In this document: positions 1 to 36,013 of the stretch, in pieces
How the letters are laid out: each line of letters opens with the position of its first letter
Numbering within the stretch: the stretch's first letter is position 1
From: a virus
DNA: 36,013 bases
Reading direction: 5' to 3' (one strand)
IMG/VR virus record: IMGVR_UViG_3300040801_003188
Location: 1 to 36,013 of that record
The notes under the pieces: model-generated
What the model was told of the DNA's origin: nothing
Databases searched by the model: none
Seen by the model: the letters and a program-made list of their open reading frames with translations, nothing else
Translations under genes and position numbers: made by a program

Positions 1-117
1 ATAGTCCCAGGCACAACAGACGCCCACAGCTTTTATTCACATTTCGCGTTCTCGCCGAACCGCACGGCAGCGAATCCAATCGGCCCGCCTCCGGGCTTTG
101 TAACGGGGTAAGAATAT
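1..117. repeat. Terminal direct repeat, copy 1 (identical to 35897-36013). Wrap-around overlap of a circular or terminally redundant genome.
   Basis: Read by eye: bases 1-117 (atagtcccaggcacaacag...gggtaagaatat) recur exactly at 35897-36013. The repeat lies inside coding sequence: the 3' end of the 33356..36007 gene plus the ATG of the next gene. Confidence 0.95.
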
Positions 118-1312
118 GGCTAGAACAGGAAGCGGGGTCTACTGTCGCGGCGGCGTAACCGGCGCGCATGTGCAGACTGGCATCGACATCGACGCACTAG
201 GCGGAACGCCTGATGTGTTGGTTGTCATGCTCGGCTATTACGACGACGCGTCAGATGGCAGCGAGATCACTGCCGTCGAGTACGGTGACGGAACCAACTG
301 GCAGACCCTAACCTTGATTGGCACGGGGCACGAGGGCGGATTCGGCACCGACCAGCAGGCGCGAGCCTACGCGGTCCTGAATCCTAACGTGAGCTATGAC
401 CGCATCCGCATCACGGCTTCCGAGGCGCTGACAGAGGGCGGAATTGTCGGATGGCACGCAGAGTCGAACGCGACCACGACCGGTATTCAGTCGCAGGCGG
501 CTTTCTCTGGCGGTCCTGGCGAGACATCGAGCGACACCTTTACCGGCGGAGCGACGGGAGACCGGATTGTCGCCCTGACCAATGGCGCCACCACCTGGGG
601 CGAGGGACTGGTAGAGCGGGCATCGTCAGCGGTTGCGTGTAATTCGTGGGGCGGTGGGTACCTCGCCGACAAGGCTTGGGAAGACGGCACCACGGCGGGC
701 GCTTGGTCGGCGCAGGGTGATTTCCTGCAAGTCTTGGCCGTGCATATTCCGGCCAGCGCTAGTGGTGTTGTGTTGCCATCATTTGATGGTCCAAATATAG
801 GCAACCAATCCGATGTAGAAAATCAGGCAATCGCCCCGTTGGACGTATCCGGTTTGTTTACCGCAGGAACCGGCACTAGCCCAACTTACAGTGCTTCCGG
901 ATTGCCTGTCGGGCTATCTATTGACCCGGCCACTGGTATTATATCAGGCACCCCAACAACAGTTGGTACAAATGCTAGTTGTCAGGTAACTTTGACTACA
1001 AGCGAAGGTTCTGCTAATTCAAATTTGTTTAGTTGGGAAATAACCACTGCCATAACTGTTCAAGTTTTAGATATAGGTGCTACAAAACCATCAGGATCGT
1101 TTTCTGTAACGGACGGATCGCAGGCTACCATAGGTAATCAGGTAGAGGTACCATTGTCTACTGATCAAGGTGACGCCATAACTTGGTATGGCCCCCCATA
1201 CGATGGCACCTTTGTTATTGATAATTCTACCGGGCAAAAAACTTTTCAAGCTCGTAGTCGTGAAGACTCTGGTAGCCCGTGGACTCCGTATGCTACGTTT
1301 ACCATAAATTAA
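116..1312 (+). CDS. Fibre/decoration-like protein with a putative Ig (He_PIG/cadherin-like) domain. The N-terminal half is GC-rich and the C-terminal half AT-rich.
   Basis: 398-aa ORF. ATG 116 lies 4 nt after the TAA of the upstream gene. SGLPVGLSIDPATGIISGTPTT is the classic 'putative Ig' signature. Composition switches at about nt 770. Confidence 0.7.
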   Translation: MARTGSGVYCRGGVTGAHVQTGIDIDALGGTPDVLVVMLGYYDDASDGSEITAVEYGDGTNWQTLTLIGTGHEGGFGTDQQARAYAVLNPNVSYDRIRITASEALTEGGIVGWHAESNATTTGIQSQAAFSGGPGETSSDTFTGGATGDRIVALTNGATTWGEGLVERASSAVACNSWGGGYLADKAWEDGTTAGAWSAQGDFLQVLAVHIPASASGVVLPSFDGPNIGNQSDVENQAIAPLDVSGLFTAGTGTSPTYSASGLPVGLSIDPATGIISGTPTTVGTNASCQVTLTTSEGSANSNLFSWEITTAITVQVLDIGATKPSGSFSVTDGSQATIGNQVEVPLSTDQGDAITWYGPPYDGTFVIDNSTGQKTFQARSREDSGSPWTPYATFTIN

Positions 1313-1320
1313 TGAGGCAC

Positions 1321-1548
1321 ATGGCAATGAATTTGTCACAAGCAAATAAAATTGAAAAGATGCTTTTGCAAGGACTAAGCATGTCTGAAATTGCAGATAA
1401 CATGAGTCAATACATTCCAAGTTCTGATGTGTTTGCGTATATCAGGTCCGTATCAGAAACAAATAGCAAAAGTCCGATATACAAATCAAAGCGCGATGTC
1501 ATAAAAGCTGCAACAACTGCTATGGATGGCAGCAAAATTACCGAGTAG
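1321..1548 (+). CDS. Small protein with a possible LuxR/sigma-70 region-4-like helix-turn-helix
   Basis: In-frame ATGs at 1321 and 1327 follow TAA 1310-1312, with GAGG at 1314-1317. The track start at 1279 would overlap the upstream gene. LLQGLSMSEIADNM resembles a GerE/LuxR HTH. Confidence 0.5.
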   Translation: MAMNLSQANKIEKMLLQGLSMSEIADNMSQYIPSSDVFAYIRSVSETNSKSPIYKSKRDVIKAATTAMDGSKITE

Positions 1549-1557
1549 GACCAAAAA

Positions 1558-2142
1558 ATGACCCCTACTGAAATTTGGAATGCTGCTGTTGTCCGTTGTA
1601 GTGGAACTCCTATAACTACAACGGGCGGCGATGAAACCGTAGAAGAAGAATTGTTCGGGTATATGTACCCAATGGAACGTGATGCTGTTTTGTCTGCCAG
1701 GGACTGGAGTTTTAACCGCAAAATAGTTTCTTTGTCCCCGCTAGTTGAGTTGGATGGAATCAGGAATGCCCCGGTGTTTGGCATTCCTAGTGACACGCTT
1801 AGAGTATGGCGGGTTGATGTTGATCCTTATTTTAAGTCAGTAGATCTAGAGTGGGAGATATATAACAATAGGATAGTAGTGCCGGGGGCCGGGGATCAGT
1901 TATATGTTTATTATGGTTACTCAGAATTGGATTCTACCCGCTATACCCCAGATTTTGTTAAAGCGTTAGTTATAAAGTGCGCTACCGCTTTGGCGCTTCC
2001 CCTTAAACAGAGCGTAAGCTTGAGGGAAAGTTTGTTAAAAGAGTATGATAGTGTGTTAACAGAAGCAGCAGCATTGGACGGGATGAGTGGGTCAAAAGTT
2101 AATTACAAGCCCGGCAAATTAAGAAGGGCTCGCAATGCCTAG
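1558..2142 (+). CDS. Tail tubular protein A (T7 gp11-like)
   Basis: 194 aa, sited directly upstream of a 761-aa ORF with an 8-nt overlap. Size and order match T7 gp11/gp12. The N-terminal pattern (...ARDWSFN...) resembles gp11-type proteins. Confidence 0.65.
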   Translation: MTPTEIWNAAVVRCSGTPITTTGGDETVEEELFGYMYPMERDAVLSARDWSFNRKIVSLSPLVELDGIRNAPVFGIPSDTLRVWRVDVDPYFKSVDLEWEIYNNRIVVPGAGDQLYVYYGYSELDSTRYTPDFVKALVIKCATALALPLKQSVSLRESLLKEYDSVLTEAAALDGMSGSKVNYKPGKLRRARNA

Positions 2143-4420
2143 TCGTAAAATACGACCAATAGTGGAGTCTTTCGCCGCTGGCAGAATAGACAGCGATTTG
2201 CGTGGTCGTGTTAGCGCTCCCATATACCAAGAATCTGTTTTTGATTCATTAAACATGGTATCCCGTTTGCGCGGACCAATCAAAACGCGTGGCGGGTTTG
2301 AACACGTTGCAGTCATAAATGAAACTACGGACCGGTTTCGTAAACTTCCATTTTATTATTCGTCCGGCAAAAGTTATTTTGTTGGAATAGGCAACGACAA
2401 CATATATGTATTGGACGAAAACGGCATAGTGACGGGGGGCATTGGAGGCCAGCCCGGTGGAGCGGGCAACCTGTTATTGAACGGCGATTTTGGGCTTGGA
2501 CTGAGCAATTGGATAAATCGTACGGCGTTTGCAGAAACTCCAATCCGCGTAACTTATGGTAACACGGACGCGGCGTCACTGACCTGGGATTCATCGAGGC
2601 CCTCAGCTAGGCTTAGATTAGACGGTACCGATAACACCGAAGCTATAGCTCGAAACATTGTAGCTACCGGTCAATTAATAACATTGGCTGCAGGTACCTA
2701 TGATTTAACCGGTAGCTACGAATTTGTCGATGCTTTTCCAAGTGACTACGCTGAATTAACAGTAACGGTGCCAACCGACCCGGATGATTTGTTCCCGATA
2801 CTATTTGTTATACCGGGCAACGAATTGATTAGGGAAAATTTGCCAAGCGGGTCTACGGAATTTTCTACCCAATTTACTCTGGCTCAGGAAAGCCAAGTAT
2901 ACATAGAAGTATCGGGCCATTGGGGGGAGTTTGGCCAGCCTATTACTGATAGGTCTATGTATTTAAAAGAAGTAAGCGTTATAGACCCGTCTGCCAATCA
3001 AGGAGGGGGTGGGACAGCTCAACCAATTATTTTTACCAACCCGTGGACAAATAATATAGACGATGTTGATTTTGCTGTTTCTCCTAATCAGAAATCAATG
3101 TTGTTGTTTCATAAGGATGTTGCCCCCAGAGCCATATCGTATGACGATGTAAACGATTCTTGGTCGTTTACACCCGTAACATTTATTGGTCAACCGCCAG
3201 AATGGGCTGCCAATAATTGGCCATCGAAATTAAGTTTCAACAATCGTAGATTGTTGGCAGCATCAACGCCAAGCAATCCTAACAGAGTGTGGGCCAGCGC
3301 ATCCGATAATTTTTTGGATTTTACGCAACAGGCATCGCCAACCGCTAATGATGCTTTTGCGTTTGACCTTATTGATAATAGTAAAGTTCAATTTATAGAT
3401 TCACTAGAAGAAATCATAATCGGGTCAGATACTAGGCCATGGGAATTAATTAGTTCAACGCCCGGGGTCGTGGCCCCAAATGATTATGTTGCTCGTCGTC
3501 AATCGTTACGGGGCGCATCTAGTGGTGATTTTTTAAACATAGATGCCGAGTTACTGTACCTAAGTGATAACAACAGGCGGGTACAGGCAATTACTAGAGA
3601 AGACCGTGGTAATAGATACGTAATAAAAGAAGTTTCATGGATGGCCAATGAACTGACTAAACATTCTGTTGGAGATATGGCATTAACCCAATACCCAGAC
3701 CAGATAGTTTGGTTTAGAAAAAATGGTTCTGTTGGCGATTTTGTGGCTTGTACTTACAACCCAGAGGAAAAAGATTTCCCTGGTTGGCATGCCCACCATA
3801 CGGACGGCGACATACTGTCATTTGCATCGACGTTTGTTAACGGTCAATATGAATTATTTGCTGTAATTAAACGACATAACGAATCCGGTTCTTATGTTAG
3901 TTATGAGCGGTACAGGCCGGACATACATTTGGATTCTTATTTGCGTCAATTTTATCCCACCCCCACAACCACATTGGTGGGGTTAGATAGGTTTAATGGT
4001 AAATCGGTGTATGTTTATGCCGATGGTGCTGGGTATGGGCCATATGAAGTTTTAAATGGGTCCATATCGCTACCTGAAACGGTACAGGAAGTGTATGTAG
4101 GGTTTGGTTTTTCGACATTGCTAGTTACTAGGGACTTAGAAGGCGGATTTCCGGCAGGCACTATGCAAGGTACACAGCAGTCTTGGAACAAAATATGGGT
4201 TAGAGGGAAGTTTACGGTGCCCCCAGTAATTAATGGTCGACGAGCACCGGAACGTTCAGTAAAAATTAATATGGATACAGCGGTCCCGTCAGACTATAGG
4301 GATGTTGAAATCACTAGCGATGGGATCAAATCTGATAACCGAATAACCATAACTGAGGGGTTACCTGTCCCCTTGGAGGTTATAGCGGTGTTCGGTGAAA
4401 TGGCAACGGGGTCAACATAA
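2135..4420 (+). CDS. Tail tubular protein B (T7 gp12-like)
   Basis: 761 aa. Positioned between the gp11-like ORF and three internal-virion-sized ORFs, matching T7-type order 11-12-13/14-15-16-17. Confidence 0.65.
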   Translation: MPSRKIRPIVESFAAGRIDSDLRGRVSAPIYQESVFDSLNMVSRLRGPIKTRGGFEHVAVINETTDRFRKLPFYYSSGKSYFVGIGNDNIYVLDENGIVTGGIGGQPGGAGNLLLNGDFGLGLSNWINRTAFAETPIRVTYGNTDAASLTWDSSRPSARLRLDGTDNTEAIARNIVATGQLITLAAGTYDLTGSYEFVDAFPSDYAELTVTVPTDPDDLFPILFVIPGNELIRENLPSGSTEFSTQFTLAQESQVYIEVSGHWGEFGQPITDRSMYLKEVSVIDPSANQGGGGTAQPIIFTNPWTNNIDDVDFAVSPNQKSMLLFHKDVAPRAISYDDVNDSWSFTPVTFIGQPPEWAANNWPSKLSFNNRRLLAASTPSNPNRVWASASDNFLDFTQQASPTANDAFAFDLIDNSKVQFIDSLEEIIIGSDTRPWELISSTPGVVAPNDYVARRQSLRGASSGDFLNIDAELLYLSDNNRRVQAITREDRGNRYVIKEVSWMANELTKHSVGDMALTQYPDQIVWFRKNGSVGDFVACTYNPEEKDFPGWHAHHTDGDILSFASTFVNGQYELFAVIKRHNESGSYVSYERYRPDIHLDSYLRQFYPTPTTTLVGLDRFNGKSVYVYADGAGYGPYEVLNGSISLPETVQEVYVGFGFSTLLVTRDLEGGFPAGTMQGTQQSWNKIWVRGKFTVPPVINGRRAPERSVKINMDTAVPSDYRDVEITSDGIKSDNRITITEGLPVPLEVIAVFGEMATGST

Positions 4421-4845
4421 TGTCGTCACTAAATGCTGCATTGACTGGTCTTTCAATTGGATTGGATGTTGCCTCTGGATTATCTGGCATGAATTCGGCA
4501 AAAAGAGCCGCTAAAGCTCAAGCCGAATTAGAAATGTTGACCGCAGCAGAGAATGTTAGGCGCGCTCGTCGACGTCAGAGGCAGGAATTGGGCCAGATGA
4601 AATTAGCGGCTGCTGCTTCTAATACCGGCAATGTTTCTGGTTACGGGTACAGCGGCGTTATCAAAGATGCTGAACAAGAATTCAAACGAGAGATAGATTG
4701 GATTAGAACTGCTGCCAGACTGCGTGCTAGAGGCGCACAAGAGGCAGGCGAAATGGCTGCCATTACCACTGGTCTTGGCACATTAAGCGGCCTTATTTCT
4801 GGTGTTTCTGGTCTAGGCAAAACCGAGGGCTGGTGGGGATCATGA
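4420..4845 (+). CDS. Internal virion protein (gp13/14-like)
   Basis: 141 aa with TAATG coupling to the upstream gene. Gly/Ala/Ser-rich hydrophobic ends flank a basic helical core (RRARRRQRQE). Confidence 0.5.
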   Translation: MSSLNAALTGLSIGLDVASGLSGMNSAKRAAKAQAELEMLTAAENVRRARRRQRQELGQMKLAAAASNTGNVSGYGYSGVIKDAEQEFKREIDWIRTAARLRARGAQEAGEMAAITTGLGTLSGLISGVSGLGKTEGWWGS

Positions 4846-6956
4846 AAATAAATTTTGTAAGTCTTGGTCCGGCGCAGCCTCTTACTAAAGGGGACCAGAT
4901 AGGTCGTGAATTGGCCAAAACTCAGGCCGTTCAGTCTACAATAAGAACGGTCACTGGTACCTTGCTTCAAATACAAGATGATATAAATAAACAGGATTAT
5001 GAAAATTCTGTTGTAGAATATGAAATAGCTATGCAGAGCGCTACTGCAAAGCGAATGCTTGAAAGGGAAATACAATTATCTGATGTACCTGATGGGTTTA
5101 AAATTACTGATGATATGCAACAAAACGGATCCATACAAGGGTCACGTTTTGCATTAGATTTGTTTAAAACAGAATCCGGCAACATACGTAATCGCATATC
5201 CCAGAAGGTTCCGAGAGCTTACGCCCAGCAATTTTCAAATTTCGCTGACAAAGTACAAGTTAATGCAGAATCAGAAGTAATGGCTCAGCAAATGGCCTGG
5301 GCCAGGGACGAAGCGTTGGCGGATTTTAATAATAATACAGAAAATTTGCTCAACGCTGGTATGTATTCTGAGGCAACAGCTTATGTTGAATCTAGCCCGT
5401 TATTGACAGATGTGCAAAAACAAGAGGCCATATCACGAATTGCAAAACAACGCGAATTAGACCCCATTTATGACTCAATTAATAATGGGGATACCCAAGA
5501 AATGCAAGTTATGTCGTCTTACCTAAAAGACAGCGATTATGATGGTTTTTTGTCGCCTGCCGAAAGGCGTAGTTTATATCAACAGTTGGAGGCCGAGATT
5601 GTTAGGTCAATGTCTGTGGCTGATGCGAAATTAGCTATGGAAATTGGCCGCAAGGCCGGTGACTTAGAAATTGGTGTAAGGTTTGGTAATGCTGATATTG
5701 TAGATATAGATAATGCCTATGACCGTGGCGTAATTTCAGCCGAAAAACGTACACAACTCATGACGCTTTATTATGGCAAAGTTGCGGAGGCGCAAAAACG
5801 AGCAGCTGATTTTGATTTTGTGTCTTATTCAATAGAATCAGGCATACCATTAGACCATAACCGTGCTGACCATCGCAATCAAGTGGACGAGTTTTTCCGC
5901 TATATGATCGGGGCGCAGGAAGGAGAGCCGATACCGCCTACACCAGAAAACATGGCCCGAGCTTTGCAAGTTGCTAAAACCGGGATTTTGCCAACTGAGG
6001 CAAAGTCTTGGATCGTCGGCATGAATCGGTCTCGTGACCCAAACAAAATTATACTCGCAGCACAGTTTTATGAACAGTTACAAAGACAATACCCCATGGT
6101 TTGGCGCGATAGTGAGGGCATAGATGATCGAGACCGCATGATTATGAACGGGGTACTAGCTTTAACCCGTTCTGGTTCAACTGCACAAGAAGCACTTACT
6201 ATCGCAATGGATTCAGCTAACCGTACCCCGGAAGAACGCCAATTGATAGACCATAAATACAGGTCTATACAAATGGGTAGCGGCAATCAGCAATCTCTTG
6301 AAAAATTTATCAGAAAAGACGATAGGTTTACTAGTTCAATACTAGGTGTGCCTGTCTCTGGTGGCCCGCCGCCCCCAACTATTCAAATGGTTGCAGAATA
6401 TGATTCCGCAGTACGTCATTATTATGGATATTTTGAAGACATAGAAATGGCTCGCCAAATGGCATATGATAGTTTGCGTAACATATGGTCTGCAACTCAG
6501 ATCAATGGCGATCGCCAAGTTATGAAGTACCCCCCAGAGGCCATGACTGGTATCGGCAACACCCAGGATTTGCGGGAATCTTTGGTAAAAGATGCTGAAT
6601 CTGCTGGGATCACAATAGATGATTCAATCCGTGTTGTTTCTACTGAAAACACAAGGGAAACCGGCGCATATCAACTGGTACGGTTGCGCCCTGACGGATT
6701 GCCAGAGGTGGTTACTGACTCCAATGGTGTTGCTTTGTCTTGGATTCCTGATGTCGAGTCTATAAGAGAACAGCAACGCGAAAGAGATCTGGCCGAAGCC
6801 AACGATAAACGTGCTAAAATTCGTAGGCTACAACAGGAGGTAAGGGAAGAAGGCGGATTGACCGGCAAGCACCCGGATGGGTTTATACATCTTGAATTTA
6901 CGTCTGAATTTCCGTGGATTGATGCGACCCATATACCAGCAGAGGGCCATGAATAA
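4842..6956 (+). CDS. Internal virion/core protein (gp15-like)
   Basis: 704 aa from ATG 4842, which overlaps the upstream stop as ATGA. The track start at 4833 is GTG. Helical and charged. Assigned by position in the module. Confidence 0.5.
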   Translation: MKINFVSLGPAQPLTKGDQIGRELAKTQAVQSTIRTVTGTLLQIQDDINKQDYENSVVEYEIAMQSATAKRMLEREIQLSDVPDGFKITDDMQQNGSIQGSRFALDLFKTESGNIRNRISQKVPRAYAQQFSNFADKVQVNAESEVMAQQMAWARDEALADFNNNTENLLNAGMYSEATAYVESSPLLTDVQKQEAISRIAKQRELDPIYDSINNGDTQEMQVMSSYLKDSDYDGFLSPAERRSLYQQLEAEIVRSMSVADAKLAMEIGRKAGDLEIGVRFGNADIVDIDNAYDRGVISAEKRTQLMTLYYGKVAEAQKRAADFDFVSYSIESGIPLDHNRADHRNQVDEFFRYMIGAQEGEPIPPTPENMARALQVAKTGILPTEAKSWIVGMNRSRDPNKIILAAQFYEQLQRQYPMVWRDSEGIDDRDRMIMNGVLALTRSGSTAQEALTIAMDSANRTPEERQLIDHKYRSIQMGSGNQQSLEKFIRKDDRFTSSILGVPVSGGPPPPTIQMVAEYDSAVRHYYGYFEDIEMARQMAYDSLRNIWSATQINGDRQVMKYPPEAMTGIGNTQDLRESLVKDAESAGITIDDSIRVVSTENTRETGAYQLVRLRPDGLPEVVTDSNGVALSWIPDVESIREQQRERDLAEANDKRAKIRRLQQEVREEGGLTGKHPDGFIHLEFTSEFPWIDATHIPAEGHE

Positions 6957-9949
6957 TGCCACTAGTAAATGATTCAAGGCCAGCGATACATCCGGGGTTG
7001 CGCGATCCTGATGAATCATTTGACCCGGACGCAATTAAACACGGTGCTCTGCAAATATTTACTTCCGGGTTTGAGGAGTATAACCCAATATCCGCTGCTG
7101 TAGCTAGGGGGGTAAAACCAAATTTTGTGCCGATAGATGGGTATGACCCATTGGGCGATGACAAGAACGACATAGAGGGCTATGAGCCATATGCTGAGTC
7201 TTTTATGTTTTCTGAATCCCCAGCCGAAACCCAATGGATAAAATCAACCATTGATCGTGAGGTAAGAAACCGCGACATACTTATGCAATCCGGGGTTACA
7301 GGAATAGTAGCCTCGGTAGCCGGTGGATTTACTAGTCCAGCTTTATTGGCCACTTTGCTTGTGCCCGGCGGCGGCCAAACAATAGCGGGAAGGGCATTAT
7401 TTGAGGGGTTTCTGGTAGGCTCTGGGGAACTTATGTCCGAAGCTGCCTTACAAGGGATACAAGAAACTAGAACATTGGAACAGAGTGCCATTAATGTAGT
7501 AGGTGGCGCATTGTTTGCTGGTGTGTTGGGCGGTGTTTCTTCTAGCCTTTCTAGAGCGGAACAGAAGCAAGTAAAAGATGTCATAGTCAGGGATTTACTG
7601 GATCAGGCGTCGGCACCAGATAAGTCTGCAATCAGCAGGCGTGCGTTGTCAGATACAACTGATCAAATTACAGCGCTGGATGTGCCTGACGCTGTGTCGG
7701 CTACCGTATCAGTGATGGATACTGGTGTACGTTTGATGCGTTCCCCCAACCCGGAAATTCGTAGAGCAACAGAAATGTTGGTTGAGACCCCGGCTAGGCT
7801 AACAAAAAATAGGGCTGGAGAACCCACATTTGTTGCTGCAGAAACTAGGATAAAACAAGCGTTTACCCCTGTATCTGAGTCAATTGATTTGATGCGTAAT
7901 TCTTATGCCCAAATGATGGGCGTAAAGGGGCCTGCATCGTTTTATAGGGCGTGGGTCAAGGGCCAACGGCCCGGGTCTATGTCATACCGTGAGTTCAGAA
8001 ATGAAGTTGGTAGGGCTATGAGGTATGGTGATACACACAGTAATCCATACATACAAGCAGCCGCAAGATCATTTCGTGCTAATGTATTTGACCCTCTAAA
8101 AACCCGTGCACAAAAAGCCAACCTACTCGGGGAGGACATAGATCTCCTTGGTGCTGATTCTTATCTTACACGCATGTATGATTTTCATAAGATCAAACAA
8201 AATCCACAAGAATTTACAAATGCGATAGCACAGTATCTACAAAGGGATCAAGGGTATAAACACGAAGTTGCTCAAGAAGCAGCCGATATTGTATATCGTT
8301 CTTTGTTAGATGTAGATAATGTATTTGGTATACCAAAGAAAATAGTGCCAAAAGCCGGTATGCTTAAGGACCGCGAAATTGATATACCAGATAGGGTTCT
8401 TGAGCCATGGCTGGAATCTGATATTGAGGTTATAAGTCGTGTATACACCAGACGTATGGCTACCGAGGTCGAATTAGCCGAAACTTTTGGTGATCGCGAA
8501 ATGCGCGAAGCATTTGCCAGAATAGAAAGACAACACCGCAAGTCAGTGGATGAAGCTATTTCTGCAGGCAACACTAAATTGGCTGCTAGGCTTGAAGAAC
8601 AGCATCAAAAAGACCGCAAGGCGTTGGTCGCTATTAGGGACATGTTTATAGGCACCTATGGTATGCCAAGAGACCCTATGTCGGGGTTGGTTCGCGGCGC
8701 CAGATTTCTTCGTGCGTATAACTATATGCTAATGTTGGGTGGTCAGGTAATATCATCGTTCCCCGATATGGCCAGACCAATAGTAACCAACGGACTACGT
8801 GGTTATCTTAAAGCAATGGCACCAATGATGACCGATGCTATTGTTGGCACAGGAACATTGGGGTCTAAAAGGATAGCACCTAAAGCTCTTCGCGACGTTA
8901 AACGAATGGGTGTAGGGCTTGATATGACCCTACATACAAGAATGCGTGCATTTGCTGATTTAAGTGAAATCCCAACTACAATGGGACGGCTCGAAGTTTT
9001 GGGCGAAGCCGGAACATCGGTATTTTCAAAAGTATCGCTAATGGATCCGTGGAATTCATTTTTTAAACAATGGTCCGGTACCATGGCGTCTGATCGCCTT
9101 ATTGCTATGGCCCTTAAAGAGAAACGCACTAAAGCTGAATTGGCACAAGCAGCATGGCTTGGGCTGAGCGAAAAGGACCTAATCACCATAGGTAAAATGT
9201 GGACACGGTTTGGTGAAAAAGAATCTGGGTTCCATGTTGCTAATATTGCGTCTTGGCCAAGTTCTATAAGAGACAAATTTTCTGCGGCTGTGTTGAAAGA
9301 AGCCGATTTTATTATAATTACCCCGGGCAAAGCAGAACGCCCGTTGTGGGCAGGAACTGAGTGGGGCAAGACCATAATGCAATTCAAATCATTTGCCATG
9401 GCCGCTACTAACAGAATGGCCATGTCTGGGCTATCACAGCGCGATTTAAATGTCATAAATTCTTTGTTATTTACCGTATTCCTTGGCTCTGTAGTTACAT
9501 ATATAAAGCGCACTCAATCTGGGCGGGATACAGATGACATAGATAATTTTGATTCGTCTTTTTGGATAGAATCTATAGACAGAGGCGGTGCATTGGGCAT
9601 CATGATGGAGCCTGTAAACATAGTTCGTCACATTGGCGGTTATGGCCCATATGGAGGAAGTCCACGTGAAATGGCCGGTGAAGTTTTTGGCCCAAGCATA
9701 GGAACCATGGAATCGGCTGGCTCTGCTGTTCAGGGAGCGCTTCGTGGCATGATTCCAGGCGAAGAACCAAGAGCCACAAATGTTCATGCAGTTAGAAAGC
9801 TAATTCCGTATCAGAATTTGTTTTATACAAGACATGTGTTGGACAGGGCAGAACATGAAGTTATAAAGGCATTGGGGCTGGAGGGGGAAACTGTTTATGA
9901 ACGTAAACAGGCTCAAAATCAGAATATGGACAACGGCCCGAGGTTCTAA
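6956..9949 (+). CDS. Large internal virion/ejection protein (gp16-like) with hydrophobic segments
   Basis: 997 aa with TAATG coupling. Gly/Ala-rich membrane-like segments (GVTGIVASVAGGFTSPALLATLLVPGG; VVGGALFAGVLGGVSS). Assigned by position. Confidence 0.5.
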   Translation: MPLVNDSRPAIHPGLRDPDESFDPDAIKHGALQIFTSGFEEYNPISAAVARGVKPNFVPIDGYDPLGDDKNDIEGYEPYAESFMFSESPAETQWIKSTIDREVRNRDILMQSGVTGIVASVAGGFTSPALLATLLVPGGGQTIAGRALFEGFLVGSGELMSEAALQGIQETRTLEQSAINVVGGALFAGVLGGVSSSLSRAEQKQVKDVIVRDLLDQASAPDKSAISRRALSDTTDQITALDVPDAVSATVSVMDTGVRLMRSPNPEIRRATEMLVETPARLTKNRAGEPTFVAAETRIKQAFTPVSESIDLMRNSYAQMMGVKGPASFYRAWVKGQRPGSMSYREFRNEVGRAMRYGDTHSNPYIQAAARSFRANVFDPLKTRAQKANLLGEDIDLLGADSYLTRMYDFHKIKQNPQEFTNAIAQYLQRDQGYKHEVAQEAADIVYRSLLDVDNVFGIPKKIVPKAGMLKDREIDIPDRVLEPWLESDIEVISRVYTRRMATEVELAETFGDREMREAFARIERQHRKSVDEAISAGNTKLAARLEEQHQKDRKALVAIRDMFIGTYGMPRDPMSGLVRGARFLRAYNYMLMLGGQVISSFPDMARPIVTNGLRGYLKAMAPMMTDAIVGTGTLGSKRIAPKALRDVKRMGVGLDMTLHTRMRAFADLSEIPTTMGRLEVLGEAGTSVFSKVSLMDPWNSFFKQWSGTMASDRLIAMALKEKRTKAELAQAAWLGLSEKDLITIGKMWTRFGEKESGFHVANIASWPSSIRDKFSAAVLKEADFIIITPGKAERPLWAGTEWGKTIMQFKSFAMAATNRMAMSGLSQRDLNVINSLLFTVFLGSVVTYIKRTQSGRDTDDIDNFDSSFWIESIDRGGALGIMMEPVNIVRHIGGYGPYGGSPREMAGEVFGPSIGTMESAGSAVQGALRGMIPGEEPRATNVHAVRKLIPYQNLFYTRHVLDRAEHEVIKALGLEGETVYERKQAQNQNMDNGPRF

Positions 9950-9951
9950 TA

Positions 9952-11550
9952 ATGACTATATCAACCCAAAACATTTCCGTTGAATATACGGCCAATGGGA
10001 CAGATACCCAATGGTCGTTTGATTTTGTTTGTTATGATGAAGAGGCTTTGATAGTTGAATTCAATGGTGTTCCCCAAACATTAATCAGAAAGGTAATAAA
10101 CGACGAACAGCAATCCAGCCCGGGCGGACTGGTTTCCGTATTGGATGAGCTTGGGGCAGAACTGCAGCCTGTACCTGTAGCAGGTACAGTAATAAGAATC
10201 GAACGCGAGCAACCGTATACCCAAACTACTTCATTCCCTACTTCTGGAAAATTTCCAGCAAAAGCAACTGAATATACGTTTGATCGCATAGTAATGATGA
10301 TCCAGCAACTGTACCAATACGTGGTTTCTGTTGTCATTGGATCTGGGTTTTTGCAATCGGATGACGATGCGTCCATATCTGGGCAATGGACGTTTTTACA
10401 ACCAATTACTGGCAGCGTAACTGGCAGCGCGGCCAGTGCAGCCACGGCCAGTTTAGCTGGCGATTCTGGCCTTTTGCAAGGTCAGAACGGGGCGTTTTAT
10501 AGGAACGCTGGCAATTTAAACGCTGGTCTTGTGCCCGATGCCAGGGTCCCCGCTTCATCTGTAGTCCAGCATCAGGGGTCATTGTCGATAGCTTGGACTC
10601 AATTGACAGGAACAAAAAACGCTGACCTTTTGCAGGGTCAGAACGGGGCGTTTTACAGGAACGCTGGCAATTTGAATGCTGGTCTTATACCTGATGCCAG
10701 GGTTCCTTCCTCCGCTGTATCTCAGCATCAGGGGTTATTGTCGATAGATTGGACTCAATTGACAGGAACAAAGAATGCTGATCTTTTGCAAGGCCAGAAC
10801 GAGGCGTTTTATAGGAACGCCAGTAATTTGAATGTTGGTACCTTGCCAGGGCAGAGATTTGATGACACATCGCACGGCACCAGAAGCGGCGGTAGTTTGC
10901 ACGCCTTGGCTAATACGTCGTCTCCAGGGTTTATGTCTAGTGCTGATAAACAAAAGCTGGATGCATTAGAACTAAGTGCTATCGAGCCAGAATGGGGGGT
11001 AGCCGGGTTCATAAGTGTTACATCGCCTACTTCATATGTCAGTGTTGATTTGTCCTCCTACTTGACCCCGAACGCCGGGGATAGTCAAGAATTTAAAATT
11101 TGCATAGTGGCCGCACGAGCTAATGATTTTGGTAGACGATTTTTAACTATGCAGTTTGGTATAGGAAATGTGTGGCGGCAAGATGCAATATATCGTATAA
11201 ACAATGGTACGGGCAATGTAGCCGGTCTCCATGTCGGGTACATAAACCCATCCGCCGGGGATGTTAGCCCACCGTTTGGGGTAGATTTATATGGCAGGTA
11301 TTACGAGGGCATATCCGGTGCATCCGAAGTTTCTAGACGCCCGGCTGTATTTTCTACTAAAGCGTGGGGGTATGGTGACCAGACTACAGATTCGTGGCAA
11401 ATAGGTAACAGGGCATACTTTGCTAATGTTACAGGGTGCATAACCGACATAAGATTTTATTCATCTATGTTGGTCAATAGCTCACAAGTACAAACCGATG
11501 GCATTGCTAGTATGAAAATAATTGTGTACGAACGACGTATCCAACCATAG
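9952..11550 (+). CDS. Tail fibre with an N-terminal adaptor-type domain and internal tandem repeats
   Basis: 532 aa. The N-terminus (YTANGTDTQWSFDF...GTVIRIER) is typical of podovirus fibres. It has a 52-aa tandem repeat and an ...HALANTSSPGFMSSADKQKLD motif common in phage fibres. Confidence 0.75.
   Translation: MTISTQNISVEYTANGTDTQWSFDFVCYDEEALIVEFNGVPQTLIRKVINDEQQSSPGGLVSVLDELGAELQPVPVAGTVIRIEREQPYTQTTSFPTSGKFPAKATEYTFDRIVMMIQQLYQYVVSVVIGSGFLQSDDDASISGQWTFLQPITGSVTGSAASAATASLAGDSGLLQGQNGAFYRNAGNLNAGLVPDARVPASSVVQHQGSLSIAWTQLTGTKNADLLQGQNGAFYRNAGNLNAGLIPDARVPSSAVSQHQGLLSIDWTQLTGTKNADLLQGQNEAFYRNASNLNVGTLPGQRFDDTSHGTRSGGSLHALANTSSPGFMSSADKQKLDALELSAIEPEWGVAGFISVTSPTSYVSVDLSSYLTPNAGDSQEFKICIVAARANDFGRRFLTMQFGIGNVWRQDAIYRINNGTGNVAGLHVGYINPSAGDVSPPFGVDLYGRYYEGISGASEVSRRPAVFSTKAWGYGDQTTDSWQIGNRAYFANVTGCITDIRFYSSMLVNSSQVQTDGIASMKIIVYERRIQP
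10471..10845 (+). repeat. 156-nt (52-aa) tandem repeat, about 2.4 copies, inside the tail fibre gene
   Basis: Units start at 10471, 10627 and 10783 (cttttgca[ag]gg[tc]cagaac...). They encode LLQGQNGAFYRNAGNLNAGL[VI]PDARVP...WTQLTGTKNAD. Confidence 0.9.
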
Positions 11551-11573
11551 TGACTCATTAGGAGGAAACCAAT

Positions 11574-11741
11574 ATGGCTAAGGACAAGAAAGAAGAGGAT
11601 TCATTGCTCCGCTGGCTGGGCACGGGAGCAGCATACGAGGCCGGTACTAAATTGACACCCAGTGCAGTAAAAAAACGGGAATGCGCTGCCATGGGGCTAG
11701 AGTACGACTCAAAAACACAGACATGTAAGCCTAAAAAATAA
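11574..11741 (+). CDS. Small basic protein (55 aa), absent from the ORF track
   Basis: ATG 11574 lies 7 nt after GGAGGA (11561-11566). Translation: MAKDKKEEDSLLRWLGTGAAYEAGTKLTPSAVKKRECAAMGLEYDSKTQTCKPKK, with TAA at 11739-11741. It is the last gene of the + arm. Confidence 0.55.
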   Translation: MAKDKKEEDSLLRWLGTGAAYEAGTKLTPSAVKKRECAAMGLEYDSKTQTCKPKK

Positions 11742-11750
11742 TACCAAAAC

Positions 11751-11778
11751 CCCTCCCACGCCCCGGGGCGTGGGAGGG
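11751..11778 (-). terminator. Intrinsic terminator at the convergence point of the two arms (palindrome family copy 1)
   Basis: 28-nt perfect palindrome ccctcccacgccccggggcgtgggaggg. On the - strand it is followed by gttttggtattatttttt. It lies 9 nt after the stop of the last - strand gene. Confidence 0.75.
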
Positions 11779-11786
11779 TGACCTAC

Positions 11787-12173
11787 TCAATAGGTTGACA
11801 TTTCAGTTCTTGGGGCAAAACGCGGTATTGCACTTTGCCCAACAGTTACCAAATGTGACAGCATCATTGCCCTACACAAAATGTGGTGTGCGTGATTCAT
11901 CTGGGTGTCAGAATCCACGCTGCCGGGGTCATTTTGAAATTCATTTATGTGCCGCAACAAAGACTGCATAACCATTGGAACCGTATAATACTTTGTCCAA
12001 TCCTGGCCCGGGTGTAATTCCTCCCCCATAGTCATTATTTTGGCCATATTTCTAGTGGCAACAGGACTTATCAAATCAAATCTGAGTTTATTAGTGTCCC
12101 CAGATTTTGGCCCCGACTCGGTGTTGCTAACAACGCTATCGTTTGGTTGCAAATCGACTTTGATATCAGACAT
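11787..12173 (-). CDS. mazZ: MazZ/DUF550-type dNTP pyrophosphohydrolase-like protein
   Basis: 128 aa. KLRFDLISPVATRNMAKIMTMGEE...DWTKY...SLLRHINEF...HAHHILCRAMMLSHL matches my recollection of the dATP/dGTP diphosphohydrolase N-terminal family (K.R.DLip.eal..la.vlt.G..KY...NW...RH...HLaHa.cn). It sits in a cluster with the purZ and HD genes. Confidence 0.5.
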   Translation of the reverse strand: MSDIKVDLQPNDSVVSNTESGPKSGDTNKLRFDLISPVATRNMAKIMTMGEELHPGQDWTKYYTVPMVMQSLLRHINEFQNDPGSVDSDTQMNHAHHILCRAMMLSHLVTVGQSAIPRFAPRTEMSTY

Positions 12174-12544
12174 GCATTACTCTCCCATGTTGATATAGTT
12201 GGTTTCTGGCTTTTGCTGAATCTATCGTACCGCGTTCCCATGACCCACACCCAATGACTTTCTGTGCCATCATAGCATAGCAGTAGCGGCATACCGCCGA
12301 CTTTTGTGCGTTTCCTGTACCATCTGACTTGGGTATCCCTTAAATAAATGTACCCCTTGGACCATTGGTGCACAAATTTTATTTCGATTTGATTAGACGC
12401 CCCGTTCAAAAAATAATCTACATCTGGGAATCCGGGGCTGCTGTCAGCGCATTCTATGTTGTTGGCATGCCCCCCGTTCTTTTCTATTTGTTTAATCAAA
12501 TAGTTTTGGACATCGCGTTCAGATCTTAATTGGTCCTGTCTCAT
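12071..12544 (-). CDS. PD-(D/E)XK nuclease, VRR-NUC-like
   Basis: 157 aa. SERDVQNYLIKQIEKNGG...GFPDVDYF...NQIEIKF gives a D...E-x-K catalytic signature with the VRR-NUC-type N-terminal helix. The 3' 103 nt overlap the mazZ-like gene in another frame. Confidence 0.55.
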   Translation of the reverse strand: MRQDQLRSERDVQNYLIKQIEKNGGHANNIECADSSPGFPDVDYFLNGASNQIEIKFVHQWSKGYIYLRDTQVRWYRKRTKVGGMPLLLCYDGTESHWVWVMGTRYDRFSKSQKPTISTWESNACLISKSICNQTIALLATPSRGQNLGTLINSDLI

Positions 12545-13016
12545 ACTCTTTAACCACCTTTTCTATGCTCGAAAACAAAGCCGGATACGTGTTACGAATT
12601 TTTGCTGTAAAATCGCCCCATTTGTTTAAAAGATAATCCGTAACGTTAGCAGAATGCCTACCAACCCCGTAGTCGGACAAGAACCATATAGCATCCAACA
12701 TATCGGCAGCTTTTATTATAATATATTCAGGCTCCGACAGATCCCTATTGTGACCGGAAGAGTACAGCTGTTTAGTTGAATTAAATAGTCTTTCTTTTGT
12801 TGGGGTAGGTATATCGCCATTTATTATTTCATCTAAATCATGTTCTAGCGCCGCTTTTATTATGTTATCGTCATCGATACCGTATTTTTTTGCAATGGCC
12901 CTGGCTATCATCACCACGTTAAAAGTGTGCTCCGCTAACGACTGGTCCCTGGTAGTAGATACGATTACCCATCTTTTAACGGAATGTGCCCTAAGTATGT
13001 CTTGTATATCAAGCAT
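12519..13016 (-). CDS. datZ: HD-domain phosphohydrolase, DatZ-like (dATP triphosphohydrolase candidate)
   Basis: HD motif residues: LAEHTFNV...ALEHDLDEIINGDIP. The likely start is ATG 13016 (MLDIQDIL...), 4 nt after the purZ stop, with AGGA upstream. The track start at 13154 would overlap purZ by 146 nt. About 165 aa. Confidence 0.6.
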   Translation of the reverse strand: MLDIQDILRAHSVKRWVIVSTTRDQSLAEHTFNVVMIARAIAKKYGIDDDNIIKAALEHDLDEIINGDIPTPTKERLFNSTKQLYSSGHNRDLSEPEYIIIKAADMLDAIWFLSDYGVGRHSANVTDYLLNKWGDFTAKIRNTYPALFSSIEKVVKEYETGPIKI

Positions 13017-14046
13017 TTTTTGTATCCTGGTACTCTTTAATGTCCTCATATTTTGGCCCCCATCCGGTGTAAGACACCCCAACGGATCGGTCAACATGGG
13101 CACCACACATGTTATTGATTTCTTTAATAACATGCTCTGTTGATTCAGGCGCATAATTACAGAAATTCAAAAATATGTTTGTCGGTTGGCAAGCAATTAT
13201 AGCCTGCTTCATTTGAATCCTAGAGAACGAAAATACGCGCCTAACCCTGTTTGTTACCGTGGTCACTTCTGGTTCAACCCCGATGTCTGCCCATTCTATC
13301 TCTTCCTGATCCGGATAGCCGGGGCCGGAGAATCCGTTGGGGGTATTGCCGACCCTAATTGGGTGCAACCTAGCGGATCCAATAACTTTATTCAAATAAG
13401 CGTGCGGCACGCCGCAATCGGACAAAAATCTAGCTGGACCACAATCTCTACTGGTACAATATGGCCAGAACCCAGAGTTTATGCCCAAGGAGTAACCTTG
13501 AGCCCCCTCTATTAGAATGGACCTTGCTTTGTCCATTACGTCTAGCCATGTTGCATGACTTACAACGTTCCAGGAACTATCCAGAACATCGGTAGCCAAA
13601 CATAATTTGTCTTTACTTCTACTCATCTTGTCAACCATAGCAGCCATGGACCCCTGCATTGTACTGGCGATATGGTTTAACGAATTTTGCTCCTGTTCTT
13701 TGTGCCTTTCTTGCAGCACCGTGGCGGCCTCGTGTATCAATACTACGAATCTGAGACCTATGTCACGGCAATGTTGCAATTCGCTATACAGGCGTGCCGG
13801 GTCAAACACAGAACCGGGACCAATCATCACAAATTCAGTATTCTTGCCCATAACACCAGACGGCAGAACTTTATGTACCATCTTTATGTTGTCGCCCATC
13901 ATAAAAGTATGCCCAGCATTTGGCATGTTGGCATTGACTACAACTTCGTAATCTTTCTTAAGGGACAAATACCCTGCAATCAGCCCCTTACCTGTTGAGC
14001 CAAACTGCAGATCGACAATAATGTCCGCTTTTCTTCTGTTGTTCAT
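13009..14046 (-). CDS. purZ: PurZ-like N6-succino-2-amino-2'-deoxyadenylate synthase (short adenylosuccinate synthetase homologue)
   Basis: 345 aa versus about 430 for PurA. It aligns by eye to PurA motifs. [11 protein letters not shown] matches GTQWGDEGKGK, with Ser replacing the PurA Asp. NAGHT and LPSG are present. [23 protein letters not shown] matches [32 protein letters not shown] matches GATTGRRRR. Confidence 0.8.
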   Translation of the reverse strand: [345 protein letters not shown]

Positions 14047-14048
14047 TG

Positions 14049-16298
14049 CTATTTCTCCAAGTTGATACCTAAACGAGTTTTAACAACTGATTTCAATAGC
14101 CACAGTGGCGGCACTTCAAATAACCTTGGTCCACTTTTTACCCGTTTGTCTATAAACCCTAATTCACGCAATTTAGCATAAAATATCGTGCTACCTAATA
14201 CATGCCCTTTGACCCTCTCTCTTGACCAATTGGCAAATTCTTCATACAGCATTAATCTGTTAACCCTGCTTGGCCATTTACTATCTGGGTTATCCTCGTC
14301 CGGGGTTTCGAGTGATTCTTGCTCTATAATGCGAGATACCCAATGCACAAACGGCTCAGATAGGGCCAAGCGCTCCCGTTGGTGCTCCAATGCTTCTGTT
14401 TCTGGAGCACGCCTTAGATTGTGGGTTATTTTTCTATTTTGTAGATAATGCAACAAATGCGATAGCCCGGGGCCTTTCATCTGGTCGAAAAATTTATCAA
14501 AATACGCATGGTCATTGACTTTATTGTTGGCTACATCTAGCACAAACCATCTTCGCGACTGTGGGCCAGCCGGTATGAACCAATCCTCGTTGCTGGCCAC
14601 AACCAAATGTATCATATTGCGGTGTTTAGTTACATCTATCCCTTTACGTTCCAACATCAATTCACGTTCAGTAACCAGTCCCTTCAATTTACCGGCTGTT
14701 TTCTTATTGCCGCCCCACAGGATCTCGTCAGCAAACACCAGCAATGCGTCCTGCATGTGAGCATTAAATTTGCCTGTTAAATGCTCATCATCAGTAAGGT
14801 GGACATAATGCGTGCCCAATAATTTGCCTATGGTATTAAATACCATACCTTTTCCGGCACCTTCATCGCCGTGCAAAATGATAGACGCACCTTTTGGGTT
14901 TGCCGGGTCTTGTATTAGATCAGCAAACCAATCCATAACCCAATTATAATGATCTTCGTTCCCTTTACACAAAACATCCCTAACGTGCGACAAAAATACG
15001 CTACAATCCCCCGGGCGAGGCGAGGTTGTGAACCCCTCCCAAGTATTATAATATCCTGATGGAACTTTGCCGTCTGGAAACATGCCGAGGCCATTGTGAT
15101 ATGTTCGCCTAGCCGGGCTGGCTAACCAAATATCAGCAGCTGGCTTTAATACCGGCCCTTTACTGGTGTCGATAACTACCTTTCTAGGCTCCATCCACGT
15201 CCTAAATGAATCTCTATCCAACAATGAATAGCGCGGGTCATCCGATTTGCGGTCGCTGTTTTCAACCAATATCCTAATTTTATTGCCAACCAACACTACG
15301 GCAAATTCTTGATTAAGTTCTTCTACTAGTTCATCGAACGAATTATGATCTACGTCATCCGACCCAGCTGACCATCCCGCTTTTTTGGCGTAATAAACCA
15401 GTGACCCTATTCGCACGGGGCCATCAGATTTAAACCCATTCCACCTTATGTGGCATTCGTTCTTTTTGTACCTGCTGCCGTTTTTGCTCCAACTATCCCA
15501 AACTTCTAACCCATCATCATCAGGGTATTGTGAATGTATGGCTTGCCCTATTCTTAACCATTCGTCATATGTTACTTCATTTTGGTCAATGTAATCCAAC
15601 ATCCGCCTTATTTGGTCTAGCGGTATAGGGCGCTCCACGTCTTCATTGGTCATGCCCTCATTGCCACGGTTACTGTGGCTAGGCGGTTTCCACGGTACGC
15701 CCAATGAATTGTATACGAATGGCGGTATAGCTGTTATTTCGCCGCCCGATTCCCATTCATACCGCTTACCGTTTACTATGGACGGGAATGCTACTATGTG
15801 CGATTTACAGCTGTTACTATCCCCGCCTCTAGTATCCACACCTTTAGCTATTTTACTGGTTGAACTGGTAGCATTTTCTGCCCACAAGTACAAGTAATGC
15901 TTGCCGCCCCTTGGGGTTCGTTGAACCGGGCTATCCGGCAAATCGTTACTTTCATAATTACCTATGCCGTTGCAATCTGGGGTTACATCAGCATCTACAG
16001 CAAACACCCCGCCTTCACGGCCACACGCTATTCCTATGTTATAACCAACGTACCTGCCTGAATCAGGATGAAACCAATTATCTATGACTTTTGGATTTCT
16101 TGAGGCCGCCCCATAGTTTATGGCCTGTACTAATTTACCATTTATTTGCTCTTTCCTGGGCAATCCTTTGCCATTTGGTACTATTGGTAGTACGTATATC
16201 TTGTTTTCTATGTAGTGTTTTGCAGCTAGGTATACTTTCCATTCTTGGGTATAATCATCGGTGTTTATTTGGGCAAGATAATCAGCATCGATTCTCAT
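14049..16298 (-). CDS. Bifunctional primase-polymerase (AEP PrimPol, PriCT-2) fused to a D5/P4-type SF3 helicase
   Basis: The N-terminus (GIACGREGGVFAVDADV...PRGGKHYLYLW...GVDTRGG) has AEP motifs. YDEWLRIGQAIHSQY...WDSWS resembles PriCT-2. The Walker A motif is ILHGDEGAGKGM. ATG 16298 shares one base with the pol stop (TAATG). The track start at 16334 is TTG. Confidence 0.8.
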   Translation of the reverse strand: MRIDADYLAQINTDDYTQEWKVYLAAKHYIENKIYVLPIVPNGKGLPRKEQINGKLVQAINYGAASRNPKVIDNWFHPDSGRYVGYNIGIACGREGGVFAVDADVTPDCNGIGNYESNDLPDSPVQRTPRGGKHYLYLWAENATSSTSKIAKGVDTRGGDSNSCKSHIVAFPSIVNGKRYEWESGGEITAIPPFVYNSLGVPWKPPSHSNRGNEGMTNEDVERPIPLDQIRRMLDYIDQNEVTYDEWLRIGQAIHSQYPDDDGLEVWDSWSKNGSRYKKNECHIRWNGFKSDGPVRIGSLVYYAKKAGWSAGSDDVDHNSFDELVEELNQEFAVVLVGNKIRILVENSDRKSDDPRYSLLDRDSFRTWMEPRKVVIDTSKGPVLKPAADIWLASPARRTYHNGLGMFPDGKVPSGYYNTWEGFTTSPRPGDCSVFLSHVRDVLCKGNEDHYNWVMDWFADLIQDPANPKGASIILHGDEGAGKGMVFNTIGKLLGTHYVHLTDDEHLTGKFNAHMQDALLVFADEILWGGNKKTAGKLKGLVTERELMLERKGIDVTKHRNMIHLVVASNEDWFIPAGPQSRRWFVLDVANNKVNDHAYFDKFFDQMKGPGLSHLLHYLQNRKITHNLRRAPETEALEHQRERLALSEPFVHWVSRIIEQESLETPDEDNPDSKWPSRVNRLMLYEEFANWSRERVKGHVLGSTIFYAKLRELGFIDKRVKSGPRLFEVPPLWLLKSVVKTRLGINLEK

Positions 16299-18151
16299 TA
16301 CATCCACCTGCCAGCGCTTGCACTTTCCCACCAATTATTGCCGGGTTCGTTTACCTCTAAAATAAGTGGTACTCGTAGCGGGTTGTTAGATTCTAACGTG
16401 TTTTTTACATCGCGCGCCTTTTGTGTTACCTGCCCTATTGGCAATGACATGCCGTAACTATCATGCGTGTTAAGTATAAGGCATCCATCGTTCTCGTAAT
16501 CTTCACCAAAATAATCATCCAATAACTCCCAGTTTAATTTATTTATGTCGCCAGCGGTCATCTGTATAGCTATGCCACTAGCTTTGTATGCTTTATACCC
16601 GTTAACAAACCTGAACCTGCGGCCAAACATTGTCTGTATGTAGCCGCGTGACTCAGCTAATTTTTTGGCCTTGTCGGCCAATTTTTTTACAGACCAATTA
16701 AGCCTAGCATGGTATTTGTCTATAATATCTACTGCTTCCGGTCCGGGCTTTCTATATGGTACTTTTTTGCCATTCTTTTCAAAATAGTCCCATTCCCACG
16801 GCAGTCCTATTTTCTGTGCTATGGCTCCCCTGCCAGAATTAAAAATCATACTTAGATTTAGCTGCTTAGCATTTGCTTGGCCACTATAGGTAGCATTACG
16901 TACTATGCCCATCAAATCTGCAACATACTGATGTAAGTCCATTTCTGGATTGGCCAAATAAGCCGATATCAAATTTGGATTATTAACCAAATGAGCAAAT
17001 ACCCTAACCTCAAATGACGACTCATCAGCGTCCACCCACACATGGCCGGGCTCAGGCAAAAAGCATGATTTTACTAGTCTAGCTACCTCTTTATTGCGAG
17101 AAGGTATCTGCTGCAGAGCCGGGTCCACATACGATAGCCTGCCGGTGCCTGTGCCGCCATCCGGCCCTCTGTTCTGATTGATGGTAGGGTACACCCTGCC
17201 ATCAATAGCGTGGCCCAATATGTGTTTGCCAAGAAACGTGTCCCTGGTTTTTATCAATGATCTTATTTCTATTATTAATTTGGCCCTGGGGTCGTCCATT
17301 TCGCGCAGGTACTCGGCCCCCAAACTTGGCCCCCCCTTTGGGGTTTTGCCGATCCTAAAATTGTCTACATACCATTCCCCATCTTCTTTTTGGTACGGCA
17401 CGAATACCTTAGATTTAAGCTGCGGGCCAGAGTTTACGTTTATATTATCCCCGCACAGCTTGTTTAACTCGGCTTGCTTACTTTCAATGATCGGGGTAAG
17501 TTTTTCTTGCGTCTTTTCTGATTCATCTATATCCACCCTCACCCCGCGCATGTTGGCCCTAGTGATGGCCGGAATTTTGGCGCGTTCAAAGTCTATTATC
17601 TTAGATATGCCCTGATTTTTGATCTCAGTTTCTTGCCAAAGCCAAAGATCAAGGCACAATCTAGAGTCTTGTTTGGCGTATTTTGCTGTTACCTCCACCG
17701 GAGCCTCTGATATGCGGCCAATTTGTGCCTTACGGGTAGCTGGACCACCAAACATGGCGGCCAATTCTTCGTATATGTTAGTGTCTTTTCTTTTGTCTAA
17801 ATACAAATAAGCTAGACTATCAAGGTCGTATTCATATAAAGTTTCATCTATCAACGTGGCCCTATTTATGGTACAATCCATCGATCGTATCGGCATCCTT
17901 ATGCCGGACACATGGCTCATCATATAATCAAATTTTGCCCCGTGGCAAATGATTCTACCAGCGTATCCGCTTAACTCGTTGCACAGCCACACTACAACTT
18001 TAGGGCTACGCCTTATGTCCCAATAATAATCATTCCCGTCAGGGGTCGATATTGCAACACCAAAAACTCTGTCAACAGGGTATTGTAGCCCTGTTGTTTC
18101 TGTATCATACGAAAAATAAGGGTATTGTGCTAGTTTTGGGAAGCTGTGCAC
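16298..18151 (-). CDS. Family A DNA polymerase with 3'-5' exonuclease domain (DpoZ candidate)
   Basis: Exo motifs are present: I (YDTETTGL), II (GAKFDYMM) and III (YAKQDSRL). Pol motifs are present: A (DADESSFEVRVFAHL), B (ANAKQLNLSMIFNSG) and C (THDS). The likely start is GTG 18151, 7 nt after GGAG and downstream of a terminator. The track start at 18202 is TTG. Confidence 0.85.
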   Translation of the reverse strand: MHSFPKLAQYPYFSYDTETTGLQYPVDRVFGVAISTPDGNDYYWDIRRSPKVVVWLCNELSGYAGRIICHGAKFDYMMSHVSGIRMPIRSMDCTINRATLIDETLYEYDLDSLAYLYLDKRKDTNIYEELAAMFGGPATRKAQIGRISEAPVEVTAKYAKQDSRLCLDLWLWQETEIKNQGISKIIDFERAKIPAITRANMRGVRVDIDESEKTQEKLTPIIESKQAELNKLCGDNINVNSGPQLKSKVFVPYQKEDGEWYVDNFRIGKTPKGGPSLGAEYLREMDDPRAKLIIEIRSLIKTRDTFLGKHILGHAIDGRVYPTINQNRGPDGGTGTGRLSYVDPALQQIPSRNKEVARLVKSCFLPEPGHVWVDADESSFEVRVFAHLVNNPNLISAYLANPEMDLHQYVADLMGIVRNATYSGQANAKQLNLSMIFNSGRGAIAQKIGLPWEWDYFEKNGKKVPYRKPGPEAVDIIDKYHARLNWSVKKLADKAKKLAESRGYIQTMFGRRFRFVNGYKAYKASGIAIQMTAGDINKLNWELLDDYFGEDYENDGCLILNTHDSYGMSLPIGQVTQKARDVKNTLESNNPLRVPLILEVNEPGNNWWESASAGRWM

Positions 18152-18165
18152 AGTATTGCTCCGAT

Positions 18166-18191
18166 AAAAAAGGGGGGACCAAAGTCCCCCC
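18166..18191 (-). terminator. Rho-independent terminator/attenuator between the SSB-like gene and the polymerase gene
   Basis: The - strand reads GGGGGGAC-TTTG-GTCCCCCC followed by TTTTTTAT. That is an 8-bp GC stem (18172-18179 / 18184-18191) and a T-run (18166-18171). Confidence 0.75.
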
Positions 18192-18202
18192 AATCTGGGC
18201 AA

Positions 18203-18937
18203 TTACAACTCAGGTTCTTCCTCGGCCACCGTATCGCTGCCGTGATCAATGGACTTGATACCAGATCTGATCTGGCCATACATGCTCTCGGCCATGTGAA
18301 AAATTTCCTCAGTAACATAACCGAGCGGCGTTACTTTCATGTTCCAGTAATCGTCACCGTTAGCGTTCTGGTCCTCGATTGATTGGATCTTATACGCCCT
18401 CGAAAAACGATCACCCCCGGCGATACGAATGATGCTATTCCATGCCCGGCTAACCTTGGCCTTGCTTTTGGCCATGGAAATGACAACCTCCTGGATTGGG
18501 CCATCTTGCGGGATCAGCAGACAAAAATGCTGCCCGGTGTCCAAGATCTCGCAATCATTTACGTCCTCTAGGGTGTGCATGAACGATACTGCCTCATCTT
18601 CGGAGTCATACGATCCCTTGAATCCGCCGCCCTTTTTGCGATCCTTCCACACTACCCATTCTTTGCGATACAAAACAGGCACGACAGTAATCTCGGGACC
18701 ATACAGCTCATTGGTTACCGTGTTAAACAACATGCCAGCCTCTGCCCCTTCAATGTACTCAGGCTTATTGGCCTTTACCTGTGGGGACAGGTCTTGCAGC
18801 ACATCGACCCTAGGGATTGTTAGATCATCCACCCCCACATTTTCTGACCCGCGCATACTGCCTGGGTTCATAAAATCCGGACGTTCTTCGCTGAACGACA
18901 TTGCACTACTCTTCTTTTTTGCTACTGCTCTGGCCAT
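18203..18937 (-). CDS. Putative ssDNA-binding/recombination-associated protein with an acidic C-terminal tail
   Basis: 244 aa, located between replication genes, with C-terminus ...DTVAEEEPEL. No catalytic motif is visible. The call rests on context and the tail only. Confidence 0.35.
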   Translation of the reverse strand: MARAVAKKKSSAMSFSEERPDFMNPGSMRGSENVGVDDLTIPRVDVLQDLSPQVKANKPEYIEGAEAGMLFNTVTNELYGPEITVVPVLYRKEWVVWKDRKKGGGFKGSYDSEDEAVSFMHTLEDVNDCEILDTGQHFCLLIPQDGPIQEVVISMAKSKAKVSRAWNSIIRIAGGDRFSRAYKIQSIEDQNANGDDYWNMKVTPLGYVTEEIFHMAESMYGQIRSGIKSIDHGSDTVAEEEPEL

Positions 18938-18976
18938 TTTATGTTCCTCTGTTCACTGTTCACTGTTAAACGTTCA

Positions 18977-19375
18977 CTATTTGGTTAGTGAAGCTCGGCT
19001 AAATGACGATAACTTAAATAAGTCGTCAGGCACCGGTTCACCCTTACTTATCTCTTCCTTGATAAAAGCCTTGAGGGTAGAGCTATTGATCGTAGGAATT
19101 GGGTTAAGCCCACGATCAGCCAACCAAGCATAGGCTTCGTCCTTATGGTCTGCATTGATTGAACATGACAGATCGTCAGTCAACCCCAACCGACCATATC
19201 CTTTTACCCGCACTGATCCATCGATTCCCATCTCCTCAAAAGCAGCTGGGATATCCTGCATGCGGATCTTGTTCCATTCATGGTACAGTTCATTTGATCG
19301 TTGTTTGGCCTCTTCATACGCTTCTTTTGCGCGTTGGAAGCGGGCAGCCAACTCTTGCAATTTGGTTTCGTCCAC
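18977..19375 (-). CDS. Hypothetical protein (N-terminal coiled coil)
   Basis: 132 aa. GTG start follows AGACAGGAGACAAAGAC, the same initiation context as gene 26412..26600. Confidence 0.6.
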   Translation of the reverse strand: MDETKLQELAARFQRAKEAYEEAKQRSNELYHEWNKIRMQDIPAAFEEMGIDGSVRVKGYGRLGLTDDLSCSINADHKDEAYAWLADRGLNPIPTINSSTLKAFIKEEISKGEPVPDDLFKLSSFSRASLTK

Positions 19376-19390
19376 GTCTTTGTCTCCTGT

Positions 19391-19729
19391 CTAAATTACG
19401 TAAATATCATACTTTAGCATGCGATTATTCCATTTGAGAATTTTGTGCTTTACATTACCTCCCCATTGGGCCAAATGTTTACCAATAGCAAGAACTACCA
19501 CTGGGTTACCTGTCATCATTAGATAGTCATGACCAGGGATATACTCACTTAGTGACAGCATGATTTCTGACATTACCCGGCTGTTAGTTTCCCTTGTTGG
19601 GTCATACTGCATGTCCAATGACGGCACCAAATCTTGATGCGTTATGAACACCAACTCGCCGTATTCTTGCGCTGGCGAATAGTTGATCTTTTGTACATAC
19701 TGTGCGACATATACTTTGCTTTGACTCAT
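19391..19729 (-). CDS. Hypothetical protein
   Basis: 112 aa. ATG 19729 is preceded by AGGAGAccgca and lies directly downstream of the promoter at 19754-19782. Confidence 0.65.
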   Translation of the reverse strand: MSQSKVYVAQYVQKINYSPAQEYGELVFITHQDLVPSLDMQYDPTRETNSRVMSEIMLSLSEYIPGHDYLMMTGNPVVVLAIGKHLAQWGGNVKHKILKWNNRMLKYDIYVI

Positions 19730-19753
19730 TGCGGTCTCCTAGTCTATAGTGTT

Positions 19754-19782
19754 ATTATACCACATGCGGCGAGCCGTGTCTA
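19754..19782 (-). promoter_or_regulatory. Sigma70-like promoter: TAGACA-17 nt-TATAAT with TGTGG extended -10
   Basis: The - strand reads TAGACAcggctcgccgcatgtggTATAAT. The -35 overlaps the SNF2 stop codon. The RBS and ATG of 19391..19729 lie about 20 nt downstream. Confidence 0.6.
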
Positions 19783-21522
19783 CCCTCGTTCCGCAAGCTT
19801 AGTGGTGACAAACGTAGATATAGATTGTTTAGTGGCCAGGGCCTCTATTATCATTTTGTCTACCTCGTGATCCAACACCAGATCCACAACAAGAATTCCC
19901 CTGGACCTGTTGTTGTCGTCACCCCTGGCCAATGACTGTTCCCTGTCGTTGTAACTAAATGTGTTTGAGTAATAGATCATAGAGTCCGCATTTTGTAAGG
20001 GCAACCCTCTGCCACCAGTTTGGGCATTAGATAAGAAAAATTGGCAATTGTCGTCCTTATGGAACCTACGTATTGCCTCCGCCCTTTCTTCCGGCGAATT
20101 AACCCCGCCATGATACTCTACGCAACAACCCTCACCAAAATTGCTTACTAAGTGATCTTTTATGATGCTTAATTCAGGCCTGAATCTAGCCCATATGATT
20201 GTTTTACTGTCGCGTCCTATTTGTTCTATTACGTTTAGCAAGCCATCTAATTTTGGATTTTTGTTTAACGGCTTTATTTCGTACTGCTCATCGCCGTTGT
20301 CATCCTTCCCAATGGGGATCGGCAAAAATCCGCCCGCTATTTGTTGGTAACGCAATAGCCGCTCTAATACTGTTTCTACTTCAAGAATGCCGGAATCGGT
20401 CTCTATTGCAAAAATGTCTTTCAACGACGCTATGTGTTGCCGCTGTTCCTTGCTAGGCTCGATATACCTAGTTTCAAAAACAGCATCTGGCAAATTCGGC
20501 ATGGCTTGCTTTTTGGTGACAATATCAATGTACGGGCCAATCAAGTCAAACAATTCGTTAGTATTTTTATACCCTTCAATCGTGCGAAATGAACGACCAC
20601 TACTAGGCCCATGTTTGATTATAATTTCTCGTTCAACTAAATACCTGTTTTTGAACGAATAATAATTCGGCACCCCAATTATGGACCAATTCATGGCATA
20701 AAATTGAGAGTACAAATCTTGCACGCCTTGCGTCACTGGGGTGCCGTTTAACAAAGCGATATACGCGGCACTGCCACATATATCTGTTACCCTGCGCGTT
20801 CTCATAGATTTATGATTTTTGATAGATACTGATTCATCTATGATGACCATCACTTTACGGTCTTTCATAAAATGATTAGCATACTTAAACGCGTTGCCTT
20901 GGCTAAATGCTTCTACGCCGATCACCAAACACGGCATCGGCCCCTGGCCTTCCCCCCTGTGTACTGCATCCCAATCTAAAAACTTGCGGTGTTGCCCGGA
21001 TCGCAACATATGGGAGGAGTGAGGCAGTGTCATAAATTTGGCCAATTGCCCGTCGCTGCCGATCCAAACCGGGCCAACTGCAGATGGCGGTATGATCAAT
21101 ACCGCATTTATTTCCCCCCTTGCGGCCAGTGCTGACGCCCACTGGATAGCAGTGTATGATTTGCCTGCACGCATAGCGTGGGCAAAGTAAAAATACTTTT
21201 TGCCCCAAGCCCTATTTAAAGCTTTTAATTGGTGCGGCCGTGGCGGGTCGCTAGGCCATTGGTGGTCTAAAGGGAACTCGTTCTTTGACTTTTCTACTTT
21301 ATCGTTTATCTTACTTATAGCTACTTTGGCGGCACTAGTTATTTCTTCCTGGTCATACTGAGAAATGATTTCACGAGCTGTGGGTACTATGGCTGGGGCT
21401 TCCCAAGACCTAGACGATTTAATCCACTTAGCTGACGGTATGGTTTTAACTCTACCGTTGTCCCAATAGGGACAACGTATCTGGAACATTCCTTTATTGA
21501 AGTCTACGGTGGCTACTTTCAT
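19780..21522 (-). CDS. SNF2/DEAD-like superfamily 2 helicase
   Basis: Motif II is IIDESVSIKN. The C-terminal helicase motifs are SNAQTGGRGLPLQNADSMIYYSNTFSYNDREQSLARG. The likely start is ATG 21522 (MKVATVDF), 9 nt after AGGAG. The track start at 21582 is a GTG inside the hairpin. Confidence 0.8.
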   Translation of the reverse strand: MKVATVDFNKGMFQIRCPYWDNGRVKTIPSAKWIKSSRSWEAPAIVPTAREIISQYDQEEITSAAKVAISKINDKVEKSKNEFPLDHQWPSDPPRPHQLKALNRAWGKKYFYFAHAMRAGKSYTAIQWASALAARGEINAVLIIPPSAVGPVWIGSDGQLAKFMTLPHSSHMLRSGQHRKFLDWDAVHRGEGQGPMPCLVIGVEAFSQGNAFKYANHFMKDRKVMVIIDESVSIKNHKSMRTRRVTDICGSAAYIALLNGTPVTQGVQDLYSQFYAMNWSIIGVPNYYSFKNRYLVEREIIIKHGPSSGRSFRTIEGYKNTNELFDLIGPYIDIVTKKQAMPNLPDAVFETRYIEPSKEQRQHIASLKDIFAIETDSGILEVETVLERLLRYQQIAGGFLPIPIGKDDNGDEQYEIKPLNKNPKLDGLLNVIEQIGRDSKTIIWARFRPELSIIKDHLVSNFGEGCCVEYHGGVNSPEERAEAIRRFHKDDNCQFFLSNAQTGGRGLPLQNADSMIYYSNTFSYNDREQSLARGDDNNRSRGILVVDLVLDHEVDKMIIEALATKQSISTFVTTKLAERG

Positions 21523-21552
21523 GCCACATATCTCCTGTCTATGTCTTAAAAT

Positions 21553-21578
21553 CCTCCCACGCCCCGGGGCGTGGGAGG
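21553..21578 (-). terminator. Palindrome family copy 2. Possible attenuator between gene 21603..22037 and the SNF2 gene.
   Basis: 26-nt perfect palindrome cctcccacgccccggggcgtgggagg. On the - strand it is followed by attttaa. Confidence 0.5.
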
Positions 21579-21602
21579 CCACGTTACATTGTGGGTCAGC
21601 TA

Positions 21603-22037
21603 TTATGCTGCCTTTTTGGTCTTCTCCTTCTCGGCCTTGGCCAAGGCCCTGGCCTTCTCGGCCTTGGCCTTCTCGACCTTGGCCCTGGCCTTCTCCTTCT
21701 CGGCCTTGGCCTTCTCCGCTTCCTTTACCCGTGCATCGCGGGACTTACGAGCAGAAGCACTGGCCTTATTCAGGTCGGCATTCTCATTCTTTGCCACGTA
21801 GGCGCGAATTCGATTACCAATAATCATGCGCTGCTGGCCTGGGTTCAGATGGCTATAATCCTTGTCCAGCGCAGAACCAGTCAGCTTATCAAACACATCG
21901 GTCACTTCTTCAACGGTCATTCCTTCTAGAACTGCAGCAACATCATCACCACAGTTTAGGGTCTTTGCGCCAGAAGGGCTGCGACCTTTGGTGTACTTAG
22001 AAGTATCGGGCTTAATAACAGTCTTTTCGTCACTCAT
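21603..22037 (-). CDS. LNPGQxRM-motif protein with a Lys/Ala/Glu-rich (histone-H1-like) C-terminal tail. Candidate DNA-binding protein.
   Basis: The likely start is ATG 22037 (MSDEKTV), 6 nt after GGAGA. It is a paralogue of 25647..26168 (DYSHLNPGQQRMIIGNRIRAY vs KYESLNPGQIRMNSGNRLRAA). The tail is KEAEKAKAEKEKARAKVEKAKAEKARALAKAEKEKTKKAA. Confidence 0.6.
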   Translation of the reverse strand: MSDEKTVIKPDTSKYTKGRSPSGAKTLNCGDDVAAVLEGMTVEEVTDVFDKLTGSALDKDYSHLNPGQQRMIIGNRIRAYVAKNENADLNKASASARKSRDARVKEAEKAKAEKEKARAKVEKAKAEKARALAKAEKEKTKKAA

Positions 22038-22090
22038 CGTTTTTCTCCATCGAGGATTAAAATAACATAGGTTATTCAACCTACACCATT

Positions 22091-22120
22091 ATCATAACAT
22101 ACACTGATGATCCACGTCAA
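22091..22120 (-). promoter_or_regulatory. Possible sigma70-like promoter: TTGACG-18 nt-TATGAT
   Basis: The - strand reads TTGACGtggatcatcagtgtatgtTATGAT. It overlaps the stop of 22117..22545 and lies about 50 nt upstream of ATG 22037. Confidence 0.3.
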
Positions 22121-22545
22121 TCTGTATTTGGCTCTTCTTCCTCCTCACGGCAATCTGCTACGGTAAAATCACAGATGTCGCCCATCATGTAACGCAAAGC
22201 ATCATTGAAGGCTAGCATTGCTTTAACTATTGAATCATTTTCTGGCATTTCGCCCTGCAAAAGATCATTCAAAACCGTATTTACTGAGTCTACCATTGGG
22301 TATAGAGGAACAAACAATGGACCAGTTATGTCCTTTTTTACGTGCCTCCACATTTTACTGATCTCTTCCTTCGTTGACGGGTCATCTAGACCACCAAGGG
22401 CGAGACATCCCCATGACGGCGGTTCAATGTTGATATCGAAAGTAACATCAACTAGCTGCGACGCATCGTTTGCTTCAATGGTGACCAAAACTGGCAGTGC
22501 TGTATACTTTTTGCCGCTATCCTCGTTTTCTCCGTCTAATGGCAT
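22117..22545 (-). CDS. Acidic hypothetical protein
   Basis: The likely start is ATG 22545 (MPLDGENED), preceded by GGAGGGAAG inside the end of the upstream gene. The C-terminus is ...CREEEEEPNTD. Confidence 0.6.
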   Translation of the reverse strand: MPLDGENEDSGKKYTALPVLVTIEANDASQLVDVTFDINIEPPSWGCLALGGLDDPSTKEEISKMWRHVKKDITGPLFVPLYPMVDSVNTVLNDLLQGEMPENDSIVKAMLAFNDALRYMMGDICDFTVADCREEEEEPNTD

Positions 22546-22546
22546 T

Positions 22547-23428
22547 TTACTTCCCTCCATTTGGGTGCATGTTGTTGCGACTGAGCTGAATGGTCAAAGT
22601 GATAGCTTTCTTCAACACAGCCTCCATGTTAATTCCGGTTGCTTCATGTATCCACGTCCATGCGTGGTCTGTGGTATCTACCATCCTTTTTGGTATCGCG
22701 GCCACCAATTCATCAATAACTGCGGCAAGCACTTGCTCCTCAATAGCTGCCACTTGCAATGGACTCCTATTAGACCGTTCCTTTTGCTTTGCCGCCTTGG
22801 CCTCGGCCATTTGCTCCTGTTTCTGCTTTGCTTTGGCGATGATTGCCTGTTTGTATGCCGCACCCAAGGTCATCTTGCCTTCATCGACCAGGGGCAGGAA
22901 ATGAGGAGCCCACTCATTGATGTATTTCCTACGCTCGACGTTTTCTTGTTCCTCAGTCAGGGCAGGTTCTTCCGACTCATCGGTAACGGACACCACAGTT
23001 TTATCTTCATCTACCATGGCTTTTACCTGAGATCGAGTGGGCTTTACGCCTTTGGACGCATCCTCCAGGAATTCTTCCCTCAGGATATCAGAAGCCGGTA
23101 TCATTTCAATAAGAACTGTTCGCGGCAATGACCGAGCCCTTGAATCATCAAAAAACTCACGTGCCAGCGCCATCAATTTGTTACGATACTGCTGGCTCAA
23201 CCCCGGCAAAAAAGCTCTGGCCCACGTTCCAAACTCACAGTCCCCGGGCAACAGGGCTCTGGCCTCCAATAGGTGAACACCGGCCTGCATCGCTTTGTCG
23301 GTAGCTTGTTGGGCCAAAGATTCAGCGTTTACAATTTCGGCGTTAATAGATTCGGCCAGTTTGTTAAGCCTGTCTATGGTGTCCAAATCTTTAGGATCAG
23401 GATATTGGTATTTGGTTAATTTAGTCAT
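22547..23428 (-). CDS. Hypothetical protein, DUF3102-like N-terminal region
   Basis: The likely start is ATG 23428 (MTKLTKYQ), 7 nt after GGAGGA. The track start at 23461 lies inside the hairpin. QAGVHLLEARALLPGDCEFGTWARAF...KLMALAREF resembles DUF3102 as I recall it. Confidence 0.45.
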   Translation of the reverse strand: MTKLTKYQYPDPKDLDTIDRLNKLAESINAEIVNAESLAQQATDKAMQAGVHLLEARALLPGDCEFGTWARAFLPGLSQQYRNKLMALAREFFDDSRARSLPRTVLIEMIPASDILREEFLEDASKGVKPTRSQVKAMVDEDKTVVSVTDESEEPALTEEQENVERRKYINEWAPHFLPLVDEGKMTLGAAYKQAIIAKAKQKQEQMAEAKAAKQKERSNRSPLQVAAIEEQVLAAVIDELVAAIPKRMVDTTDHAWTWIHEATGINMEAVLKKAITLTIQLSRNNMHPNGGK

Positions 23429-23456
23429 GTCTATTCCTCCACAGAGTGAAATCACC

Positions 23457-23476
23457 CCCACGCTCCGGGGCGTGGG
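23457..23476 (-). promoter_or_regulatory. Palindrome family copy 3 (7-bp stem cccacgc/gcgtggg, 6-nt loop)
   Basis: cccacgctccggggcgtggg, located between promoter-like 23488-23517 and the RBS of gene 22547..23428. Confidence 0.6.
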
Positions 23477-23487
23477 AGATACGTGTC

Positions 23488-23517
23488 ATGATACCACACA
23501 TCTCCTGTCTATGTCTA
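23488..23517 (-). promoter_or_regulatory. Sigma70-like promoter candidate: TAGACA-18 nt-TATCAT with TGTGG extended -10
   Basis: The - strand reads TAGACAtagacaggagatgtgtggTATCAT. It starts right after the stop of 23518..23838. Confidence 0.45.
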
Positions 23518-23838
23518 CTAATACTTAGATTTTCTGCGTCGGCCCGGCTCGTGAATCGTATTCAACAACTTTTTTGCCAACTCGACAGCACCATCGTGAG
23601 GATTGTGTAACACAGTTTCCCCAGTGTCTACATCATAGTGGAATTTCTCATCCGTCAGTGCCAGCTGTTCGCGTGTCGCACTTCGAGTCAGGATCGGGCT
23701 GCCGTTAATAAAAATTGTCACGGTTATCATGGTTTGGTGTCCTTTGTTTGGTCTGGTCTCCACGCCTCGTTCGAGGAGTTCATAATCGCAGTGCGTACAG
23801 AACACACTGTAGTCCCCGTGCTTTTCACAGTAGGCCAT
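23518..23838 (-). CDS. Hypothetical protein with an N-terminal Cys/His cluster
   Basis: ATG 23838 overlaps the upstream TGA (TGATG), with GGAGGG 6 nt upstream. The N-terminus is MAYCEKHGDYSVFCTHCDYE. Confidence 0.6.
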   Translation of the reverse strand: MAYCEKHGDYSVFCTHCDYELLERGVETRPNKGHQTMITVTIFINGSPILTRSATREQLALTDEKFHYDVDTGETVLHNPHDGAVELAKKLLNTIHEPGRRRKSKY

Positions 23839-24314
23839 CACCTACCCTCCGGTCGCTTCACCAACGTCTCCCGCCAGCGCTCGGGGTCATATTCGGGCAT
23901 ACCAGCGACCCCGCGCAGCGACATCGACGGCGTAGAGCCGCACCAAGACTTTTCCCCAGAACTGGGCTTTTCTGCATAGCCGTACCAGAGACGGGAGCGT
24001 GACGAGTACTGCGAAAAGCGGTCTCCGGCCACCCATTTAATATCAGGGTGGATGTGATCCCACGGAATCATGTCGGAGGTGATGTAAGGCTTAGGGATGA
24101 GGTCAAACTGACTATCCCTGTCCGGGTAAAACCACCCGTCGCGCGGCCATGTGTCCGCACACCACACTCGCAGACCTGGGGCGTAATAGGCAGCGAGAAT
24201 AGGGCGCTTGCCTGGAAGGTCATTAGCGTACAGCCGCACCTCCCAGCCGTTGCGCAGCGTGTGCTCTCGGGTGATGTCGATTTTGTCGGTCATTCTTTGT
24301 CTTTTCAGGGTCAT
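23838..24314 (-). CDS. Hypothetical Trp-rich protein
   Basis: 158-aa ORF, GC-rich, with GAGAGGAAAcgaacATG upstream. Confidence 0.6.
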   Translation of the reverse strand: MTLKRQRMTDKIDITREHTLRNGWEVRLYANDLPGKRPILAAYYAPGLRVWCADTWPRDGWFYPDRDSQFDLIPKPYITSDMIPWDHIHPDIKWVAGDRFSQYSSRSRLWYGYAEKPSSGEKSWCGSTPSMSLRGVAGMPEYDPERWRETLVKRPEGR

Positions 24315-24326
24315 GTTCGTTTCCTC

Positions 24327-24407
24327 TCAGTAAGGCGCGCTCGTGTCTGTGGTTGTGACCTGGATGGGGTCGATGTCGTCAGTCATAAAGCCTTTTTGCA
24401 TTTTCAT
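24327..24407 (-). CDS. Possible 26-codon micro-ORF (MKMQKGFMTDDIDPIQVTTTDTSAPY)
   Basis: Its ATG overlaps the TGA of the upstream gene (ATGA) and it fills an otherwise empty 89-nt gap. There is no other support. Confidence 0.2.
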   Translation of the reverse strand: MKMQKGFMTDDIDPIQVTTTDTSAPY

Positions 24408-24757
24408 TTAAGGCCATCCATTTTTAAGTACCAAGACCAGATGTGGTTTGCTAACAGTGTATTTACTGAGGTTGCCATCTCCTGCTCTCCCGAGGCGAAC
24501 CACCAAACGGTGAACACTGCTGCGGTAAGGTCAATCTTTCCCCCTTCTTGGTGAAGTGTTTTATGCGCCTCCCAACCTAGCCGTACCGCGCTCAAGTCGT
24601 ACTTCGACCAGTGTTTGTCTGGCATGCTCTCAACAAAAGCGCGGAACTCTGGGTCAGGCGTCCCCAGAAACTCACATCTAGCGAGGTACTCAGTATCATT
24701 CATGCCATCACCACTGCCAGCCGAGAGTAGCCCGTAAACAACGAGGCGAATATTCAC
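24404..24757 (-). CDS. Hypothetical protein (start uncertain)
   Basis: 117-aa ORF from GTG 24757. An alternative ATG sits at codon 19 (MNDTEYLARCEF). Confidence 0.5.
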   Translation of the reverse strand: MNIRLVVYGLLSAGSGDGMNDTEYLARCEFLGTPDPEFRAFVESMPDKHWSKYDLSAVRLGWEAHKTLHQEGGKIDLTAAVFTVWWFASGEQEMATSVNTLLANHIWSWYLKMDGLK

Positions 24758-24775
24758 GATATAGCCGCATCATGG

Positions 24776-24943
24776 CTAGTTCCTCTTCTCAGCTACGTTA
24801 GATGCCCCATAAACCCCTAGTGCGCCCAACATGGCGGTTACCCAACCTGTTCCGTCCAGGTGTTCAGTAAACAAGGCAACAGTTGCCAACCCTATGCTGA
24901 TGCACGTCAGCCAGAATTTTCGACTCATATATTTGGGATTCAT
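24776..24943 (-). CDS. Small two-transmembrane-segment protein (55 aa), absent from the ORF track. Holin-like by size and topology only.
   Basis: ATG 24943 lies after GAGGGTGcaaa. Translation: MNPKYMSRKFWLTCISIGLATVALFTEHLDGTGWVTAMLGALGVYGASNVAEKRN, with TAG at 24776-24778. Confidence 0.5.
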   Translation of the reverse strand: MNPKYMSRKFWLTCISIGLATVALFTEHLDGTGWVTAMLGALGVYGASNVAEKRN

Positions 24944-24964
24944 TTTGCACCCTCTATGTGAAAA

Positions 24965-25040
24965 TGGTGGGTCTGGCAGGACTCGAACCTGCAGTCTACC
25001 GATTATGAGTCAGCTGCTTTAACCTTTAAGCTACAGACCC
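24965..25040 (-). tRNA. tRNA with CAT anticodon (elongator Met or lysidine-dependent Ile2), with CCA encoded
   Basis: Folded by hand: acceptor GGGTCTG/CAGACCC; D arm GCTT-AAAGGTTA-AAGC; anticodon arm GCTGA-CTCATAA-TCGGT; variable loop AGACT; T arm GCAGG-TTCGAGT-CCTGC; then A-CCA. G1-C72 is paired, so it is not an initiator. Confidence 0.85.
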
Positions 25041-25054
25041 ACCGAGGTTAAAGG

Positions 25055-25396
25055 TTAAAACTGGAACCCTACCGTGGCACGAATCACTTCAGCGTCATGC
25101 GATCGGCCATAGGAAAATGACACTGTTGGGGCGTGGTCGCCGATACTACGGTGCGTCAGAGTTACGCCAGCCCCAGTCGGGCCATTGAGCACGCCTGCAC
25201 CGCCAAAGTCGATTCGGGTTCGGCCCGGGTCCGGCGTTACACTGGGCAGGGCCATTGCAGCAGCCAAATGGTCACTGGTTTCCTCCACCACAGTGATGTT
25301 GGTTTCCTCCACCACAGTGATCGGGGGGTCAATTTCCTTGCCTCCGGCAAAAACCGAGCAGGGCACCAATGCAGCAAACAAAACAAACTTTTTCAT
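25055..25396 (-). CDS. Secreted mini outer-membrane protein resembling a headless trimeric autotransporter (YadA-type anchor)
   Basis: The signal peptide is MKKFVLFAALVPCSVFA|GG, with AGGAGA RBS. ITVVEET[NS] is tandemly repeated. The C-terminal ~70 aa (LAAAMALPSVTPDPGRTRIDFGGAGVLNGPTGAGVTLTHRS...IRATVGFQF) resemble the YadA anchor consensus and end in an OMP-type terminal Phe. Confidence 0.5.
   Translation of the reverse strand: MKKFVLFAALVPCSVFAGGKEIDPPITVVEETNITVVEETSDHLAAAMALPSVTPDPGRTRIDFGGAGVLNGPTGAGVTLTHRSIGDHAPTVSFSYGRSHDAEVIRATVGFQF
25277..25324. repeat. 24-nt tandem duplication inside the mini-autotransporter gene
   Basis: ggtttcctccaccacagtgat occurs at 25277-25297 and 25301-25321. 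Confidence 0.9.
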
Positions 25397-25419
25397 TGCG
25401 TTTCTCCTGGTTGATTTAC

Positions 25420-25650
25420 CTACGTTACGGCTTCGAGCATTGATTTGAATCTCAGCCTGATGAATTCCGGTGCTTTAATTAACACGCGCACCGGCATTTT
25501 TTGGGCCCGTGCTGACCTCACCATTCTGGCGGCCTGATCAACAGACTCGGCCAGGGTACAATTGGTTGCACGGACGTCCCACGACTGGCCGACAGCACGG
25601 ACCACGAAATTGCTGTCGGCCAGTTCTACCCTAACTACGACCTTGTTCAC
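25420..25650 (-). CDS. Hypothetical protein
   Basis: 76 aa. The GTG start overlaps the upstream TGA (GTGA). Confidence 0.5.
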   Translation of the reverse strand: MNKVVVRVELADSNFVVRAVGQSWDVRATNCTLAESVDQAARMVRSARAQKMPVRVLIKAPEFIRLRFKSMLEAVT

Positions 25651-26168
25651 TCCACGTCACCCCTCTGCTTGACCATGGCCCGCATCGCGGCCTTGACGTT
25701 ATCCAGGGTGATATCCCTACGTTTGATTGCCGCACGCAGCCTGTTGCCGCTGTTCATCCGGATCTGGCCGGGGTTCAGGGATTCGTATTTGGCCATCAGC
25801 CAGCCGGGTTCATCCCCGTCCACAGACAGGGCGATTTCCGCAGCCAAACAAACGTCGTTAGGTGACAAAGGACGCAGAACCTCGGCCAATTCGTCTCCCG
25901 TGTTTTGGGTCTTTTTGCCAGAGTAGGAGACGTCCTCGTGGTACCCAGCGCGGTATTTGGCCAGGATTTGGCTCATTTTCCTGCCGTCAGCTGGCGCGTG
26001 ATCCAGCTGGGATTCCCTGGCCTTGATTACTGTGCCGTCTGGGCAGGTGATTTCGTACCACCCTTTCTGGTAACCCGTGACAGTGCCTTCGTAGGTTCCG
26101 GATTTGGTGGTAGCACGAACCTGAGCGCCGTGGTCGAAAGCAGGCGCGTTGTCTGTTTTGCTGGTCAT
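25647..26168 (-). CDS. LNPGQxRM-motif protein with an N-terminal SH3/KOW-like segment (paralogue of 21603..22037)
   Basis: 173 aa. ATG follows AGGAGACAGACCA. It shares a ~75-aa region with 21603..22037 (SG.KT.N.GD..A.VL...Y..LNPGQ.RM..GNR.RA). Confidence 0.6.
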   Translation of the reverse strand: MTSKTDNAPAFDHGAQVRATTKSGTYEGTVTGYQKGWYEITCPDGTVIKARESQLDHAPADGRKMSQILAKYRAGYHEDVSYSGKKTQNTGDELAEVLRPLSPNDVCLAAEIALSVDGDEPGWLMAKYESLNPGQIRMNSGNRLRAAIKRRDITLDNVKAAMRAMVKQRGDVE

Positions 26169-26257
26169 TGGTCTGTCTCCTAGTCGTTGTCTAAAGGTCT
26201 ATTCTAACACAGCTAGTTGCTCGCTGCAAGCCCTGTTTGTTAACCCGTGGGGTCCCC

Positions 26258-26403
26258 GGCTCGGGGCTCCAGGCTCCGGGCTCCAGGGGGGCTCCGGGTC
26301 GCTCGTCCGGACCACCCCTGGACCCTACCTACCCACCCAACCCCTACCTCTCCCCGCGAACTAGAGAGAGAGTTGGAGCCTGGAGCCCGGGAGCCCCGAG
26401 GGG
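26258..26403. repeat. Inverted arrays of the GGCTCCR heptamer flanking a 34-nt G-free tract (G-quadruplex motif on the - strand)
   Basis: GGCTC[CG]R occurs x4-5 at 26258-26296. The complement GGAGCC occurs x3 at 26375-26395. The tract 26322-26355 (accctacctacccacccaacccctacctctcccc) contains no G. Confidence 0.8.
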
Positions 26404-26411
26404 TTTCTTGG

Positions 26412-26600
26412 TTACCGCTTGACGCCCCAGGTCGAAGCGCCCAGCACCCAGACCTCCTCGCCGTCGTCGAACTCCACAATTGGGCACTGACTGCCGAGTT
26501 CCTCGACGTACTCGGCCAGCCGTTCGGCGACTTGGTCGCCAGTCACGGAACTCGGGTGCTCGACCTCGAACTCTAAAACCACTTTGGTAACTCTGTTCAC
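26412..26600 (-). CDS. First early gene: small, strongly acidic protein
   Basis: 62 aa with about 13 D/E versus 5 K/R. The GTG start follows AGACAGGAGACAGCAGAC and lies about 50 nt downstream of the leftward promoter. Confidence 0.6.
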   Translation of the reverse strand: MNRVTKVVLEFEVEHPSSVTGDQVAERLAEYVEELGSQCPIVEFDDGEEVWVLGASTWGVKR

Positions 26601-26655
26601 GTCTGCTGTCTCCTGTCTGGTTTCGGGGTCAGGCGTTCGCCGACCCTACCCCGTA

Positions 26656-26684
26656 ATTGTACCACACAACACCTGGCTGTACAA
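26656..26684 (-). promoter_or_regulatory. Leftward early sigma70-like promoter: TTGTAC-17 nt-TACAAT with TGTGG extended -10
   Basis: The - strand reads TTGTACagccaggtgttgtgtggTACAAT. Confidence 0.6.
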
Positions 26685-26740
26685 CTACCGTTCGTCGGGT
26701 TGTCGGGTTGTCCTTGTGCGCCACGCCCGCCGAACCGCGT

Positions 26741-26758
26741 CCACGCCCCGGGGCGTGG
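26741..26758. promoter_or_regulatory. Palindrome family copy 4
   Basis: ccacgccccggggcgtgg, an 18-nt perfect palindrome. A half-site-like ccacgccc also occurs at 26721-26728. Confidence 0.6.
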
Positions 26759-26922
26759 GAAGCCGAACCAGGAGCCCAGCTGGGGGCTGGGGTTTGCTGT
26801 TCGCGGTTCGCGTACGGAGGGAAGGGGGCTGGCCCCCCCAACCGGGGCCCCCGGACCCCGGACCCCTGGTTTTTCTTCCCAAAATAACGGTCCGAGATTT
26901 TTAATATATTGCATAGTCTTCT

Positions 26923-26944
26923 TCCCACGCTCCGGAGCGTGGGA
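26923..26944. promoter_or_regulatory. Palindrome family copy 5, abutting the -35 of the rightward promoter
   Basis: tcccacgctccggagcgtggga, a 22-nt perfect palindrome. Both central changes (C>T and G>A) are compensatory relative to copies 1, 2 and 4. Confidence 0.65.
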
Positions 26945-26947
26945 GGC

Positions 26948-26976
26948 TTGACTTTAGCCAAACGATGTGGTATACT
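26948..26976 (+). promoter_or_regulatory. Rightward sigma70-like promoter: TTGACT-17 nt-TATACT with TGn extended -10
   Basis: TTGACTttagccaaacgatgtggTATACT. AGGAG (26991-26995) and ATG 27003 follow. Confidence 0.7.
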
Positions 26977-27002
26977 TTGGGGAAGATGGCAGGAGTACCA
27001 AA

Positions 27003-27284
27003 ATGATCAGGTCTGTAATGCCATATCTATTGGATCACCGCCGACAGTTGCCTCCAATTACGCGGCACACTGTTTTGGGTGAGGATGATCTGTCTTTAGC
27101 TGAGCGCGAAGCTATCCTAGATTATAGGCTATTGTGGGATCACATGATAGCTAATTTCGGCAATGAGGTAATGATAGATGGATTCGCAGAAAAGTTCGAA
27201 TCATTTGAGCCAAACAGATACATTGCCGCAGACCCAAGAATTAACCCCGAAAGAACAAGAATGGTGTCTTCATTATTTGGGTAG
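27003..27284 (+). CDS. Hypothetical protein, first gene of the rightward operon
   Basis: ATG 27003 lies 7 nt after AGGAG. The track start (GTG 26967) lies inside the promoter spacer. The 3' 107 nt overlap terS out of frame. Confidence 0.45.
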   Translation: MIRSVMPYLLDHRRQLPPITRHTVLGEDDLSLAEREAILDYRLLWDHMIANFGNEVMIDGFAEKFESFEPNRYIAADPRINPERTRMVSSLFG

Positions 27285-27690
27285 TTTCGATCATCGTGCA
27301 GCGGCCAAAGCCGTTGGCATGAGCCCAGAATCTGGGATAGGGTTTTTGAACCGTCAACATGTGCGGGATTATATTGCGTCGGAAATGGAAAATCGACGCA
27401 ATACTAGTTTGATTTCAAAAGATATGGTACAATTGCGGTGGTTAGCCCTGTTGCCAAAATTGTTGGGGGAAGAAGAATCGCCGTGGTTAACCAAGGAAGG
27501 GGAACAAATATACGGAAAGAAGCTATACGCATCAGAAGCAGTGCGTGCTCTATCAGAGTTATCGCAAATTTCCGAACTCAAGAAACCACCTACCAAGGAT
27601 GGCAAAACGCCAGTAATGGTTCAGCTTAATTTCAGTGGTCTAAATGGCGGAGAAGTCAGGGAGGTTAACATATTGGATCACGAGGGATAA
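27178..27690 (+). CDS. terS: Terminase small subunit (Terminase_2-type HTH)
   Basis: ELTPKEQEWCLHYLGSFDHRAAAKAVGMSPESGIGFLNRQHVRDYI matches the LTpKq..Fc.eYl..gN...AA..AGYS pattern of small terminases. Confidence 0.8.
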   Translation: MDSQKSSNHLSQTDTLPQTQELTPKEQEWCLHYLGSFDHRAAAKAVGMSPESGIGFLNRQHVRDYIASEMENRRNTSLISKDMVQLRWLALLPKLLGEEESPWLTKEGEQIYGKKLYASEAVRALSELSQISELKKPPTKDGKTPVMVQLNFSGLNGGEVREVNILDHEG

Positions 27691-27692
27691 TC

Positions 27693-28025
27693 ATGATTGC
27701 AGAAGAAAAAGAAGCGAGCGCGATTGAGCGGCACGCACAAACTGCGGTGGGTCTGCTCGTTGCCGCCATCGTCGTCTATGTTGGGTGGCAGGCGCAAGGA
27801 CAGGTGGCGCGGCTTGATGAGCGTGTTCTAGCGATGCAGAAAGAGATGGCAATGCTCAGAGATGAGCTCACCGCGAAGATGAGCGACCGTTACTACGGCA
27901 GCGACGCGCGGCGTGACTTTGAGTTGCGCGACAAGCGCCTTGACTCGCTTGACAAGCGCCTTTCTGCCGTCGAGGAAAGGCTTTGGCGGCGGCCTGATCT
28001 GTACCGTCCAGGAGCCGTCAAGTAA
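27693..28025 (+). CDS. Membrane-anchored coiled-coil protein, Rz/i-spanin-like. A GC-rich gene between terS and terL.
   Basis: 110 aa with one TM segment (TAVGLLVAAIVVYVGW) followed by charged helical sequence. Its position mirrors T7 gene 18.5 between genes 18 and 19. It is visibly more GC-rich than both neighbours. Confidence 0.4.
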   Translation: MIAEEKEASAIERHAQTAVGLLVAAIVVYVGWQAQGQVARLDERVLAMQKEMAMLRDELTAKMSDRYYGSDARRDFELRDKRLDSLDKRLSAVEERLWRRPDLYRPGAVK

Positions 28026-28026
28026 C

Positions 28027-29421
28027 ATGGCTATTGAAGTAGTAACCCTGCCCCACGAGTGGCATGCTCGAAGGTATCAGCTTGACCATTTATTTATCCC
28101 TTTATTTGGTGATTTAAATAACCCACAATGGCCATATAATAAAAGGGTAGCCCAAATTTGGCACCGTCGTGCCGGTAAAGACACCTCTTCATTAAATGCC
28201 GTAGCAATGGCAACCCAAATGAGGGTAGGCACTTATTGGCACATGTTGCCGACACTAAATCAAGGTCGTAAGGTTGTTTGGAAGGGCATCAATAAACAGG
28301 GCCAAAGAATAATAGACCAAGTATTCCCGTCTAGTATTAGGGCAAACCAGAACGAAACCGATATGATGATCGAACTTAAAAATGGTTCGATATGGCAAGT
28401 GTTGGGGAGTGATAACTACGATTCTCTTGTTGGAACAAACGTATTGGGCGTAGTGTTTTCAGAATACGCTATTGCAGACCCTGCTGCTTGGGATTTTATA
28501 CGCCCAATTCTAAAAGAGAACGATGGGTTTGCTATATTCCCGTACACCCCCCGAGGCAGAAATCATGGGTACAAACTATACGAAATGGCTAAAACATCGT
28601 CACGTTGGTACGTTTCTCGCCTTACGATCGAGAATACAAAAAAAGATAATGGAACTCCCGTCTTCTCAGAGGAGGATATTCAGGAGGAACGTGACGAGGG
28701 GATGGATGAAGATCTCCTCGAACAGGAATATTACTGCTCGTTTGAGGGGGCTTTACAGGGCGGCGTCTATACGAAACAAATGAAAAAGGTCCGTGCCGAT
28801 GGCAGAATCGGCGACTTTCCTTGGATACCGAATGCTCCCGTTATTACTATATGGGATCTGGGCCACCGTGACCAAAACTTTATTATTTTTGCCCAGGAAG
28901 ATGGCGAGTATTGTCGCATAATAGAAACCATGTCAGGTCGCGGTCGTTCAATGTTGGACTGGATTAAAGAAGTACGTGAAAGACCGTATATATACCATCG
29001 CCATTGGGGTCCTCACGACATAGACACCCATGAGTATTCAACCGGAATGACCAGGGTTGAAACGGCTTCAAAAGTCGGGTTTAATTTTGACAATACCCCA
29101 AATTTGCCTAGAGCCGATGGCATTGATGCTATGCGGTTGTTTTTAAATAGAATTCGTATAAATGAACCAAAAGACCATGGCGGTTTTATTGATGCCTTAG
29201 AGTCATACCATTACGAAAAAGATGAACGCCGACAGGTGTACACTGAAAATCCGGTGCATGATTGGTCATCCCACGGTGCGGATGCTGGCAGGTACCTTGC
29301 TTTGGTGTGGGACTTTAATATAGACCAGCCTCTGTTATCAAGTTCCGGGCAAAACAAAAAAATTAGAGTTATCAATCACCGTGGCGAAGTTGTCCGCCGT
29401 CGTGCTAAAATGAGGGCTTGA
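28027..29421 (+). CDS. terL: Terminase large subunit
   Basis: ATG 28027 (MAIEVVTLPHEW). Walker A-like WHRRAGKDT and Walker B-like LGVVFSEYA are present. About 464 aa, upstream of the portal gene. The track start at 27913 overlaps the previous gene. Confidence 0.8.
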   Translation: MAIEVVTLPHEWHARRYQLDHLFIPLFGDLNNPQWPYNKRVAQIWHRRAGKDTSSLNAVAMATQMRVGTYWHMLPTLNQGRKVVWKGINKQGQRIIDQVFPSSIRANQNETDMMIELKNGSIWQVLGSDNYDSLVGTNVLGVVFSEYAIADPAAWDFIRPILKENDGFAIFPYTPRGRNHGYKLYEMAKTSSRWYVSRLTIENTKKDNGTPVFSEEDIQEERDEGMDEDLLEQEYYCSFEGALQGGVYTKQMKKVRADGRIGDFPWIPNAPVITIWDLGHRDQNFIIFAQEDGEYCRIIETMSGRGRSMLDWIKEVRERPYIYHRHWGPHDIDTHEYSTGMTRVETASKVGFNFDNTPNLPRADGIDAMRLFLNRIRINEPKDHGGFIDALESYHYEKDERRQVYTENPVHDWSSHGADAGRYLALVWDFNIDQPLLSSSGQNKKIRVINHRGEVVRRRAKMRA

Positions 29422-29423
29422 AC

Positions 29424-31052
29424 ATGGATTGCATGCATTTAAAAAAGCGGTTTGAATCAGTAAAAGCCGAGCGGTCTTCTATTGAGCACGTATGGGATCT
29501 CATTGAACGATTTGTTACACCGTACCGTGGGAAAATGTTTTCAGACATCAAGTCTGAAAGTTCAATGGATTGGCGCAACCGCGAAATGTGGGATTCAACC
29601 GCAGTTTCAGCAGCCGACGTATTGGCTGCTGCCTTGTATTCTGGTTTGCATTCCGGTAAATGGTTCAGTGCCCGTTTTAGGGACAAAAAAGTTCAAGCCA
29701 ACAAAGAAGCAAGGGAGTGGATTGAAGCAAGTTCTAATATTTGTTTGTCCCAGCTAAATGAGTCTAATTTTGAACTAGAAGCCGGGGAGACGTACCTTGA
29801 TCTGGCTAGCTTGGCTTCTTCAATCATTATGGAAGAAGCCAAAGAAAAAGATGGTGAATACCAAGGTCTATTGTTTGAATCCATGCCTCTAAAACATTGT
29901 TTTTTTGAAGAAGATTCCAGTGGCGGGATAAAAAGGTTTTATCGCAGGTATGAGTGGACACCCACACAAATAGTGGACAAGTTTGGGATAGAAAATGTCC
30001 CGATATCGATCAAAGAAAAATCTGACGCTGCTAGTCAACGCAAAATAACGGTTATATTTGCGGTTTATGACAGGCCACATATGGCCAAAAACGTAAACTC
30101 TAGTAAAATCCTGGCCCCAGATCAAAGGCCGTTTGGTTCTAAGTATTTTTTGCTTAACACCGGCGAACAATTAGGGCAAGAGAGCGGGTACTACGAAATG
30201 CCAGCTTATATAGCCCGGTTTAGGAAGAGTAACGACTCAAAGTGGGGCCACGGTCCCGCCACGATAGCAATGAATGATATTTTGACCATAAATCAATTGG
30301 TCGAAATGGTTTTCGCTGCCGCAGAAAAGGCCATTGACCCAGCTAATTTGATTCAAGAACGAACTCTTATATCCGACTTGGATCTAGGGTCTGGGGGCTA
30401 TACGGTTGTACGCAACATCGATGGGATTAAGGCGTATGAGTCTAGAGCCCGATTTGATGTTTCTGAAATAAATTATGAGAAGTTGCAACAAAAAATTGAA
30501 AGAGCTTTCTATGTAGATAAACTATCACTTCGAGAGAGTCCTGCAATCAGAAGTGCCACAGAAGTTGAAATGCGTTATCGTATGTTGCAAAGGATTCTCG
30601 GCCCCACTGTAACCAGAATTCAAACAGATTTTTTGAATAAGGTTGTTGAAAGAACATTTAGGATACTGTTGAGAGCAGGCGAATTACCCGATCCCCCAGC
30701 GGTGTTAGCGGGCCAGGACGTTAATATGGATATACAGTATTTTGGTCCTTTGCACAGATCTCAGAAAGCGGAAGATGTGCAAAACGTTCAATTGTGGCTA
30801 GAAATGCTTGCAGCGATATCCGCTGTTGATCAGAATGTGGTTGATATACCGGATGCTGATCAGATAGCATTGGGTTCAGCGGACATGTTGGGCGTACCGG
30901 CTCTGTTTATAAGGGGGACCGAAGACATTCAGAAAGCCCGCGAACAGCGGCAAAAGATGATGATGGAGCAAATGTCGGCACAACAGGCCAACATAGATGC
31001 CGATACCGCACAAAAGTTTGCTAAGGCAGAGTCACAGACGAGGGTACAGTGA
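29424..31052 (+). CDS. Portal (head-to-tail connector) protein
   Basis: 542 aa from ATG 29424, 7 nt after GAGGG. Size and position between terL and scaffold fit a portal. The C-terminal tail is helical and acidic/Gln-rich. Confidence 0.75.
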   Translation: MDCMHLKKRFESVKAERSSIEHVWDLIERFVTPYRGKMFSDIKSESSMDWRNREMWDSTAVSAADVLAAALYSGLHSGKWFSARFRDKKVQANKEAREWIEASSNICLSQLNESNFELEAGETYLDLASLASSIIMEEAKEKDGEYQGLLFESMPLKHCFFEEDSSGGIKRFYRRYEWTPTQIVDKFGIENVPISIKEKSDAASQRKITVIFAVYDRPHMAKNVNSSKILAPDQRPFGSKYFLLNTGEQLGQESGYYEMPAYIARFRKSNDSKWGHGPATIAMNDILTINQLVEMVFAAAEKAIDPANLIQERTLISDLDLGSGGYTVVRNIDGIKAYESRARFDVSEINYEKLQQKIERAFYVDKLSLRESPAIRSATEVEMRYRMLQRILGPTVTRIQTDFLNKVVERTFRILLRAGELPDPPAVLAGQDVNMDIQYFGPLHRSQKAEDVQNVQLWLEMLAAISAVDQNVVDIPDADQIALGSADMLGVPALFIRGTEDIQKAREQRQKMMMEQMSAQQANIDADTAQKFAKAESQTRVQ

Positions 31053-31300
31053 TGAGTGCACGAGACCAAGTTAAGCGCATCAAAGAAATAGAGCGGAATA
31101 TTTTGCCAAAGCGTGATGTGTTTCGTAGAGTTTTTGATAACGTGGACGGTCAACAGGTGCTACAATATCTAAAGGATGAATTTGAACCGTCGATGTTGTT
31201 TAATCCGGACCCATACGTTACCACATGTCGTGCAGCACAGCGTGATGTAATTCGTTATATCGAAGATCTTATGAACTATGAGGAGAAGAGCGATGTTTAA
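31049..31300 (+). CDS. Small conserved head-module protein (Bbp19-like)
   Basis: 83 aa. VFDNVDGQQVLQYLKDEF...RAAQRDVIRYIEDLM fits my recollection of the Bbp19-like domain found after portal genes. Confidence 0.45.
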   Translation: MMSARDQVKRIKEIERNILPKRDVFRRVFDNVDGQQVLQYLKDEFEPSMLFNPDPYVTTCRAAQRDVIRYIEDLMNYEEKSDV

Positions 31301-32240
31301 TAAAAATCCAATTAAAATGCATGCAGACCCCGACAACAGCGGATCCGCAGGCGATGGTTCTAGTACAACTAATAACCCCGACAATGAAGATTGGCGCAGC
31401 GGGTTGCCGGAAGATTTGCGTGCGTCGCCTGCCATTAAAGACATACCAGATGTTGTAACATTGACTAAATCTTTTCTAGATACTCAGTCAATGGTAGGGA
31501 ATTCTATCAGAATTCCAACTGAAAACGCTAGTGAAGAAGACCGTAAGGTGTTTTTGGATAAAATAATTGAAAAGGTGCCAGATCTTATTTTGCGCCCCGA
31601 CGTAACAAAGGGCGAAGAAAAGGAATCTTTGTACGCCATGCTCGGCAGGCCCAATGAGCCTACCGGATACAAAATTCCAGAGGTCGAAGGCGTGGAGTCT
31701 GTTGATGTTGAAATGGCCAAAGCTTTTGGTGAGATTGCTCATGCTCATGGTCTTAATCAAGATCAATATTCTGGTATACTGTCGGCTATCGTAAAAAACA
31801 CTGCTCAGGCCGCCGAAATTTCGGCCAACGAGATTAAGCAATCCAGAGAACAATTGCGTCAGGACTGGGGCCTAGCGTACGATAAGAACATGGCCCTAGT
31901 GGAATCGGTTGTAGCATCTACCAAAGCCCCGCAGGAATTGGTGGATGCCGTAAAATCAGGTGAACTTGGCCCCGATACCAGTAAATGGTTGTTGTCTGTT
32001 GCACAATCATTGGGGTCGGAACCAAATAGCATAGGGTCCGAAGCGGACCAGGATAGTTCAGTAATTACGCCAGCAGAAGCTAAGGCCCAAATTAGTGAAA
32101 TCATGAATAACAAAAAGCATCCATATTGGGTGACATCTGATCCGTACCATCAAGATGCGGTAAAGAAAATGGTTGAACTGCATCGTATGGCTAATCCTGG
32201 GGCGGCTAGGAGGCAGGTTCCGGAGTCCGCCAGATATTGA
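31293..32240 (+). CDS. Scaffolding protein
   Basis: ATG 31293 lies 7 nt after GAGGAG. The protein is acidic and helical. The motif W.SGLPEDLRASPAIKDIPDVVTLTKSFLDTQSMVG is typical of phage scaffolds. It sits directly upstream of the capsid gene. Confidence 0.65.
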   Translation: MFNKNPIKMHADPDNSGSAGDGSSTTNNPDNEDWRSGLPEDLRASPAIKDIPDVVTLTKSFLDTQSMVGNSIRIPTENASEEDRKVFLDKIIEKVPDLILRPDVTKGEEKESLYAMLGRPNEPTGYKIPEVEGVESVDVEMAKAFGEIAHAHGLNQDQYSGILSAIVKNTAQAAEISANEIKQSREQLRQDWGLAYDKNMALVESVVASTKAPQELVDAVKSGELGPDTSKWLLSVAQSLGSEPNSIGSEADQDSSVITPAEAKAQISEIMNNKKHPYWVTSDPYHQDAVKKMVELHRMANPGAARRQVPESARY

Positions 32241-32265
32241 CTCCGGGTTGCCGGTGTGGTTTAAT
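32237..32265 (+). promoter_or_regulatory. Sigma70-like promoter ahead of the capsid gene: TTGACT-17 nt-TTTAAT with TGTGG extended -10
   Basis: TTGACTccgggttgccggtgtggTTTAAT. The -35 overlaps the scaffold stop codon. Confidence 0.55.
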
Positions 32266-32293
32266 AAAAGCTAGGCCAGAGGTCCGACTGACC

Positions 32294-32340
32294 GTTTCTT
32301 GGAACCGGGTTGCTCCAACAGGGGTCCGGTTCCAAGAAAC
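32294..32340 (+). promoter_or_regulatory. 15-bp perfect stem-loop in the capsid-gene leader
   Basis: gtttcttggaaccgg (32294-32308) pairs with ccggttccaagaaac (32326-32340) around a 17-nt loop. The motif ccgggttgc occurs three times across 32243-32360. Confidence 0.7.
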
Positions 32341-32404
32341 CGAAATTGCCGGGTTGCTTCTAGGCGGGAGCTGATCTTTAACTTTCGCTTATGAGGAGCG
32401 ACTA

Positions 32405-33271
32405 ATGTCTATTACCATCGACAGAGCGTATATCGATACGTTCGAATCCAATGTTCGTCATCTTGCGCAGCAGAGCATGAATCGTCTGCGCCCCTATGTT
32501 ACCGAGAAGCCTGCAAATAGTAGGTCCCACCGCTGGGATCGTTTGGCCCCTACTGCAGCTGTACAGAAGACCACTAAGCGAGCCGATACTCCGTATCAGG
32601 ACGGCGTGTGGACTGGTCGTGTATCTACCCCTGAGACGTGGCACTGGGCCGATACGTACGAAGAAGAAGATATCGTACAGATGCTCACTGACCCAAATTC
32701 GGCGCTAACCCGTTCTGGGGCAATGGCGATGGGCAGGGCTCAAGATGATATCATCATAGCCGCCGCAACCGGCAATGCTACTGATCACGCCGGCGCATCC
32801 CAGACTTTTCCTGTAGGTCAGACAGTAGGGGATGCAACTACTGTATTTAGTTTTGACCTAGTAACTGAGGTATTTGAAAAGTTTACGACCAATGATATCG
32901 AGATAGATATTCCAAAGGTCTTTGTTATTGGTCCAACTCAGCTGCGTAAGTTGCAGCAGTTGGTGGAGTATACTAGCTCTGATTATGCCAATGTTAAAGC
33001 TTTGGCTGAAAGCGGGTATGTTCCTAATTGGATGGGATTCAATTGGGTTTTGTCTAACCGGCTAAATGTGCCCGGCGCTAACCAGATTGATTGTCTGGCA
33101 TTTACCCCGTATGCTATCGGCATGCAGATGAACATGGATACCATCACTAAGGTTGCTGAGGATCCTAGCAAGTCGTTTGCATGGACGATTTACATGCAGT
33201 GGGTAGCTGGTGCTGTTCGAGTAGAGGACGAGCACATTGTTCGAGTTCATCTACTGAATAGCTTGGCTTAA
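32405..33271 (+). CDS. Major capsid protein
   Basis: 288 aa with GAGGAG RBS. It follows the scaffold gene and is followed by a strong terminator. The N-terminal F.SNVRHLAQQSMNRLRPYV pattern is typical of podovirus HK97-fold coat proteins. Confidence 0.75.
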   Translation: MSITIDRAYIDTFESNVRHLAQQSMNRLRPYVTEKPANSRSHRWDRLAPTAAVQKTTKRADTPYQDGVWTGRVSTPETWHWADTYEEEDIVQMLTDPNSALTRSGAMAMGRAQDDIIIAAATGNATDHAGASQTFPVGQTVGDATTVFSFDLVTEVFEKFTTNDIEIDIPKVFVIGPTQLRKLQQLVEYTSSDYANVKALAESGYVPNWMGFNWVLSNRLNVPGANQIDCLAFTPYAIGMQMNMDTITKVAEDPSKSFAWTIYMQWVAGAVRVEDEHIVRVHLLNSLA

Positions 33272-33302
33272 CATCGCGGCCCTCCTCCACGGGGCGACCC
33301 TT

Positions 33303-33330
33303 CCCCCGGCCAAAAGGCCGGGGGTCTTTT
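33303..33330 (+). terminator. Rho-independent terminator after the capsid gene
   Basis: CCCCCGGCC-aaaa-GGCCGGGGG followed by TCTTTT. Confidence 0.85.
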
Positions 33331-33355
33331 GGGGCAAAACAAGAGGCGGTATAGC

Positions 33356-36007
33356 GTGCCATCACGTAATGACATAAAATTTACCGCATTGCGGGACCAG
33401 GGGTTTGTTGGGTCTTTAGCGGATATGTTGTTAAGTTGGTATCAGTTATATGGCGCCACTTCAAATAGTCTAAAAGACGCAGAATATGAATTTCTTTTGT
33501 CCCAAGGGTCTAGCCCAAGTTGTTTGCGGGACATGTGGGACCAATTTTATATTAGTCGCGGATATACCGGCAGTGTATCCGACATGGATTCTCAGTTCTG
33601 GTCAGATGGTGGTACTTTAAGTGAAATTCAATGGAATACTGTACCGGACATATTGTTCATAGAAACTATTCCGAATACGTATGATGTTAGACAACACCTA
33701 GGAGGCAGTGAACGGAATACGGCCACAATAACCAGGGGACTAGGTGCTCTCCCATCCGGGGTAACATTTAGTAATGGCGTGTACACTTACGACGGGATAG
33801 GAGCTGCTGGTAATCTTATTGGGGATCAGTTAACCGCCAATAGCACTACCCAAACAGAAGTTTCTGCTACATTTGACTTGACAGTGCACGCGTATACACC
33901 CCTTAGTTGGGGCGCAGTGCCGAATGCCGAATTTATTTATGGGATACCTAGTACCATTGATGTTCGCAGTTATTTGCTTGGCACAAACTCACTTGGGGCT
34001 ACTATAAACTTCAACCAGCCGTTGCCTGCCGGGGTTACATTTGATGGTTCTACATTGGCTTATGACGGGGTGGGGGTTGTTGGGGTATCTAATAGTTATG
34101 TAGCGTCTGCAAATGATGGCATAAGTAATGATAGTTCTAATTTGTTTGCTATAGCCATTGCCCCAGACATATCGCTCGCATCTCAATCGTTTACCATATC
34201 TGATAACGGGTCTGGGCAACTGGATAGCCGCGATCCGATTGTTATAGACGTGTCGCTTGCATCTCAGTCGTTTACCGTGTCCGATAACGGGTCTGGGCAA
34301 TTGGATAGCCGCAATCCGTTGGCGGAGCACCCGATGCTGCCGTGGGTCGCGGACTTCTCGACCGGCGACTTCAGCCAGTTCAATTACGACGCCTTTGGGT
34401 CTGGTTTCACCATCGAGTCAGACGGCACGCAGTACCCGGGGCTCACAAACTACGCGCGTACAGCGCTGCCCGGTACTGATGGCTACGAGTACCACATCAT
34501 CGGCCCGCCCACGAACGCTGGGCCGCTGGTTACGGAGTGGTGGTTCGAGGTCGCGATTAGCTACGGCGATTTCGCGGGCGATTGGCCCGTCAACCACAAA
34601 TGCGTGCTGTTCAACTTGACCGATGGCGTCGGAACTAACCGTCGCTATCAGGTCATGCTGTATGCCGCAGATCAGACGTGGACCGGCATCGCCGCAGGTG
34701 AGTACGCCTTCGAACTGATCGAGTGGAGTCCGGCGGGCGCATTCGTGCGTTCCGCGCTTCTGCTTCCGAATCTCGGGCAGCGAGCGCCAATCAATCGCGG
34801 GCAGTGGGACGTGATTCGCGGACGCATCCGGCTCAACACGACTTGGGATGGCACCCTGGCCCTGGGCTCCGGGCCGGGCAACGGCATCATGCAGTGCTGG
34901 CACAATGGCACGCAGGTAATGGACTTCTCGGACGTGTGCTACGTCCGCGACGAGTACCAATGTGGTTTAGGTCGCACCATCATGACAGAGGACGAGGGGA
35001 TAAGCTGGCCAGCCGGTACGCCGACGACAAAGGACTTCGGATTCTTGGAGGTTGCTGAGAACAGCGCGGACCTAACGGCGATGCCGAGCGGGCCAGTGTC
35101 GCGTACTTTCACGCCAACACTGCCGCTAGCTTCTATTGACCTTGCCACCGATGGTCAAGTCTACGAGCTGGATTTGAGTGCGGGCGACTATGAGCCGCGT
35201 GTAACACCTGGAAATGGCGGCGCGCTCACTTACGGTCCAGCAATCGGCTGGAACAATGAGCCGGGGGTCCGGATCGATCCGCCTACCGTTGTGATGCCGA
35301 GTGGGAATGCTGAGTATTGCTGTTTGCTGAGCAATGCGTTGGGCGGGCTTCGTGCCGGGATCACTCGGTTCAACATGCGCTTTATGGTCTATTTCGCGTC
35401 GAATTATGGACAGGCCACGCGAGGTTTCGACACTAAGTTTGTTGGGCCTGCACCGACCTCTGCGCGATGGCTCTCCAACATACAAGCTGCTGGTAACACG
35501 CCCGCCAACATGGCGGCAGTGGCGGTAGCAATCGGCACATTCAAGAATTATTGGACCGAGCCAGATTACACCAGCGAAAATGACGAGTGGTCATGGAATG
35601 CGGAGCCTGGATTGGCGGCACTGTTTGTTGGACCAAGTCCAGATCATACCGGCTCGGCAACGAGCGGCACGCCTGTTATCGGAAATGAGTGGGTTTGCCT
35701 CGAATATCACTACGACTACGCGGGCGGGCCTGCCGGGCATGGCGAGCATCGCCTGCATGTCTGGACCGCTGACGGGGTGTTGTCGGGGCAGATCATGCGG
35801 TGCGACGGTACTATTGAAGGTGGGGCCCTTTGGAGTGGCCCCGGGGAGTGGGGCGGTTTCGAGGCAACTGGGGTGGGCGGTTTCTGGAACGGGGCTATAG
35901 TCCCAGGCACAACAGACGCCCACAGCTTTTATTCACATTTCGCGTTCTCGCCGAACCGCACGGCAGCGAATCCAATCGGCCCGCCTCCGGGCTTTGTAAC
36001 GGGGTAA
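33356..36007 (+). CDS. Large fibre/decoration protein. It has GYTGS..DM repeats, two Ig-like repeats and a 27-aa tandem linker. The C-terminal region is GC-rich, with two ConA-like/polysaccharide-lyase-like segments.
   Basis: The likely start is GTG 33356, 9 nt after AGAGG. The track start at 33329 (TTG) lies in the terminator U-tract. A repeated ~95-aa unit is present (VPD/VPN...YDVR/IDVR...LP[SA]GVTF...YDG[IV]G). The C-terminal segments each end in a jelly-roll-like G.M.CWHNGTQVMDF or HRLHVWTADGVLSG motif. Confidence 0.65.
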   Translation: MPSRNDIKFTALRDQGFVGSLADMLLSWYQLYGATSNSLKDAEYEFLLSQGSSPSCLRDMWDQFYISRGYTGSVSDMDSQFWSDGGTLSEIQWNTVPDILFIETIPNTYDVRQHLGGSERNTATITRGLGALPSGVTFSNGVYTYDGIGAAGNLIGDQLTANSTTQTEVSATFDLTVHAYTPLSWGAVPNAEFIYGIPSTIDVRSYLLGTNSLGATINFNQPLPAGVTFDGSTLAYDGVGVVGVSNSYVASANDGISNDSSNLFAIAIAPDISLASQSFTISDNGSGQLDSRDPIVIDVSLASQSFTVSDNGSGQLDSRNPLAEHPMLPWVADFSTGDFSQFNYDAFGSGFTIESDGTQYPGLTNYARTALPGTDGYEYHIIGPPTNAGPLVTEWWFEVAISYGDFAGDWPVNHKCVLFNLTDGVGTNRRYQVMLYAADQTWTGIAAGEYAFELIEWSPAGAFVRSALLLPNLGQRAPINRGQWDVIRGRIRLNTTWDGTLALGSGPGNGIMQCWHNGTQVMDFSDVCYVRDEYQCGLGRTIMTEDEGISWPAGTPTTKDFGFLEVAENSADLTAMPSGPVSRTFTPTLPLASIDLATDGQVYELDLSAGDYEPRVTPGNGGALTYGPAIGWNNEPGVRIDPPTVVMPSGNAEYCCLLSNALGGLRAGITRFNMRFMVYFASNYGQATRGFDTKFVGPAPTSARWLSNIQAAGNTPANMAAVAVAIGTFKNYWTEPDYTSENDEWSWNAEPGLAALFVGPSPDHTGSATSGTPVIGNEWVCLEYHYDYAGGPAGHGEHRLHVWTADGVLSGQIMRCDGTIEGGALWSGPGEWGGFEATGVGGFWNGAIVPGTTDAHSFYSHFAFSPNRTAANPIGPPPGFVTG
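34166..34320 (+). repeat. 81-nt (27-aa) tandem duplication at the AT-rich/GC-rich junction of the fibre/decoration gene
   Basis: Units start at 34166 and 34247. They encode DISLASQSFTISDNGSGQLDSRDPIVI and DVSLASQSFTVSDNGSGQLDSRNPLAE. Confidence 0.9.
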
Positions 36008-36013
36008 GAATAT
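35897..36013. repeat. Terminal direct repeat, copy 2 (identical to 1-117)
   Basis: Exact 117-nt match to the window start. Confidence 0.95.

Follow-up and report, generated by a model that had tools for sequence, protein, structure and literature searches.

A GC-rich segment fused in frame across two adjacent putative virion genes in the capsid-adaptor interval of a phiVC8/ZP6-type podophage

Introduction

The stretch of DNA analyzed here (the window; positions 1-36,013 of virus record IMGVR_UViG_3300040801_003188) carries two adjacent genes, termed A and B, in which the distal part of the first and the proximal part of the second are conspicuously richer in GC than the DNA on either side. 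This raises the question of how a tract of foreign composition came to begin in one gene and end in the next without interrupting either, and whether, as a preliminary description of the window proposed, it was acquired in a single block replacement that swapped two interacting protein halves together. Here, the composition, domain content, and genomic context of both genes are examined with respect to the origin and the likely function of this block.

Results

Genome and phage type

Bases 1-117 of the window are identical to bases 35897-36013, and the window therefore represents a circular assembly of 35,896 bp. Because this 117-nt overlap falls within coding sequence, it does not mark a physical genome terminus. 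On the circular map, the stop codon of gene A consequently lies at 109-111, immediately ahead of gene B (Table 1). The phage is a marine-type podophage of the phiVC8/ZP6/HTVC010P-type group. The T7-like layout that had been assumed for it did not hold up, since its resemblance to T7 is confined to the order of the structural genes: the replication genes (11787-26168) are on the minus strand, where the largest ORFs encode a primase-polymerase, a family-A DNA polymerase, and a SNF2 helicase, and no ORF of RNA polymerase size was found, such that neither the one-strand arrangement nor the single-subunit RNA polymerase of T7-like phages (Autographiviridae) is present. The enzyme PurZ, a marker of phages whose DNA contains 2-aminoadenine (Z-base), is also encoded, and the phage is a probable Z-base phage.

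Table 1. Coordinates of features at the locus (positions are those of the window).
Feature	Position	Strand	Remarks
Major capsid gene, upstream edge of slot	32405..33271	+	PF19821 Phage_capsid_2, E 3.5e-50; phrog_3437
Intrinsic-terminator-like hairpin 3' of capsid gene	33303..33334	+	9 G-C pairs, then T-run
Gene A, 892 codons as listed	33329..36007	+	stop 36005-36007 = 109-111 on the circle
Gene A aa15-103, small repeat domain (DMW)	33371..33637	+	'DMW..GYTGS..DM' motifs; backbone-like composition
Gene A aa110-276, two Ig-like repeats	33656..34156	+	backbone composition
Two tandem 81-nt (27-aa) repeats	34157..34318	+	end in DSR(D/N)P, a motif common to L005
Left junction	34319..34333	+	GGAG 6 nt 5' of ATG 34334; P0001 begins at the equivalent Met
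Block part 1, gene A aa336-596 (A_C1)	34334..35116	+	GC3 ~0.77; all-beta predicted
Block part 2, gene A aa597-892 and stop (A_C2)	35117..36007	+	GC3 ~0.61
Assembly overlap, 117 nt	35897..36013	.	identical to 1-117
Gene B, 398 codons	116..1312	+	starts after 4-nt spacer (GAAT) from gene A stop
Block part 3, gene B aa1-218 (BN, or B_N)	116..769	+	GC3 ~0.72; ~215-aa predicted beta-sandwich
Right junction	760..775	+	just 5' of conserved motif PSFDGPNIGNQ
He_PIG Ig-like domain, gene B aa227-310	794..1045	+	PF05345, E 2.5e-12; backbone composition
Conserved C-terminal ~87-aa domain of gene B	1049..1309	+	55% identity to P0003 C-terminus
Small 75-aa ORF	1321..1548	+	positional counterpart of relatives' small capsid-adaptor ORF
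Adaptor (tail tubular A-like) gene, downstream edge of slot	1558..2142	+	phrog_394, E 1.8e-23

Composition and edges of the block

The block spans ~2.33 kb, from ~34319/34334 to ~770. It takes in 557 codons at the end of gene A, the 4-nt spacer, and ~218 codons at the start of gene B. Its GC content is 0.61 and its GC3 0.6-0.8, as compared to 0.45 and 0.3-0.45, respectively, in the flanks. A maximum-likelihood two-changepoint segmentation placed it at 34276..760 (2380 nt), with a GC content of 0.608 between flanks of 0.476 (left) and 0.444 (right). The interval 34334..769 (GC 0.607) exceeds the genome mean of 0.474 with z = 12.8 and is the richest 2.38-kb GC window of the genome, the runner-up elsewhere (~24.5 kb) reaching 0.575. 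Its composition is foreign, and the circular map bears out the earlier observation that it is contiguous across the contig junction. GC3 rises from 0.32-0.45 to 0.72-0.83 near codons 320-335 of gene A and falls from 0.67-0.78 to 0.2-0.43 past ~codon 220 of gene B; because the shift is located at synonymous sites, amino-acid composition does not explain it. The fusion is in frame at both ends, as had been described, with the reading frames of genes A and B open across the respective edges. The left edge does lie near 34320, the position previously given, but is not exactly there, the actual junction being at 34319-34333. Searches of the block against GenBank phages with blastn yielded no match. 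A source shared with the GC-rich early region at 23.7-27 kb was considered and dropped, given dinucleotide distances of 121-154.

Domain content of genes A and B

The most likely true start of gene A is a GTG at 33356, preceded at 9 nt by AAGAGG; the TTG listed as its start (33329) sits in the T-run of the capsid terminator. The DMW domain, which matches phrog_8869, is both conserved and mobile among related phages: it is 34% identical to a stand-alone 106-aa ORF 3' of the capsid gene of Vibrio phage K300, 53% identical to the N-terminus of P0047, and 36% identical to the C-terminus of P0048. The Ig-like repeats match He_PIG weakly (E 0.16) and are 36% identical (E 1e-30) to an A-like protein of L005, with which homology ends at aa332; aa110-332 are conserved in other podophages, in genes just 5' of the adaptor gene. 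The pair of 81-nt repeats is the last resident module ahead of the block. The idea that the second copy is a donor-derived crossover scar was abandoned, since GC does not differ between the copies, which are set apart by nearly equal numbers of changes in either direction (6 AT-to-GC vs 7 GC-to-AT).

This proximal framework (aa15-103 and aa110-332) is kept in K300, P0047, and L005, whereas the distal aa336-892 is not. The sole match to aa336-892 is P0001, a stand-alone 578-aa protein whose Met1 aligns to Met336 of gene A and with which the alignment reaches both C-termini (56% identity over the full 592 columns). Similarity is distributed unevenly, with ~90% amino-acid identity between aa336-596 and the first half of P0001 and far greater divergence between aa597-892 and the second half. 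No match to aa336-892 was found in Pfam, PHROG, NCBIfam, or PDB, nor in IMG/VR viral contigs, and a profile of this part of gene A together with P0001 matched nothing in JGI metagenome contigs or GTDB genomes. An AlphaFold2 model of aa336-892, built on a two-sequence alignment, had a pLDDT of 31 and was left out of the fold search.

The N-terminal domain of gene B, BN, likewise has no sequence or profile match in Pfam, PHROG, NCBIfam, or PDB, and its profile found none in viral contigs (first ordering), metagenome contigs, or GTDB genomes. Phmmer did identify remote homologs (P0048, P0050, P0051, P0053, and P0054, E 8e-13 to 5e-6; P0056, E 1.7e-4) that share an alignable ~215-aa N-terminal domain with the common motifs VEWGNG, TGGAxGD, and KDW and thus make up a family without a database name. 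The domain is N-terminal in the full-length homologs, the match beginning at residues 3-19 in all five of these; in P0056, residue 4 aligns to query residue 39, the N-terminal stretch being missing. The AlphaFold2 model of BN (pLDDT 64, pTM 0.72) matched many phage proteins in a Foldseek search of BFVD (probability 1.0; TM 0.5-0.75, up to 0.76), and all named matches were 'minor tail protein' except for one phosphodiesterase and one Ig-like entry. PDB fold matches were disregarded (TM < 0.31).

The Ig-like domain noted earlier in gene B is a genuine He_PIG domain (47.5 bits vs a gathering cut-off of 24) that also matches an Ig-like domain in PDB 4m03 (E 2e-8). The C-terminal domain that follows it is found in L005 as well, once a frameshift there is corrected. 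Both P0003 and P0009, encoded directly upstream of the adaptor gene, share only aa219-398 with gene B (55-61% identity) and have unrelated N-terminal parts. The complete gene B matched nothing in IMG/VR viral contigs or in a tblastn search of phages, and its conserved C-terminal module had no match in viral contigs.

The composition break reported near 770 recurs at the homologous site in L003 and, more weakly, in L005. In L003, a GC content of 0.48 over the upstream gene's 3' end and the N-terminal part of P0003 gives way to 0.57-0.62 downstream, a mirror image of the present case, and GC3 in L005 is 0.47 in the N-terminal part of P0009 vs 0.58-0.62. Composition and homology, both among the checks that the preliminary description had called for, agree in that each end of the block falls on a module boundary that other phages show independently.

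A variable slot between capsid and adaptor

Genes A and B lie inside the virion structural module, flanked by the capsid gene (32405-33271) on one side and by the adaptor and nozzle genes (1558-4420) on the other. The slot that they occupy, from the capsid terminator to the adaptor gene, had been pointed out as unusual for a T7-like layout and is indeed variable among relatives. In the five closest relatives with the capsid-to-adaptor interval on the contig (ZP6, L007, L010, L011, and L018), this interval measures 230-380 nt and holds one small ORF alone; the two-gene module is absent. The 75-aa ORF downstream of gene B is the counterpart of that small ORF by position, with 17-22% identity and a common sequence pattern. 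Phages L003 and L005 are ~80% identical in the DNA of their tail genes, yet their A/B regions differ. With capsid identities of <= 61%, all comparator phages are distant, and no cassette polymorphism was thus seen among close relatives. Beyond the window, contigs of this phage are limited to L034 and L035, fragments that are 100% identical and stop short of the junctions. The idea that population variants exist was dropped, since no contigs but these short, 100% identical fragments encode the exact adaptor protein; the exact capsid protein occurs in no other record, and the adaptor had no match in IMG/VR viral contigs.

Discussion

Proposed origin of the block

The reading that we favor, with a probability of roughly 0.6, is that genes A and B form an accessory two-gene fiber module composed of a resident framework and a segment imported by recombination from a GC-richer phage. 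The module would occupy the capsid-terminator-to-adaptor slot of a phiVC8/ZP6-type podophage and would most likely encode tail-associated receptor-binding proteins. Judging from their backbone composition, the resident parts would be aa1-332 of A (the DMW domain, the two Ig-like repeats, and the two short repeats) and aa219-398 of B (the He_PIG Ig-like and C-terminal domains). Three elements would have been imported: an entire P0001-like coding unit equipped with a GGAG and an ATG of its own, the 4-nt spacer, and the ~215-aa BN domain. The crossovers would have taken place at inter-domain linkers, 3' of the DSRNP repeat in A and 5' of PSFDGPNIGNQ in B, which would account for both genes having been kept in frame. 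Such an import would be expected to alter what the virion binds (its host range).

One exchange, several, or none

A single block replacement, as proposed in the preliminary description, was not demonstrated because the block is not homogeneous but is itself a mosaic in identity to P0001, GC3, and dinucleotide signature. A nested mosaic assembled by at least two exchanges, and not in one 2.3-kb step, is a serious contender to which we assign somewhat less than even odds; A_C1 through BN might, for instance, have been imported first and the A_C2 domain replaced later. Identity to P0001 drops past aa596, the GC3 of A_C1, A_C2, and BN is ~0.77, 0.61, and 0.72, and A_C1 and BN are separated by a dinucleotide distance (delta*) of 39, a closeness seen in just 0.3% of backbone window pairs, with A_C2 at 120-139 from both. 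However, signatures are noisy at lengths of 650-900 nt (half-splits of these three pieces are 96-141 apart), all three pieces are well above backbone GC, and a single transfer from an already mosaic donor would leave the same pattern; the import may well have arrived as one piece from such a donor. That no exchange took place and that the block is an assembly chimera of AT-rich and GC-rich phage contigs is very improbable. The circularization overlap does lie inside the block, and this phage is represented in two other samples only by short fragments that end at 996 and 1304. Yet a chimera would require long identical k-mers, while relatives share ~55-60% amino-acid identity; moreover, the junctions are in frame within long ORFs (892 and 398 codons) and fall exactly on domain boundaries of independent phages, among which L003 is an analogous natural mosaic.

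Partner proteins, tail fibers, or head fibers

It is also doubtful that the GC-rich halves of A and B are physical interaction partners, one a receptor-binding tip and the other an adhesin, cap, or chaperone domain, that must be exchanged jointly. The halves do lie side by side, with a coupling-type spacer of 4 nt between them, and have their foreign composition in common; L003 offers a parallel in a low-GC unit that takes in the upstream gene's 3' end as well as the 5' part of the B-like gene, and fiber-plus-chaperone modules are known to be traded between distant phages (PMC10579305). But adjacency alone could be explained by crossovers in conserved flanks, and the BN family occurs with differing partners, such that the pairing suggested earlier was not established: BN genes abut large beta-helix-like fiber genes in L028, L033, and L032, these fibers being downstream in L028 and L033, with an Apiosidase-like gene upstream in L032, and in P0048 BN is fused to a LamG-like segment (called by eye) and to DMW. 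A conserved upstream partner of BN genes resembling the C-terminal part of A was sought and dropped, as none was found, and a word-indexed search able to reveal the downstream neighbor of P0001 uncovered no BN homolog. Neither gene B nor its parts matched Tfa, gp38, Caudo_TAP, or intramolecular-chaperone-like families in Pfam, PHROGs, or NCBIfam. Whatever their partnership, A and B could in principle decorate the capsid. Decoration proteins such as T4 Hoc typically carry Ig-like domains, as A and B do, and the head fiber gene 8.5 of phi29 sits 3' of the capsid gene, as do gene A, directly beyond the capsid gene and its terminator, and the stand-alone DMW protein of K300. Unlike these likenesses of position and domain type, homology to gp8.5 or Hoc was not detected, nor was a match to any head-fiber or decoration family, and the modules of relatives adjoin adaptor, nozzle, or fiber genes (adaptor or nozzle in L030, L029, L003, and L005), being absent from the closest relatives. 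B-like genes are always directly 5' of the adaptor gene, the DMW-bearing P0047/P0057 is encoded between the adaptor and nozzle genes and matches phrog_5939 'tail protein' in its C-terminal part (E 1e-28), and P0048, which unites BN with DMW, is encoded in the corresponding slot of a related phage. Because of this gene context and the fold matches of BN to minor tail proteins, a head-fiber role is less likely, indeed improbable, and a tail-fiber role is favored, with the A and B proteins probably sitting on the tail.

Relation to known receptor-binding systems

Exchange of distal tail-fiber cassettes is known from P2 (H-G), Mu (S-U, G segment), lambda (stf-tfa), and the T-even phages (gp37-gp38). 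There, as here, the exchanged unit consists of the 3' part of a fiber gene and the adjoining downstream gene, breakpoints are at conserved motifs or domain linkers, and the N-terminal fiber anchor is resident. The present case differs in that gene B matches neither Tfa, gp38, nor any other chaperone family, that only its N-terminal domain is exchanged while its two C-terminal domains are conserved, and that the site is the capsid-adaptor interval of a podophage rather than the terminal part of a tail operon in a myovirus or siphovirus. Klebsiella podophages carry branched dual-RBP systems in which an anchor RBP is accompanied by a second RBP (PMC13579863). These systems resemble A and B in having two consecutive modular RBP genes with exchangeable specificity domains in a podophage, but the second RBP combines a conserved N-terminal docking peptide with a variable C-terminus, a polarity that is reversed in gene B. 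Additionally, no T4gp10-like branching domain was detected. The Alteromonas schitovirus A5, myovirus V22, and others share a common host-recognition module of a tail fiber and its cognate chaperone (PMC10579305), which similarly illustrates horizontal movement of neighboring fiber and partner genes between distantly related marine phages. That module has no sequence similarity to A or B and consists of whole genes with a tested chaperone function, whereas the pieces here are sub-genic and known from sequence. Further, the predicted fold of B aa1-223 is like that of BFVD entries annotated as actinobacteriophage 'minor tail proteins', for example those of Mycobacterium phages Shauna1, Tweety, and Gaia (Foldseek probability 1.0, TM 0.5-0.66), and matches uncharacterized Caudovirales proteins up to TM 0.74-0.76, although identity to the actinobacteriophage proteins is 10-21% and the model is of medium confidence (pLDDT 64).

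Implications

It is unlikely that A and B constitute a new two-component receptor-binding device in which the variable N-terminal beta-sandwich of B docks on or caps the distal domain of A. If so, what phages trade as a specificity unit would be 'A tip plus B head', a sub-genic pair that spans two genes in frame and that crossed ~15 GC percentage points into a probable Z-base (PurZ) phage, and the polarity of B would be inverted, its Ig-like anchor being C-terminal and conserved and its beta-sandwich N-terminal and variable.

Returning to the favored reading of a recombinant fiber module, the block is an instance of mosaic receptor-binding cassettes, an already known phenomenon, and the result is therefore mainly a new case together with new domain families. 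As a natural case it is unusually clean, in that a sub-genic in-frame exchange extends across two adjacent putative virion genes, with both breakpoints mapped to ~15 nt and one of them recurring in unrelated podophages. Three mobile, uncharacterized domain families (the DMW repeats, the beta-sandwich of BN, and the double beta domain of P0001 type) emerge as probable host-recognition building blocks of the poorly studied phiVC8/ZP6/HTVC010P-type podophages, and the two linkers at which the exchange is bounded may serve as natural splice points for the engineering of chimeric fibers.

Composition of the A/B region

The assembly is circular, with nucleotides 1-117 identical to 35897-36013, and the genome is thus 35,896 bp long. 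Genes A and B occupy the interval between the capsid and adaptor genes (see the table below). Two-changepoint likelihood segmentation delimited a segment of 2,380 nt (34276..760) with a GC content of 0.608, against 0.476 and 0.444 in its flanks and a genome mean of 0.474; nowhere else in the genome is an equally long window as GC-rich (z = 12.8). GC at third codon positions (GC3) rises from 0.32-0.45 to 0.72-0.83 near codons 320-335 of gene A and falls from 0.67-0.78 to 0.2-0.43 past about codon 220 of gene B, the backbone structural genes having values of 0.37-0.48. Because the shift sits at third positions, it reflects a different nucleotide history rather than a different protein composition. 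The segmentation, the z score, and the GC3 jumps in both genes bear out the preliminary description of a GC-rich block running across the circle junction. Other GC-rich stretches (23715-27002 and 27675-28100; GC 0.56-0.59, GC3 0.58-0.70), whose dinucleotide signature is unlike that of the A/B block, take in an ORF of 110 aa lying 5' of the large terminase gene as well as small ORFs of the early region on the minus strand.

Features of the genome, with positions on the 36,013-nt assembly
Feature	Position	Strand	Remarks
Major capsid gene	32405-33271		PF19821; precedes gene A
Strong terminator-like hairpin	33303-33334		Between capsid gene and gene A
Gene A	33329..36007		892 codons; stop at 109-111 on circular map; start probably GTG 33356, with AAGAGG 9 nt before
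Gene B	116..1312		398 codons; starts four bases past the end of gene A
Small 75-aa ORF	1321-1548		3' of gene B
Adaptor (tail-tubular-A) gene	1558-2142		phrog_394
Nozzle gene	2135-4420		phrog_376
Three large genes			Internal-virion-protein position, between nozzle and tail-fibre genes
Tail-fibre gene	9952-11550		Past the three large genes; three tandem 156-nt (52-aa) repeats (83-89% identity) at 10463-10839
PurZ homologue (succino-amino-deoxyadenylate synthase)	13009-14046	-	345 aa; NF038379
Prim-Pol/DUF5906 primase (primase-polymerase)	14049-16334		Adjoins PurZ gene
Family-A DNA polymerase	16298-18202		In PurZ neighbourhood

Edges of the block

Residues 110-332 of A, comprising two Ig-like repeats and a short 'DSRDP' repeat, match the A-like protein of podophage contig L005 (36% identity, E 1e-30), and this homology ends at residue 332. 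The part beyond the edge (aa336-892) is predicted to be all-beta, matched no family and no PDB structure, and gave an unusable model (pLDDT 31). For this GC-rich part, a single homologue was detectable, the 578-aa metagenomic protein P0001, whose Met1 pairs with Met336 of A and whose C-terminus also aligns with that of A. A GGAG motif lies 6 nt 5' of the in-frame ATG at 34334 (site 34324-34336). Given this alignment and start site, the block start looks like that of a formerly independent, P0001-like gene into which translation now runs in frame from the resident 5' part of A. Internal initiation at this ATG could yield a separate 557-aa product besides the 883/892-aa fusion protein.

At the other edge, P0003 and P0009, encoded directly 5' of the adaptor gene on podophage contigs L003 and L005, respectively, share with B only residues 219-398 (55-61% identity), a He_PIG domain and a C-terminal domain that begin at the motif PxFxGxNIxNQ; N-terminal to this motif, neither protein is related to B. 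Composition is mirrored in L003: GC content is 0.48 over codons 1-309 of P0003 and the 3' end of the gene preceding it, and 0.57-0.62 in all that follows from codon 310. In L005, the N-terminal part of P0009 has a GC3 of 0.47 versus 0.58-0.62. By the shared boundary and these breaks, this site of the B family has served as a recombination joint in at least two lineages, and probably in three. The reading frame of P0009 shifts close to the 3' end of the gene (L005 11000-11330), and the conserved C-terminus (...DGTFVI...ARSR...WTP...) reappears in the +2 frame; in L005, the A-like gene and the following 141-aa ORF may likewise be split, such splits probably being due to sequencing errors.

Heterogeneity within the block

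Composition is foreign throughout the block, for which the preliminary description proposed a single replacement, but the block is not uniform. Identity between A and P0001 (56% overall) is about 90% over aa336-596 and much lower beyond. GC3 is about 0.77, 0.61, and 0.72 in A aa336-596, A aa597-892, and B aa1-218, respectively. The dinucleotide signatures of the first and last of these are near-identical (delta* 39; just 0.3% of backbone window pairs are so close), and the segment between them is at a distance of 120-139 from both. An already-mosaic donor and nested replacements both fit this pattern. The two halves had also been read as an interacting pair; adjacency and conserved flanks suffice to explain their joint movement, the N-terminal domain of B (BN, aa1-218) has several different, unrelated partners elsewhere, and gene B gave no match to a chaperone family.

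Domain families and gene neighbourhoods

By exhaustive HMMER search, BN belongs to a small family whose other members are distant homologues (E 8e-13 to 1.7e-4), the full-length ones carrying the domain at the N-terminus. Its AlphaFold2 model, from seven sequences, is all-beta (pLDDT 64, pTM 0.72) and matches dozens of phage proteins in BFVD (Foldseek probability 1.0, TM 0.5-0.76), the named ones all being actinophage 'minor tail protein' with the exception of a single phosphodiesterase and a single Ig-like entry; PDB matches were insignificant. Stand-alone BN genes lie directly 5' of homologous beta-helix-like fibre genes (816 and 916 aa) in contigs L028 and L033. In a phage-like contig of a Ketobacter MAG, a BN gene lies between an Apiosidase-like gene, on its 5' side, and a related 639-aa fibre gene.

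Residues 15-103 of A form a small repeat domain (DMW; 'DMW..GYTGS..DM') found in four further contexts: a stand-alone 106-aa protein 3' of the capsid gene in Vibrio phage K300; part of phiVC8 p10; the N-terminus of P0047/P0057, whose gene lies between those of the adaptor and the nozzle and whose other part matches phrog_5939 'tail protein'; and the C-terminus of P0048. The latter (858 aa) combines BN, a LamG-like segment recognised by eye only, and this domain in a single protein, and its gene occupies the same capsid-to-adaptor slot, with native composition, in a related 36%-GC phage.

Capsid similarity places the phage with Alteromonas phage ZP6, Vibrio phages of the VP2/phiVC8 group, and HTVC010P-type pelagiphages. 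Among relatives with the capsid-to-adaptor interval on the fetched contig, the closest five (ZP6, L007, L010, L011, and L018; capsid identity 45-61%) have just 230-380 nt there, with one small ORF. The 75-aa ORF is like this small ORF only in location, size, and a weak sequence pattern. Different genes occupy the slot in other relatives. Contigs L003 and L005, about 80% identical in DNA through the tail genes, differ throughout the A/B region and in mid-adaptor. Their adaptors (L003 2208-2858, L005 11319-11969) have nearly identical ends and unrelated middles (about aa45-140), the variable middle lying directly 3' of the variable A/B-like genes.

PurZ and putative regulatory repeats

Phages whose DNA contains 2-aminoadenine (the Z base) have PurZ as their marker enzyme. 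The homologue here scores 325 bits against NF038379 of NCBIfam (cut-off 300) and is 48-51% identical to those of VP2, Vibrio phage 23E28.1, and Stenotrophomonas phage BUCT555; the phage therefore probably has 2-aminoadenine in place of adenine. A GC-rich perfect palindrome, CCTCCCACGCCCCGGGGCGTGGGAGG, occurs five times, once where the tail-fibre and replication modules converge (11747-11777) and four times in the early region (21548-21578, 23449-23479, 26732-26762, and 26916-26946), and probably represents bidirectional terminators or regulatory hairpins. Two copies adjoin a 35-nt direct repeat (ATGCCACATATCTCCTGTCTATGTCT...; 21521-21555 and 23491-23525) that may be a phage-specific promoter or regulatory element of minus-strand genes.

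Proposed origin and role

The simplest account is that of a resident module with an imported centre. Genes A and B would form an accessory fibre module built from mobile domains, the outer parts of which would have reached backbone composition over a long residence; DNA from a similar phage of higher GC content would then have replaced its central part, with crossovers in inter-domain linkers keeping both genes in frame. That a chimeric assembly produced the block is unlikely, since both junctions are in frame, both fall on domain boundaries known independently, and L003 provides a natural analogue. Two short contigs, L034 and L035, are fragments 100% identical to the window (at 1304-3069 and 996-2419, respectively) and come from two other metagenomes (JGI samples 3300040776 and 3300040778); they stop short of both junctions and indicate that the same phage genotype recurs across samples. 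Gene neighbourhoods and the fold match favour tail association of the A and B proteins (probability roughly 55-60%); a head-fibre role, the main alternative, appears improbable.

Cassette exchange of a fibre tip together with a neighbouring gene is classical in P2 (H-G), Mu (S-U), and T-even phages (gp37-gp38). Such exchange has recently been shown in marine Alteromonas phages (PMC10579305). The A/B locus uses unnamed domain families, and the variable end of gene B is N-terminal; the locus is a new, well-delimited case of this known form of fibre-cassette exchange.

Follow-up and report, generated by a model that had tools for sequence, protein, structure and literature searches.

One GC-rich palindrome, CCCACGCYCCGGRGCGTGGG, is found at five sites in the phage genome analysed here. 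We suggest, with about even confidence, that these sites are copies of a single stem-loop which has spread within one phage lineage to the boundaries of transcription units, copies 1 to 3 being terminators of graded strength.

The window (the whole stretch of DNA that was analysed, 36,013 nucleotides) is a complete circular podovirus genome of 35,896 bp with approximately 45% GC, and its connector is of the T7-connector type (PF12236). Alteromonas phage ZP6 is a distant relative: amino acid identities to ZP6 and metagenomic relatives are 36-54%, with no protein compared above 54% and the SNF2 helicase at 43%. Since genes resembling PurZ, DatZ and MazZ are carried, the genome probably contains 2-aminoadenine. 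No integrase or recognisable repressor was found in the window phage, which therefore looks lytic. The ZP6-like, PurZ-carrying phages have no RNA polymerase of their own and show consensus sigma-70 promoters on both arms; in ZP6, L061, L062 and L068 the leftward arm is punctuated by several consensus promoters and terminators. The features of the window that concern us are the following.

Copy 1, 11751..11778, minus strand: 28-bp perfect palindrome in the 45-bp gap between the convergent late (plus) and leftward (minus) units.
Copy 2, 21553..21578, minus strand: 26-bp perfect palindrome in the gap that separates the LNPGQ-2 gene (21603-22079) from the SNF2 helicase gene (19780-21522).
Promoter-box paralogue, 21518..21555, minus strand: placed after copy 2, 83% identical over 35 nt to the box at 23488-23525.
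Copy 3, 23455..23478, minus strand: starts at about +4 of the internal promoter, 27 nt upstream of the ATG (23428) of a 293-aa gene.
Internal sigma-70-like promoter, 23488..23517, minus strand: TAGACA-18-TATCAT with TGTGG, immediately upstream of copy 3.
P_L, 26656..26684, minus strand: predicted promoter of the leftward early/replication arm, TTGTAC/TGTACA-16/17-TACAAT with TGTGG; first GTG at 26600.
Copy 4, 26740..26759, no strand assigned: core palindrome 26741-26758, upstream of the P_L -35.
Spacer, 26760..26920, no strand assigned: between copies 4 and 5, a GC-rich part with short tandem 7-mers followed by an AT-rich part (about 26871-26920).
Copy 5, 26921..26946, no strand assigned: perfect palindrome 26923-26944 with a symmetric C>T / G>A change, ending 1-3 nt before the P_R -35.
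P_R, 26948..26976, plus strand: predicted promoter of the packaging and structural arm, TTGACT-17-TATACT with extended -10 (TGTGG); first ATG at 27003.

A pattern search allowing up to two mismatches returned exactly five sites, all with at most one mismatch (11755-11774, 21556-21575, 23457-23476, 26740-26759 with its one mismatch, and 26924-26943), and none in 100 dinucleotide shuffles, so that the five-copy family described in an earlier note on this DNA is real. A covariance model built on the five copies retrieves those five alone at 25 bits or more, the next best match reaching 9.7 bits. Four copies are perfect DNA palindromes (14+14 at 11751-11778, 13+13 at 21553-21578, 9+9 at 26741-26758 and 11+11 at 26923-26944) and the palindrome of copy 3 consists of 7 bp around a 6-nt loop. 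Intergenic DNA makes up 1,256 of the 35,896 bp (3.5%) according to our own gene map and, as the note had stated, it holds all five copies; moreover, of the six perfect hairpins in intergenic DNA whose stem reaches 7 bp or more, all but one are members of the family. Contigs from sister samples are approximately 100% identical and, because independently assembled ones carry copies 2, 4 and 5 unchanged, these copies are not assembly artefacts. The elements have about 85% GC in a genome of 45% GC, and their borders are sharp. The core varies only at positions -3/+3 and, in copy 4, at one outer base; conservation peaks at the dyad centre and falls off outward, and the flanks share no common handle. 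The ancestral form of the stem-loop, of about 26 nt, is CCTCCCACGCCCCGGGGCGTGGGAGG.

The motif was found neither in the relatives nor in 50,697 phage records or IMG/VR. Among 185,579 species reference genomes 24 matches were obtained, never more than one per contig, and all the contigs concerned have 63-75% GC and are unrelated to the phage; in none of these genomes was the motif multi-copy. It is thus phage-specific and not a REP-like repeat of a host. A host REP/BIME-like origin was also rejected on the lack of any RAYT/Y1 transposase domain in the ORFs scanned. Solitary CRISPR repeat units can act as RNA anti-CRISPRs (PMC10651486); this candidate was discarded, as the genome scan gave no array-like multi-match locus and the flanks have no common handle. 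Neither the hairpins nor the spacer has a match in Rfam. Copy 5 does carry the compensatory double change that had been pointed out, and it is statistically weightless: it is the one compensated pair among the five copies, 258 of 500 column shuffles do as well, and by our own calculation two of the three T/A variant half-sites would share one copy by chance with a probability of 0.33. A covarying structured RNA family was rejected on these grounds.

The RNA-hairpin reading (terminator or 5' stabiliser) is best supported for copies 1 to 3, which lie on the 3' side of their transcription unit in sense orientation. On the minus strand, the RNA of copy 1 forms a 12-bp stem with a CCGG loop followed by GUUUUGGUAUUAUUU; this hairpin (-26.5 kcal/mol) is the top terminator-like match of the genome scan, with a tail score of -3.30 on the minus strand and -2.37 on the plus strand, where the late operon that also ends there is left without a U-run. 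No equivalent of copy 1 was found in the relatives; in ZP6 and L062 the convergent genes overlap at that place.

Copy 2 (-23.2 kcal/mol, tail -3.06) is followed on the minus strand by AUUUUAAG and then by the ribosome-binding site and ATG of the SNF2 helicase gene. These are now provided by the promoter-box paralogue, a degenerate promoter whose -10 position reads CATGAA. Since the DNA from copy 2 to the gene showed no promoter-like site, copy 2 must be leaky or regulated. In L068 (16512-16534) and L062 (about 9951-9978) unrelated canonical hairpin+U5 terminators occupy the same gap between the LNPGQ-2 and SNF2 helicase genes, and no sense-strand promoter precedes the SNF2 helicase start in either. 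Such conservation of terminator position, without that of sequence, applies to copy 2 only; no equivalent was identified for copy 3.

The minus-strand RNA of copy 3 has a 9-bp stem with one G.U pair, a 6-nt loop and then UGAUUUCACU, so the statement that U-tracts are limited to copies 1 and 2 does not hold. Folding gave -16.0 kcal/mol and a tail score of -2.97 on the minus strand, and -14.9 kcal/mol and -2.50 on the plus strand, where the G.U that extends the sense-strand stem becomes C.A. The position at about +5 of a promoter-like element was borne out, copy 3 starting at about +4 of the internal promoter (23517-23488, minus strand), which shares its -35 and extended -10 pattern with a promoter at 19782-19754.

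In all three copies, at least four of the 8 sense-strand nucleotides that follow the stem are T, for which the background is 0.107 per position and thus about 1e-3 for the three jointly. Their sense-strand tail scores compare with -2.5 or weaker in the opposite orientations and with -3.64 and -5.24 for the genome's own canonical terminators (33303-33324 and 18172-18191). Across the five copies the bare stems are of 7-12 bp and -13.6 to -26.5 kcal/mol, and folding in a 61-nt context gave z-scores of -3.7 to -5.1 for copies 1, 2 and 5. From these features we strongly infer that copies 1 to 3 are RNA stem-loops acting as putative intrinsic terminators or attenuators.

The suggestion that this is more than a simple terminator family was nonetheless fair. 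The genes after copies 2 and 3 have no promoter-like site of their own past the hairpin, so these copies cannot be full stops, and copies 4 and 5 are poor terminators either way. Copy 4 has a U-run on neither strand (tails -1.50 and -1.61). Copy 5 forms on the plus strand an 11-bp stem with one G.U (-18.5 kcal/mol) and a borderline tail of -2.56, the minus-strand tail being -1.59. Both lie upstream of promoters, and no primary transcript is predicted to cross them; the G.U extensions of both favour the plus strand, which is not obviously the transcribed orientation upstream of P_R. Termination does not account for these two copies. Their placement agrees with what had been described: copy 4 is 57 nt from the P_L -35 (26683/4), copy 5 ends 3 nt before the -35 of P_R, and the two flank the spacer between the divergent promoters. 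ZP6 has the same P_R architecture as read from its sequence (TTGACG-17-TATAAT), a P_L equivalent at 37917-37889 and, just upstream of the latter, a hairpin+T5 (37963-37948, minus strand) that is the analogue of copy 4.

Compared with an ordinary intrinsic (Rho-independent) terminator, copies 1 to 3 have the GC-rich stem, the tetraloop and the sense-strand 3' U-run; copy 1 lies between convergent units, as bidirectional terminators do, and copy 2 stands in for a canonical terminator at the same place in the relatives. However, the short U-runs count only 3-4 U, some leakage is required at copies 2 and 3, copies 4 and 5 come before promoters, and the copies have one sequence in common. The genuine terminators of this genome and of its relatives have unique sequences, and therefore five near-identical copies need an extra explanation, either a recent spread or a sequence-specific factor.

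The closest known analogue appears to be the PeSL, the promoter-early stem-loop cassette of T4-type phages (Arbiol et al. 2010, PMC2839356; Comeau et al. 2014, PMC4122927), whose definition and tested activities are given in those two papers. PeSLs combine a repeated intergenic GC-rich stem-loop (terminator or attenuator), a strong sigma-70-type promoter and a downstream Shine-Dalgarno sequence, and they flank variable ORFan genes; here copies 2 to 4 border the variable early region. The PeSL stem-loop lies before, within or after the promoter; in the window phage copy 5 abuts P_R, copy 3 follows the internal promoter, copy 2 precedes the promoter-derived box and copy 4 precedes P_L. The hairpin thus adjoins a sigma-70-type promoter or a promoter-derived box at four of the five sites, so that the system would work like these cassettes. 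There are also differences: five copies in a 36-kb podovirus instead of many in the hyperplastic ORFan regions of T4-like myoviruses, a conserved part that is the stem-loop and not the promoter, a copy 1 that has no nearby promoter, an AT-rich UP-like element only to the left of copy 5, and no sign of recombination or mini-circles.

We propose that copies 1 to 3 would act at the RNA level, on the minus-strand transcript, each as an intrinsic terminator, with strengths graded from copy to copy. Copy 1 would end the leftward arm where the late genes are met, and copy 2 would be a leaky attenuator at the passage from the variable early genes to the conserved replication genes. Copy 3, at the extreme 5' end of the internal-promoter transcript, would attenuate transcripts coming from P_L and may give the mRNA of the internal promoter a protective 5' hairpin. 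Copies 4 and 5 may shield the divergent promoters from incoming transcription, or mark the edges of a spacer for control, origin or termini. That the copies are nearly identical would most simply be due to recent intragenomic duplication or gene conversion, and not to a sequence-specific reader.

Such a reader is central to another explanation, in which the hairpins are terminators or processing sites recognised by a phage RNA-binding factor, acting as an antiterminator or with a nuclease, which would at a set time let transcription pass copies 3 and 2 into the replication genes. We consider it unlikely. It would account for the sequence identity of the three leftward copies and for the read-through that must happen at copies 2 and 3, and three phages share the attenuation point before SNF2; but the hairpins at that point in the relatives are unrelated, which implies no conserved reader, no candidate factor was identified, and transcription of copies 4 and 5 is not predicted. 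The nut/boxB system of lambda likewise has near-identical hairpins in separate transcription units of one phage and needs read-through at internal terminators. The boxB hairpin, however, is a 5-bp stem with a 5-nt loop, located downstream of the promoter and apart from terminators, and no N- or Q-like protein was detected in the window phage.

That the palindrome is a duplex DNA site for a dimeric phage regulator coordinating early and late expression seems improbable to us. The site would lie at about -38 to -61 at P_R and +4 to +27 at the internal promoter and act as a roadblock elsewhere. Dispersed palindromic operators, such as KorB O_B of plasmid RK2 and the conserved inverted repeats of phiC31, do place one palindrome at several sites and at variable promoter distances. 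The perfect dyad and near-invariant core exceed the sequence conservation that structure alone needs, copies 5 and 3 abut promoter core elements, an extra half-site (CCACGCCC, 26721-26728) lies 20 nt left of copy 4, and termination leaves copies 4 and 5 unexplained. Nevertheless the decay of conservation from the dyad centre agrees better with a shrinking stem than with two half-sites, and an uninterrupted palindrome of 18-28 bp and about 85% GC is atypical of operators, longer and far more GC-rich than those of the KorB and phiC31 type. Copies 1, 2 and 4 are not positioned to act on a promoter, and the U-runs of copies 1 to 3, which have terminator features, are not accounted for. In addition to the absence of a recognisable repressor in this lytic-looking phage, we identified no cognate regulator. 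Among the ORFs scanned, HTH, RHH and all other DNA-binding families stayed below the Pfam threshold, the best match being HTH_38 (E = 0.034) in an ORF of the late arm, and ten early ORFs compared with PHROGs brought no further candidate. The model of the LNPGQxRM protein shows a Tudor-like barrel and a helical domain, its sole structural matches being weak ones (E > 0.003) to Tudor-type barrels only. For the dimeric-regulator operator raised in the earlier note, the only positive evidence is the dyad symmetry and the closeness of two or three copies to promoters. A single phage-encoded factor that recognises exactly this hairpin, in RNA or in extruded or duplex DNA, and couples attenuation at copies 3 and 2 with the P_L/P_R control region at copies 4 and 5, is a doubtful speculation.

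It is very doubtful that the repeat works as a DNA-level cis element, with copies 4 and 5 bordering a terminal repeat, packaging region or origin, hairpins or cruciforms forming on single-stranded or supercoiled DNA, and copies 1 to 3 being secondary sites or by-products. This would leave copies 1 to 3 and their sense-strand U-runs unexplained, and the relatives lack any such palindrome. By analogy with ZP6, the spacer is a candidate region for the genome termini or an origin. It lies between the divergent promoters, directly upstream of terS, its GC-rich block adjoins the AT-rich one, and copies 4 and 5 are able to pair with each other. It measures 164 bp between the two copies, or 184 bp start to start, and 164-184 bp is a typical length of podovirus terminal repeats. 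The spacers of ZP6 and L068 are also GC-rich, that of L068 having its own short repeats. The PhageTerm-defined ends of ZP6 lie in the equivalent spacer (PMC8515928).

A small mobile GC cluster landing in intergenic DNA with little function, similar to REP elements or the GC clusters of yeast mitochondria, would fit the GC-rich elements with sharp borders, their absence from all relatives and the overlapping convergent genes of ZP6 and L062 where copy 1 sits, but is highly unlikely given the oriented U-runs, which point to selection, the lack of target-site duplications (a possible GCCGAACC pair around copy 4 being the lone candidate), the lack of RAYT, transposase or homing endonuclease domains in any ORF scanned, and the lack of multi-copy occurrence in the 185,579 reference genomes.

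The repeat bears on the timing of early, replication and late gene expression in ZP6-like, PurZ-carrying phages without their own RNA polymerase. A hairpin immediately in front of the SNF2 helicase gene, from which no promoter-like site separates it, recurs at this position in three phages and offers a testable control point, which in the window phage has been taken over by a repeat that also flanks the main promoters. As one sequence is repeated, it would serve at each of the five sites as a handle on termination, RNA stability and protein binding. The system also offers a test of intrinsic terminators on 2-aminoadenine DNA; we infer that rU:dZ hybrids on such a template may weaken ordinary U-tract termination. 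If the copies are merely duplicated terminators, they would be a small case of PeSL-like regulatory cassettes outside the T4 group. If instead a single factor reads them, they would form a timing circuit, specific to this lineage and based on antitermination or similar to "stoperators", in a podovirus that lacks its own RNA polymerase and whose DNA probably contains 2-aminoadenine.

The GC-rich palindrome family of this genome is real and non-random. A search with CCCACGCYCCGGRGCGTGGG allowing up to two mismatches found exactly five sites in the window, at 11755, 21556, 23457, 26740 (one mismatch) and 26924, versus none in 100 dinucleotide-preserving shuffles. This is the count that the earlier note had proposed, and its positional statements, including the distances to the promoters, were right. 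A covariance model trained on these sites scored the five copies at 25-49 bits and the rest of the window at no more than 9.7 bits; since the next-best score is so low, there are no decayed relics and the family totals five. Intergenic DNA makes up 3.5% of the genome and holds all five copies; of the six perfect hairpins in this DNA, five belong to the family. Copies 2, 4 and 5 are unchanged in independently assembled contigs from sister samples; these are 99.8-100% identical to the window and their few differences all lie outside the copies, so that no microdiversity was found within them.

Members of the palindrome family
11751-11778: copy 1, DNA palindrome
21553-21578: copy 2, DNA palindrome
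23457-23476: copy 3, 7 bp and a 6-nt loop
26741-26758: copy 4, DNA palindrome
26923-26944: copy 5, DNA palindrome

Bases 1-117 repeat 35897-36013 in an exact 117-nt terminal overlap inside a gene, and the window is therefore a complete genome of 35,896 bp, assembled as a circle. Its two-arm layout and PurZ genes are shared with Alteromonas phage ZP6, to whose PurZ the PurZ-like protein shows 47%; the relatives are distant only (36-54% amino-acid identity). The phage DNA very probably carries 2-aminoadenine in place of adenine (Z-genome).

Arms, promoters and genes referred to in the text
27003 across the junction to 11741, + strand: rightward arm, with TerS, a T7-type head-tail connector and the capsid protein
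26600 down to 11787, - strand: leftward arm, in four blocks: high-GC ORFans and tRNA-Met; three genes of unknown function; SNF2 helicase, Pam3 gp32/33/34-like proteins, family A polymerase and PrimPol-helicase; and, last, a PurZ-like adenylosuccinate synthetase homologue, an HD (DatZ-like) hydrolase and a MazZ-like PF18909 protein
11787-14046, - strand: PurZ/DatZ/MazZ-like genes, beside the polymerase/PrimPol-helicase region (14049-18202)
About 26684-26656, - strand: P_L, predicted promoter of the leftward arm
26948-26976, + strand: P_R, predicted promoter of the rightward arm, TTGACT-17-TATACT
25647-26168 and 21603-22079, - strand: LNPGQxRM paralogues (the latter LNPGQ-2), both with a C-terminal LNPGQxRMxxGNRxRA domain

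Two high-GC islands (55-61% GC; genome 42-48%) were seen, at 24000-27000 and at 33329-36007 plus 116-1312. A tRNA-Met (CAT) gene lies amid the high-GC early ORFans (24965-25040, - strand). In the late-arm island, an 892-aa ORF and a 398-aa Ig-domain (He_PIG) ORF are inserted after the capsid gene and ahead of the structural genes that follow it; the island stops abruptly at about 1300 and bears no palindrome copies. In-frame tandem repeats occur in the 892-aa ORF (34165-34318, two 81-nt units) and in a 532-aa late ORF (10463-10839, about 2.4 units of 156 nt). A 164-nt stretch (32241-32404) separates the putative scaffold gene from the capsid gene; it contains CCGGGTTGC three times, folds very stably on the + strand (-75 kcal/mol, z = -5.1) and has no Rfam match.

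Our main reading, to which we give about an even chance, is that the duplicated stem-loops of the leftward arm would serve as terminators or attenuators of graded strength, and one of them as a 5' hairpin. Copy 1 occupies the gap where the two convergent arms meet, copy 2 sits between LNPGQ-2 and the SNF2 helicase gene, and copy 3 separates the last high-GC early gene from a 293-aa gene, starting about 4 nt past the predicted transcription start of an internal promoter (TAGACA-18-TATCAT) with the group-typical TGTGG extended -10. On the sense (-) strand their stems reach 12, 11 and 9 bp, respectively, and are followed by GTTTTGGT, ATTTTAAG and TGATTTCA, each with at least four T in 8 nt. The background of such T-runs is 0.107 per position, giving a joint chance of about 1e-3; the earlier note had credited only copies 1 and 2 with a U-tract, to which copy 3 must be added. 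TransTermHP-style tail scores on the sense strand were -3.30, -3.06 and -2.97 for copies 1 to 3 (-2.5 or weaker in the opposite orientation), compared with -3.64 and -5.24 for the canonical terminators of unique sequence after the capsid gene (33303-33324) and the gp34-like gene (18191-18172). Neither the stretch from copy 2 to the SNF2 start nor that from copy 3 to the 293-aa gene showed a promoter-like site, and hence both copies must pass some transcription or be overridden. A small leader ORF across copy 3 was dismissed, its RBS spacing being too short.

The strongest comparative evidence for a putative terminator or attenuator role of copies 1-3 comes from the LNPGQ-2/SNF2 gap. In the distant relatives L068 and L062 this gap holds a canonical hairpin with five U's, unrelated in sequence to copy 2. 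The helicase start of L062 is so near the U-run that a promoter has no room, and the 59-nt gap before the L068 helicase gene showed no promoter-like site on the sense strand.

Hairpin and U-run upstream of the SNF2 helicase gene
Window: 21523-21602
L068: 16494-16593
L062: 9919-10000

The hairpin before SNF2 is thus a predicted attenuation point conserved in three phages; as no promoter-like site was detected after it, read-through into the replication genes would have to be regulated or partial. Likewise, the terminator after the gp34-like gene is kept in position, not in sequence, in four phages.

Terminator after the Pam3 gp34-like gene
Window: 18172-18191, - strand
ZP6: 28245-28260
L061, a further distant relative: 10348-10371
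L062: 13319-13338

The window's terminator overlaps the TTG called as start of the polymerase ORF, a start that is probably mis-called. Punctuating the leftward arm with promoters and terminators is thus a trait of the group, and copy 2 appears to take up one of the conserved points.

Copies 4 and 5 bracket the 164-bp spacer between P_L and P_R, copy 4 lying 57 nt upstream of the P_L -35 and copy 5 ending 3 nt before the P_R -35. No T-run follows copy 4 on either strand, the borderline + strand tail of copy 5 (-2.56) is the P_R -35 itself, and the promoter scan predicted no transcription across either copy. Termination is no explanation for this pair. ZP6 carries a hairpin followed by T5 just upstream of its own P_L, which gives mild support to an insulating role. 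The pair may also have a DNA-level role in termini or origin function, because the PhageTerm-defined genome ends of ZP6 fall in the equivalent GC-rich spacer and the spacer of L068 has short repeats of its own. A GGGTCC motif common to the spacers was uninformative, because in four of the five genomes checked it is frequent throughout. Just upstream of P_L lies a tandem pair of TCGGGTTGT (26695-26711). ZP6 also has a hairpin with a 12-bp stem (35285-35311) over the spacer and the -10 of its early-arm promoter TTGACA-17-TACACT, another promoter/stem-loop composite in the group.

The earlier note had proposed an operator for a dimeric regulator beside a multifunctional RNA hairpin; the main argument for the operator is the symmetric C>T and G>A change in copy 5. 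The change is present in the alignment; however, as a compensatory signal it is not significant, since 258 of 500 column shuffles equalled its one compensated pair, and by our own calculation two of three variant half-sites among ten would share a copy by chance in 1/3 of cases. The one-sided substitutions are all transitions (4/4), each giving G.U on a single strand. For one of the two changes in copy 3 this is the - strand; for the second, and for the changes in copies 4 and 5, it is the + strand. This pattern is suggestive of pairing, if too sparse to weigh. No DNA-binding family reached the Pfam threshold in the ORFs scanned, and PHROGs assigned no DNA-binding function to the ten early ORFs tested. 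A 75-aa ORF at 1321-1548 is HTH-like. The LNPGQ-domain pair occurs in all four relatives spanning the arm (ZP6, L061, L062, L068), in each genome with one member near the arm start and one before SNF2; LNPGQ-2 has a Lys/Ala/Glu-rich tail. In an AlphaFold (AF2) model of an LNPGQ protein (pLDDT 89.6), a Tudor/SH3-like barrel at the N-terminus is accompanied by a helical domain, the latter with no structural match found. Since structural matches were weak and to Tudor-type barrels only, and a profile search against PDB sequences gave nothing significant, these proteins were set aside as DNA binders. The operator thus stays a candidate, though one that lacks positive evidence. Neither CCGG nor other 4-mer palindromes are avoided (observed/expected 0.84-1.12).

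The five copies share one sequence, whereas each real terminator, both here and in the relatives, has a sequence of its own; this points either to a recent spread inside the genome or to a sequence-specific reader. Beside copies 2 and 3 a 35-nt promoter/RBS box is duplicated as well, though in opposite order relative to the hairpin, which favours duplication.

Duplicated 35-nt box, TAGACATAGACAGGAGAT.TGTGG.AT
21518-21555, - strand: degenerate, serving as RBS and ATG of the helicase gene
23488-23525, - strand: a good promoter

Target-site duplications were limited to a doubtful GCCGAACC pair around copy 4.

The motif gave no match in IMG/VR and nothing but insignificant partial matches in INPHARED (50,697 phage records), and the search in related phages that the earlier note had suggested returned no orthologous copies from ZP6, L060-L063 or L068 by palindrome-family finder and covariance model. 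The exact 20-mer occurs at 24 loci in 185,579 reference genomes, by our own estimate about the number expected by chance, and at 32 metagenome loci; by tblastx none is related to the phage. Each reference-genome locus is a single site on a high-GC contig, which rules out the common host REP-like repeat that the earlier note had considered. A CRISPR repeat mimic is ruled out too, there being no conserved handle and no array, and no known RNA family matched. The element is therefore lineage-specific. In unrelated high-GC genomes and metagenomes (L014, L018-L021, L032, L039, L044, L055) the 20-mer often lies about 60 nt or less from the end of a contig, which suggests that such palindromes break assemblies.

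Among described systems the nearest is the PeSL of T4-type phages, a repeated intergenic cassette that combines a GC-rich stem-loop, shown to act as a terminator, with a sigma-70 promoter and a Shine-Dalgarno sequence; PeSLs flank ORFans and mediate modular exchange (PMC2839356, PMC4122927). Our family is similar in layout, yet it is not a PeSL member: it has five copies in a podovirus, its conserved part is the stem-loop and not the promoter, one copy lacks a promoter, and nothing points to recombination among the copies. What is new here is that a single sequence is reused at every unit boundary, together with the promoter-flanking pair of copies 4 and 5.

Follow-up and report, generated by a model that had tools for sequence, protein, structure and literature searches.

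A predicted 2-aminoadenine DNA module with a stand-alone DUF5664 gene in the genome of a phiVC8-like podovirus

The question raised by this locus is whether a podovirus recovered from a metagenome carries a complete gene set for replacing adenine with 2-aminoadenine (Z) in its DNA. The window, that is, the whole stretch of 36,013 nucleotides analyzed here, is a self-closing, metagenome-derived contig with 35,896 bp of unique sequence. It very probably represents a phiVC8-like podovirus genome in full, with a functional Z-DNA module in the replication operon. This module is a single minus-strand operon encoding DpoZ, a PrimPol-helicase, PurZ, DatZ, a VRR-NUC-like nuclease, and a 128-amino-acid (aa) hydrolase (Table 1). 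Adjacent, co-directional Z genes had been proposed in the original prediction, and six tightly packed genes, all on the minus strand, were found. Judged from the sequence by curated cutoffs (PurZ and DpoZ), residues (PurZ and DatZ), and placement in the PurZ clade, the module appears to be real and complete.

Table 1. Features of the replication operon and its surroundings
Feature	Position	Strand	Basis
12-bp GC-rich palindromic hairpin, between convergent Z operon and tail-fiber module	11751..11778	.	
Stand-alone DUF5664 (PF18909) protein, 128 aa, last operon gene	11787..12173	-	Pfam, phrog_801, ribosome-binding site, co-occurrence
VRR-NUC-like PD-(D/E)XK nuclease	12071..12544	-	phrog_2165, phiVC8 p23 match, catalytic residues
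DatZ, HD-domain dATP triphosphohydrolase, 165 aa	12519..13016	-	phrog_7076, 6ZPA, W/I pair, HD ligands
PurZ, N6-succino-2-amino-2'-deoxyadenylate synthase, 345 aa	13009..14046	-	NF038379, 6FM1, residues, clade
PrimPol / PriCT-2 / DUF5906 primase-helicase	14049..16298	-	Pfam; phiVC8 p28 homologue
DpoZ, phiVC8-type family A DNA polymerase with 3'-5' exonuclease	16298..18151	-	NF038380, 7PBK, motifs, insertions
GC hairpin and T-run, between gp34-like stop and DpoZ start	18165..18191	-	
Pam3 gp32-like, gp33-like, and gp34-like genes (three conserved replication-module genes)	18203..19729	-	Pfam PF23992, PF23984, PF23977
Candidate sigma-70-like promoter TAGACA-17-TATAAT, 11/12 matches	19754..19782	-	Consensus scan only; presumed function

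The 345-aa protein scored 325 bits against NF038379, the curated NCBIfam PurZ model (cutoff, 300), and matched phrog_1211 at 3.7e-85. In the structure database, it matched PurZ of phiVC8 (6FM1) at 7e-100 and PurZ of S-2L at 5e-67, compared with 5e-26 for the best PurA. The PurA-type motifs reported earlier, namely, NAGHT, EGAQG, and GSTGKG where PurA has GDEGKG, were all seen in the alignment. The P-loop reads DLQFGSTGKG, compared with TQWGDEGKG in Escherichia coli PurA, so that Ser takes the place of the catalytic Asp13; the role of Ser at this position has been described previously (PMC8342488, PMC8515928, 10.1101/2025.10.22.683976). The aromatic residue next to this Ser, matching phiVC8 F12, was also present. 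FLNFCNY, which belongs to the ATP-type nucleotide site (phiVC8 F295 and Y298), occurs where PurA has its TKLD region, and the T-T-V-T loop was found within EVTTVTNRVRR. Residues F292-L293-N294-F295, Y298, and T262-T265 (window numbering) were invariant in a 10-sequence PurZ alignment, and roles for the diagnostic residues (Ser, FLNFCNY, and TTVT) have been reported (PMC8342488, 10.1101/2025.10.22.683976). Placement within the PurA clade, which would have contradicted the original prediction, was checked in a tree, a small one of 14 sequences built by neighbor joining, a simple distance method. The protein fell inside the PurZ clade (support, 98/100) and outside both PurA and PurZ0, and the clade of phiVC8-like phages plus Bm1 was supported at 96/100. 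On the sequence evidence, the protein is identified as PurZ, with the conversion of dGMP, aspartate, and ATP to dSMP as its predicted activity.

For DatZ, recognition depends on the HD metal ligands and the specificity pair W20/I22 in S-2L numbering (10.1101/2025.10.22.683976). The HD protein of the window matched phrog_7076 at 4e-31, and its best PDB match was S-2L DatZ (6ZPA; 1.6e-10), with YfbR behind. The HD-hydrolase pattern H...HD...D described earlier was verified in the alignment as H30, H59-D60, and D105. In all, W16, I18, H30, H59, D60, E63, and D105 correspond to S-2L W20, I22, H34, H66, D67, E70, and D119, and the HD protein is identified as DatZ, a predicted dATPase. An open reading frame of 211 aa at this place is an extension upstream of the real start, and the JGI call is also 165 aa. 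purZ and datZ share 8 nt, and the DatZ ATG and the PurZ stop overlap as ATGCTTGA.

The family A polymerase scored 807 bits against NF038380 (NCBIfam phage_DpoZ_1; cutoff, 500), compared with 180 against the PolA equivalog model (cutoff, 720), and phmmer matched it to phiVC8 DpoZ (7PBK) at 2.8e-189, compared with 2e-38 for Klenow. The exonuclease motifs DxE (YDTET) and FDY are intact. All three polymerase-domain insertions, defined as phiVC8 residues 349-353, 442-448, and 473-491 (PMC8599892), were found, as DGGTG, YSGQANA, and a loop of ~19 residues. In helix E2, R161 is conserved, and I, which is an allowed variant, stands in place of M165 (PMC8599892). The exonuclease-domain insertion 117-127 was absent from the window DpoZ, leaving an 11-residue gap in the alignment that also occurs in BUCT555; this insertion is present in phiVC8 and ZP6 and is not a DpoZ-defining feature. 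The polymerase is thus identified as DpoZ, and a preference for Z over A is predicted. The family matches of PurZ and DpoZ are far stronger than chance would give. Taken together, curated models, diagnostic residues, and phylogeny identify the products as PurZ, DatZ, and DpoZ. Because DpoZ starts with a GTG preceded by a GGAG ribosome-binding site, downstream of the hairpin and T-run, the end of the module originally placed at 18151 is correct. The PrimPol-helicase, which starts at an ATG overlapping the stop of DpoZ (TAATG), is homologous to phiVC8 p28 (43% identity, 753 aa).

The operon has coupled starts, ribosome-binding sites, and a hairpin at its end. The promoter candidate lies upstream of the operon whose last genes are the Z genes. 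The gp33-like and gp34-like genes have homologues at the equivalent place in phiVC8 (p33 and p32), and synteny of the replication module with loci L001-L006 was found by tblastn. The hairpin ahead of DpoZ is a possible attenuator or terminator. The hairpin that separates the Z operon from the tail-fiber module, one of five copies genome-wide, is likely a bidirectional terminator.

The combination of PolA, PrimPol-helicase, and nuclease had been regarded as unusual. It proved to be canonical, with homologous genes in the same order in phiVC8, ZP6, and BUCT555; since this layout is standard, the core finding is an ordinary one. The cluster of the Vibrio phage phiVC8 (Enhodamvirus) comprises DpoZ, primase, PurZ, MazZ-2, DatZ, the p23 nuclease, and p22. 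It resembles the window in gene order and orientation, extending to the SNF2 helicase upstream and to the gp33-like and gp34-like genes, with identities of 49% for DpoZ, 43% for the primase, 48% for PurZ, and 41% for DatZ. In both phages, the Z operon is convergent with the tail-fiber genes, and genome size and the podovirus structural module are similar. However, in phiVC8, an 86-aa MazZ-2 gene separates purZ from datZ, and the last gene is DUF6378-like; neither gene occurs in the window, where purZ and datZ overlap, the last gene encodes DUF5664, and DpoZ lacks the exonuclease insertion. Alteromonas phage ZP6 (Mareflavirus) and Stenotrophomonas phage BUCT555 are also phiVC8-like podoviruses (PurZ identity, 48-51%). 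They share DpoZ, primase, PurZ, DatZ, and the VRR-NUC-like nuclease with the window, and the DpoZ of BUCT555 likewise has no exonuclease insertion, but in both, purZ and datZ are separated by a MazG-type gene, and the terminal gene encodes DUF6378.

The nearest relatives found were four uncultivated IMG/VR phages (L019-L022; UViG_3300006097_000023, 3300022933_000012, 3300028925_012725, and _012764), with a PurZ identity of 56-58%. These have the architecture of the window (DpoZ, PrimPol, PurZ, DatZ, nuclease, and DUF5664, in this order) and no MazZ, and in these, too, the nuclease gene shares its 3' end with the DUF5664 gene. At an identity of about 55-58%, they therefore belong to a different species or genus. 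More distant Z phages share parts of the module. The siphoviruses of the Acinetobacter phage SH-Ab 15497 group (Bhz9) and Providencia phage Kokobel2 (PurZ identity to the window, 38-43%) have PurZ, DatZ, the nuclease, PolA, and a PF18909 domain; their DUF5664, however, is the N-terminal domain of a 317- to 401-aa DUF550 (PF04447) fusion encoded between purZ and datZ. In cyanophage S-2L, PurZ and DatZ are homologous to those of the window and the W/I specificity residues are conserved. Unlike the window, S-2L is a siphovirus without PolA/DpoZ, in which PrimPol is the sole polymerase, and its MazZ-1, of the MazG-HisE fold, is encoded between purZ and datZ (PMC8342488). Arthrobacter phage Wayne, of the PurZ0 type, also has a separate DUF5664 protein beside the synthetase (about 22% identity to the 128-aa protein), but it has PurZ0 for PurZ, a DpoZ of another clade, and DutZ/DmtZ for DatZ.

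The one unusual trait of the window is a stand-alone DUF5664 hydrolase where a MazZ gene is usual. The original prediction had assigned the 128-aa protein to a DUF550/MazZ-type family and had thus assumed a PurZ, DatZ, and MazZ triad. This assignment failed, as Pfam returned only PF18909, with neither DUF550 (PF04447) nor any MazG-type family, and the third enzyme, encoded at the operon end, is not MazZ-1, MazZ-2, or DUF550 but a stand-alone DUF5664 protein. The match to PF18909 (DUF5664, dGTP_diPhyd_N) reached 62.7 bits (cutoff, 27; E = 3.4e-17) over profile positions 7-91 of 99, phrog_801 was also matched, and the precomputed annotation was likewise PF18909. The gene has a GGGAGAG ribosome-binding site before its ATG and a 103-nt overlap with the nuclease open reading frame. 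There is no gene between purZ and datZ, where the overlap leaves no space. The window gave no tblastn match to the MazZ proteins of phiVC8, ZP6, and BUCT555, and local hidden Markov models found no member of the MazG, PRA-PH, DUF550, or MazZ-2 families among its open reading frames. DUF5664 showed no profile similarity to MazZ-2, MazG, or DUF550 in hhalign (probability, <1%), and the structural model of the window protein had no significant match in the PDB, with weak matches to MazG, HisE, and S-2L MazZ all at E > 0.7.

As reported previously, the DUF5664 enzyme of Wayne hydrolyzes dATP, dGTP, and dUTP to the monophosphates, favoring dATP tenfold relative to dGTP (PMC12884076), and DUF5664-type activity has been demonstrated for this enzyme and the SH-Ab 15497 fusion protein only (PMC12884076). 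PF18909 is also among the domains co-localized with PurZ on dZ-enriched contigs (10.1101/2025.10.22.683976). The window protein keeps the strictly invariant G50, W59, R74, H75, and D87; substitutions occur at the near-invariant K53, Y54, G62, G82, and E83, with LH for KY at positions 53-54, whereas the proteins of the four nearest relatives retain KY. It is the most divergent member of the PurZ-linked set, and the change of KY to LH may therefore have altered its substrate preference. By analogy with the characterized enzymes, the 128-aa protein is a putative dGTP/dATP diphosphohydrolase standing in for MazZ.

The layout without MazZ recurs in IMG/VR, where at least 438 PurZ loci exist. A DUF5664 gene was present in all nine loci with abutting purZ and datZ, compared with 13 of the 62 in which a gene separates the two (Fisher P = 6.7e-6); for nonredundant loci, the counts were 8/8 and 12/48 (P = 8.9e-5), and both tests ignore kinship among loci. 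The presence of DUF5664 in every abutting locus points to functional substitution for MazZ. The chances seem about even that these loci mark a sub-lineage, recurrent among phiVC8-like Z phages, that lost MazZ and in which the stand-alone DUF5664 protein at the operon end is the only phage-encoded dGTP/dATP diphosphohydrolase.

From these genes we infer a chemistry in which DUF5664 would substitute for MazZ and the virion DNA would contain Z. The DUF5664 enzyme would convert dGTP, and probably also dATP, to the monophosphate. PurZ would then join dGMP and aspartate, using ATP, to form dSMP, and host PurB and host kinases would complete the route to dZTP. Meanwhile, DatZ would destroy dATP, and DpoZ, primed by the PrimPol-helicase, would favor dZTP opposite T, so that the packaged DNA would be ZTGC.

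The 345-aa protein could instead be a PurA-type auxiliary metabolic gene product that boosts AMP synthesis in a phage with normal adenine. It does match Pfam Adenylsucc_synt, and PurA-like genes occur in some large phages, such as MaF61. However, its scores against the PurA equivalog models are far below the cutoffs (146.8 vs 368, 113.8 vs 395, and 111.8 vs 402) while the PurZ model is passed, Ser replaces Asp13, NFCN stands in the TKLD region, and the protein branches within PurZ. Its gene also lies between those for DpoZ/PrimPol and DatZ, the same place as in phiVC8. An ordinary PurA identity was thus rejected by models, residues, tree, and gene position, and the chance of this explanation is close to nil. 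Alternatively, the module could be genuine but lack a part, MazZ having been lost and DUF5664 being inactive or mainly a dATPase/dUTPase. In that case, the host pool or degraded host DNA would supply the dGMP, and the A-to-Z substitution could be partial. The genome has no MazZ-type gene, and the window DUF5664 carries LH for KY and further substitutions at near-invariant positions. Since the Wayne enzyme favors dATP (PMC12884076), the window DUF5664 may by analogy mainly clear dATP and add little dGMP, and Z incorporation in E. coli was lower when mazZ was missing, an effect synergistic with the lack of datZ (PMC8342488). Against an incomplete module, the strictly invariant residues are all retained, and the gene has a strong ribosome-binding site within the operon, ahead of the terminator. 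In addition, DUF5664 is kept in every relative without MazZ, which argues for selection on that function. We consider an incomplete module improbable and prefer the complete one.

Within the complete module, the nuclease also allows two readings. Embedding of a PD-(D/E)XK nuclease among the Z genes had been predicted, and E31, P40-D41, E54-I-K56, and Q72 were indeed invariant across nine homologues. The protein is homologous to phiVC8 p23 (BLASTP, 2e-7) and ZP6 ORF20 and matched phrog_2165 at 5e-10. No Pfam or NCBIfam model matched, and the profile match to the VRR-NUC structure 4QBO was weak (E = 0.28); the ZP6 homologue has been called VRR-NUC, with an HHpred match of 7.5e-9 to 4QBN (PMC8515928). 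Gene callers miss the nuclease gene, owing to its overlap with the one that follows. As a Z-specific fourth core component, the nuclease could, for example, degrade A-containing host DNA and spare Z-DNA. It lies directly 3' of DatZ in 66 of 74 IMG/VR loci and follows DatZ in phiVC8, ZP6, BUCT555, Bm1, Bhz9, and Kokobel2, and its tblastn matches among 50,697 phage records were to PurZ phages only. Having no Pfam model, it would also be invisible to Pfam-based association studies. However, these searches reach close relatives only, so that the matches are biased towards Z phages. Homologues in loci L099 and L102 lie in PolA/SNF2/PrimPol replication modules that lack PurZ within 4 kb, and the annotated VRR-NUC gene of S-2L, unlike the window nuclease, is elsewhere in the genome, beside helicase and PrimPol genes. 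A Z-specific role is therefore unlikely, and the VRR-NUC-like protein is probably a replication or recombination nuclease that is a conserved neighbor of DatZ.

As the gene set for replacing A with 2-aminoadenine is already known, the window provides another instance of an established system, and the known mechanism of Z-DNA synthesis is unchanged. The phiVC8-like Z-DNA podoviruses gain a complete, circularly closed genome, whose PurZ is at most about 58% identical to that of any cultured or IMG/VR relative. The PurZ and DpoZ models give annotators an unambiguous identification of such phages. If the sub-lineage without MazZ is confirmed, its toolkit of PurZ, DatZ, and DUF5664 would mix the published PurZ-type and PurZ0-type gene sets, and the earlier generalization that mazZ is always kept between datZ and purZ would be contradicted. 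The strict pairing of DUF5664 with the absence of MazZ offers a testable case of non-homologous enzyme replacement in dGMP supply, which fits the "functional convergence" picture published in 2026.

The flagged region makes up the downstream half of an operon on the minus strand. From a promoter-like site near 19,782, this operon passes through gp32-, gp33-, and gp34-like genes into six Z-region genes. The DpoZ stop codon is overlapped by the PrimPol ATG (TAATG) and the PurZ stop codon by the DatZ ATG (ATGCTTGA), and the start codons of DpoZ, PurZ, and DUF5664 each have an upstream ribosome-binding site. The predicted end coordinate of 18151 was right, with DpoZ starting at GGAG-N7-GTG after a hairpin and T-run. 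This hairpin (GGGGGGAC-TTTG-GTCCCCCC, then T6) separates the stop codon of the gp34-like gene from the start codon of DpoZ and could act as a transcriptional attenuator ahead of the polymerase and Z genes. At the 3' end of the operon, a 12-bp GC hairpin faces the convergent tail fiber module.

Features of the Z operon and of the rest of the genome
Feature	Position	Strand
DpoZ	16298-18151	-
PrimPol-helicase	14049-16298	-
PurZ	13009-14046	-
DatZ	12519-13016	-
VRR-NUC-like nuclease	12071-12544	-
128-aa DUF5664 protein	11787-12173	-
Nuclease/DUF5664 overlap	12071-12173	-
Hairpin before DpoZ	18165-18191	-
Hairpin at operon 3' end	11751-11778	
Palindrome CCTCCCACGCCCCGGGGCGTGGGAGG, five copies	11747-11777, 21548-21578, 23449-23479, 26732-26762, 26916-26946	
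35-nt promoter-like repeat	21521-21555, 23491-23525	
Identical ends	1-117, 35897-36013	
892-aa ORF	33329-36007	
398-aa ORF	116-1312	
Tail fiber gene	9952-11550	+
Tandem repeat in tail fiber gene	10466-10839	
158-aa ORF	21603-22079	-
Tandem repeats in 158-aa ORF	21610-21720	
tRNA-Met (CAT)	24965-25040	-
173-aa ORF	25647-26168	

Every motif cited in the original prediction was found to be present. The P-loop of the window PurZ reads DLQFGSTGKG versus TQWGDEGKG in Escherichia coli PurA, NAGHT and EGAQG are kept, and the protein is 87 aa shorter than PurA. It matched phrog_1211 at 3.7e-85, the phiVC8 PurZ structure at 7e-100, and S-2L PurZ at 5e-67, whereas the best PurA match reached 5e-26. For DpoZ, the match to phiVC8 DpoZ (7PBK) was 2.8e-189, compared with 2e-38 for Klenow. 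At the level of sequence, the PurZ and DpoZ assignments were settled by the NCBI exception-level curated models: PurZ scored 325 bits with amino_Aden_PurZ (cutoff 300) and 57 to 147 bits with the PurA models (cutoffs 368 to 700), and DpoZ scored 807 bits with phage_DpoZ_1 (cutoff 500) and 180 bits with the PolA equivalog (cutoff 720). DatZ matched phrog_7076 at 4e-31, with S-2L DatZ as its top PDB match; its HD residues are H30, H59-D60, and D105, and its W-x-I motif corresponds to W20 and I22 of S-2L.

A small neighbor-joining tree was built from the PurZ proteins of phiVC8, BUCT555, ZP6, Bm1, Bhz9, Kokobel2, S-2L, and two IMG/VR contigs, PurZ0 of Wayne and Ghobes, and PurA of MaF61 and E. 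coli. The window synthetase fell within PurZ (98/100) and grouped with the phiVC8-like phages (96/100). Thus, placement in a PurA clade, which had been named as grounds for discarding the prediction, was checked and did not hold. The PurZ residues defined in the literature (Ser for Asp13, F12, the TTVT loop, and FLNFCNY) are all present. The window DpoZ has the three polymerase-domain insertions and R161, and M165 is replaced by I, an allowed variant. The 11-residue exonuclease-domain insertion 117-127 of phiVC8 and ZP6, proposed by Czernecki et al. to help with primer shuttling between the polymerase and exonuclease sites, is absent from the window DpoZ, as it is from BUCT555. In the same tree, the "adenosuccinate synthetase" of the 168-kb Flavobacterium phage MaF61 (locus L016, 1465-2808) branches outside the PurZ clade; it reads GSSGKG, in which Ser takes the place of PurA Asp13, and contains large insertions.

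The third enzyme had been predicted to be MazZ, and this did not stand. The 128-aa protein matches only PF18909, which is DUF5664 (PMC12884076), and neither tblastn with three MazZ proteins nor local HMMs detected MazZ-1, MazZ-2, MazG, or DUF550 anywhere in the genome. Because purZ and datZ overlap, there is also no gene between them. Two other relationships were considered, namely, one to the DUF6378 gene that comes last in phiVC8, ZP6, and BUCT555 and a remote one to MazG; both were rejected, as BLASTP and hhalign gave no relation. Profile comparison by hhalign likewise gave no relation between DUF5664 and the MazZ families, and a sequence search of the PDB with the 128-aa protein returned zero matches. 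A word-indexed search with the protein alone recovered only itself, and an alignment query was required to reach its relatives. The window DUF5664 is the most divergent of the PurZ-linked set, with LH for a near-invariant KY and further substitutions. Its AlphaFold2 model is a helical bundle (mean pLDDT, 81.8) with no significant Foldseek match in the PDB. Since MazG, HisE, DCTPP1, and S-2L MazZ were matched only weakly (E > 0.7), a MazG-like fold is at most suggested by the model.

IMG/VR contains at least 438 PurZ loci, of which the best 80 were surveyed. The order PurZ, DatZ, nuclease, and DUF5664 without MazZ was found in nine of them in addition to the window, and these nine occupy at least two or three separate places on a weakly resolved PurZ tree. 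DUF5664 was present in all 9 loci in which purZ and datZ abut and in 13 of the 62 with a gene in the gap (8/8 and 12/48, respectively, in the nonredundant set with PurZ <90% identical); the association gave Fisher p values of 6.7e-6 (all) and 8.9e-5 (nonredundant), with kinship between loci ignored. As reported previously, the DUF5664 protein of Wayne hydrolyzes dATP, dGTP, and dUTP to monophosphates (PMC12884076), and PF18909 is one of the domains that colocalize with PurZ on contigs from an experimental dZ enrichment (10.1101/2025.10.22.683976). Thus, DUF5664 is likely a functional substitute for MazZ. Judging from the established biochemistry of the homologues, with the protein identities alone supplied by our analysis, DUF5664 would convert dGTP to dGMP and dATP to dAMP, and PurZ would form dSMP from dGMP, Asp, and ATP. 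Host PurB and kinases would then make dZTP, DatZ would remove dATP, and DpoZ, primed by the PrimPol-helicase, would replicate the genome as ZTGC DNA.

The nuclease is a homologue of phiVC8 p23 and of ZP6 ORF20, named VRR-NUC by its authors (PMC8515928), and residues E31, P40-D41, E54-x-K56, and Q72 are invariant in nine homologues. In the same IMG/VR survey of the best 80 PurZ loci, it lies directly downstream of DatZ in 66 of the 74 loci with enough sequence. By tblastn, phage genomes gave matches in PurZ phages only. More distant homologues occur in PolA/SNF2/PrimPol modules, two of them without PurZ within 4 kb, and exclusivity to Z phages was therefore rejected as unsupported. In these two contigs, the homologue adjoins PolA (loci L102, 4001-5551, and L099, 4001-4399), and L102 has a PF18909 gene nearby; thus, the nuclease and PF18909 genes circulate outside Z clusters too. 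In the window, the last 103 nt of the nuclease gene also belong, in a different reading frame, to the DUF5664 gene. The aligned DUF5664 domain extends into the nuclease ORF in the window and in 16 of the 20 related loci (L019-L083). The JGI gene calls on two sister contigs (L013 and L014) leave the nuclease out, probably because of this overlap.

The window is a complete JGI metagenome contig of a podovirus. Its first and last 117 nt match at every position, so the contig is self-closing, as either a circular assembly or a short terminal repeat, leaving a unique genome of 35,896 bp. A prophage or host-island origin was ruled out by this self-closure and by the fact that all genes with an assignable function are phage genes. 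The plus strand encodes the small and large terminase, portal, scaffold-like protein, major head protein, tail tubular proteins A and B, internal virion proteins, and tail fiber; the early and replication genes are on the minus strand. The mean GC content is about 45%, with 52 to 61% in the early region at 24 to 27 kb and 57 to 59% in two consecutive large ORFs between the head and tail genes, of which the 892-aa ORF is without a family match and the 398-aa ORF has a He_PIG Ig-like domain. The tail fiber gene contains a 156-nt tandem unit (2.4 copies, 86% identity) encoding 52-aa protein repeats (LLQGQNGAFYRNAGNLNAG...). A 158-aa ORF has a C-terminal Lys/Ala/Glu-rich repeat (KAEKEKA...) arising from 21- to 42-nt tandem repeats; it and a 173-aa ORF both match phrog_8941 and may thus be paralogues. 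A tRNA-Met lies among the early genes, and the Burkholderia Z-phage Bm1 also carries one, directly upstream of DpoZ (locus L008, 2959-3031). Of the five copies of the GC-rich palindrome, two are perfect (26 nt) and three have diverged (74 to 84% identical); each lies at or close to a boundary between gene blocks, among them the Z-operon 3' end and a 750-bp high-GC divergent intergenic region. Two copies adjoin a 35-nt promoter-like repeat, and the palindromes resemble phage-specific elements for termination or processing.

PolA, PrimPol-helicase, and the nuclease had been singled out as a noteworthy combination, but it is instead canonical in phiVC8, ZP6, BUCT555, and the closest IMG/VR contigs. 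All share with the window the order SNF2 helicase, gp33-like, gp34-like, DpoZ, primase, PurZ, DatZ, and nuclease, and in all of them the gene run converges on the tail genes. Unlike the window, phiVC8, ZP6, and BUCT555 carry a MazG-type gene between purZ and datZ and a DUF6378-like gene in last position; in the SH-Ab 15497 group, the space between purZ and datZ is taken by a DUF5664-DUF550 fusion. The identification as a Z system is correct; the system is already well described, and the genome, with a PurZ at most about 58% identical to that of any cultured or IMG/VR relative, is new and complete. The replacement of MazZ by DUF5664 deserves a biochemical test. The swap to a stand-alone DUF5664 is a minor, recurrent accessory-gene variant that leaves the known pathway unchanged.

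Follow-up and report, generated by a model that had tools for sequence, protein, structure and literature searches.

The window, the whole stretch of 36,013 nt that was analysed, stems from a phiVC8-like lytic podovirus, and the gene under study is located in the early leftward arm of this phage. It is a 113-aa open reading frame on the minus strand (25055-25396, ATG start, stop codon at 25055-25057), taken from the ORF list with its translation. Reading of the upstream sequence places the Shine-Dalgarno motif AGGAG (25404-25408, minus strand) 7 nt 5' of the ATG, in agreement with the strong ribosome-binding site noted in a previous sequence-only reading of this DNA. The GC content of the gene (~55%) is like that of its neighbours, which rules out a recent horizontal import.

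Downstream, at a distance of 14 nt from the 3' end of the ORF, ARAGORN predicts a tRNA-Met (anticodon CAT; 24965-25040, minus strand) that is also recognised by Rfam (RF00005, 72.5 bits). It is followed by a 55-aa ORF (24776-24943, minus strand; ORF list and hydropathy) with two hydrophobic segments, a small membrane protein with no Pfam or PHROG match. Both neighbours had been named correctly from the sequence alone. On the upstream side the ORF list contains two early genes on the same strand, one of 76 aa (25420-25650) ending 24 nt before the 113-aa ORF and one of 173 aa (25647-26168) whose product matches phrog_8878 (unknown function). The spacing of these genes and the 113-aa ORF looks like an operon layout. 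At 26656-26683 (minus strand), ~1.3 kb ahead of the ORF, a consensus scan picks up a sigma-70-like promoter match (TGTACA-16-TACAAT, with a TG) that faces the leftward arm; being a consensus match only, it is not evidence of function.

The phage also carries PurZ/DatZ/MazZ-like (Z-genome) genes. All its relatives have proteobacterial hosts, the closest ones Vibrio, Alteromonas and Stenotrophomonas, which supports a diderm, probably proteobacterial host as suggested before. A related phage has, in the corresponding arm, the gene phiVC8_p42, annotated 'PagP', which by eye resembles an outer-membrane protein. An endolysin, a holin or a spanin was recognised nowhere in the window using PHROG and Pfam, including the o-spanin whose lack had already been remarked upon, and the neighbours of the 113-aa ORF carry no lysis annotation in either database. 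A 110-aa ORF at 27693-28025 resembles an i-spanin in its shape, with an N-terminal TM and a coiled coil; a lipoprotein partner is not obvious.

Composition of the 113-aa protein

The N-terminus reads MKK, FVLFAALVPCSVF and A|GG. According to hydropathy and the -3/-1 rule, codons 1-17 (25346-25396, minus strand) are predicted to encode a Sec-type signal peptide, MKKFVLFAALVPCSVFA, with cleavage at A17|G18. Its n-region is positive, its hydrophobic core has 13 residues and positions -3/-1 read V-x-A (VFA|G); the core reaches a hydropathy of 2.25 over 15 residues, the maximum within the early arm. This rule-based reading agrees with the cleavage after VFA that had been proposed. The motif 'LVPC' is a non-canonical lipobox (Pro at -1).

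The mature protein would comprise ~96 residues. Residues 26-41 (25274-25321, minus strand) form the duplicated octapeptide ITVVEETN/ITVVEETS. Tandem Repeats Finder reports the underlying repeat at 25276-25321 with a period of 24, 1.9 copies and 100% match; the 24-nt duplication seen previously is thus exact. Together with residues 18-25 it represents the entire 'passenger', and residues 18-41 are probably a lumen-spanning segment. The remainder, residues 42-113 (25058-25273, minus strand), is assigned to a YadA-like anchor module based on the homology chain, the MAFFT register and the AF2 secondary structure from an anchor-enriched alignment. Its order is DHLAAAMALPSVTPDPGR, read as the helix end and the periplasmic turn, followed by four predicted amphipathic strands and the terminal GFQF. 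The strand-like segments of the AF2 model obtained with the anchor-enriched alignment span residues ~60-69, 74-82, 89-99 and 102-112.

The extreme C-terminus, ...EVIRATVGFQF, includes the previously noted ATVGFQF and combines an aromatic end with hydrophobic residues at -1, -3, -5, -7 and -9, an alternation that resembles the usual outer-membrane beta-signal pattern. Since the predicted cleavage site lies only ~24 residues ahead of the conserved AAAMAL helix end and no domain match indicates a head, neck or stalk, the protein is anchor-only with essentially no passenger, as the sequence-only reading had it, and not an adhesin.

Relatives and similarity to autotransporter anchors

When 1.84 billion cluster representatives were scanned exhaustively with HMMER, a single true relative emerged, P0002 (151 aa), which matches at E 7.4e-18 with 52% identity across residues 31-113 of the 113-aa protein. 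Because of this match and of an identical protein on two other metagenome contigs, the gene is judged real. These contigs are identical or deviate at 1 nt that lies outside the gene, and are uninformative on selection. Both family members follow the same plan of a hydrophobic N-terminus, a short variable linker and a conserved anchor. The hydrophobic N-terminus of P0002 aligns with the signal peptide and ends ...VEA|GE, its C-terminus is GWQW, 'LVPC' is missing, and its linker between signal peptide and anchor is unrelated to that of the 113-aa protein. With two members among 1.84 billion representatives the family is extremely rare.

Small ORFs on the same strand surround the P0002 gene, a DUF932 gene being one of them; this neighbourhood is typical of a mobile-element early region. 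Further candidates of the HMMER scan (P0003-P0006) are spurious, as they are long repeat proteins aligned in many short stretches; P0004 matches via 'TVVEETS' repeats. Using tblastn, no real match was obtained with either protein against the INPHARED phages or with P0002 against the PLSDB plasmids. A word-indexed protein search with the 113-aa protein and with the two-sequence profile returned self only, and pattern scans of IMG/VR, JGI metagenomes and GTDB genomes revealed no family relatives.

Scans of Pfam, PHROG and NCBIfam with the 113-aa protein alone matched no relevant model, and PF03895, for which a match had been anticipated, is unreported even at E <= 10. P0002 reaches 13.3 bits with PF03895 (E 0.088, model positions 5-60 of 60), so that both proteins stay below the gathering score of 22.7 bits. 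Against 177,635 PDB sequences, the two-sequence profile has its best match in the AtaA anchor (9vnj, E 0.0017), followed by end-to-end alignments with the Hia anchors 2gr7 and 3emo that are non-significant (E 0.32 and 0.86); the 113-aa protein alone also ranks AtaA first, at E 0.88. A custom HMM built from 66 anchors gives 15.6 bits for the whole P0002 sequence (E 8e-7, Z=1; best domain 15.1 bits) and only 0.5 bits for the 113-aa protein, indistinguishable from noise.

Using hhalign, the two-sequence profile aligns to the 66 anchors over 75 columns with a probability of 76% (P 2.3e-5). The real score of 30.0 compares to 10.7 +/- 2.3 for 300 column shuffles (maximum 21.5), a distance of ~8 SD, and reversal likewise abolishes the signal. 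In the reverse test with the family profile, 76% of real anchors score above the 99th percentile of shuffled anchors. The 113-aa protein alone scores modestly above shuffles when compared to real anchors. MAFFT places it in register with 42 anchors with small indels only, at 17-24% identity to canonical anchors, and the conserved inward-facing A/G/S of strand 2 is replaced by G/T/T.

Taken together, the profile methods point to a remote but specific similarity of the C-terminal ~70 residues to trimeric-autotransporter anchors, in full-length register up to the C-terminus. This homology is transitive only, leading from the 113-aa protein via P0002 to the anchors. A set of 82 short PF03895 proteins served solely for building the anchor profile; as natural mini-anchors they are ruled out, since all are devoid of a signal peptide and are C-terminal fragments of large adhesins.

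Modelling with AF2 yields a pLDDT of 38 on the unbiased 2-sequence alignment, too low for the model to be of any use. On the anchor-enriched alignment the pLDDT rises to 65 with a helix at 26-48 and four strands, a circular result as this alignment was filled with real anchors. Foldseek of the latter monomer model against the PDB gave no autotransporter anchor; the top hits are ribosomal proteins (uS3, E 0.14). A search of BFVD with the same anchor-biased model returned two matches at E <= 0.001, the better one being an unnamed 275-aa protein (E 1.2e-4) and the other, the sole named one, the 97-aa protein of Vibrio phage YC (E 1.6e-4, TM 0.45-0.50). The predicted structures provide no independent support for a barrel. 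Hence the YadA-type anchor proposed in the sequence-only reading finds backing through P0002, the two-sequence profile and hhalign, and none from the 113-aa protein alone or from structure prediction; of the paired observations named there as refuting it, a missing match to YadA-anchor profiles and a predicted non-barrel fold, the single protein shows the first.

Proposed role and alternative readings

On balance, we favour a minimal ('headless') YadA-like membrane anchor of type Vc as the product of the gene, as suggested by the profile comparisons. The precursor would be exported via Sec, three ~96-residue chains would pre-assemble in the periplasm, and BAM would insert the trimer as a 12-stranded barrel to which each chain contributes four strands. 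The lumen of the barrel would be filled by the short N-terminal parts (ITVVEETx in duplicate, plus DHLAAAMAL), and at most ~10 residues would be exposed at the surface. For a stable, correctly localised trimer, the last ~80 residues of a trimeric autotransporter suffice (PMC5670179), so that a natural 96-residue anchor is physically plausible. As the gene lies in the leftward arm of this phiVC8-like lytic podovirus, beside the divergent promoter region, the protein is probably made early, by the host RNA polymerase. Exclusion, permeabilisation and lysis had been put forward from the sequence alone as candidate roles. As to its role, we offer the tentative guess that it changes the surface of the infected cell and thereby lowers further adsorption or injection of phages, which would amount to superinfection exclusion or to protection of the progeny from debris. 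It might do so by occupying or altering a site in the outer membrane or through contact with a partner in the periplasm or outer membrane, and not as an adhesin.

It is rather doubtful that the protein is no YadA-type barrel at all but a different small beta-rich protein, be it secreted, periplasmic or associated with the outer membrane, whose likeness to the anchor motif would be convergent or compositional. Neither family member reaches the threshold of any curated model, the 113-aa protein alone is at noise level against anchor HMMs with a modest excess over shuffles against real anchors, and the PDB fold search returned no anchors, all of which would fit such a protein. However, it is specifically autotransporter anchors that emerge from three different searches, aligned in register over the full length up to the C-terminus, and the signal vanishes on shuffling and reversal. 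Moreover a barrel cannot close with four amphipathic strands alone; given the signal peptide, the beta-signal and four predicted strands, an oligomeric barrel is the simplest reading. Very unlikely, in our view, is a decaying remnant of a captured bacterial adhesin gene, in which a signal peptide was fused to the anchor after deletion of the passenger and no selected function is left. The rarity of the family, with just two members in 1.84e9 representatives, and the unrelated regions between signal peptide and anchor of both homologs are compatible with it, as is the 24-nt linker duplication, which must be recent since its copies are perfectly identical. Yet the hydrophobic N-terminus, the complete anchor and the C-terminal aromatic motif are intact in both homologs despite ~50% divergence, the ribosome-binding site is strong and the operon spacing tight, the GC content matches the neighbours, and junk would find little room in a lytic phage genome of 36 kb.

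A poison for BAM or for type Vc assembly is an unlikely reading. In that case the headless anchor, made early, would enter abortive assemblies with the host's trimeric autotransporters or flood the pathway. BAM would be stalled, the biogenesis of host outer-membrane proteins (new receptors, adhesin coat) shut down, and the outer membrane perhaps weakened ahead of lysis. The location in the early arm would suit this task, as would the absence of a passenger, by which adhesion is not the purpose of the protein. According to a review, heterotrimerisation of two different trimeric autotransporters is lethal when attempted, and a block of BAM by the stalled substrates is proposed there (PMC6604945, with reference to Mikula et al. 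2012); wild-type and W1778A UpaG, two variants of the same anchor, do form mixed trimers in the periplasm (PMC5670179). On the other hand, an identity of just 17-24% to canonical anchors renders co-assembly with a host autotransporter doubtful, and anchor-only constructs of bacterial adhesins are reported to be relatively non-toxic (PMC5670179). That the early headless anchor serves as a weapon against host outer-membrane assembly, by abortive co-assembly or BAM clogging, is rated as quite improbable by us. If true, new receptors and adhesin fibres would be kept off the surface and the outer membrane would be pre-weakened, and the protein would represent both the smallest natural type Vc protein and the first case of a virus inhibiting the barrel-assembly pathway. 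Hardly credible is a component of outer-membrane lysis, be it an o-spanin substitute or a disruptin. The failure to recognise endolysin, holin or spanin throughout the window and the i-spanin-shaped ORF without obvious lipoprotein partner would leave room for it, whereas the early-arm position and the fact that no lysis genes were recognised next to it disfavour such a role: the gene lies on the opposite strand, 2.3 kb from the i-spanin-shaped ORF, and in no late or lysis cluster. In addition it has no lipobox, and anchor-only barrels are described as stable and non-lytic (PMC5670179).

If the headless anchor were confirmed, it would be the smallest natural trimeric-autotransporter barrel (~96 mature residues) and a natural 'minimal unit' for studying the BAM-dependent assembly of trimeric barrels. 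A strictly lytic phage would then spend an early gene on an outer-membrane barrel incapable of an adhesin role, indicating surface remodelling, exclusion or interference with assembly, none of which is described for the anchor fold. With a family of two members in 1.84 billion representatives, any wider impact hinges on mechanism and not on prevalence.

Comparison with known systems

Small exported envelope proteins of phages that block reinfection or mask receptors include Llp of T5, which is expressed early, Cor of phi80 and N15, and the outer-membrane 'morons' Lom and Bor of lambda. They are lipoproteins or 8-stranded monomeric barrels. The 113-aa protein shares no sequence similarity with this group and has no lipobox, and no exclusion lipoprotein of the Llp/Cor kind was matched in PHROG, Pfam or NCBIfam; a functional analogy to the Llp/Cor exclusion proteins is possible. 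An o-spanin (Rz1-like) is not indicated either, with the non-canonical LVPC, the early-arm location and no lysis-annotated neighbours, and four strand-like segments in ~55 residues together with the missing Pfam match do not correspond to a monomeric 8-stranded barrel (Lom/Ail/OmpX, PagP).

Other phage-borne YadA anchors occur in the Burkholderia jumbo phages BCSR5 and FLC9 and on 16 IMG/VR contigs. In contrast to the 113-aa protein these are full-size adhesins of 349-1261 aa with canonical anchor scores and long passengers, bearing collagen-like or Gly/Asn-rich stalks, and none of them is a mini-anchor. The Eib proteins of E. coli prophages are likewise phage-carried full-size trimeric autotransporters. 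Vibrio phage YC encodes a 97-aa protein (UniProt A0A384ZS52; MH375644 76953-77246) labelled 'YadA-like C-terminal membrane anchor domain-containing protein', which is similar in being phage-encoded, ~100 aa long and weakly similar to PF03895 (11.4 bits). It differs by lacking a signal peptide or any upstream extension, by ending ...SFQ and by being carried by a large myovirus; with a hhalign probability of 0.8%, no relationship to the family is detectable.

Engineered anchor-only constructs (truncated UpaG, ~80 C-terminal residues) fall into the same size class (PMC5670179), the difference being that they are laboratory truncations of adhesins whereas the 113-aa protein is a natural gene product with its own signal peptide. 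The small autotransporters of Brucella genomes, ~200 aa and dominated by the anchor, are natural as well and contain little beyond the anchor region; unlike the 113-aa protein they come from bacteria, have about double its length and keep a coiled-coil stalk (PMC7688925).

The order of elements is that of the anchors of trimeric autotransporter adhesins (type Vc; PF03895; Hia 2GR7/3EMO, AtaA 9VNJ). Relative to the complete adhesins, the 113-aa protein is devoid of head, neck and stalk and measures ~96 aa when mature compared to hundreds to thousands. Relative to their anchors it stays below the Pfam cut-off, is encoded by a lytic phage, has a periplasmic turn shorter by 2 residues and carries G/T/T in place of A/G/S in strand 2. 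Common to both are the helix end with small residues (AAAMAL in the 113-aa protein, AGxASAMA in type Vc anchors), the Pro/Gly turn P..PG+, four amphipathic strands (predicted in the 113-aa protein), the terminal G-[FYW]-Q-[FW], the C-terminal placement and the Sec signal ahead. The 113-aa protein is an unusual form of a known type of protein, and a very rare one.

Genomic setting and sequence features of the ORF

The window is a whole 36-kb podovirus contig. Genes pointing rightward are those for terminase, portal, capsid, tail tube and internal virion proteins; those for helicase, DNA polymerase and primase point leftward. The leftward arm also matches PHROG families annotated for the 2-aminoadenine (Z-base) pathway. 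The respective genes, all on the minus strand, are PurZ-like (13009-14046; phrog_1211, E 4e-85), DatZ-like (12519-13154) and MazZ-like (11787-12173) and adjoin, at 11787-14046, the primase and DNA polymerase genes. Based on these matches the contig would be a phiVC8-like Z-genome podovirus. The portal shares ~43% identity with its counterparts in Vibrio phages phiVC8/VP2 and Alteromonas phage ZP6, and PurZ 51% with the PurZ of Stenotrophomonas phage BUCT555. All of these relatives infect proteobacteria, which supports the diderm host proposed by the sequence-only reading. At megablast level, the 5-kb segment 23000-28000 gave no close match in INPHARED. Two plus-strand ORFs are located between the capsid and tail-tube genes, the endolysin position in relatives: a 398-aa ORF (116-1312) with a putative Ig domain of the He_PIG type (PF05345, E 2.5e-12) and an 892-aa ORF (33329-36007), which stops 6 nt short of the contig end and has no meaningful family match.

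The two arms are separated by a GC-rich (62-65%) divergent intergenic region (26200-26950). It holds several inverted repeats (e.g. 26741-26762/26921-26942 and 26264-26277/26375-26388) and a plausible 62-aa acidic ORF (26412-26600, minus). Sigma-70-like promoter matches are located at 26683-26656 (minus) and 26948-26976 (plus). The target, a 113-codon ORF at 25055-25396 (minus), comes fourth in the leftward arm, beginning 24 nt after the preceding gene and ~1.3 kb downstream of a promoter match in the divergent region. We infer early expression by the host polymerase. Its GC content of ~55% equals that of its neighbours. A tRNA-Met(CAT) gene follows 14 nt downstream (minus) and beyond it a 55-aa ORF with two hydrophobic segments.

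According to the ORF listing and translation the product is MKKFVLFAALVPCSVFAGGKEIDPPITVVEETNITVVEETSDHLAAAMALPSVTPDPGRTRIDFGGAGVLNGPTGAGVTLTHRSIGDHAPTVSFSYGRSHDAEVIRATVGFQF. AGGAG is found 7 nt upstream of the ATG. The N-terminus consists of two Lys, a 13-residue hydrophobic core, V-F-A and two Gly, which by a rule-based reading fits a Sec signal with predicted cleavage after A17. The 'LVPC' is a poor lipobox. A tandem repeat at 25276-25321 (Tandem Repeats Finder; 24-nt unit, 1.9 copies, 100% identical) encodes ITVVEETN/ITVVEETS. The final eleven residues alternate between hydrophobic and polar with F last, the usual shape of an outer-membrane beta-signal. The ribosome-binding site, the signal cut after VFA, the duplicated octapeptide and the neighbouring tRNA and small 2-TM protein had all been described from the sequence, and every descriptive statement on the ORF proved correct.

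Scans of Pfam, PHROGs and NCBIfam gave no relevant match to the window protein, tblastn against 50,697 phage records no match, and a word-indexed search of 5.8 billion proteins only the protein itself. With HMMER, 1.84 billion cluster representatives were scanned exhaustively, which returned six proteins at E <= 1e-3 including the window protein. Four are long repeat proteins matched in many short stretches and were regarded as spurious. The remaining one, the 151-aa metagenome protein P0002, is truly related (E 7.4e-18) and 52% identical across residues 31-113. Its layout is the same: a hydrophobic N-terminus (...VEA|GE), a ~45-residue linker unrelated to the corresponding segment of the window protein, LAAALALPSVTPEPGRSR... 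and a C-terminal GWQW. The Cys of 'LVPC' is not kept. P0002 is located on an 8-kb metagenome contig with small same-strand ORFs and a DUF932 gene, which looks like the early region of a phage or mobile element. Two short contigs, from two further JGI samples, carry a nucleotide-identical gene for the window protein. No additional members emerged from pattern scans of IMG/VR, JGI metagenomes or GTDB genomes. The gene is real and its family extremely small.

Probable relationship to YadA-type anchors

PF03895 did not report the window protein alone even at E <= 10. Against PDB sequences the AtaA anchor was best, with E 0.88, and an HMM which we built from 66 genuine anchors scored 0.5 bits. Taken alone, the putative anchor similarity of the window protein is thus below significance. 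P0002 matches PF03895 with 13.3 bits (E 0.088 over all Pfam; model positions 5-60 of 60), below the curated cut-off of 22.7 bits, and the match ends at its C-terminus. Our HMM gave 15.6 bits for whole P0002 (E ~8e-7 for a single comparison, Z=1) and 15.1 bits for its best domain.

A profile of both proteins searched against all PDB sequences placed the AtaA anchor (9vnj) first with E 0.0017. The Hia anchors 2gr7 and 3emo aligned end to end, with GFQF on GYQW, but not significantly (E 0.32 and 0.86). Of the five matches listed, three are autotransporter anchors. Using hhalign, the two-sequence anchor alignment matched the 66 anchors with a probability of 76% (P 2.3e-5) over 75 columns, from the helix end through the last residue. 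The score was 30.0, compared to 10.7 +/- 2.3 (maximum 21.5) for 300 column-shuffled versions and 11.8 for the reversed alignment. In the reverse test the family profile gave a mean of 9.7 bits for real and 0.4 for shuffled anchors, with 76% of the real ones above the 99th percentile of the shuffles; the window sequence alone produced a smaller shift (4.8 vs 0.8 bits). MAFFT aligned the window protein in register with 42 anchors, the LPQAxxPG turn being two residues shorter and strand 1 one residue longer.

Structure prediction lends no independent support. AF2 with the two-sequence alignment, the only unbiased one, was uninformative (pLDDT 38). Padding with 42 real anchors raised the pLDDT to 65 and gave a helix (26-48) and four strands (60-69, 74-82, 89-99, 102-112), the layout expected of one chain in the trimer, but this is circular because the anchor alignment imposes it. 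Foldseek of the padded model against PDB gave no significant match; ribosomal uS3 came top and anchors were absent. A single chain modelled alone does not take up its in-trimer geometry, hence to us the outcome is uninformative and does not speak against the anchor, although it fails to confirm it. In BFVD, a collection of viral proteins predicted as monomers, just two matches reached E <= 0.001: an unnamed 275-aa protein (E 1.2e-4) and A0A384ZS52, 97 aa, of Vibrio phage YC (E 1.6e-4, TM 0.45-0.50).

Of the YadA-type tail claimed earlier, the family profile and the in-register alignment speak in favour, the window protein alone and the curated cut-off against. We consider the window protein probably homologous to the anchor, with scores below curated thresholds and mostly carried by P0002. 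The reading that fits best, a headless YadA-like anchor from a phage with a diderm host, is partly supported, by sub-threshold and transitive homology.

Predicted anatomy and possible role

As an anchor, the mature protein would comprise about 96 residues. From the alignment, AAAMAL would form the periplasmic end of the lumen helix, and just 24 residues (GGKEIDPPITVVEETNITVVEETS) precede DHLAAAMAL, in line with the near absence of a passenger noted before. Crossing the barrel takes a helix of roughly 20-25 residues. Hence at most about ten residues could protrude from the cell, and head, neck and stalk are all absent. Eight residues of this N-terminal segment come from the exact 24-nt duplication, which may bring it to the length required for filling the lumen. 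Sikdar et al. (PMC5670179) state that ~80 C-terminal residues of a trimeric autotransporter suffice for a trimer that folds, localises correctly and resists heat and SDS, so a natural protein of this size is physically reasonable.

Adhesion is excluded because there is no passenger. The favoured role, held tentatively, would be a modification of the surface or envelope which limits further phage adsorption or injection. The T5 protein Llp, an early exported exclusion protein, offers an analogy and no homology. A role in lysis is unlikely: the gene is in the early arm and on the strand opposite to the late genes, the protein has no lipobox, and anchor-only barrels are reported to be relatively non-toxic (PMC5670179). 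No endolysin, holin or spanin was recognised in the window by PHROG/Pfam. Located between the genes for the small and the large terminase, a 110-aa ORF at 27693-28025 (plus) resembles an i-spanin in shape (N-terminal TM, long coiled-coil-like tail). Its sole match is phrog_4172 (unknown function) and no lipoprotein partner was recognised in the window.

An alternative would be interference with host outer-membrane biogenesis. A commentary (PMC6604945, citing Mikula et al. 2012) describes attempted heterotrimerisation of two different trimeric autotransporters as lethal and proposes that stalled substrates block BAM. We give this alternative low probability because the anchor of the window protein is very diverged from canonical ones. 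A non-functional remnant appears less probable still, since signal peptide, anchor and beta-signal are all kept between two homologs ~50% diverged.

Other anchor-like proteins in phages and bacteria

In the equivalent early arm of phiVC8, p42 (L006 35985-36437, minus) bears the annotation 'PagP'. The N-terminus of the encoded protein is signal-peptide-like, the C-terminus reads ...YEYRF, and the protein resembles an outer-membrane barrel; it has no Pfam match, and its best PDB matches are porins (E ~0.4). Outer-membrane proteins in the early arm may be a recurring theme of the phiVC8-like group.

Small anchor-dominated proteins of ~200 aa were noted in Brucella (PMC7688925). Many PF03895 database proteins of 52-144 aa (P0007-P0088) are C-terminal fragments of large adhesins, originating from contig ends, frameshifts or miscalled starts, and all of them lack a signal peptide. 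Database counts of 'short YadA-anchor proteins' therefore overstate natural mini-anchors.

Using tblastn of the Hia anchor against INPHARED, real phage matches were restricted to the Burkholderia jumbo phages BCSR5 (L003, 1261 aa) and FLC9 (L004, 721 aa), both annotated in GenBank as hypothetical protein. Salmonella and Acinetobacter matches look like bacterial contigs. A pattern scan of IMG/VR yielded 16 loci (L008-L023) with ORFs of 349-775 aa and signal-peptide-like N-termini, many on contigs of 160-315 kb. The full-size phage proteins (349-1261 aa) carry a signal peptide and often Gly/Asn- or collagen-like-rich N-terminal regions; many of their genes are on jumbo phage contigs (160-320 kb).

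The 97-aa YC protein (A0A384ZS52; MH375644 76953-77246 = L025 26953-27246) is labelled 'YadA-like C-terminal membrane anchor domain-containing protein' in UniProt and matches PF03895 weakly (11.4 bits). It lacks a signal peptide, does not extend further upstream and is conserved in the V. coralliilyticus phages GR28A (96%) and GR7B (35%). Being unrelated by hhalign, it was rejected as a member of the window family and is a second type of 'mini-anchor-like' phage protein.

Taken together, phage-encoded autotransporters and short anchor-like ORFs are both present in databases. No other signal-bearing anchor-only protein of this size from a small lytic phage was found in INPHARED, IMG/VR or BFVD. 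The anchor proteins of BCSR5, FLC9 and the IMG/VR loci are full-size (349-1261 aa), whereas the window protein has 113 aa, and it differs from the YC protein by its Sec-type signal.

Follow-up and report, generated by a model that had tools for sequence, protein, structure and literature searches.

A GC-rich block of ~2.4 kb fills the centre of two neighbouring genes, A and B, of a marine-type podovirus, and exchange of a receptor-binding cassette at conserved boundary motifs is the best reading of it (probability about 0.72). The block starts at nt ~34,264 inside gene A, runs through the stop codon of this gene and ends at nt ~757 inside gene B, in frame, forming a compositional island with sharp boundaries inside both genes. 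The first 117 nt of the window, i.e. of the whole stretch of 36,013 nt analysed here, recur exactly as its last 117 nt, which gives a closed genome with a unique length of 35,896 nt; across the closed end the ATG of gene B at 116 lies 8 nt past the gene A stop. The cut point of the contig falls inside the GC-rich block. Because the circular genome was cut there, an earlier sequence-only reading of the same DNA had missed that the block crosses the gene A stop. That reading had proposed a distal domain acquired from elsewhere and grafted onto a resident scaffold. The acquisition itself agrees with the foreign codon usage of the GC-rich part and the genome-like N-terminal part; however, the foreign unit is not the distal domain of one gene, as the cassette crosses the stop and contributes ~214 codons of gene B, and the scaffold, too, is accessory, since neither gene A nor gene B is present in the closest relatives. 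The features are listed in Table 1.

Table 1 Features of the gene A/B region. Positions refer to the window; residues of gene A domains follow the numbering of the 892-codon ORF
Feature	Position	Strand	Remarks
Intrinsic-terminator-like hairpin, 9 G-C pairs then TCTTTT	33303..33324	+	3' of major capsid gene, 5' of gene A
Gene A, fibre-like modular protein	33356..36007	+	883 aa from GTG at 33356
N-terminal module, ORF aa ~11-100, low GC	33359..33628	+	> 100 matches, 40-55% identity
Two tandem Ig-like domains, ORF aa ~101-279, low GC	33629..34165	+	Homology to repeated domains
Linker motif copy 1, 27 aa	34166..34246	+	DISLASQSFTISDNGSGQLDSRDPIVI; GC3 0.44, resident-genome-like
Linker motif copy 2, 27 aa	34247..34327	+	DVSLASQSFTVSDNGSGQLDSRNPLAE; GC3 0.67, foreign-block-like; holds left junction of the putative cassette
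Domain C1, ORF aa 336-595, GC3 ~0.72-0.84	34334..35113	+	93% identity to P0001
Domain C2, ORF aa 596-892, GC3 ~0.54-0.74	35114..36004	+	95% identity to P0047
117-nt terminal identity	35897..36013	.	Same letters as window 1-117
Gene B, 398 aa	116..1312	+	Same protein as P0002
GC-rich N-terminal part of gene B, aa 1-~214, GC3 0.71	116..757	+	Continuation of the putative cassette
Low-GC C-terminal part of gene B, He_PIG and conserved ~90-aa end	758..1312	+	Homology
Gene at adaptor position, 194 aa	1558..2142	+	Closes the capsid-to-adaptor slot

The frame of gene A is open from 33329 to 36007 and comprises 892 codons when counted from a TTG at 33329. The GTG at 33356 is the better start; AAGAGG stands 9 nt upstream of it, alignments to homologues of the N-terminal module start near ORF residue 11, and the TTG sits within the T-run of the terminator-like hairpin. 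With the GTG the protein has exactly the 883 aa given by the sequence-only reading. The JGI call for gene A is a 696-aa version (P0196). Gene A matched no curated tail-fibre family in Pfam or PHROGs, and tblastn of genes A and B, run over 50,697 phage records, matched no phage isolate. Searches for solved structures by sequence, with gene A as query and with profiles of C1 and C2, returned nothing meaningful.

The in-frame switch of composition noticed earlier was confirmed. In 200-nt windows GC stayed at 0.43-0.47 as far as 34299 and then, from 34300 onwards, at 0.54-0.66 to the window end, with the ORF open throughout. The shift occurred chiefly at synonymous sites: GC3 rose from 0.39 to about 0.78 across nt ~34,247-34,330, and in windows of 50 codons it was 0.32-0.48 5' of the tandem repeat found there and 0.72-0.84 immediately 3' of it. 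The best two-segment split of gene A was placed after nt ~34264 (GC3 0.39 vs 0.68, LLR 36.1), and none of 2000 permutations reached this value, the maximum LLR being 9.7. In gene B the change-point was located at nt ~757 (GC3 0.71 vs 0.32, LLR 31.2, 0/2000 permutations), and in 14 other long genes the LLR was at most 6.9, so that a change-point was confined to genes A and B. Codon usage of the block correlated with that of the core at r = 0.15-0.23 vs r = 0.80-0.86 for the low-GC flanks, and the A part and the B part of the block correlated with each other at r = 0.74. In the core, 221 of 455 Arg codons are AGA/AGG, whereas the block has 1 such codon among 30. Amino-acid composition as the sole cause was ruled out, since the GC predicted from the block's amino acids and core codon usage was 0.51-0.53 while 0.60-0.63 was observed; over half of the shift is left unaccounted for by amino-acid content. 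The phage's GC-rich early genes match the codon usage of the block (r = 0.70).

At both junctions the homology boundaries fell together with the composition boundaries. Separate searches with the two halves of gene A found entirely different relatives; together with a block GC of 0.60 vs 0.51 predicted, this speaks against shared ancestry of the halves combined with a purely amino-acid-driven shift, which the sequence-only reading had named as the opposing outcome. P0001 and P0047 matched the block only, and P0050-type proteins and P0003 matched the flanks only. Scans of viral contigs with each half of gene A, and of metagenome contigs with an alignment of C1 and C2, found nothing. The N-terminal module is common: it opens proteins of 83-950 aa whose C-termini vary and are glycan-active or glycan-binding, its partners being BNR (sialidase-like), FG-GAP, beta-helix, GDSL (SGNH esterase) plus Laminin_G_3 (LamG), and deacetylase domains. 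In PHROGs it gave a weak match to phrog_8869, a family with function unknown there (E = 1.6e-4). We infer that this ~90-aa module is the virion-docking part. The following two Ig-like domains are homologous to repeated domains of P0050, P0051, P0052, P0055, P0058 and P0089. Pfam contained no family for the N-terminal module, the Ig-like repeats of A or the window's C1.

The match to P0001 opens at ORF residue 336, two residues past the end of repeat copy 2. The structure model of C1 (pLDDT 74.9, pTM 0.81) predicts a ConA-like, polysaccharide-lyase-like beta-jelly roll. Its best Foldseek matches were 6kzk (PL36), 2zzj (PL20) and 3gne (PL14), with E values of 2e-8 to 3e-6 and TM scores of 0.5-0.64, and the model also matched GH16 glucanases and toxin lectin domains. 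The window's own C1 gave no profile match to PF21294 or PF14099. Its relatives P0106 and P0195 scored 38.2 and 32.5 bits against PF21294 (cut-off 27), only over profile positions ~138-194 of 215, and both were under the cut-off for PF14099. Lys, Gln and Trp are invariant and Arg is near-invariant in the C1 family. C2 is beta-rich, and among its relatives stand-alone proteins of ~310-330 aa with an IGPPPGF end are frequent; profile and family searches with C2 matched no known family or fold. Of the two GC-rich segments that had been described as jelly-roll/ConA-like and reminiscent of polysaccharide lyases, C1 thus conforms to this description by its model and its best structural matches; for C2 no fold or family emerged.

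Because C1 and C2 have different near-identical relatives, the foreign block is itself a mosaic in which the two domains are uncoupled: P0001 is 93% identical in C1 and ~35% in C2, and P0047 is 95% identical and covers C2 alone. C1 and C2 as duplicates of one domain were rejected (hhalign probability 0.2%). An AlphaFold2 run on C1 plus C2 with a 2-sequence alignment reached pLDDT 31 and was discarded.

In gene B, He_PIG (PF05345) was recognized at residues 227-310 with 47.5 bits (cut-off 24). The C-terminal part is 37-59% identical to the C-termini of B-type proteins in L001, L025, L035 and L036, and P0003 matches residues 219-398 only. For the N-terminal part a word-indexed search yielded no relatives, and a likeness seen by eye to the C-terminal half of P0115, an ORF beside P0059, and to the L016 slot ORF was rejected, as local alignment gave it no support. 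Its contiguity with C1/C2 and its codon usage suggest that it was transferred together with them.

The core of the window is of the ZP6/HTVC010P type, not of the SU10 type. In its closest relatives, including Alteromonas phage ZP6, no gene A or B is present in the capsid-to-adaptor slot and the adaptor-position gene follows 230-380 nt past the capsid gene; both genes are accessory and dispensable there. Five lineages (window, L001, L025, L035, L036) carry the pair, an A-type gene followed by a B-type gene; in each of them it precedes the adaptor gene, directly so in four, with a small ORF intervening in the window. The capsid gene was seen directly upstream of the pair in the window, L025 and L035. 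In four A-B lineages the next gene downstream is an adaptor gene of the SU10 type, and the capsid is likewise of the SU10 type in the two with a readable capsid gene. Similarity between lineages is limited to the N-terminal, Ig-like and linker part of A and to B from He_PIG to the C-terminus; L035 and L036 are 85% identical in the flanks and still dissimilar in the centre. Across these five lineages the aligned proteins thus indicate conserved outer flanks around a variable centre. A search for more such loci via the conserved end of gene B recovered only re-samplings of L001 and L025.

Under the exchange reading, the resident outer parts would be the docking module, the two Ig-like domains and the linker of A, and the He_PIG domain with the C-terminal end of B. 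The imported centre would consist of the C1 and C2 beta-sandwich domains, the 8-nt spacer and the first ~214 codons of B. One crossover would have occurred at the 27-aa linker motif, both parental copies being kept as the 2 x 81-nt repeat, and the other at the start of the He_PIG domain. Tandem Repeats Finder detected a repeat at 34165-34318 with period 81 (1.9 copies, 87% matches, 0 indels), and a repeat search found 73-nt copies 81 nt apart with 88% identity. The tandem repeat reported earlier at the switch is therefore present, with the change-point at ~34264 inside copy 2. Judged from alignments with relatives, the linker is a conserved motif at their module boundaries; it is single-copy in 6/6 relatives, with different modules after it, and doubled only in the window. 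Of the 16 differences between the copies, 11 change AT to GC from copy 1 to copy 2 vs 3 in the opposite direction, as expected if each parent gave one copy. These observations favour the earlier suggestion that the duplicated linker is a recombination scar or hot spot.

Since the two copies resemble each other more than the motif of any relative (21 of the first 24 residues identical), a duplication in place also fits. The 81-nt repeat would then result from slippage and be unrelated to the junction, its position being coincidental or reflecting a flexible stalk under length selection; the GC3 contrast between the copies, not significant alone (Fisher p = 0.17), is in line with this. We regard such an origin as rather doubtful, although it deserves more weight than the other alternatives discussed below. 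The copies have diverged by ~12%, or 20% across all 81 nt, which implies a long residence that is hard to fit with an adjacent block of GC3 ~0.8 in a genome of GC3 ~0.4. The change-point inside copy 2, the directional differences and the single-copy state in the relatives likewise argue against slippage.

Both junctions are known from a single assembly (JGI, 36,013 nt). As they are present on one contig only and the contig closure point lies inside the GC-rich block, GC-rich DNA of another organism might have been misjoined to the phage contig, but we consider an assembly chimera of this kind highly improbable. Two misjoins would be needed, on the right strand, in frame and within a few codons of independent homology boundaries. 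Misjoining in the assembly graph at a shared motif would leave one hybrid copy and not two tandem copies; moreover, no exact match between the linker copies exceeds 18 bases, and k-mers of at least 21 from either junction do not recur elsewhere in the genome. The GC-rich pieces at the opposite contig ends overlap by exactly 117 nt, and the joined ends encode a continuous gene end, 8-nt spacer and gene start with one codon usage.

The donor in the proposed exchange would most likely have been a GC-richer phage with the same kind of module, whose cassette entered by recombination. Alternatively, the block might have been captured from a bacterial host as a gene for a secreted glycan-active protein. 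Distant C1/C2 relatives (P0049, P0053, P0056, P0057) carry signal-peptide or lipoprotein N-termini, P0056 has LamG/Big_7 and GDSL-lipase genes and a transposase as neighbours on a contig of bacterial appearance, and the codon usage shared with the early genes looks as if both came from one GC-rich background. Host capture nevertheless seems improbable: these bacterial-type relatives are only ~30% identical, the fold search with C1 returned many phage proteins of the same fold, and gene end, spacer and gene start fit a phage two-gene module, for which a phage donor of the same architecture is simpler. P0001 and P0047, from short metagenomic contigs (4,458 nt for P0001), are uninformative on host vs phage origin.

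In podovirus tailspikes and fibres a conserved N-terminal anchor is combined with interchangeable C-terminal depolymerase or lectin domains. Gene A resembles them in the joining of its N-terminal module to many alternative glycan-active C-termini, and differs in its tip, a predicted ConA-like, lyase-like jelly roll instead of the usual right-handed beta-helix. In the Mu G and P1 C invertible segments, a constant N-terminal fibre part is combined with a switchable C-terminal part and downstream gene. There, as in the window, the variable C-terminal part and the downstream gene would be swapped as one DNA unit; unlike there, the exchange in the window would be evolutionary, with no programmed switch. 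An invertible segment was rejected for the window, as 33300-36013 contained no inverted repeats and neither a second, opposite-oriented cassette nor a nearby recombinase was found.

The exchange could also be real while A and B act as head-decoration proteins of the Hoc type, so that the swap alters adherence to surfaces or mucus-like polymers and not receptor choice. In T4 Hoc the capsid-binding part is C-terminal. Like Hoc, the pair is dispensable, lies beside (immediately 3' of) the major capsid gene and encodes Ig-like domains in both proteins (He_PIG in B, two Ig-like repeats in A), and B, conserved C-terminally and variable N-terminally, has the orientation of Hoc. We find this unlikely, although less so than host capture. 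The proteins have no sequence similarity to Hoc, the N-terminal module of A keeps the company of beta-helix, BNR, SGNH esterase and deacetylase domains, a repertoire of tailspikes and fibres, and 883 aa with an enzyme-like tip would be unusual for a decoration protein. In addition, the adaptor gene follows the pair in 5/5 lineages, and it is on the adaptor that the SU10 fibre docks.

The long tail fibre of Escherichia phage SU10 consists of two proteins, the proximal gp12 and the distal gp13, and is attached to an adaptor on which ~90 N-terminal residues of the first fibre protein dock (PMC9509320). The consecutive A-B pair with a ~90-residue N-terminal module in A resembles this arrangement, and by this analogy A and B probably have a fibre role. 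The SU10 genes, however, are located downstream of the adaptor gene (gp11, then gp12 and gp13; PMC9509320), whereas the A-B pair is upstream, and A and B have no sequence match to any phage isolate. For the T-even long-tail-fibre locus, Tetart et al. 1996/1998, as cited in Trojet et al. 2011 (PMC3157838), describe exchange of the g37 C-terminus and g38, and shuffling via conserved motifs. The putative cassette likewise comprises a distal fibre end and the adjacent gene, with short conserved motifs, which mediate shuffling in T-even phages, at the module boundaries. The window comes from a podovirus and not a myovirus, without sequence similarity, and its boundary motif is a 27-aa element instead of the His boxes or glycine-rich motifs of T-even phages. 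In the downstream gene the replacement appears limited to the first part, and the conserved part is C-terminal, whereas T-even gp38 is attached by its N-terminus. The T-even outcome is changed host recognition, and the same would be expected for the window.

Altogether, the exchange reading sees in A and B a fibre-like surface module that was inserted into the capsid-to-adaptor slot of a podovirus of the ZP6/HTVC010P type. The swap would change the outward glycan-binding or glycan-cleaving fibre tip and the adjacent partner domain, and presumably virion recognition. A more speculative proposal, which we consider less likely than not, is that A-B is an undescribed mobile two-gene receptor-binding module that enters the capsid-to-adaptor slot of unrelated podovirus lineages, those of the SU10 type and of the ZP6/HTVC010P type. 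The end of A and the beginning of B would together make up a co-adapted joint or tip, and for this reason the centre would be swapped in one piece across the gene boundary, with the linker and the He_PIG start serving as dedicated in-frame recombination 'splice sites'.

Phages are already known to exchange host-recognition modules; the window is a clean, ordinary case, and the A-B cassette reveals no new mechanism. The rebuilding of the putative fibre is unusually legible, as donor codon usage is retained, the reading frame is kept at both joints, which fall on domain boundaries, the left joint would still keep both parental copies of the boundary motif, and near-identical copies of C1 and C2 occur separately in other metagenomes. 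The uncatalogued building blocks, i.e. the ~90-aa N-terminal anchor, the linker motif, C1, C2 with its IGPPPGF end and the conserved end of gene B, could help in annotating podoviruses from metagenomes and serve as a guide for engineered fibre swaps. Rfam and tRNA scans detected no RNA element in the gene A/B region; the sole RNA gene in the genome is a tRNA-Met at 24965-25040.

The sequence-only reading had described an abrupt composition switch inside gene A, the fibre-like gene, and the switch was recovered when GC3 was followed in 50-codon windows, with values of 0.32-0.48 before the tandem linker repeat and 0.72-0.84 after it. The break is sharp and chiefly synonymous. A two-segment likelihood scan placed it after nt ~34264, within the second copy of the 27-aa linker motif (LLR 36.1; maximum of 2000 permutations, 9.7); in 14 other long genes LLR was at most 6.9. 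When the amino acids of the GC-rich block were recoded with core codon usage, a GC content of 0.51 was predicted versus the 0.60 observed. Thus, amino-acid content accounts for less than half of the shift, and the alternative that composition of the protein alone explains it was discarded.

The first 117 nt of the window are identical to nt 35897-36013, leaving 35,896 unique bases, and the window therefore represents a closed or terminally redundant genome. The cut lies within coding sequence, near the 3' end of gene A, so that the duplication points to an overlap from assembly and not to a genuine non-coding repeat of the termini. As the genome is closed, the stop codon of gene A (36005-36007) adjoins gene B (398 aa), lying 8 nt upstream of its ATG at 116. 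In gene B, GC3 drops from 0.71 at the start to 0.32 after codon ~214 (nt ~757; LLR 31.2, 0/2000 permutations); beyond these two breaks the genome shows no change-point. Codon usage of the GC-rich parts of A and B correlated well with each other (r = 0.74) and poorly with core genes (r = 0.15-0.23), whereas the low-GC parts of both genes matched the core (r = 0.80-0.86). AGA and AGG make up 221 of 455 arginine codons in the core versus 1 of 30 in the block. Altogether, a single foreign segment of ~2.4 kb takes in ~580 codons at the end of A, the spacer and ~214 codons at the start of B, and it is joined in frame on either side. The distal domain of A had been proposed to be acquired; its foreign origin was right in essence, but its extent was incomplete, since the block runs on into gene B.

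It is very improbable that the block results from a chimeric assembly. An artefact of this kind presupposes two misjoins, both in frame and on the same strand, that coincide with domain boundaries defined by other evidence. It would also have to give a tandem and not a hybrid motif, and GC-rich sequence at the two contig ends that agrees exactly where it overlaps and reads as a coherent end of one gene and start of the next. No shared k-mers with k of at least 21 were found at either junction.

Features of the window, modules of gene A (residues in the numbering of the 892-codon ORF) and gene order at compared phage or metagenomic loci (L numbers); P numbers are related proteins
Feature	Position	Description
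Structural arm	+ strand	in order: small terminase, large terminase, T7-type portal (PF12236), scaffold, major capsid protein (PF19821)
tRNA-Met (CAT)	24965-25040, - strand	amid early genes; sole RNA gene found
Terminator-like hairpin, strong	33303-33324	3' of capsid gene, 5' of gene A
Gene A	33356-36007	fibre-like gene, 883 aa (ORF open from 33329)
Linker copy 1	34166-34246	GC3 0.44
Linker copy 2	34247-34327	GC3 0.67
Gene B	116-1312	next gene across the closed end
N-terminal module of A	ORF ~11-100	>100 relatives, nearly always N-terminal in proteins of 83-950 aa
Ig-like region and linker of A	ORF 100-310	relatives P0050, P0051, P0052, P0055, P0058, P0089
C1 (GC-rich domain of A)	ORF 336-595	P0001 at 93%; other relatives 28-40%
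C2 (GC-rich domain of A)	ORF 596-892	P0047 at 95%; others 27-42%, many stand-alone, ~310-330 aa
L025-L027		in order: SU10_MCP, small ORF, P0050 (772 aa), 589-aa gene, SU10_adaptor
L035		arrangement as in L025-L027
L036, L001		A-type, B-type and adaptor genes present; available sequence begins within or just before the A-type gene and does not reach the capsid gene

The first possible start of gene A, TTG at 33329, sits in the T-run of the terminator-like hairpin, whereas GTG at 33356 is preceded by AAGAGG 9 nt upstream, and homologues start near ORF residue ~11. We therefore accepted the earlier 883-aa gene model. The JGI gene call (P0196, 696 aa) is too short to include the N-terminal module and the first of the Ig-like domains, parts which have clear homologues.

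The tandem repeat itself was likewise recovered (period 81, 1.9 copies, 87% matches, no indels). Six relatives have the motif just once each, where it closes an Ig-like domain; two copies are present in the window only. What comes after the motif varies among the six: P0051, P0052 and P0058 continue with a further Ig-like domain, P0050 and P0089 with unrelated sequence, and P0055 ends shortly past it. Among the 16 differences between the copies, 11 are AT to GC and 3 are GC to AT. The repeat is consistent with a joint at which the motif copies of both recipient and donor would have been kept. Duplication in place is possible, and the GC3 contrast between the copies is not significant when taken alone (p = 0.17); however, the copies differ by ~12% (20% over all 81 nt), which fits poorly with an adjacent block whose composition has hardly moved towards that of the genome.

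A word-indexed search of 5.8 billion proteins returned a single relative of gene A, P0001 on a 4,458-nt JGI contig, whose match begins at residue 336, 2 residues past the end of copy 2, and whose identity falls from ~93% over C1 to only ~35% over C2. An exhaustive HMMER search resolved gene A into four independent modules. P0047, encoded on a 1,045-nt contig, is similar precisely from the C1/C2 boundary onwards, and the sequence upstream is unrelated. Together with the restriction of high P0001 identity to C1, this shows that C1 and C2 have moved recently and independently of one another. Each module thus has relatives of its own; closest relatives common to both halves of gene A, which the sequence-only reading had named as evidence against acquisition, were not found. 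The only non-trivial relative of gene B, P0003, matches residues 219-398, the low-GC part, and none was found for the GC-rich N-terminal part. A host origin of the block is possible but less economical, the bacterial-type relatives being only ~30% identical. A further uncharacterised domain is common to residues 341-592 of P0115, a C2-like protein that carries it in its C-terminal half, and to L030 2-541, an ORF just upstream of the stand-alone C1-like gene P0059; the two copies share 34% identity (E = 4e-10), and the domain is possibly an additional partner in such cassettes.

In other proteins the N-terminal module is combined with C-terminal BNR/sialidase-like, FG-GAP, beta-helix, GDSL esterase plus Laminin_G_3 or polysaccharide-deacetylase domains, a set characteristic of fibres and tailspikes. 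Two jelly-roll/ConA-like segments had been suspected in the GC-rich part. For C1, a model from an 11-sequence family alignment predicted a beta-jelly roll (pLDDT 74.9, pTM 0.81), with alginate lyase Aly36B, glucuronan lyase and the Chlorella-virus lyase vAL-1 as best solved matches, followed by glucanases and lectin-like domains of clostridial toxins; the fold is found in many uncharacterised phage proteins. Two C1 relatives passed the PF21294 (PL14) cut-off over part of the profile, which the window's own C1 did not reach. Across the C1 family a Lys and a Gln are invariant and an Arg nearly so. C2 matched neither a known family nor a solved structure, and it showed no similarity to C1. The long fibre of phage SU10 consists of two consecutively encoded proteins, the first of which docks on the adaptor by its N-terminal ~90 residues (PMC9509320). 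By this analogy, A would be a fibre protein with a putative glycan-binding or glycan-cleaving tip and B its partner; it is also possible that the two are capsid-decoration proteins.

Among isolates, the capsid protein is closest to those of Alteromonas phage ZP6 (50%), the Vibrio phiVC8/VP2-like phages and Pelagibacter podophages. In the closest core relatives the capsid gene is followed by a small ORF and the gene in adaptor position, with a gap of 230-380 nt, and the slot holds nothing but one small ORF in L006 (61% capsid identity), L013, L002, L005 and ZP6. Thus, genes A and B together are accessory in the lineage of the window. Other relatives (L004, L009, L016) carry 0.9-3.3 kb of unrelated cargo in this slot, which is a variable site within this phage group. 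An L009 slot ORF (90 aa) showed faint similarity to the N-terminal module of gene A (E = 4e-5 in a tiny database) and an L004 slot ORF (477 aa) a weaker one (E = 0.1 in a tiny database). The overall interpretation made from the sequence was therefore right in essence but incomplete in extent and context: the supposed resident scaffold does carry core codon usage in its low-GC part, but it belongs to a pair that is accessory as a whole.

The A-B pair is also present in SU10-type podoviruses. Among five lineages, similarity of A-type proteins is confined to the N-terminal, Ig and linker parts, and that of B-type proteins to the stretch from the He_PIG domain through the C-terminus (37-59% identity to the window; 85% between L035 and L036), their N-terminal ~160-300 residues being unrelated. 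As only these outer parts are shared, the end of A and the start of B form the variable unit in every case seen, five lineages being a small sample. L025 comes from an SU10-type phage rich in GC (genome GC3 ~0.82); at 8001-12088 its A-B centre is AT-shifted (GC3 0.42-0.70 versus 0.78-0.90 in the flanks), a mirror image of the window which suggests that this centre was imported too. In L035 1824-3713 three short ORFs together make up the SU10-type portal (frameshifts or poor assembly), and in L036 3332-5596 the SU10_adaptor match lies within a 754-aa protein, suggesting fusion of the adaptor to a downstream tail protein.

The nearest parallel comes from the T-even fibre locus, where the C-terminal part of g37 was replaced together with the adjacent g38 and conserved motifs mediate the shuffling (PMC3157838). 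Invertible segments of the Mu/P1 type have a similar layout, but the mechanism differs, since the cassette lacks inverted repeats, none being found in the gene A region. The type of exchange is already known, and the window is a very clean example of it; most of the domain families concerned are uncatalogued.

A second, patchy GC-rich zone (23800-26900, GC 0.53-0.69) covers small minus-strand early genes, for example 23838-24314 and 25647-26168 (GC3 ~0.69). As codon usage of these early genes is closer to that of the fibre cassette (r = 0.70) than to that of the core (r = 0.42), the phage may have taken up GC-rich DNA repeatedly, or from one GC-rich background. The apparently non-coding stretch 26200-26900 (GC 0.65-0.69), which separates the early arm from the divergently oriented structural arm, gave no Rfam match and contains several inverted repeats, including near-palindromic 22-nt arms at 26741-26762 and 26921-26942. 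Where the structural arm begins, the large terminase gene opens with a small GC-rich spot of ~35 codons (27913-28020), with GC3 of 0.74 versus 0.42 in the remainder (LLR 6.9, 18/2000 permutations).
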